Origin: a virus
Length of the DNA stretch: 15,755 nucleotides
IMG/VR virus record: IMGVR_UViG_3300045988_131611
Reading direction: 5' to 3' (one strand)
Shown: positions 1-15,755 of the stretch, in pieces
Position numbering within the stretch: the stretch's first letter is position 1
Layout of the letters: each line of letters begins with the position of its first letter
Made by a program: the position numbers and the translations under genes
The notes under the pieces: model-generated
What the model saw: the letters and a program-made list of their open reading frames with translations, nothing else
Databases searched by the model: none
Told to the model about the DNA's origin: nothing

Positions 1-55
1 ACGTTGACATAAAATAAAACGATATTTAGAACATTTCCCCATTCACTTTGCGCGG

Positions 56-85
56 TTGACTAAAAATAGTGAACGCGGATAAAAT
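56..85 (+). promoter_or_regulatory. Candidate second left-end promoter (TTGACT-18 nt-TAAAAT), absent from the right ITR copy
   Basis: TTGACT at 56-61, 18-nt spacer, TAAAAT at 80-85. The -35 lies in the only strongly diverged ITR patch; the right copy reads CAAACG there. Confidence 0.35.
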
Positions 86-101
86 ATTTTAGAAAATACG
101 C

Positions 102-130
102 TTGACATTTTAAGACGAGTGTGCTATTAT
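102..130 (+). promoter_or_regulatory. Left ITR early promoter, consensus -35 plus extended -10
   Basis: TTGACA 102-107, 17-nt spacer, TGcTATTAT with TG at 122-123 and the -10 hexamer at 125-130. It is followed by ATAAT and points at the gene starting at 178. Confidence 0.8.
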
Positions 131-177
131 ATAATTACAGAAAGGGAAGAACCCTTAGATAAAAGGAGGAAAAGAAA

Positions 178-495
178 ATGACTAAAAAGTACAGAGTGAA
201 TGAGAGTGAAATTTTTAATCTGCAGTCTATGTATGACCGTTTAAAGTGCATTGAAATTGATATGCGGGATGACGCGGTACATGCCTACACAGACAAGCAA
301 TGGAATGAAATAGAAGATAGGATAATTGAGGTTGAAGAACTTATGGAAAAAGCCTATTGCGTAGGCGCGTTAGTAGACTGGGTGACATTAAAGAGAATCA
401 GAGAGATTAAAGCAGAACGGCAGCTTATTAGATATAACAATTGTATGCAGCAGGGAGCAACAGAGAAAGAAGCAGCAATGGCATTTTTATTGTAA
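178..495 (+). CDS. Early protein, 105 aa, unknown function
   Basis: ORF with AAAAGGAGG RBS (161-169) 8 nt upstream of the ATG, directly downstream of the ITR promoter. Helical, charged composition. No family recognised. Confidence 0.75.
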   Translation: MTKKYRVNESEIFNLQSMYDRLKCIEIDMRDDAVHAYTDKQWNEIEDRIIEVEELMEKAYCVGALVDWVTLKRIREIKAERQLIRYNNCMQQGATEKEAAMAFLL

Positions 496-512
496 AAGGA
501 GGTCAAGAAAAA

Positions 513-761
513 ATGTCCGAAACTATAGCACAGCGTATTGAACAGGAACAGATTATTGACATGAAATATGAGCATCTGGCGGCTGAATATGCTAGAATCT
601 GCGGTACAAGGAAATATATGTTAGTGATAAAACAGCTTGATTCCGAGATGTATAAAAGTGATAAAGTTCATATCAATAATGAGCTTGAAAGATTAGATAT
701 AGAAAGTGAAAGAATATTAACTGAACTTGAAAACCTAGTAAATGAAAAAGAACCCGTTTAG
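513..761 (+). CDS. Early protein, 82 aa, unknown function (coiled-coil-like)
   Basis: The ATG at 513 is preceded by AAAGGAGG (495-502). The listed start at 441 overlaps the upstream gene and has no RBS. The ORF ends inside the terminator hairpin. Confidence 0.7.
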   Translation: MSETIAQRIEQEQIIDMKYEHLAAEYARICGTRKYMLVIKQLDSEMYKSDKVHINNELERLDIESERILTELENLVNEKEPV

Positions 762-775
762 AACGGGTTCTTTAA
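745..775. terminator. Bidirectional intrinsic terminator between the convergent left early unit and the long minus-strand operon
   Basis: Stem GAACCCGT (750-757) / ACGGGTTC (763-770), loop TTAGA, A-run upstream and T-run downstream. It reads as a hairpin plus U-tract on both strands. Confidence 0.8.
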
Positions 776-784
776 TTTTATACC

Positions 785-1555
785 TTACTCTTTCCTCAGC
801 ATCCCTTTCGTAAGCAGCACCACCAATTCCGTATTCTGCTCTGCCGTCCCGGTATACTCTGTAATTCCATTCGCCCTTGCAATTTCTTTCCGGTGCGCAA
901 AACTGCTATCAATTCCGACCGTGTTTAACGCAGCTACCAGACCAATACCCGGATAGAATTTTTCCGATTTTATCTTTTTTGACATGTCAAAATTTTTACC
1001 TCCGATTTTACCGCTGTTAGTATACTGCCACAACGTAGCATTTTTACTATACTCGTCCTCTTTTGTAGTATATCTTGCATACCACAAAGGAAAATCTTTT
1101 AGTTTGCTGTGTAGCAAGTGGTTTATTAGATAATCCCGGTTAGCATAGTACCCGCATTTATACCCGTAAAAGTTCATTGTCTGACAAAAGTTAGTAATTA
1201 GCGTGCTTCTGGAAATGCGCGTCAATGTGTTCTTGTCATATCTAGACAGCTTTTCTTCTGTATCATATTCGAAGTCACACCAAACTCCCAGATTGATTTT
1301 ATCTTTGTATGATCTGATTGTCTGTTCAAACTTGACACAATTTGCAGCAATCGTTCTACCAGAATGAATATACACAAACCAGTAAAATCCCAGATCAAGC
1401 CCGCGTTTTATAACCCCATTCGTAAAGTATTTCATCCGTTCATCTTCGGTCACTCCGCTGCCCGCGCGAACAATTACACCAGTAATACCCGACTTGACAA
1501 CTGCGTCCCAGTCTACCGGATAATTCCACTTTGATACGTCAATGATTTTACTCAT
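785..1555 (-). CDS. Endolysin, GH25 muramidase domain plus a short C-terminal putative cell-wall-binding module
   Basis: N-terminus IIDVSKWNYPVDWDAVVKSGITGVIVRAG and an acidic DFEYD segment are GH25-like. C-terminal roughly 50 aa (GIDSSFAHRKEIARANGITEYTGTAEQN) is a separate module. Last gene of a holin-containing lysis cassette. Confidence 0.85.
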   Translation of the reverse strand: MSKIIDVSKWNYPVDWDAVVKSGITGVIVRAGSGVTEDERMKYFTNGVIKRGLDLGFYWFVYIHSGRTIAANCVKFEQTIRSYKDKINLGVWCDFEYDTEEKLSRYDKNTLTRISRSTLITNFCQTMNFYGYKCGYYANRDYLINHLLHSKLKDFPLWYARYTTKEDEYSKNATLWQYTNSGKIGGKNFDMSKKIKSEKFYPGIGLVAALNTVGIDSSFAHRKEIARANGITEYTGTAEQNTELVVLLTKGMLRKE

Positions 1556-1763
1556 GTTCTGATCTCCTTTCTAGTTCTTTTACATGCTGCGACAACCCAG
1601 ACACTTCTGTTTCAATCCGAATTAACCGATCGTCCATGCTTGCATGTTTATCCATGCGTTTCTCTAAAGCGTCTAAGCGGTATTTAATTAGCGAATTATT
1701 CATCACAGCTACCAGCAACGCGGATGCCAAACTGCAGGTAGCTGTAACAATAGATTCTATCAT
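1548..1763 (-). CDS. 71-aa lysis-cassette protein: N-terminal transmembrane helix plus coiled coil
   Basis: Hydrophobic residues about 3-22, then a heptad-like charged helix (RLDALEKRMDK...HVKELERR). ATGA overlap with the holin stop and an 8-nt ATGAGTAA overlap with the endolysin start imply translational coupling. Confidence 0.65.
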   Translation of the reverse strand: MIESIVTATCSLASALLVAVMNNSLIKYRLDALEKRMDKHASMDDRLIRIETEVSGLSQHVKELERRSEHE

Positions 1764-2023
1764 TTTTCCACCGCCTTTTTTATCTGCTTCGGAATCTGAT
1801 TGATGCCAACTGCAGCCAAACCGCTTGAAATACCAATAGCGAAAATGTCAATGGCATTTCCTCCGCCGATATTGAACCCGTACACAATCGAAATAATAGA
1901 ACATAAAATGCCAATAAATACAGACACCAATGGAATATATTCATCGCACACCAGCTTTGCACTTTTGACAACCTCTGAAATACCATAACAGATAACTGTA
2001 ATTGCAATATAAGGCTCAACCAT
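1760..2023 (-). CDS. Holin (87 aa from the ATG at 2023)
   Basis: Multiple hydrophobic segments and a charged C-terminus (KQIKKAVEK). GISSGLAAVGINQIPKQ resembles small Gram-positive phage holins. AGGAGG lies 8 nt upstream of the ATG at 2023; the listed GTG start at 2032 falls inside the RBS. Confidence 0.65.
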   Translation of the reverse strand: MVEPYIAITVICYGISEVVKSAKLVCDEYIPLVSVFIGILCSIISIVYGFNIGGGNAIDIFAIGISSGLAAVGINQIPKQIKKAVEK

Positions 2024-2024
2024 T

Positions 2025-2801
2025 TTAACCACCTCCTTGTACTAATTTATATACGCTTTCGGATAATTTTATATACGTGCTACCATTTACACGCAAGAAA
2101 ACACCGTCCTGCAGTATTTGTGTTTTGTTAAAGAAAATAGGGTTTATAAGTCTGTCCCCGTTTGACGGTAAAAACATATTATTTATTTTAAATAAGTAAA
2201 GTGGTGCTTCCGACACGATCGGCGGGTCAGGGTCAGGCGGTTCAGGTGGTTCGGGTGGCGGGTCAGGTTTCGGGTCGATATCCTCCCCATTATACAGCTT
2301 CTGCCAAAAATACCATGCCATTTCTCCCCTGTTTGGCTGGTTCAGGTCTTTTGGTCGTTCATAATTTCTTAAAAACATGTTTGCCAGCATTTTCACCATA
2401 GCTTCTACGCTTTCTCCGGTTGTCCATTGTGTAAATTCGTAAAAGCTGTACGGATATTTAGAAGTAGCAATCCATTGCTTTTTGTTTGCAACCTCCCACT
2501 TTATACGCTCTAACTGTCCTGTCCCGCTGTCGTGTGGGTATCCGTTTTCATCCATCCAGCTAAAAAGTTTTGTTGCTGGTGTCCACTGCACAAGTCCAAA
2601 ACCTAAGTCGGTATTCCCGGCATCTAGATTTTGCCATATTCCCGGGTTGACATGTGATTCCGCCCACATATTTCCCAACATTGCGCAGACTGCATAAGAT
2701 GTCCATCTGCCTTGTACGGTGCTGCCCGCAAGGTAGTCGTAAACCTCGCGGGCATTTTCCAACGCTTCGGCAAGCGTTATCCACCTGTTGCCACTTATCA
2801 T
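2025..2801 (-). CDS. Tail-associated peptidoglycan hydrolase, phi29 gp13 N-terminal (phage tail lysozyme)-like, with Pro-rich linker and small C-terminal domain
   Basis: Motif MLGNMWAESHVNPGIWQN (catalytic-Glu context of the phage tail lysozyme family). Linker DPKPDPPPEPPEPPDPDPP. Sits after the appendage genes as in phi29. ATGA overlap with the upstream gene. Confidence 0.7.
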   Translation of the reverse strand: MISGNRWITLAEALENAREVYDYLAGSTVQGRWTSYAVCAMLGNMWAESHVNPGIWQNLDAGNTDLGFGLVQWTPATKLFSWMDENGYPHDSGTGQLERIKWEVANKKQWIATSKYPYSFYEFTQWTTGESVEAMVKMLANMFLRNYERPKDLNQPNRGEMAWYFWQKLYNGEDIDPKPDPPPEPPEPPDPDPPIVSEAPLYLFKINNMFLPSNGDRLINPIFFNKTQILQDGVFLRVNGSTYIKLSESVYKLVQGGG

Positions 2802-3553
2802 GCGTTTATACGATAAGTAAGAGCCACCTCAGCCGTACTCCATCCCTCACTAGTATTAGGACGACCAATACCAATACGCCCATCTTTGAAGTCACTCTCC
2901 GTATAAGTTACTGGCGCAGAACCCTGTTGAATTGTAGCGCTTCTTGTTAAACCTTGCACATTGACAGTTCCAAAAACGTTTGACACAACCATTTTTATCA
3001 AAGTCATGTTATCAAGATTTTTATAAAAAAAAGTGGCTGTTCCGGTGTTTGGTCTAGATGCTCCGACCGCTATAACTTTAAACACAACCTCCGTAGATGG
3101 TTTTGGCGCATTTTCCAGTGCCGTCACTCTCCCGTCAAGATTCTGCAGTGTCGTTTTATTTCCATCCGCAGTCTGCTTTGCTTTCGTAGCGTTCGCACTG
3201 GCTGCATTCGCAGCGTTTACAACATCGGTTGCTGTCGTCTGTGCGGCTGTTGCTTTCTGCTCTGCTCTGTTAGCTGCTTCCTGTGCTGCCGTAACGTCTC
3301 CGGCCATGCCGTCCGCAGTTTCTTTCAGCTGTGCGACCTGTTTTTTGGTATCCTCGTGAACGGCTTTCAGATCTGCCTGCGCGCTCTTTACAGTTTCCAC
3401 ATCGTTAACTGCTTCATCCGCTGTCTGACTAGCAGTAAATAAAGCGCCGTCAATGATCTTCATGTCGTTGTTATAGTCTCCCAGAAAAGTAGGCTTGTCT
3501 GTGCCGATAAACTGGGATAATTTAAAATTGGCTGTTTTGTTTGTGCTACTCAT
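2798..3553 (-). CDS. Fibre-like protein, 251 aa: conserved fibre N-terminus, Ala/Gln-rich coiled coil, beta-rich C-terminal head
   Basis: N-terminus NFKLSQFIGTDKP...DYNNDMKIIDGAL, then a long coiled-coil-like AQ/T-rich segment. C-terminal roughly 100 aa are rich in beta-formers. RBS AGGAGG upstream. Confidence 0.6.
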   Translation of the reverse strand: MSSTNKTANFKLSQFIGTDKPTFLGDYNNDMKIIDGALFTASQTADEAVNDVETVKSAQADLKAVHEDTKKQVAQLKETADGMAGDVTAAQEAANRAEQKATAAQTTATDVVNAANAASANATKAKQTADGNKTTLQNLDGRVTALENAPKPSTEVVFKVIAVGASRPNTGTATFFYKNLDNMTLIKMVVSNVFGTVNVQGLTRSATIQQGSAPVTYTESDFKDGRIGIGRPNTSEGWSTAEVALTYRINA

Positions 3554-3566
3554 TTTTTACCTCCTT

Positions 3567-4013
3567 TTATGCAGTCTCTAAAGCTGCAATCCTTTCTTGC
3601 AAACTTGTTATCTTTCCAGCGTTCGCGCTGTTTGCATCGTTCGCAATTTTAACCGCTTCCTGCGCTGCTGTTACCAGCTCTATTGAATTGCTAATATCAG
3701 TAACCGCTTTTGCTGCTTTTGTTTCTGCACCGCTGGCAACCTGCGTCAAAACATTCAGTGCGGGCATCACAGCCAGTAATTTACCCTGCGATAATGTAAT
3801 TGTGTTTTTTAATGTTTCAATTTCTTCGGTCATGTTTGTGATCTCTGTCTGGACTGTTGCCATTTCGTTTTTTACGCCGGATGTTTTACCTTTCAGTGAT
3901 TGCAAGGCTGCATCAATCTTTTTGTTGTTTTCGTTCCAATCTCCCATGATGTCAACAGCATCTTTTTTCTGGTACATTCCGAAATTAAAAAACCTTGTGT
4001 GACGTGTAAACAT
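3567..4013 (-). CDS. Fibre-like protein, 148 aa: paralogous N-terminus and coiled coil, no C-terminal head
   Basis: Shares with the 251-aa neighbour the NF...D...N(E/N)N.K(I)ID.AL N-terminal motif, and VTAAQEA...AN.A.SANA...L..R..ALE.A in the coil. AGGAGG 8 nt upstream of the ATG. Confidence 0.6.
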   Translation of the reverse strand: MFTRHTRFFNFGMYQKKDAVDIMGDWNENNKKIDAALQSLKGKTSGVKNEMATVQTEITNMTEEIETLKNTITLSQGKLLAVMPALNVLTQVASGAETKAAKAVTDISNSIELVTAAQEAVKIANDANSANAGKITSLQERIAALETA

Positions 4014-5348
4014 TTATTGTACCTCCTTTTTAACTGGTAACTCCTTTAGTAAAGCGTTTTCGCAACATAAAACACCCCTAATGGATGCAAAAGCAAAATT
4101 ATCAAGAGAGGATGCTTTTCCGGGTGCGCCTAAATTGTAAACATTAAAACGGAACTGAATAACTGTTGGCAATCCGTTTTTATATTTATTTTCTGATTGA
4201 TAATAATAAATACCATTACTGCTGTTTGTCTCTATGCACAGCCACGCGTGCCACTCATTATCATTAGTGATTTCCACGTTGAATCCAATTATTGCCGTCC
4301 ACGTATAGGGGTATGTTTCAGGTGTTGGCTTTTTTGGTGGTGTTATACTCGTTACACATTTTTTAATAAACCCATGCGCACTTCTTCCAACTGTCCGAAC
4401 CCCTAAACCGTTCCCCACGTTATAGGTATCGTAAAAAGTGGCGTTTTCCGTGTCCCACCACAAGGCATCCTTTTTTTTTGTTTTGATTGCCTGACAAGTT
4501 TCTGACATAACAGAATCAAATTCCTGCGCGGTCAAGTGTAGTTCTGCGTCCACCTGCATAACCTCGTCAAGTGCTCTGGCATGGGAAAGTAAATCACCGC
4601 TTCCCGGACTGTTCACGCTTGCATCAAAAACACCGTACATTTTGTAATAGCTTTCAGCATCGAACGCACCCGCACGGATATGCAATTTTTTAAAATCTTC
4701 GCAGTTCTTGTCAAAAGCTGAAAACCAAGCATCAAATTGTCCGCAAGTAATTGCCCGCACTCTTAAAACATCGAACACATTATTAACAGTGTTTCCAACT
4801 CTGTCTCTGTATCCGGTTGTCGGGTCAAAAATCCGAAAGCCATCTTCGTTTACTTCGTCAATTTCCAGACGCAGCTTTTCCAGCTGCTCTTCTACCCACT
4901 CTTTCAGACGCTCAACTGCAAAGTCTGTGTACTGTTCCAGATAGGCTTTTGTCTCGTCAATTTTACCATTCAGCTGCGCAACATCTTTTTCATGCGTAAG
5001 TTTGACATTGTCCACATACAGCCGTAACTCTGTTATTAAATCTTCCAGCCGCTTTACGTCTTTGGTATGTTCTGTCCAGTAATAAACGTCTTGAGTGTCA
5101 ATGTAGACGCGTAAGGTTTCAACCGTCTGTTCGAGAGTTTTCAAAAGCTCCGCTTTTAACTCTGCCACTTTTGTGTCTGTATAGTTCTGGTAATTCGTCT
5201 CTAAGTCAGTCAAAAACTGAATGATCTGATTGATATTGTATGCAATCTTCTGCATCATTTCCAACTGGCTAATTGACGCATCCCACTCAGACGGCAAGGA
5301 TAAATAGGCATTATTAAAACATAGCTTTTCCGGTAACTTTTTATCCAC
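4014..5348 (-). CDS. Tail appendage / candidate receptor-binding protein, 444 aa (GTG start)
   Basis: Occupies the phi29 gp12 position, after the lower collar. N-terminal roughly 170 aa are coiled-coil-like, followed by a globular C-terminal half. GTG start with AGGAGG 8 nt upstream. Confidence 0.55.
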   Translation of the reverse strand: MDKKLPEKLCFNNAYLSLPSEWDASISQLEMMQKIAYNINQIIQFLTDLETNYQNYTDTKVAELKAELLKTLEQTVETLRVYIDTQDVYYWTEHTKDVKRLEDLITELRLYVDNVKLTHEKDVAQLNGKIDETKAYLEQYTDFAVERLKEWVEEQLEKLRLEIDEVNEDGFRIFDPTTGYRDRVGNTVNNVFDVLRVRAITCGQFDAWFSAFDKNCEDFKKLHIRAGAFDAESYYKMYGVFDASVNSPGSGDLLSHARALDEVMQVDAELHLTAQEFDSVMSETCQAIKTKKKDALWWDTENATFYDTYNVGNGLGVRTVGRSAHGFIKKCVTSITPPKKPTPETYPYTWTAIIGFNVEITNDNEWHAWLCIETNSSNGIYYYQSENKYKNGLPTVIQFRFNVYNLGAPGKASSLDNFAFASIRGVLCCENALLKELPVKKEVQ

Positions 5349-5364
5349 CTCTTTTACCTCCTTT

Positions 5365-6054
5365 TTAGTAAATTTTTAAGAAAAGAGAACGGGAAACCGT
5401 GTCCGAGAATTGCCCTACTACATCCATAAGCGTTTCCCGGTATTTTAAAATCAGTTCTGCCTGCGGCACATTGTAGCCACTTTCTTTATAATTTTCTGAA
5501 TACACCTCTTTTCCGTTTGAAGATGTCGTTCCGTTCCCGCTGCTCTCATCTACTGTTATTGTAGTTGCATAATCCGCGTTTGTCAAGCGGTTTTCCGGTG
5601 TATCATCAAAAACATTTTTGTTGTTGTTTTCGCTTGTGCTTTTCCCGCTTGCGCTTGTCTCTCTGTCGCCATTCCGTGAACTTTCCCGGCTGTAGCTCTT
5701 TAATTTGTCCAGTTCCAACAAACTCGATTCATATAGTTTATTATACACGGGTAGCCAGCGCGAAACATTTTGATTAAATTTCAGAATAAAATATTCCGGT
5801 GTTTCGTATTCGATTTCTCGCATCATATTGTCCACGCAGAACTGTTGGAAAAAAGCGTTTCTGAATTCTTCATCGAAAAATTTGTTTGTGTTATACAGCA
5901 TCTTAGAACGTGCTTTTTCGATTCGCTCCATAACACCAATTTCATCTTCAAACCGGATAAACGCATACCGTTTTTCTTCCTCTGGGTGCAGCGGGTTATT
6001 GTCCTGCGAATAATGGTATATTATATTCCTTAAAGTTGTTGTGTGGTTACTCAT
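5365..6054 (-). CDS. Lower collar protein (phi29 gp11-like), 229 aa
   Basis: Synteny directly after the portal, with an 8-nt ATGAGTAA overlap. Segment REIEYETPEYFILKFNQ resembles the conserved collar-family motif. Ser/Asn-rich disordered insert. Confidence 0.6.
   Translation of the reverse strand: MSNHTTTLRNIIYHYSQDNNPLHPEEEKRYAFIRFEDEIGVMERIEKARSKMLYNTNKFFDEEFRNAFFQQFCVDNMMREIEYETPEYFILKFNQNVSRWLPVYNKLYESSLLELDKLKSYSRESSRNGDRETSASGKSTSENNNKNVFDDTPENRLTNADYATTITVDESSGNGTTSSNGKEVYSENYKESGYNVPQAELILKYRETLMDVVGQFSDTVSRSLFLKIY
5558..5586 (-). promoter_or_regulatory. Possible internal promoter inside the collar gene
   Basis: Minus strand TTGACA (5586-5581), 17 nt, TACAAT (5563-5558). The nearest downstream start is about 200 nt away, so this may be chance. 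Confidence 0.25.
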
Positions 6055-7015
6055 TTATAGTCACCTCCGGTTCGTCTACAATCTCAGGACTGGTCTTTGA
6101 TTCCGTGCTATCAATTCCAGCGATTTCTTGCGTTCCCAGACTTAAGCGGTTACAGTTAGGATTAAAGTCTACACGAATTTCAGATAAATCTGGGAATAGT
6201 CTTTTAATTTTCTTTATTGCTTCCCTGCGCATAAACAACCCACCGTCCCTAAGCGCAAGAATATGTTCTTCATTCGCTTCTGCTTCGGATTCCACCAGAC
6301 GTTCCTTTTTGTAAATGTTAAGGTTGTTATAACCTAAACGCGTTAAATACTCAGACCATATGCAGTTTTTTTCTTTTTCCAGCTGTTCCAGAATACACGG
6401 AACAGAAAAATCTAACACTCCTTTTGTATCAGCAGAAAAACCGTCTGTATCATCTACCAAAACAAAAGGTTTTCCGTCCTCCGCTTCATTGATAGCGTGT
6501 TTCGCACTGTTTACATTGTCTTTATTTACAAAAATTCCTTTAGGTTTCATCTGTAGCCGGGTGTTCACATCTTTCGCCTTTTCAATCATAGTAAATTTTT
6601 TTGCGAAATAATAAATTTCCGGCATGAACGGGCGGAACGTCTGATCGTTAAAAATGATAGCGCTGTCTTTTTCGGTCGCTTTGTGATGATACCCGCTTGC
6701 TGTATTGATATATCGGGTTGTCGGTATATTGTAGATATTAAAGCTTCCCGCTTTTGCGCAAGGTAAACACAGATACCCCATTACATCATCTTTAAAAAAG
6801 CACACTGCACCGTTAAAAATTAACGCCTGCTCCAATGCGCGGGCGCTGACAGTGTCCGGCAACCCTGCCCATGTATAGCGGTTGATTGCTAATAAGTACA
6901 GCTGACTGACAAAATGGTCGAACGTCACGCGCTCATCAAATTTTCTGACGATTTTTGCATCATAACCGATACCACACAATCCGAGCGGGTCGGTTGAAAA
7001 ACCTGTTCTTCCCAT
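6047..7015 (-). CDS. Portal / upper collar connector (phi29 gp10-like), 322 aa from the ATG at 7015
   Basis: Segments YLLAINRYTWAGLP...ALEQALIFNGAVCFFKD and IWSEYLTRLGYNNLNIYKKERLVESE parallel the recalled phi29 gp10 regions (FEWENLP..., [22 protein letters not shown]). AAAGGAGG precedes the ATG at 7015. The listed 7075 start overlaps the tail gene and lacks an RBS. Confidence 0.85.
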   Translation of the reverse strand: MGRTGFSTDPLGLCGIGYDAKIVRKFDERVTFDHFVSQLYLLAINRYTWAGLPDTVSARALEQALIFNGAVCFFKDDVMGYLCLPCAKAGSFNIYNIPTTRYINTASGYHHKATEKDSAIIFNDQTFRPFMPEIYYFAKKFTMIEKAKDVNTRLQMKPKGIFVNKDNVNSAKHAINEAEDGKPFVLVDDTDGFSADTKGVLDFSVPCILEQLEKEKNCIWSEYLTRLGYNNLNIYKKERLVESEAEANEEHILALRDGGLFMRREAIKKIKRLFPDLSEIRVDFNPNCNRLSLGTQEIAGIDSTESKTSPEIVDEPEVTINE

Positions 7016-7031
7016 TTTTTCTTCCTCCTTT

Positions 7032-8702
7032 TTACTTTGTATTGTTTCCGTATGTTCCAACATTGTTTTTGTCATGCCATAAGGTAAAACCGTTTATAAA
7101 CATATTGCGCAATGGCTGCAAAAATTCATTCGGAATATTCCCATAAACATTTACATTATTGCATTTAATATAGTTATAACGCGGTCTGCTATTTAAGTTC
7201 GGAACTCCAAAACGGCTGACCTTGTACCCGTAAACATCAAAAAACTGCTCGATCTTTTCCGCGAACTCTGGTTTTACTGTCCACCACCTGTAGAGAATTT
7301 CCAGCTTCTTAGCAGCAATGAACGTTGCAAGCCCGCCACCACTTGCGCCCGTCAAGCTAACATTCGTTTGCATCTGTCCGATACGCTGTCTGTCCCTTTC
7401 GGAACTTTGAAGCTCGGATCGCACATTTTTGTATGCGTCTATTCCTGTGGATAGCACATTCAAAGGGTCGCCTGTAAATACAGCTTGCGCCACGTTCCCA
7501 ACTGTGTCCCAAAAAATATTCGATCTGTTTTGAGAGTGAACAAGAGTGTTTGTAGCTTCTGCCTGCGCGGTCTGTAGTGGGTATGTGTTATTTTGCACAG
7601 GGAAGCAAGGAAAACCGCTGATATTGTTCGCGTTCAATAAAAAATCATCTTCCGCGTCACAATAGTTTTCTGTGTATAGATATAAATTCGGCGATGGAAT
7701 GAGCGTACCAACTACTTTTACAGAGGGAATACCATCTGGCAAAAATTCCGGTTTTAATACGGTTCTCGCTCCATTAGGCAGCACAACCTCAATAAAAGAA
7801 AATTGAGACGTGTACATTTTTTTATTTTTATATGCCGGGAATTTTGATATCCAGTTTGCAAGCACACCTCCCACTGGAATTACAGACGGCGCGGAACTAT
7901 CTGCAATTACACCAACCGAAAACCCCATTGCTGACTGCTCCACAGTTACTGCTCCGCCTATATTATAAGATGTCACGGCGTAAATTGCAAGTATGCTCTG
8001 CGACACCCACGGAAACGCTGATAGTGAATCCATTACGGAGGAAATGGAACTAGTTCCGCGTCTAGGACTTACTAAGTACGCTCTAGCACCGGACGGCAAA
8101 CCAGCATACATTCCGCCTTTCGCACCTGTGACTTTTGGTTCTTCCAGTGTGCCCGGGTCTGCCAGAATGTCTATTGCGGAAATAATAACGAACTGATAGT
8201 CTGTTTCTTCATCCAGTTTATCCAGATCAAACGTTTCTTCATGTGCGATCACATAGTCCCCAACGTCAACAGGCTCTTGCACCGTGTTTGTTTTAAAATC
8301 ATCGTTTGCAACATGTTCTCTGCTGATGTCGCAGTCCCTTATAACCATGTCAAACAAAAACGTCTGGTAAACGTCTATCTCAAAATTCATTAACGACGTT
8401 TCCGGGTTGATATAAATAACCTGTGTTACAAAAGCATAATACCATTTCCCGCTTGCCTGATTTTTAAAACATAGATAACACGCGTTACCGATCTCTTCCG
8501 CGTTTACCGGGACTTTTACCCCTCTGTGTTCGCGGATATATTTAAAATCATTAAAAAAACGGATTGCTTTTGACCGGAAATAATTATATTGATCGTTCTT
8601 ATCTGTAAAAGACAGCTGCCGGACCTGAGAAGCGTCAAGAGGAACGTCTGCGCATATCATCAGTTCGTTTGCTTGCATTGCGTATACTGTTTCTAGCGAC
8701 AA
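7032..8702 (-). CDS. Tail knob protein (phi29 gp9-like), 556 aa, TTG start
   Basis: KWYYAFVTQVIYINPETSLMNFEIDVYQTFLFD...ISREHV, and C-terminal FFDVYGYKVSRFGVPNLNSRPRYNYI...NGFTLWH, match the recalled gp9 blocks (KWFYAFVT...HFEIDVLQTWMFD, FFHKYGYKINRVKKPNLRTR...NGITLWH). TTG start codon with AAGGAGG upstream. Confidence 0.85.
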   Translation of the reverse strand: MSLETVYAMQANELMICADVPLDASQVRQLSFTDKNDQYNYFRSKAIRFFNDFKYIREHRGVKVPVNAEEIGNACYLCFKNQASGKWYYAFVTQVIYINPETSLMNFEIDVYQTFLFDMVIRDCDISREHVANDDFKTNTVQEPVDVGDYVIAHEETFDLDKLDEETDYQFVIISAIDILADPGTLEEPKVTGAKGGMYAGLPSGARAYLVSPRRGTSSISSVMDSLSAFPWVSQSILAIYAVTSYNIGGAVTVEQSAMGFSVGVIADSSAPSVIPVGGVLANWISKFPAYKNKKMYTSQFSFIEVVLPNGARTVLKPEFLPDGIPSVKVVGTLIPSPNLYLYTENYCDAEDDFLLNANNISGFPCFPVQNNTYPLQTAQAEATNTLVHSQNRSNIFWDTVGNVAQAVFTGDPLNVLSTGIDAYKNVRSELQSSERDRQRIGQMQTNVSLTGASGGGLATFIAAKKLEILYRWWTVKPEFAEKIEQFFDVYGYKVSRFGVPNLNSRPRYNYIKCNNVNVYGNIPNEFLQPLRNMFINGFTLWHDKNNVGTYGNNTK

Positions 8703-8722
8703 CTTTTAAACCTCCTTTTTTG

Positions 8723-8751
8723 AAAAAAGGGAACGCTTCCGTTCCCTTTTT
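8723..8751 (-). terminator. Intrinsic terminator/attenuator immediately after the capsid gene
   Basis: Minus strand reads AAAAAGGGAACG-GAAG-CGTTCCC-TTTTTT. Stem 8729-8735 / 8740-8746, U-tract, then the RBS of the tail knob gene. Confidence 0.7.
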
Positions 8752-8760
8752 ATAAAATCT

Positions 8761-10047
8761 TTATCCTGTGATCGTCACAGCTTTTGTTGTCTGTACACTT
8801 GTCTGTCCTGCAACAACCGCTTTCAGTGTCAACGACTTAGATGTCTCATTCGGGCTCACTTCAATGGTTGCGCTCTTGCTGTCGCTCGAAACAATCCTTG
8901 TGCTGGTTGCTTCCGCTCCCTCTAAGGAAAAGATCACCCCGCCGTTTACAGGTGTGGTAGCTGCTGTGTATTTACTCTGTGCGCCTTTTGCAATCGACGC
9001 TTCTCCGGTGATCGTCACGGCTGTGTACTCGCTAACTGCTTCCGTAGTAAGTGCAACTGCATTGTGGAAAGGACTGGTGAAGTATATCTGCCATACGTGT
9101 AACCAATAATTCCAATACAATTTCTCTGCGTTGAAAAAATCGGACGTTTCGAATAACTGGTCATAGATATTTAGCCAGTCATCGTCTGCCACAATCGCAA
9201 CGATTTCCGGGTGATTAGGGATTTCCGGAATCACAGTGATTCTGCCTAAAATCTGCGCTTCGTCCATATGGAACGCATAGGCAAGCGCCTGTACAGATGT
9301 TACAGCGTCGGCTTTTGGCGTAATAAATACGCGCTGGCTTTCTCTGGCTGTGGTGTTTAAAACACCTGCTGCGTTATAATTTTCCGACGGGAAGAGTAAA
9401 TTATTGGAAACTATGCGCATCGTTGTAAGAAAGTCTTTTGCGCTCTGTTCGTCTGTCGGGTCGGTCACATGCACAAGCTTAACAAAACCATTGTCAAGCG
9501 CAGACACGATAGCACCCATTGCGTACAGCATTTCCGATACTTCGTTTCCGGTGTACATGGAATTGATCACGAGATCAACGAAATTTCCAAGTGACTGCGC
9601 ACTGTAAAACGCACTCCGCAGCATTTCGCGGTTCACAGTTTTCTTAAAAAACTCTTCCCGGTTTCGGTTCATAAAAGCAACCGCGATATCGGGCTTTTCC
9701 TGCTTTAACATCGCCCAAGGGTCGGTATCTGAGCAGAACGAGTGAGCAGCCGCGATCTTTACCCATACGGACTCAATCGTTTCTCCGTATTCCAGCATGC
9801 CCCTTTTTGAAAAAGCAAACGGGGAAGTAAAATACATTTTGTCGATTTTCTGCAATGCCCAAACGTTTACGAGCTGGTTCATGAACCGGTTCATGATCGG
9901 CTGATACTGCATCATGACCTGACCGAACTCCCTAATGTTTGAGTTCGTAACTTCGGGAAGCAAGCCATCCCATTCTGTACCTTTTAAACTGGCTCTAAAG
10001 CTATTCAGCGCTAAAGGCACATTTTTCAAAACTCCTTTTACTGCCAT
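8761..10047 (-). CDS. Major capsid protein (phi29 gp8-like) with C-terminal Ig-like (BIG2-type) domain
   Basis: LYWNYWLHVWQIYFTSPFHNAVAL matches the recalled gp8 LYWNYYYHVWQ...FANAVAF; DDDWLNIYD matches DKDWFMVYD. C-terminal roughly 85 aa TAVTITGE...KAVTITG are Ig-like, as in gp8. Strong RBS. Confidence 0.9.
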   Translation of the reverse strand: MAVKGVLKNVPLALNSFRASLKGTEWDGLLPEVTNSNIREFGQVMMQYQPIMNRFMNQLVNVWALQKIDKMYFTSPFAFSKRGMLEYGETIESVWVKIAAAHSFCSDTDPWAMLKQEKPDIAVAFMNRNREEFFKKTVNREMLRSAFYSAQSLGNFVDLVINSMYTGNEVSEMLYAMGAIVSALDNGFVKLVHVTDPTDEQSAKDFLTTMRIVSNNLLFPSENYNAAGVLNTTARESQRVFITPKADAVTSVQALAYAFHMDEAQILGRITVIPEIPNHPEIVAIVADDDWLNIYDQLFETSDFFNAEKLYWNYWLHVWQIYFTSPFHNAVALTTEAVSEYTAVTITGEASIAKGAQSKYTAATTPVNGGVIFSLEGAEATSTRIVSSDSKSATIEVSPNETSKSLTLKAVVAGQTSVQTTKAVTITG

Positions 10048-10058
10048 TTTTACCTCCT

Positions 10059-10316
10059 TTACAGATCGAGAAAATCTTCTGTTTTGATTTCCTCTTTTTC
10101 CTCCACTTCTTCTCTGTCCTCTTCTTTCTTCGTCCCAGACAGAAAAGCATCTGCGTACTGTTTTCTAACGTCCGCCACTTCTGTTTCCAGACGATCGTTC
10201 TCGTCTGCAATTTCCGCGATTAAATTCAGAATTGCAGATTCGTCCAACGCGCCCTCTTCTGGGGAATCAATCCGCGCAATCATTCGCGCTTTTAAAATCA
10301 AATCCTCTCGCTTCAT
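10059..10316 (-). CDS. Scaffolding protein (phi29 gp7-like by position), 85 aa from the ATG at 10316
   Basis: Small, very acidic helical protein immediately upstream of the capsid gene. GGGAGAAAGGA RBS before the ATG at 10316. The listed 10373 start has no RBS and lies in the leader. Confidence 0.6.
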   Translation of the reverse strand: MKREDLILKARMIARIDSPEEGALDESAILNLIAEIADENDRLETEVADVRKQYADAFLSGTKKEEDREEVEEKEEIKTEDFLDL

Positions 10317-10443
10317 TTTTTCCTTTCTCCCGTGTTCGGCTAAGTTAATAAGTAAGGGAAAACACGCGCACATCCCTATACGCCATACAGACGAGCCGTT
10401 TCACACGGGGGGTTCTTGTCTGTACTGTAAGTTCTCCCTCTAT
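10317..10443 (-). ncRNA. Structured roughly 127-nt 5' leader of the structural operon; candidate regulatory RNA or pRNA-like RNA (hypothesis)
   Basis: Non-coding stretch in an otherwise tightly packed genome, downstream of a consensus promoter. Contains an imperfect hairpin at 10386-10424 (7-bp UACAGAC/GUCUGUA outer stem, inner CCGU/ACGG), stem GUAUAGGGA/UCCCUUAC, and CGUGUU (10366-10361) complementary to AACACG (10336-10331) next to the RBS. Confidence 0.4.
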
Positions 10444-10449
10444 GGTTTT

Positions 10450-10478
10450 AGTATAGCTTCCTTTTGTACCGATGTCAA
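10450..10478 (-). promoter_or_regulatory. Promoter of the structural (late) operon
   Basis: Minus strand TTGACA (10478-10473), 17-nt spacer, TATACT (10455-10450). The -35 hexamer contains the ATPase TGA stop codon. Confidence 0.7.
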
Positions 10479-11524
10479 GCCCTAATTCCCAAAAAATCCA
10501 TTCCAATATTTTTGCATTCCTGTGATTCAAAACGAAAATTCCCGGCATTAAATTGCTTTCTACACATCGACACTTGCGCGGATATTGCGCCAGTTAAACA
10601 TGTGTTTTCATCGTGATCTTTTGTGGAAATTGCAAAAAGCCGATGAAAATTTCTGTCTGCTTTTAACGATATATAATATCTTCCGTTTTGCAACATCCAT
10701 AAGCCATAAAAAATACCATTATGTTTTATTGTCATTAAATACCTTGCTCCCGCAAGATTCTGTTTTGCAATAAATTGCACATTATCCAACAAAAAGATAT
10801 TGTCAATACTATAGTTAAAATAGGACGCATCGGAAAACGCACGATAAAACCCGCTTTGCTGTTTTTCCTCTGCTACGTATTTATTTCTGTAGACCTCCAT
10901 CACCCAGCCATGCCCTCGCATAAAGTGGATTCCAGATTGCCAGCGTTTATGAATCCCTAAAGCGACAAAATACGGATTCAATAACGAAACCATATTACTA
11001 ACTAAAAAATAGGTTAGTTTTCGCGTTAATTGTTCGAAACCTCTACCGACTGCGTCATTGATTGCAAAAAACTTCGTGATCTCATCCGCGCAATAGTCGC
11101 CCGTTTCACTTTGGAACTCGTCTAGAAAAATATTGTCTGCATCGTTAAAAAACGTAGATATTCTCTTAACTTTATCGACCATACTCAGCGCAATCACATA
11201 TCCACAAGATATTTCAAAATCTTCCGTTTTTATAAAAACTTCTGCGAATTTACCAGAACCGCTGGATACTGAATATAAATCGGTATTCGGAAATTTATTT
11301 TTTACATCTGCCCAAAAAGCGGGAATATAGCTGTTCAATTCATCTTTTTTTCGAACTAGACAGATAAACTTTTTACTTTTATGCAAAAATTCATTGATTA
11401 AATATTCTTTTACGGCAAAAGATTTTCCGCCACCTTTTGAGCCAGTTATAATAAAAATGTCGGGTGTATTCCCGTCTAAGTCTTTCGTTTTTAAAATGTT
11501 GTCTAGCCTATAATGCTTTTCCAT
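10475..11524 (-). CDS. DNA packaging (encapsidation) ATPase, phi29 gp16-like
   Basis: Walker A GSKGGGKS, Walker B-like IFLDEF, and LVSNMVSLLNPYF matching the recalled gp16 LSNAVSVVNPYF. 349 aa, similar in size to gp16. Confidence 0.9.
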   Translation of the reverse strand: MEKHYRLDNILKTKDLDGNTPDIFIITGSKGGGKSFAVKEYLINEFLHKSKKFICLVRKKDELNSYIPAFWADVKNKFPNTDLYSVSSGSGKFAEVFIKTEDFEISCGYVIALSMVDKVKRISTFFNDADNIFLDEFQSETGDYCADEITKFFAINDAVGRGFEQLTRKLTYFLVSNMVSLLNPYFVALGIHKRWQSGIHFMRGHGWVMEVYRNKYVAEEKQQSGFYRAFSDASYFNYSIDNIFLLDNVQFIAKQNLAGARYLMTIKHNGIFYGLWMLQNGRYYISLKADRNFHRLFAISTKDHDENTCLTGAISAQVSMCRKQFNAGNFRFESQECKNIGMDFLGIRA

Positions 11525-11541
11525 GCTACCCCTTTCTCAAT

Positions 11542-11571
11542 AAAAAAGAGGAACAATTGTTCCTCTTTTTT
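11542..11571. terminator. Perfectly palindromic bidirectional intrinsic terminator between the replication module and the ATPase gene
   Basis: 30-nt perfect palindrome AAAAAAGAGGAACAATTGTTCCTCTTTTTT: GC-containing stem flanked by an A6 and a T6 tract. It lies 18 nt upstream of the ATPase ATG. Confidence 0.8.
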
Positions 11572-11582
11572 ATGCTGCCCTG

Positions 11583-11918
11583 TCAAACAAGAACAAGCGT
11601 TAAAAATTCATTTTTATTGTTGGACTTCCGGTATTCCGCCCGCAGTGTAAGCGGATTGTCTGCTGTCGGCGCTCCGACAAACTGTTCAAGCGTCTGAATA
11701 CAATCTGCGACTGTTGGTGAGAGTGTTGTAATACAACGTCCGTCCTGCAGCACGAACCCGGTGCACACGCACTCGTCTCCGGTTGCTTTTCTAGTAGTTT
11801 CCCACTGTGCAACTCCAACTACCACCATATCTTCACCAACGTGATCGGTTAAGCCCTCGCTATTCTGCGAAAGGCTGTACAGCTGCTTTTTGTCGGTTAC
11901 TGTGTTGATTAAACTCAT
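11583..11918 (-). CDS. 111-aa protein of unknown function (candidate DNA-binding/replication accessory protein)
   Basis: ORF with AGGAG RBS. Second gene behind the strong promoter at 12308-12280. Four Cys in DECVCTG...GRC...ADC. No family recognised. Confidence 0.6.
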   Translation of the reverse strand: MSLINTVTDKKQLYSLSQNSEGLTDHVGEDMVVVGVAQWETTRKATGDECVCTGFVLQDGRCITTLSPTVADCIQTLEQFVGAPTADNPLTLRAEYRKSNNKNEFLTLVLV

Positions 11919-11932
11919 AATAATCTCTCCTT

Positions 11933-12232
11933 TTATTCTGCTTTTTCTGCTTCGTCAACTGTTACGACTTCGGAATACTTCAGAAAATCTTCAACGCTTA
12001 AACGTCTCAGCTCTTCCCTGTATTCCGTGTTCACACAAAACAACCCTTTTGCATCCGGATATGCCTTGTTGATCTCCCTTGTAATTGCCGTATTAGAGCT
12101 TACTCTAACCGGAACAATGATATCAGGAAAGTCAGTTACCTGCCCATCCGCAAACTGTGCCACCTTGATAACGGTTGTAGTCACAGTTCTTGTAAAAAAC
12201 CGTGTCCTTGCGTCTCCGTCTCCTTTTCTCAT
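11933..12232 (-). CDS. 99-aa protein of unknown function (candidate DNA-binding/replication accessory protein)
   Basis: ORF with AAAGGAG RBS, first gene behind the promoter at 12308-12280. No family recognised. Confidence 0.6.
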   Translation of the reverse strand: MRKGDGDARTRFFTRTVTTTVIKVAQFADGQVTDFPDIIVPVRVSSNTAITREINKAYPDAKGLFCVNTEYREELRRLSVEDFLKYSEVVTVDEAEKAE

Positions 12233-12279
12233 TTTTTCTGCTCCTTTCTTTTTTGTGTTTTATTTTTTATTACATTATA

Positions 12280-12308
12280 ATAATAGCACAAACCTTTTAA
12301 AGTGTCAA
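12280..12308 (-). promoter_or_regulatory. Third copy of the ITR-type early promoter (consensus -35, extended -10)
   Basis: Minus strand TTGACA (12308-12303), 17 nt, TGcTATTAT (-10 at 12285-12280), followed by TATAAT. The core GTGCTATTAT is identical to the ITR promoters. The -35 contains the polymerase TGA stop. Confidence 0.75.
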
Positions 12309-14155
12309 CATCTTTTTGCGCGTAAAGTATAAAAATCTTCCACTAACACCATTCCGCCACTGATGTATTTTGGTTTTAATTTTCCGCCCACTTTCAAGCC
12401 AATCTTAAAATCCGTTATTGGGTGACTTGCCAAAAATAATTTTTTTGACTTTTCCGGCATCCCGGCACACTTTATCTCCCAGTGTCCTGTCACTTTTTTC
12501 CCGTCCTCTTTTTGCACAAACTCTGCATATGTCTTTTGCCTTATAAATATAGCACTGCTCCAATCGCTTTCTCTCTTCCAATGCAATAGCTCTGTAGCGT
12601 GTTCTTTTATCATTTTTACTGGCTGCCCATCGTCCAGCATATGTATAGAGTCCGTGTCACTGTAAACAAAATTTTGATAATTAGCTTGTGCGTGCGTTAT
12701 GGTAAAATATCGCGCGTATGCCGTCACAGCTGCGCCCGCTGCAATGTATAGTGTGTCTTTTTCATGTTCCGGGTGCAATTCGAATCCTATAGAATCTGTT
12801 TCAGGGTCGATAAATGGTTCACGGTAAGAGCTGTTATCGTTAATGGCAAGCCGTCCATATAAGTTGTTTAGGAATAATTTTGCTTCTGTTCGCTCTCCCT
12901 TGTCTTTGGTAGTCATTTTAATTTTCATGTAGTGATCTATATAAGTGTCAAACAAACCTATCGCGCCATGAAAATAACAACCGTCTAAAATCTCTAAGTC
13001 ATACACATCGTAATGTTCTAATAAAAGTAAATAGTCTGTCATAAAAAGCGTTAGTTCCGGCCTTGCTTCCTCTTTTTGCCCCTCTTTATTTGTAAAATAT
13101 CTATAATATTTCCCGCGATAATAAATATCAGAAGTTTCCAGCCATTGAGTAGAATTATACTTATAGTCTCCTTTAATCTGCACAGTCGGCAAAAACCCAT
13201 CTTTTAGCTTAAAACGACAGCGCAATCTAACATAAAACGGATACACGCGCGCTTCTAAGCATTTATAAGGGATTGCTTTTTCAAAAAATATCGGTTTCCC
13301 TGTTGGGTAATAGTTCCCACTTTTACTGTGCATAACACTAGGATATAGAGAGTTAACATCAAAAGTCATGCCATTCTGTGTAATATGTTTTCTTTGTTTG
13401 TATTTGTAATAGCAATAACCTCCCTTATACGCTTTTCGAATATATTGATCTACGTTATCGCTTCCAAGCTCATATTTTATCAATGCTATCTCTTTTAAAT
13501 TCGGAAAAGCTGCTTTGAAGTCCATAGCATCAAATTTATTTTTGAATTCGTCCATACAGCATGAGCCTATGGTTAATTTATCATGTCCACTTTTTATCAT
13601 AACTTCCAGCGCTTCCTTTAGTACATAAATATCGTTAATAATATAAGCATATTCTTCCGGTGTTATTTCACAATTTGCGTGTCGCATTCCTATATACTCC
13701 ATTTCCAATTTCCTATGCTTCGTATTAAATGCAGAGCCAATTTGATCTAATGTCATAGGCATCAGCTTAACACTATCCCTAAACTCGATCACTGTATCAA
13801 ACTTTGGTTTGACTGTAACGGTATACCATTTATTTGTATCTGATATTAAAGCTTTAAACTCTTTTGCGTTCATGCCTTTATTACGTGCATTATTCCATGT
13901 ATAGCCGTTCTTTAAAAGCCAATACACAATAAATGCTCCATCAAAACGCAGGTTATGAAAATAACATAGAACGTTTTTATTCAAATTAAAAATATCGTTC
14001 AAAAAATCTTCTATGTTACCGCGAACGTGCGGTCGCTCTGTAAATAATTCTATCCATGCGGCGCTCCAAACTTCTGTCGATGTCTGACCGGGATATACGG
14101 TTGTCTCAAAGTCTGCCGCTATTATAACGGGTTTTTTCGCTGATTTTTTTGACAT
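12305..14155 (-). CDS. Protein-primed family-B DNA polymerase (phi29 gp2-like), 616 aa from the ATG at 14155
   Basis: Exo I AADFETT, Exo II YFHNLRFDGAF, Exo III YIINDIYVL, motif A DVNSLYPS, motif B KLFLNNLYGRL, motif C YSDTDSIH, and KxY in RQKTYAE. GAGAGG RBS 7 nt upstream of the ATG at 14155; the listed start at 14170 is a TTG inside the palindrome. Confidence 0.95.
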   Translation of the reverse strand: MSKKSAKKPVIIAADFETTVYPGQTSTEVWSAAWIELFTERPHVRGNIEDFLNDIFNLNKNVLCYFHNLRFDGAFIVYWLLKNGYTWNNARNKGMNAKEFKALISDTNKWYTVTVKPKFDTVIEFRDSVKLMPMTLDQIGSAFNTKHRKLEMEYIGMRHANCEITPEEYAYIINDIYVLKEALEVMIKSGHDKLTIGSCCMDEFKNKFDAMDFKAAFPNLKEIALIKYELGSDNVDQYIRKAYKGGYCYYKYKQRKHITQNGMTFDVNSLYPSVMHSKSGNYYPTGKPIFFEKAIPYKCLEARVYPFYVRLRCRFKLKDGFLPTVQIKGDYKYNSTQWLETSDIYYRGKYYRYFTNKEGQKEEARPELTLFMTDYLLLLEHYDVYDLEILDGCYFHGAIGLFDTYIDHYMKIKMTTKDKGERTEAKLFLNNLYGRLAINDNSSYREPFIDPETDSIGFELHPEHEKDTLYIAAGAAVTAYARYFTITHAQANYQNFVYSDTDSIHMLDDGQPVKMIKEHATELLHWKRESDWSSAIFIRQKTYAEFVQKEDGKKVTGHWEIKCAGMPEKSKKLFLASHPITDFKIGLKVGGKLKPKYISGGMVLVEDFYTLRAKRC

Positions 14156-14169
14156 TGTGAAACCTCTCA

Positions 14170-14191
14170 AAATGTTTCACGTGAAACATTT
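14170..14191. promoter_or_regulatory. 22-bp perfect palindrome between the terminal-protein and polymerase genes
   Basis: AAATGTTTCACGTGAAACATTT, centred on CACGTG. It overlaps the TAA stop of the upstream gene and ends 1 nt from the polymerase RBS. Confidence 0.5.
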
Positions 14192-14816
14192 AATATTCAC
14201 CCCAACCGTTTTCATAGTCGAATGAATCTAAAAATTCTTTTTGCTGCGCGCGGGAAAGTCCTAGATTATCAGACAGTTCGGATAAAAACTCGGGTACGAT
14301 TGGCTGCCCTCCATTTTTTTCTGCGTCATAACTTTCGTGAATAGTCAGCCACGGTACAGCTTCCAACGCTTCTGCTGTTGCTTCTTTTCCATTCTTCCTT
14401 AAGCTATTTTCTAGCCATTGCCTACACATGCGTTCTGCTACCGGAAAATATGTGTATGTTGTGTTTATAAAATTTTCTATAATAATATCCGCACTAGAGG
14501 GATAATCTACTACGCGTCCTCTTTTCTTTTTTGCTTTTCGTCTTTTTGACTTGTATTCTCCCCGACCTATTTTCTTTTTTGCTTTTCGCCTTTTTGACTT
14601 ATAACCGCTATCAGTTATTAAAGATTCAGAAGATTTTTGTATAACGTCCGGTGTTATTTTCTTCAACCGCTGAACATCTGATTTTGTAGGTTGCTGTTTT
14701 ACTTTTGGCATGTCAATTGATATTGCATAACCTTGTGCGAGCAATTTATTCACTTGCTTTTCTATTCGTTTTAGTTCTTGCGCGTATACTTTCGCATACC
14801 TATTTTTTCTCGTCAT
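14190..14816 (-). CDS. Putative terminal protein (replication primer), 208 aa
   Basis: Immediately upstream of, and co-oriented with, the protein-primed polymerase, as in phi29. Basic N-terminal half (RYAKVYAQELKRIEKQVNKL; duplicated YKSKRRKAKKK) and an acidic C-terminal part ending FLDSFDYENGWGEY. This recalls the TP layout (basic DNA-binding N-terminus, acidic priming domain). No direct homology verified. Confidence 0.6.
   Translation of the reverse strand: MTRKNRYAKVYAQELKRIEKQVNKLLAQGYAISIDMPKVKQQPTKSDVQRLKKITPDVIQKSSESLITDSGYKSKRRKAKKKIGRGEYKSKRRKAKKKRGRVVDYPSSADIIIENFINTTYTYFPVAERMCRQWLENSLRKNGKEATAEALEAVPWLTIHESYDAEKNGGQPIVPEFLSELSDNLGLSRAQQKEFLDSFDYENGWGEY
14522..14603. repeat. Tandem 48-nt-period duplication inside the putative terminal-protein gene
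   Basis: 34-nt units at 14522-14555 and 14570-14603 differ at 2 positions. They encode YKSKRRKAKKKIGRGE / YKSKRRKAKKKRGRVV. Confidence 0.9.
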
Positions 14817-14847
14817 ATGAAAAAACCTCCTTTTATAATGTAGTTCT

Positions 14848-14876
14848 ATTATAACATATTTTTATAAAAAATACAA
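14848..14876 (-). promoter_or_regulatory. Promoter of the terminal protein-polymerase unit (extended -10)
   Basis: Minus strand TTGTAT (14876-14871), 17 nt, TGtTATAAT (-10 at 14853-14848), about 30 nt upstream of the terminal-protein ATG. Confidence 0.6.
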
Positions 14877-14879
14877 TAA

Positions 14880-14903
14880 GAAAAGCCGTTTGCACGGCTT
14901 TTC
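14880..14903 (-). terminator. Intrinsic terminator after the 122-aa early gene
   Basis: Minus strand GAAAAGCCG-TGCAAA-CGGCTTTTC followed by TTATTGTATTTTTT. Confidence 0.65.
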
Positions 14904-14907
14904 TTAT

Positions 14908-15276
14908 TTACTTATAAATGCTATAAAACGCGTCCAACATGTTGTTTGTTTTCGCATATTCGTGCTGTGTCTGTTTTGCTTCCTCCGGTGTTTTTCCGGT
15001 TCGCAACTCTGTGTAAAACAATTCTACTAATAGCGACACTCTATCACTTAGTTTTCTGGAACGTTCCCATTCTCTATAGTTCCATAATATTACTGCTTTT
15101 GTATAACTGCTTATATCAATCTTAACGCCTGTCTTAAATAACCGAACTATATTTGTAAGATCGTAACCATTTATGTAGGGAACACTTACTGTGTCACATC
15201 CAGATACCATTGGTATTATTTCATAGTTCGTTATACCGTTTTTACGCAGTTTCTTTATTATGTTTTGTATTGTCAT
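14908..15276 (-). CDS. Early protein, 122 aa from the ATG at 15276, unknown function
   Basis: GGAGG about 10 nt upstream of the ATG at 15276. This ATG forms an ATGA overlap with the stop of the upstream 26-aa mini-ORF. The alternative start at 15294 has only a weak RBS. Confidence 0.65.
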   Translation of the reverse strand: MTIQNIIKKLRKNGITNYEIIPMVSGCDTVSVPYINGYDLTNIVRLFKTGVKIDISSYTKAVILWNYREWERSRKLSDRVSLLVELFYTELRTGKTPEEAKQTQHEYAKTNNMLDAFYSIYK

Positions 15277-15353
15277 TTCTTCTTGTCCTCCCATGTCAGA
15301 TATCCTGCGAATAGGCTAATTCCTATTATAACTACCACCAATATTTCTTCCAT
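15273..15353 (-). CDS. Unlisted 26-aa single-pass membrane mini-protein MEEILVVVIIGISLFAGYLTWEDKKK
   Basis: AAGGAGGG RBS (15369-15362) 8 nt upstream of the ATG at 15353. Acidic N-terminus, 17-18 hydrophobic residues, KKK C-terminus. Its TGA stop overlaps the next ATG (ATGA). Below the ORF-track length cutoff. Confidence 0.55.
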   Translation of the reverse strand: MEEILVVVIIGISLFAGYLTWEDKKK

Positions 15354-15375
15354 TTTTCTTGCCCTCCTTATAAAT

Positions 15376-15401
15376 GAAAAAAAGCCTATTTTATGTAGGC
15401 T
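15376..15401 (-). terminator. Weak intrinsic terminator/attenuator overlapping the stop codon of the first right-end gene
   Basis: Minus strand AGCCTA-CATAAAA-TAGGCT followed by T7. The TAA stop (15393-15391) sits in the loop. Confidence 0.55.
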
Positions 15402-15591
15402 CTTCATTGATTATATCCTCTAATAGACCTAACAATACTCCAATGCGCTCTTCTAATTTCTCAAGCTGCTTTTCAATTTCCTCTTTATTGTTTTTGTATA
15501 CCTCTGCGTCAAACCATTTTAACACTCTAATATACTCTGCTGATGATTTAACATTTGCCAACTCATTTACTAGGTATTCGTACTTTTTCAT
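15391..15591 (-). CDS. Early protein, 66 aa from the ATG at 15591, unknown function
   Basis: AAAGGAGG RBS before the ATG at 15591, with the same leader as the left-end gene. The listed start at 15636 lies upstream of the predicted transcription start, inside the promoter. Helical, charged composition. Confidence 0.7.
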   Translation of the reverse strand: MKKYEYLVNELANVKSSAEYIRVLKWFDAEVYKNNKEEIEKQLEKLEERIGVLLGLLEDIINEEPT

Positions 15592-15611
15592 TTTCTTTTC
15601 CTCCTTTATTT

Positions 15612-15755
15612 CCTTTCTGTAATTATATAATAGCACACTCGTCTTAAAATGTCAAGCGTATTTTTGAAATATTTTATACGCGTTCACTAATTTCCGTTTG
15701 CGCCGCAAAATGAATGGGGAAATGTTCTAAATATCGTTTTATTTTATGTCAACGT
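15612..15755. repeat. Right inverted terminal repeat (ITR-R)
   Basis: Reverse complement aligns to 1-145. The terminal 45 nt and the promoter-proximal 53 nt are identical to the left end. Confidence 0.95.
15627..15655 (-). promoter_or_regulatory. Right ITR early promoter, mirror copy of 102-130
   Basis: Minus strand TTGACA (15655-15650), 17 nt, TGcTATTAT (-10 at 15632-15627). Sequence identical to the left copy. Confidence 0.8.

What the first reader, a model, noticed from the sequence alone, without database searches (positions are those of the whole stretch)
1..15755. Complete 15.8-kb protein-primed podophage genome: phi29-type core in a rearranged, almost single-strand layout
The window begins and ends exactly with inverted terminal repeats. 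It contains a full replication, packaging, head, tail and lysis gene set, with recognisable gp2, gp8, gp9, gp10 and gp16 homologues.

It is smaller than phi29 (about 19 kb) and differs from it in three ways:
- all but two genes are on one strand
- the packaging ATPase sits between the replication and scaffold genes instead of at the end of the late operon
- the ITR is about 145 bp, versus a few bp in phi29

At least nine proteins have no family I can recognise (105, 82, 66, 26, 122, 99, 111, 71 and 148 aa). This looks like a distinct small-podophage lineage, not a close phi29 relative.
Basis: partly seen in the sequence, partly recalled or inferred. Interest (0 to 1): 0.7.

Follow-up and report, generated by a model that had tools for sequence, protein, structure and literature searches.

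The report
Gut phi29-like phage with compact pRNA
This is an essentially complete genome of a small, uncultivated phi29-type phage that is already common in human-gut sequence databases; the one unreported part is a compact packaging-RNA-like gene next to its DNA-packaging ATPase, a kind of RNA that reviews describe as known only from Bacillus phages.

Summary
The window is a near-complete linear genome with imperfect ~150-nt inverted terminal repeats. It carries a phi29-type gene set: protein-primed PolB, gp5-like SSB, p6-like DNA-binding protein, gp16 ATPase, gp8, gp9, gp10, gp11, gp13-like lysozyme, holin and GH25 lysin. All but two genes are on one strand. Relatives show that the true ends carry three more bases (CCC).

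No deposited phage is similar at nucleotide level. However, the lineage is not new to databases. One protein is 100% identical to an NCBI entry mislabelled "Bacteroides sp. CAG:1076". Fifteen IMG/VR contigs share 84-97.5% nucleotide identity, and more than 100 further contigs exist. MT835904.1 has the same gene order.

Each "difference from phi29" has a precedent:
- Cp-1 has a 236-bp ITR and a one-strand layout.
- Guelinviridae, Rountreeviridae, CS229P and HM2 place the ATPase beside the replication genes.

The added result is an ~87-nt three-way-junction RNA at 10354-10440 (- strand), between the ATPase and scaffold genes. It has pRNA topology, covarying complementary loops, and positional counterparts after the ATPase gene in every related clade examined. 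Rfam's pRNA model misses all of them.

Verdict: an ordinary new member of a known kind, with a moderately interesting pRNA variant.

The parts
1..151 (.). Left inverted terminal repeat. The first ~45 nt are invariant between the two ends and among relatives (candidate replication origin). The true end is probably 3 nt (CCC) further out.
15606..15755 (.). Right inverted terminal repeat. It is imperfect: the patch matching left positions 46-66 differs, and the same right-end variant is seen in L011.
102..130 (+). Early promoter inside the left ITR (TTGACA-17-TATTAT with TG extension). It drives g105 and g82.
15627..15655 (-). Identical early promoter inside the right ITR. It drives g66 and downstream genes.
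178..495 (+). 105-aa early accessory protein of unknown function. It is present in only 2 of 15 genus-level relatives.
513..761 (+). 82-aa early accessory protein of unknown function (coiled-coil-like). It is present in 9 of 15 relatives.
747..773 (.). Bidirectional intrinsic terminator between the convergent + and - strand genes.
785..1555 (-). Endolysin: GH25 muramidase plus a C-terminal DUF3597-like (putative wall-binding) domain.
1548..1763 (-). 71-aa membrane/coiled-coil protein (phrog_1863; weak XhlA-like match). Probably a lysis accessory protein.
1760..2023 (-). Holin (Phage_holin_5_2). The ATG at 2023 has an AGGAGG RBS.
2025..2801 (-). Tail-associated lysozyme. The N-terminal domain is homologous to phi29 gp13 (44% identity).
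2798..3553 (-). 251-aa tail-fibre-like protein: coiled coil with a variable C-terminus.
3567..4013 (-). 148-aa coiled-coil, tail-fibre-associated protein.
4014..5348 (-). 444-aa appendage or receptor-binding candidate. It sits in the position of phi29 gp12 but has no detectable homology to it.
5365..6054 (-). Lower collar / adaptor (gp11 homologue).
6047..7015 (-). Portal / upper collar connector (gp10 homologue). The ATG at 7015 has an AGGAGG RBS.
7032..8702 (-). Tail knob protein (gp9 homologue), with a TTG start.
8761..10047 (-). Major capsid protein (Phi29_MCP) with a C-terminal extension.
10059..10316 (-). 85-aa acidic helical protein. It is assigned as scaffold (gp7 analogue) by position and size only. 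The real start is at 10316, not at the ORF's upstream ATG (10373).
10354..10440 (-). Candidate prohead/packaging RNA (pRNA), ~87 nt. Helix A is 10440-10431 paired with 10363-10354. The C/E hairpin is 10425-10385, with a 5' internal loop at 10414-10409. The D hairpin is 10383-10366, with the loop around 10376-10373.
10450..10478 (-). Promoter (TTGACA-17-TATACT; TATAAT in relatives). It overlaps the ATPase stop codon. The transcript would start a few nt before helix A and run through the candidate pRNA into the scaffold/capsid operon.
10475..11524 (-). DNA packaging ATPase. It is a full-length gp16 homologue (profile positions 21-324 of 331).
11540..11573 (.). Perfect palindrome with flanking A/T runs. 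Probably a terminator between the replication genes and the ATPase.
11583..11918 (-). Single-stranded DNA-binding protein (phi29 gp5 family, PF17427; 29.3 bits against a cut-off of 25).
11933..12232 (-). dsDNA-binding protein of the phi29 p6 type (phrog_6370, 7e-8).
12280..12308 (-). Third copy of the ITR-type early promoter, upstream of the DBP-SSB genes.
   Evidence: (I5)
12305..14155 (-). Protein-primed family-B DNA polymerase (gp2 homologue). The ORF extends to a TTG at 14170.
14190..14816 (-). Terminal-protein candidate (208 aa). It is assigned by position upstream of Pol, a basic N-terminus, conservation in all related clades and an invariant Tyr163. It contains a 16-aa basic duplication that is absent from the 192-aa variants.
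14875..14908 (-). Strong intrinsic terminator (15-bp stem) after the 122-aa gene.
14908..15276 (-). 122-aa early protein of unknown function. It is present in 11 of 15 relatives and shows a third-codon-position substitution excess.
15273..15353 (-). 26-aa hydrophobic peptide ORF (MEEILVVVIIGISLFAGYLTWEDKKK). It is aligned in the relatives.
15391..15591 (-). 66-aa early accessory protein of unknown function. It is present in 4 of 15 relatives and is followed by a terminator-like hairpin at 15379-15405.

Best explanation
The window is the genome, lacking only about 3 terminal bases per end, of an uncultivated lytic phi29-type podophage. It belongs to a discrete, unclassified genus that is common in human-gut metagenomes.

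Replication (inferred from the gene set and the phi29 paradigm). The DNA is linear, with a terminal protein on each 5' end. A protein-primed PolB starts at the invariant ~45-nt ends. The CCC terminal reiteration would allow sliding-back initiation. A p6-like DNA-binding protein and a gp5-like SSB assist.

Transcription (sequence signals, not shown experimentally). Each ITR carries the same sigma-70-type promoter pointing inwards. These promoters drive variable small early genes. A third copy of the promoter drives the DBP and SSB genes.

Packaging (inferred). A gp16-type ATPase docks on the gp10 portal through a ring of small RNAs. I propose that this RNA is the ~87-nt three-way-junction element encoded directly downstream of the ATPase gene. 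It is transcribed from its own consensus promoter and continues into the scaffold/capsid mRNA.

Virion and lysis. The phi29-type MCP, tail knob, collars, tail lysozyme, holin and GH25 lysin complete the particle and the lysis system.

Host. It is unknown. The expression signals and the cultured relatives point to Bacillota (Clostridia).
For: Genome identity:
- Family hits.
- ITRs.
- Ends shared with at least 8 independent assemblies, plus adapter junctions.
- Identical gene order in MT835904.1 and L033.
- 15 IMG/VR contigs at 84-97.5% nucleotide identity.
- No integrase or lysogeny hit in any scan.

A discrete lineage:
- ATPase identity drops from at least 90% to at most 38%.
- MCP best representatives are 53, 45 and 38%, then at most 37%, among 1622 clusters.

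Candidate pRNA in the window and its genus:
- The 96-nt core folds at -35.3 kcal/mol, z = -4.15, and the MFE structure equals the centroid.
- The consensus fold of 14 genus sequences is a three-way junction. 98.5% of cells are paired, 5 pairs change on both sides, and the slid controls collapse to 35-57%.
- The internal loop of hairpin 1 pairs with the apical loop of hairpin 2. Two of the 5 pairs switch compensatorily, G:C to A:U and A:U to U:A.
- phi29's own pRNA gives the same topology with the same method.
- A topology descriptor picks this locus in 15 of the 20 qualifying segments out of 23,478. It also recovers the true pRNA in phi29.
- The stretch 10317-10373 shows no coding substitution pattern, and the ATG at 10373 is absent in half of the relatives.

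Candidate pRNA in other clades:
- An element of the same topology lies directly after the ATPase gene in every related clade examined (IMG/VR loci L030-L094), in MT835904.1, and in the cultured phages CS229P2 and HM2.
- Their loop pairs use different sequences: AGGC/GCCU, UAGCA/UGCUA, GACA/UGUC, UUCC/GGAA, CUGUA/UACAG, GGGA/UCCC and GUAGUCU/AGACUAC.
- Their helix A shows 7 of 8 pairs with compensatory changes.

Host-type signals:
- A Shine-Dalgarno-like motif precedes 19 of 21 genes, most often AGGAGG.
- Promoters are of the TTGACA/TATAAT type.
- The nearest cultured relatives infect Clostridium symbiosum and Clostridium innocuum.
Against: Terminal protein. No significant similarity links the 208-aa protein to known terminal proteins: hhalign E = 0.12 against phi29 and 0.029 against Cp-1, and there is no PDB hit. 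The AF2 model was too poor to use, with pLDDT 53.

Candidate pRNA:
- Rfam RF00044 gives no hit even at E <= 10.
- A covariance model built from the window's genus does not find the elements of other clades.
- MAFFT cannot align them. Homology therefore rests on position and architecture only.
- In the window itself the loop complementarity is only GGG/CCC, or 5 positions with one A.C mismatch. On its own this is not significant.
- Helix A is only 10 bp, against roughly 20-26 pairs counted for phi29.
- There is no dedicated terminator, so the RNA would have to be released from, or act as, an mRNA leader.
- The covariation inside the genus amounts to two sequence classes, that is, few independent events.
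- The descriptor was designed after seeing the candidates.

No experiment and no expression data support any step.
Confidence: 0.8

Rival explanations
1. The structured element at 10354-10440 is not a packaging RNA. It is a cis-acting leader of the late scaffold/capsid mRNA, for example a transcription attenuator, an mRNA-stabilising structure or a binding site for a regulator.
For: - It lies between a promoter and the scaffold RBS with no terminator of its own.
- The D hairpin followed by GUGUUUU was flagged as terminator-like.
- Helix A is short, and Rfam's pRNA model does not match.
- The window's own loop complementarity is weak.
Against: - In most related clades the element of the same topology is a stand-alone unit. 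It starts right after the ATPase stop codon and has its own terminator. In CS229P2 it sits on the opposite strand from the late genes, so there it is not a leader.
- Complementarity between the two loops is maintained with at least seven different sequences, and by compensatory changes inside the genus. This is what a pRNA ring needs and is not expected of an attenuator.
- The topology equals that of phi29 pRNA.
- The phage has a gp16-type ATPase. From established knowledge of phi29, this ATPase docks on the prohead through pRNA.
Confidence: 0.2
2. The phage is simply a member of an existing ICTV family (Salasmaviridae, Madridviridae or Guelinviridae), so it is not a distinct lineage at family or subfamily level.
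For: - It shares 7 core proteins with phi29, 5 with Cp-1 and 4 with phiCPV4.
- Cp-1 has the same strand layout and a long ITR.
- The family hits are the phi29 families.
Against: - There is no nucleotide similarity to any of 50,697 phage records.
- Identities to these families are only 23-35% for Pol, MCP, portal and ATPase.
- The nearest relatives (MT835904.1, CS229P) are themselves unclassified above class level in their records.
- The 2024 survey lists many such gut clusters as unclassified (PMC11476376).
Confidence: 0.2
3. The host is a Bacteroides species, as the NCBI source name 'Bacteroides sp. CAG:1076' suggests.
For: The 100% identical TP-candidate protein carries that organism name in NCBI. 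Some related contigs are binned in Bacteroidaceae or Bacteroides MAGs.
Against: - The bins that hold related contigs are taxonomically scattered: Bacteroidaceae, Faecalimonas, Melainabacteria, Oscillospiraceae, Acutalibacteraceae and Gastranaerophilales. The contigs are whole-phage-sized, which points to mis-binning.
- Strong AGGAGG Shine-Dalgarno motifs and TTGACA/TATAAT promoters are typical of Bacillota and not of Bacteroidota. This rests on established knowledge.
- The holin plus GH25 lysis cassette fits the same picture, and the cultured relatives infect Clostridia.
Confidence: 0.05
4. The terminal repeats and the 'complete genome' are an assembly artefact, either a chimeric or fold-back assembly or an incomplete contig.
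For: - The ITR is imperfect.
- Relatives show very different apparent ITR lengths, from 148 to at least 577 nt. Part of this variation could be caused by the assembler.
Against: - At least eight independent assemblies end within 0-6 nt of the same terminal sequence.
- Two assemblies carry sequencing adapter fused to it.
- L011 reproduces the same left/right ITR difference.
- The gene set is complete and syntenic with relatives.
Confidence: 0.03

Closest known systems
IMG/VR uncultivated viral genomes L004-L018 (for example IMGVR_UViG_3300045988_078258 and _085158), plus the NCBI 'Bacteroides sp. CAG:1076' and 'MAG TPA Caudoviricetes sp.' entries
   Same: They belong to the same species or genus: 84-97.5% nucleotide identity over most of the genome, MCP 92-100%, the same termini and the same candidate pRNA.
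   Different: The early genes next to the ITRs differ (g105 is in 2 of 15 relatives, g66 in 4 of 15). The apparent ITR length also differs, from 148 to at least 577 nt. None of these records is annotated, classified or linked to a host.
MT835904.1 (Bacteriophage sp., human faeces, Mexico, 15,640 bp) and IMG/VR L033, L061 and L069
   Same: MT835904.1 has the same gene order across the 14 of 21 proteins that are detectably homologous (L033: 12). MT835904.1, L033, L061 and L069 all have a promoter-pRNA-like-RBS-scaffold arrangement directly after the ATPase gene.
   Different: Amino-acid identity is only 24-57% and there is almost no nucleotide similarity. Their pRNA-like element has a longer helix A (about 12-17 bp) and the loop polarity is reversed: GGGA in the internal loop and UCCC in the apical loop.
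Clostridium phages CS229P1-3 (host Clostridium symbiosum) and HM2
   Same: These are the nearest cultured relatives. Against CS229P2, Pol is 46% and the ATPase 34% identical; against HM2, the ATPase is 32%. They have small genomes (16-17.5 kb), a central ATPase and a pRNA-like element right after the ATPase gene.
   Different: In CS229P the ATPase and the RNA are on the opposite strand from the other genes, and the RNA has its own terminator. CS229P2 shares 7 proteins and HM2 5.
Streptococcus phage Cp-1 (Cepunavirus; Madridviridae or Salasmaviridae, depending on the source)
   Same: It has a long ITR (236 bp) and nearly all genes on one strand, in the order TP-Pol...scaffold-MCP-connector...lysis. 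A few small convergent genes sit at the far end.
   Different: Five detectable homologues have 23-29% identity. The ATPase lies just before the holin-lysin genes, not next to the replication genes.
Bacillus phage phi29 (Salasmaviridae, Picovirinae)
   Same: The following are shared: protein-primed PolB, SSB gp5, the p6-type DBP, gp16 ATPase, gp8, gp9, gp10, gp11 and the gp13 N-terminal domain. The candidate pRNA has the same topology as phi29's pRNA.
   Different: - Identities are 26-44%.
- phi29 has a 6-bp ITR, divergent early and late operons, and gene 16 at the end of the late operon.
- Its pRNA gene lies at the left end, far from gene 16, and has a much longer helix A.
- No p4, gp12 or gp8.5 homologues were detected here.
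Rfam RF00044 (Phage_pRNA, 3WJ core of phi29 pRNA)
   Same: Helix A, a three-way junction, a C/E hairpin with a 5' internal loop, a D hairpin, and complementary loops.
   Different: The model gives no score, even at E <= 10. The candidate core is about 87 nt, against a 118-position model. The gene position also differs.

Membership tests
phi29-like protein-primed podophages (the informal supergroup of Salasmaviridae, Madridviridae, Guelinviridae, Rountreeviridae and unclassified relatives) | Protein-primed family-B DNA polymerase (PF03175) | tested here: met
   E = 8.9e-48 and 163.8 bits against a cut-off of 25.8. phrog_1907 scores 2.9e-167.
phi29-like protein-primed podophages | Linear genome with inverted terminal repeats | tested here: met
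   An imperfect ITR of about 150 nt. The ends are shared by independent assemblies, with adapter junctions.
phi29-like protein-primed podophages | Terminal protein gene, with the protein covalently linked to the 5' ends | tested here: inconclusive
   A 208-aa ORF lies directly upstream of Pol. It is conserved in 9 clades and has an invariant Tyr163. No significant similarity to the phi29 or Cp-1 TP or to the PDB was found, and the AF2 model was unusable. Covalent linkage cannot be tested here.
phi29-like protein-primed podophages | Small gp16-type packaging ATPase without a nuclease domain | tested here: met
   Podovirus_Gp16 scores 1.3e-32 and covers profile positions 21-324 of 331.
phi29-like protein-primed podophages | phi29-type MCP, connector, tail knob and lower collar | tested here: met
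   PF25622 at 3.8e-82, PF05352 at 5.1e-40, PF20934 together with PF16838, and phrog_3225 at 1.6e-57.
phi29-like protein-primed podophages | Prohead/packaging RNA | tested here: inconclusive
   The architecture, the loop-loop covariation and the conserved position after the ATPase gene are met. No sequence or covariance-model link to known pRNAs was found. Function is not testable here.
Rfam RF00044 Phage_pRNA | A score at or above the family's gathering threshold (100 bits) | tested here: not met
   There is no hit at E <= 10 in the window or in 8 relatives. As a positive control, phi29 scores 145.4 bits.
Genus Salasvirus / subfamily Picovirinae (Salasmaviridae) | Nucleotide-level relatedness to phi29-group genomes. 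Genus demarcation is about 70% identity over the genome (ICTV convention, from memory). | tested here: not met
   There is no megablast hit to any phage record. Protein identities are 26-44%.
Guelinviridae (Clostridium perfringens phages) | Shared proteome with the exemplar phiCPV4 | tested here: not met
   Only 4 of 21 proteins are detectable, at 25-30%. The ATPase gives no match at E <= 1e-3.
Rountreeviridae (Staphylococcus picoviruses) | Shared proteome with the exemplar 44AHJD | tested here: not met
   Only 1 of 21 proteins is detectable, the gp9 homologue at 22%.
Any ICTV family (formal placement) | Monophyly in a proteome or hallmark-gene tree with the exemplar genomes | not testable with these tools
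   No VIRIDIC, vConTACT or VICTOR was available. Only pairwise tblastn was run.

The most novel reading that the evidence does not exclude
The ~87-nt three-way-junction RNA is a functional, unusually compact pRNA made as the 5' leader of the late operon. More broadly, pRNAs are not a Bacillus-phage peculiarity. They would be a conserved component of gp16-type packaging motors in the clostridial and gut phi29-like lineages sampled here and, as a candidate, in Cp-1. In these phages the RNA gene is physically linked to the ATPase gene, and the kissing-loop sequences have diversified.
Probability: 0.6. Interest if true: 0.6.

Novelty: new member of a known kind. Interest (0 to 1): 0.4.

Why it matters
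As a genome it adds little. It is one more member of the large, already catalogued diversity of small gut phi29-like phages, and its sequence family is already public, although unannotated and partly mislabelled as Bacteroides.

The pRNA-like gene is the useful part.
- The reviews I could read (PMC11476376 and PMC5066667) describe pRNA as known only from phi29 and related Bacillus phages. Rfam's model sees only those.
- If the elements found here are real pRNAs, they give a natural series of compact three-way-junction RNAs with at least seven different kissing-loop sequences and helix A lengths ranging from 10 bp to more than 20 bp.
- Such a series is relevant to how the ATPase docks on the prohead and to RNA nanotechnology built on pRNA.
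- They also give annotators a simple rule: look directly downstream of the gp16 gene.

Tried and rejected
1. Megablast of the whole genome against INPHARED phages gave no hit.

2. Rfam scans at E <= 10 of the window and 8 relatives gave no pRNA hit. The positive control on phi29 worked.

3. Covariance model R1, built from the window's genus, was searched in divergent clades.
- The only hit was weak (E = 0.88). It did fall at the right place in L037.
- With filters off it found nothing at the expected places.
- The model is too narrow: its effective number of sequences is 0.95.

4. Cross-clade MAFFT alignments of the RNA elements recover only helix A. The window's genus cannot be aligned with its sister clade. 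I therefore built no multi-clade model.

5. Terminal-protein tests were all non-significant: hhalign against the phi29 and Cp-1 TPs, and a PDB profile search.
- The allowed shallow alignment gave pLDDT 53, so I did not run a fold search.

6. Host inference failed by three routes.
- Endolysin homologues lie only on phage-sized contigs.
- There is no close MCP relative in 185,579 species genomes.
- Distant ATPase relatives occur only in taxonomically scattered MAG bins.
- A CRISPR spacer search is not possible with these tools.

7. Two first attempts at sliding-window fold scans timed out and were redone in parallel.

8. I considered and rejected the ORF's upstream ATG (10373) as the scaffold start. 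It lies in the D loop, is absent in half of the relatives, and the segment shows no coding substitution pattern.

Full report
OBSERVATION

The window has imperfect inverted terminal repeats. Bases 1-95 pair with 15661-15755 at 87%, and 88-151 with 15606-15669 at 94%. A gapped alignment shows four parts: 45 identical terminal bases, a divergent patch at 46-66, an identical promoter block, and, after an 11-nt indel, an identical RBS-ATG block.

Only two genes (178-495 and 513-761) are on the + strand. All the others run on the - strand from 15591 down to 785.

One refinement concerns the ends. Six independent IMG/VR assemblies of close relatives start with CCC before ACGT(C/T)GACATAAAATAAAACG. 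In L015 and L007 an Illumina adapter tail is fused directly to CCCACGT. The physical ends are therefore most likely 5'-CCCACGT, and the window lacks three bases at each end. From established knowledge of phi29, Nf, GA-1 and PRD1, a terminal reiteration such as CCC is what sliding-back protein-primed initiation requires.

The left/right difference inside the ITR is reproduced in L011. It is therefore real and not a chimera.

GENE CONTENT

Pfam and PHROGs identify the following:
- protein-primed PolB (PF03175)
- gp16-type ATPase
- Phi29_MCP
- tail knob gp9
- connector gp10
- lower collar
- gp13-like tail lysozyme
- holin (PF16079)
- GH25 endolysin

- The 111-aa protein passes Pfam's cut-off for Phi29_Phage_SSB, at 29.3 bits against 25. 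An independent gene call on a Logan contig carries the same weak hit.
- The 99-aa protein matches the p6-type dsDNA-binding PHROG at 7e-8.

The 85-aa protein upstream of the capsid gene is called scaffold by position only.

The 208-aa ORF directly upstream of Pol is the terminal-protein candidate.
- Homologues occupy the same place in nine divergent clades. They share a basic N-terminus and an invariant tyrosine, Y163.
- Profile comparisons with the phi29 and Cp-1 terminal proteins and with the PDB are not significant.
- The structure model was too poor to use.
- The assignment is an inference.

The terminal small genes are accessory. g105 occurs in 2 of 15 relatives, g66 in 4 of 15 and g82 in 9 of 15. 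Core genes occur in all relatives and show a clear third-codon-position excess of substitutions.

REGULATORY SIGNALS (SEQUENCE ONLY)
- Each ITR carries the same TTGACA-17-TG-TATTAT promoter pointing inwards. A third copy lies at 12308-12280, upstream of the DBP and SSB genes.
- A consensus promoter at 10478-10450 overlaps the ATPase stop codon.
- Terminators lie at 747-773 (bidirectional), 11540-11573, 14875-14908 and 15379-15405.

RELATIVES

No phage record is similar at nucleotide level.

At protein level the nearest deposited records are:
- MT835904.1, an unannotated human-faecal contig of 15,640 bp, with Pol 53% and MCP 57%;
- the Clostridium symbiosum phages CS229P1-3, with Pol 46%.

MT835904.1 has the same gene order for 14 of 21 proteins.

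IMG/VR holds 15 contigs with MCP 92-100% identical to the window's. Their genome-wide nucleotide identity is 84-91%, and L004 reaches 97.5%.

The TP-candidate protein is 100% identical to an NCBI entry named 'Bacteroides sp. CAG:1076'. More than 120 clusters of at least 81% identity lie on 15-16.4 kb contigs. Some are deposited as 'MAG TPA Caudoviricetes sp.'.

The lineage is discrete.
- ATPase identity falls from at least 90% to at most 38%.
- Among 1622 capsid clusters at 50% identity, the best matches are 53, 45 and 38%.

A 2024 survey already catalogued 2115 phi29-related genomes in 30 capsid clusters. Many of these are 12-17 kb human-metagenome contigs (PMC11476376).

THE THREE 'DIFFERENCES FROM PHI29'

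Each has a precedent.
- Cp-1's record annotates a 236-bp ITR, ORFs 1-22 on one strand and three small convergent ORFs at the far end.
- phiCPV4 (Guelinviridae) has Pol followed by the ATPase.
- 44AHJD (Rountreeviridae) has the ATPase followed by Pol.
- CS229P, HM2, CI461P1 and others have a central ATPase.

Detectable homologues number 7 with phi29 (26-44% identity), 5 with Cp-1, 4 with phiCPV4 and 1 with 44AHJD.

THE CANDIDATE pRNA

phi29-type ATPases dock on the prohead through a ring of pRNA. This comes from established knowledge and from the reviews PMC5066667 and PMC11476376. Rfam found no pRNA in the window.

Structure in the window and its genus:
- The 158 nt between the ATPase stop (10475) and the well-supported scaffold start (10316) contain a promoter followed by a structured RNA.
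- The 96-nt core folds at -35.3 kcal/mol with z = -4.15.
- The fold is a three-way junction: a 10-bp helix A, a hairpin with a 5' internal loop and a small distal stem-loop, and a second hairpin.
- Fourteen genus-level sequences give the same consensus. 98.5% of cells are paired, five pairs change on both sides, and the slid controls fall to 35-57%.
- The internal loop of hairpin 1 is complementary to the apical loop of hairpin 2. Between the two sequence classes of the genus, two of the five pairs change compensatorily: GGGAU/AUCCC against GGAUU/AAUCC.
- The window's own copy has one A.C mismatch in this helix.

Counterparts in other clades:
- I found an element of the same topology directly after the ATPase gene in all 64 divergent IMG/VR loci with sequence beyond the ATPase stop. 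One further contig, L039, ends about 70 nt after the stop.
- The same element is present in MT835904.1, CS229P2 and HM2.
- In most clades it starts with GGTATC right after the stop codon, has a long helix A and its own terminator.
- Across clades, helix A shows compensatory changes in 7 of 8 pairs.
- The two loops are complementary over 4-7 bp, with at least seven different sequences.

Controls:
- phi29's own pRNA, folded the same way, has the same topology.
- A topology descriptor scanned over whole genomes picks the candidate locus in 15 of 20 qualifying segments of the window, and in 13 of 16 in L011.
- The same descriptor recovers the true pRNA in phi29 as the only locus with loop complementarity of at least 4 bp.

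Limits of the pRNA evidence:
- The descriptor was written after seeing the candidates.
- The covariation inside the genus reflects few independent events.
- Neither Rfam RF00044, nor a covariance model from the window's genus, nor MAFFT links the window's element to those of other clades.
- Homology therefore rests on position and architecture.
- The window's helix A is short, and the RNA has no terminator of its own.
- I found no paper that reports pRNAs in these gut or clostridial phages. From memory, a pRNA was predicted for Cp-1 in 1996, so 'outside Bacillus' is not wholly new.

HOST

The host is unknown.
- The 'Bacteroides' label is a bin name.
- Related contigs sit in MAG bins of scattered taxonomy.
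- No close relative exists in the species-representative genomes.
- Lysin homologues occur only on phage-sized contigs.
- Shine-Dalgarno-like motifs precede 19 of 21 genes, mostly AGGAGG. Together with sigma-70-type promoters and cultured relatives on Clostridia, this favours a Bacillota host. This is an inference.

VERDICT

The genome is an ordinary, already sampled, unclassified member of the phi29-like phages. None of its layout features is unprecedented.

What is worth carrying forward is the compact pRNA-like gene linked to the ATPase gene, and the evidence that such RNAs occur in every related gut and clostridial clade examined, where current models do not detect them.

Noticed in passing
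window 1 and 15755; L015, L007, L011, L017, L005 and L006 ends: Relatives extend three bases beyond the window's ends (CCC-ACGT...). In L015 and L007 an Illumina adapter tail is fused directly to CCCACGT. The physical termini are therefore 5'-CCCACGT, and CCC is a terminal reiteration suited to sliding-back initiation.
   Followed up: partly
L008, L015, L017, L018, L016 and L011 ends: The apparent ITR length varies widely inside one genus: about 148, 171, 343, 349, 358 and at least 577 nt. The longer versions duplicate the first early gene at both ends. This could be real end-homogenisation or an assembler artefact.
   Followed up: no
window 102-130, 15627-15655 and 12280-12308: There are three near-identical promoters with an extended -10 (TGCTATTAT). 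Two lie inside the ITRs and one lies upstream of the DBP-SSB genes. The shared block at the ends continues into an identical RBS-ATG (162-181 and 15588-15607) that drives two unrelated genes.
   Followed up: partly
L030-L094 (IMG/VR), L001 5370-5480, L002 ~5620-5760 (- strand), L108 ~6090-6200: pRNA-like three-way-junction elements lie directly downstream of the gp16-type ATPase gene in every related clade examined, including the cultured phages CS229P2 and HM2. Many begin with GGTATC and end with a terminator. Rfam RF00044 detects none of them.
   Followed up: partly
L096 (Cp-1) 4680-4811, - strand: The same descriptor flags one locus in Cp-1 with 6-bp loop complementarity (UGGUUA/UAACCA). 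It lies in the gap between orf7 and the scaffold gene, on the strand opposite to the late genes. It is a possible Cp-1 pRNA.
   Followed up: no
window 14190-14816 (protein residues ~72-103): The terminal-protein candidate contains a tandem 16-aa basic duplication (YKSKRRKAKKKIGRGE / YKSKRRKAKKKRGRVV). Many relatives are 192 aa instead of 208 aa, which is exactly one repeat shorter.
   Followed up: no
NCBI entry behind P0001: The identical protein is deposited as 'unknown [Bacteroides sp. CAG:1076]'. This looks like a phage genome mislabelled as a bacterial co-abundance bin. Related whole-phage contigs sit in MAGs of Bacteroidaceae, Melainabacteria, Oscillospiraceae and others.
   Followed up: partly
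window 8711-8753: A conserved GGGAACG...CGTTCCC hairpin with flanking A and T runs lies between the capsid and tail-knob genes. It may be a partial terminator that raises capsid mRNA relative to the downstream genes.
   Followed up: no
window 15273-15353, - strand: A 26-aa hydrophobic peptide ORF (MEEILVVVIIGISLFAGYLTWEDKKK) is aligned in the relatives. At this point some relatives carry 300-600-nt insertions that hold extra small genes.
   Followed up: no
window 785-1555: The endolysin has no match above 89% identity in the 5.8-billion-protein collection, although other proteins of this genome have 98-100% matches. A second lysin type, at about 51% identity, sits on otherwise similar 15-kb contigs. 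This suggests that the lysis cassette is exchanged within the genus.
   Followed up: no
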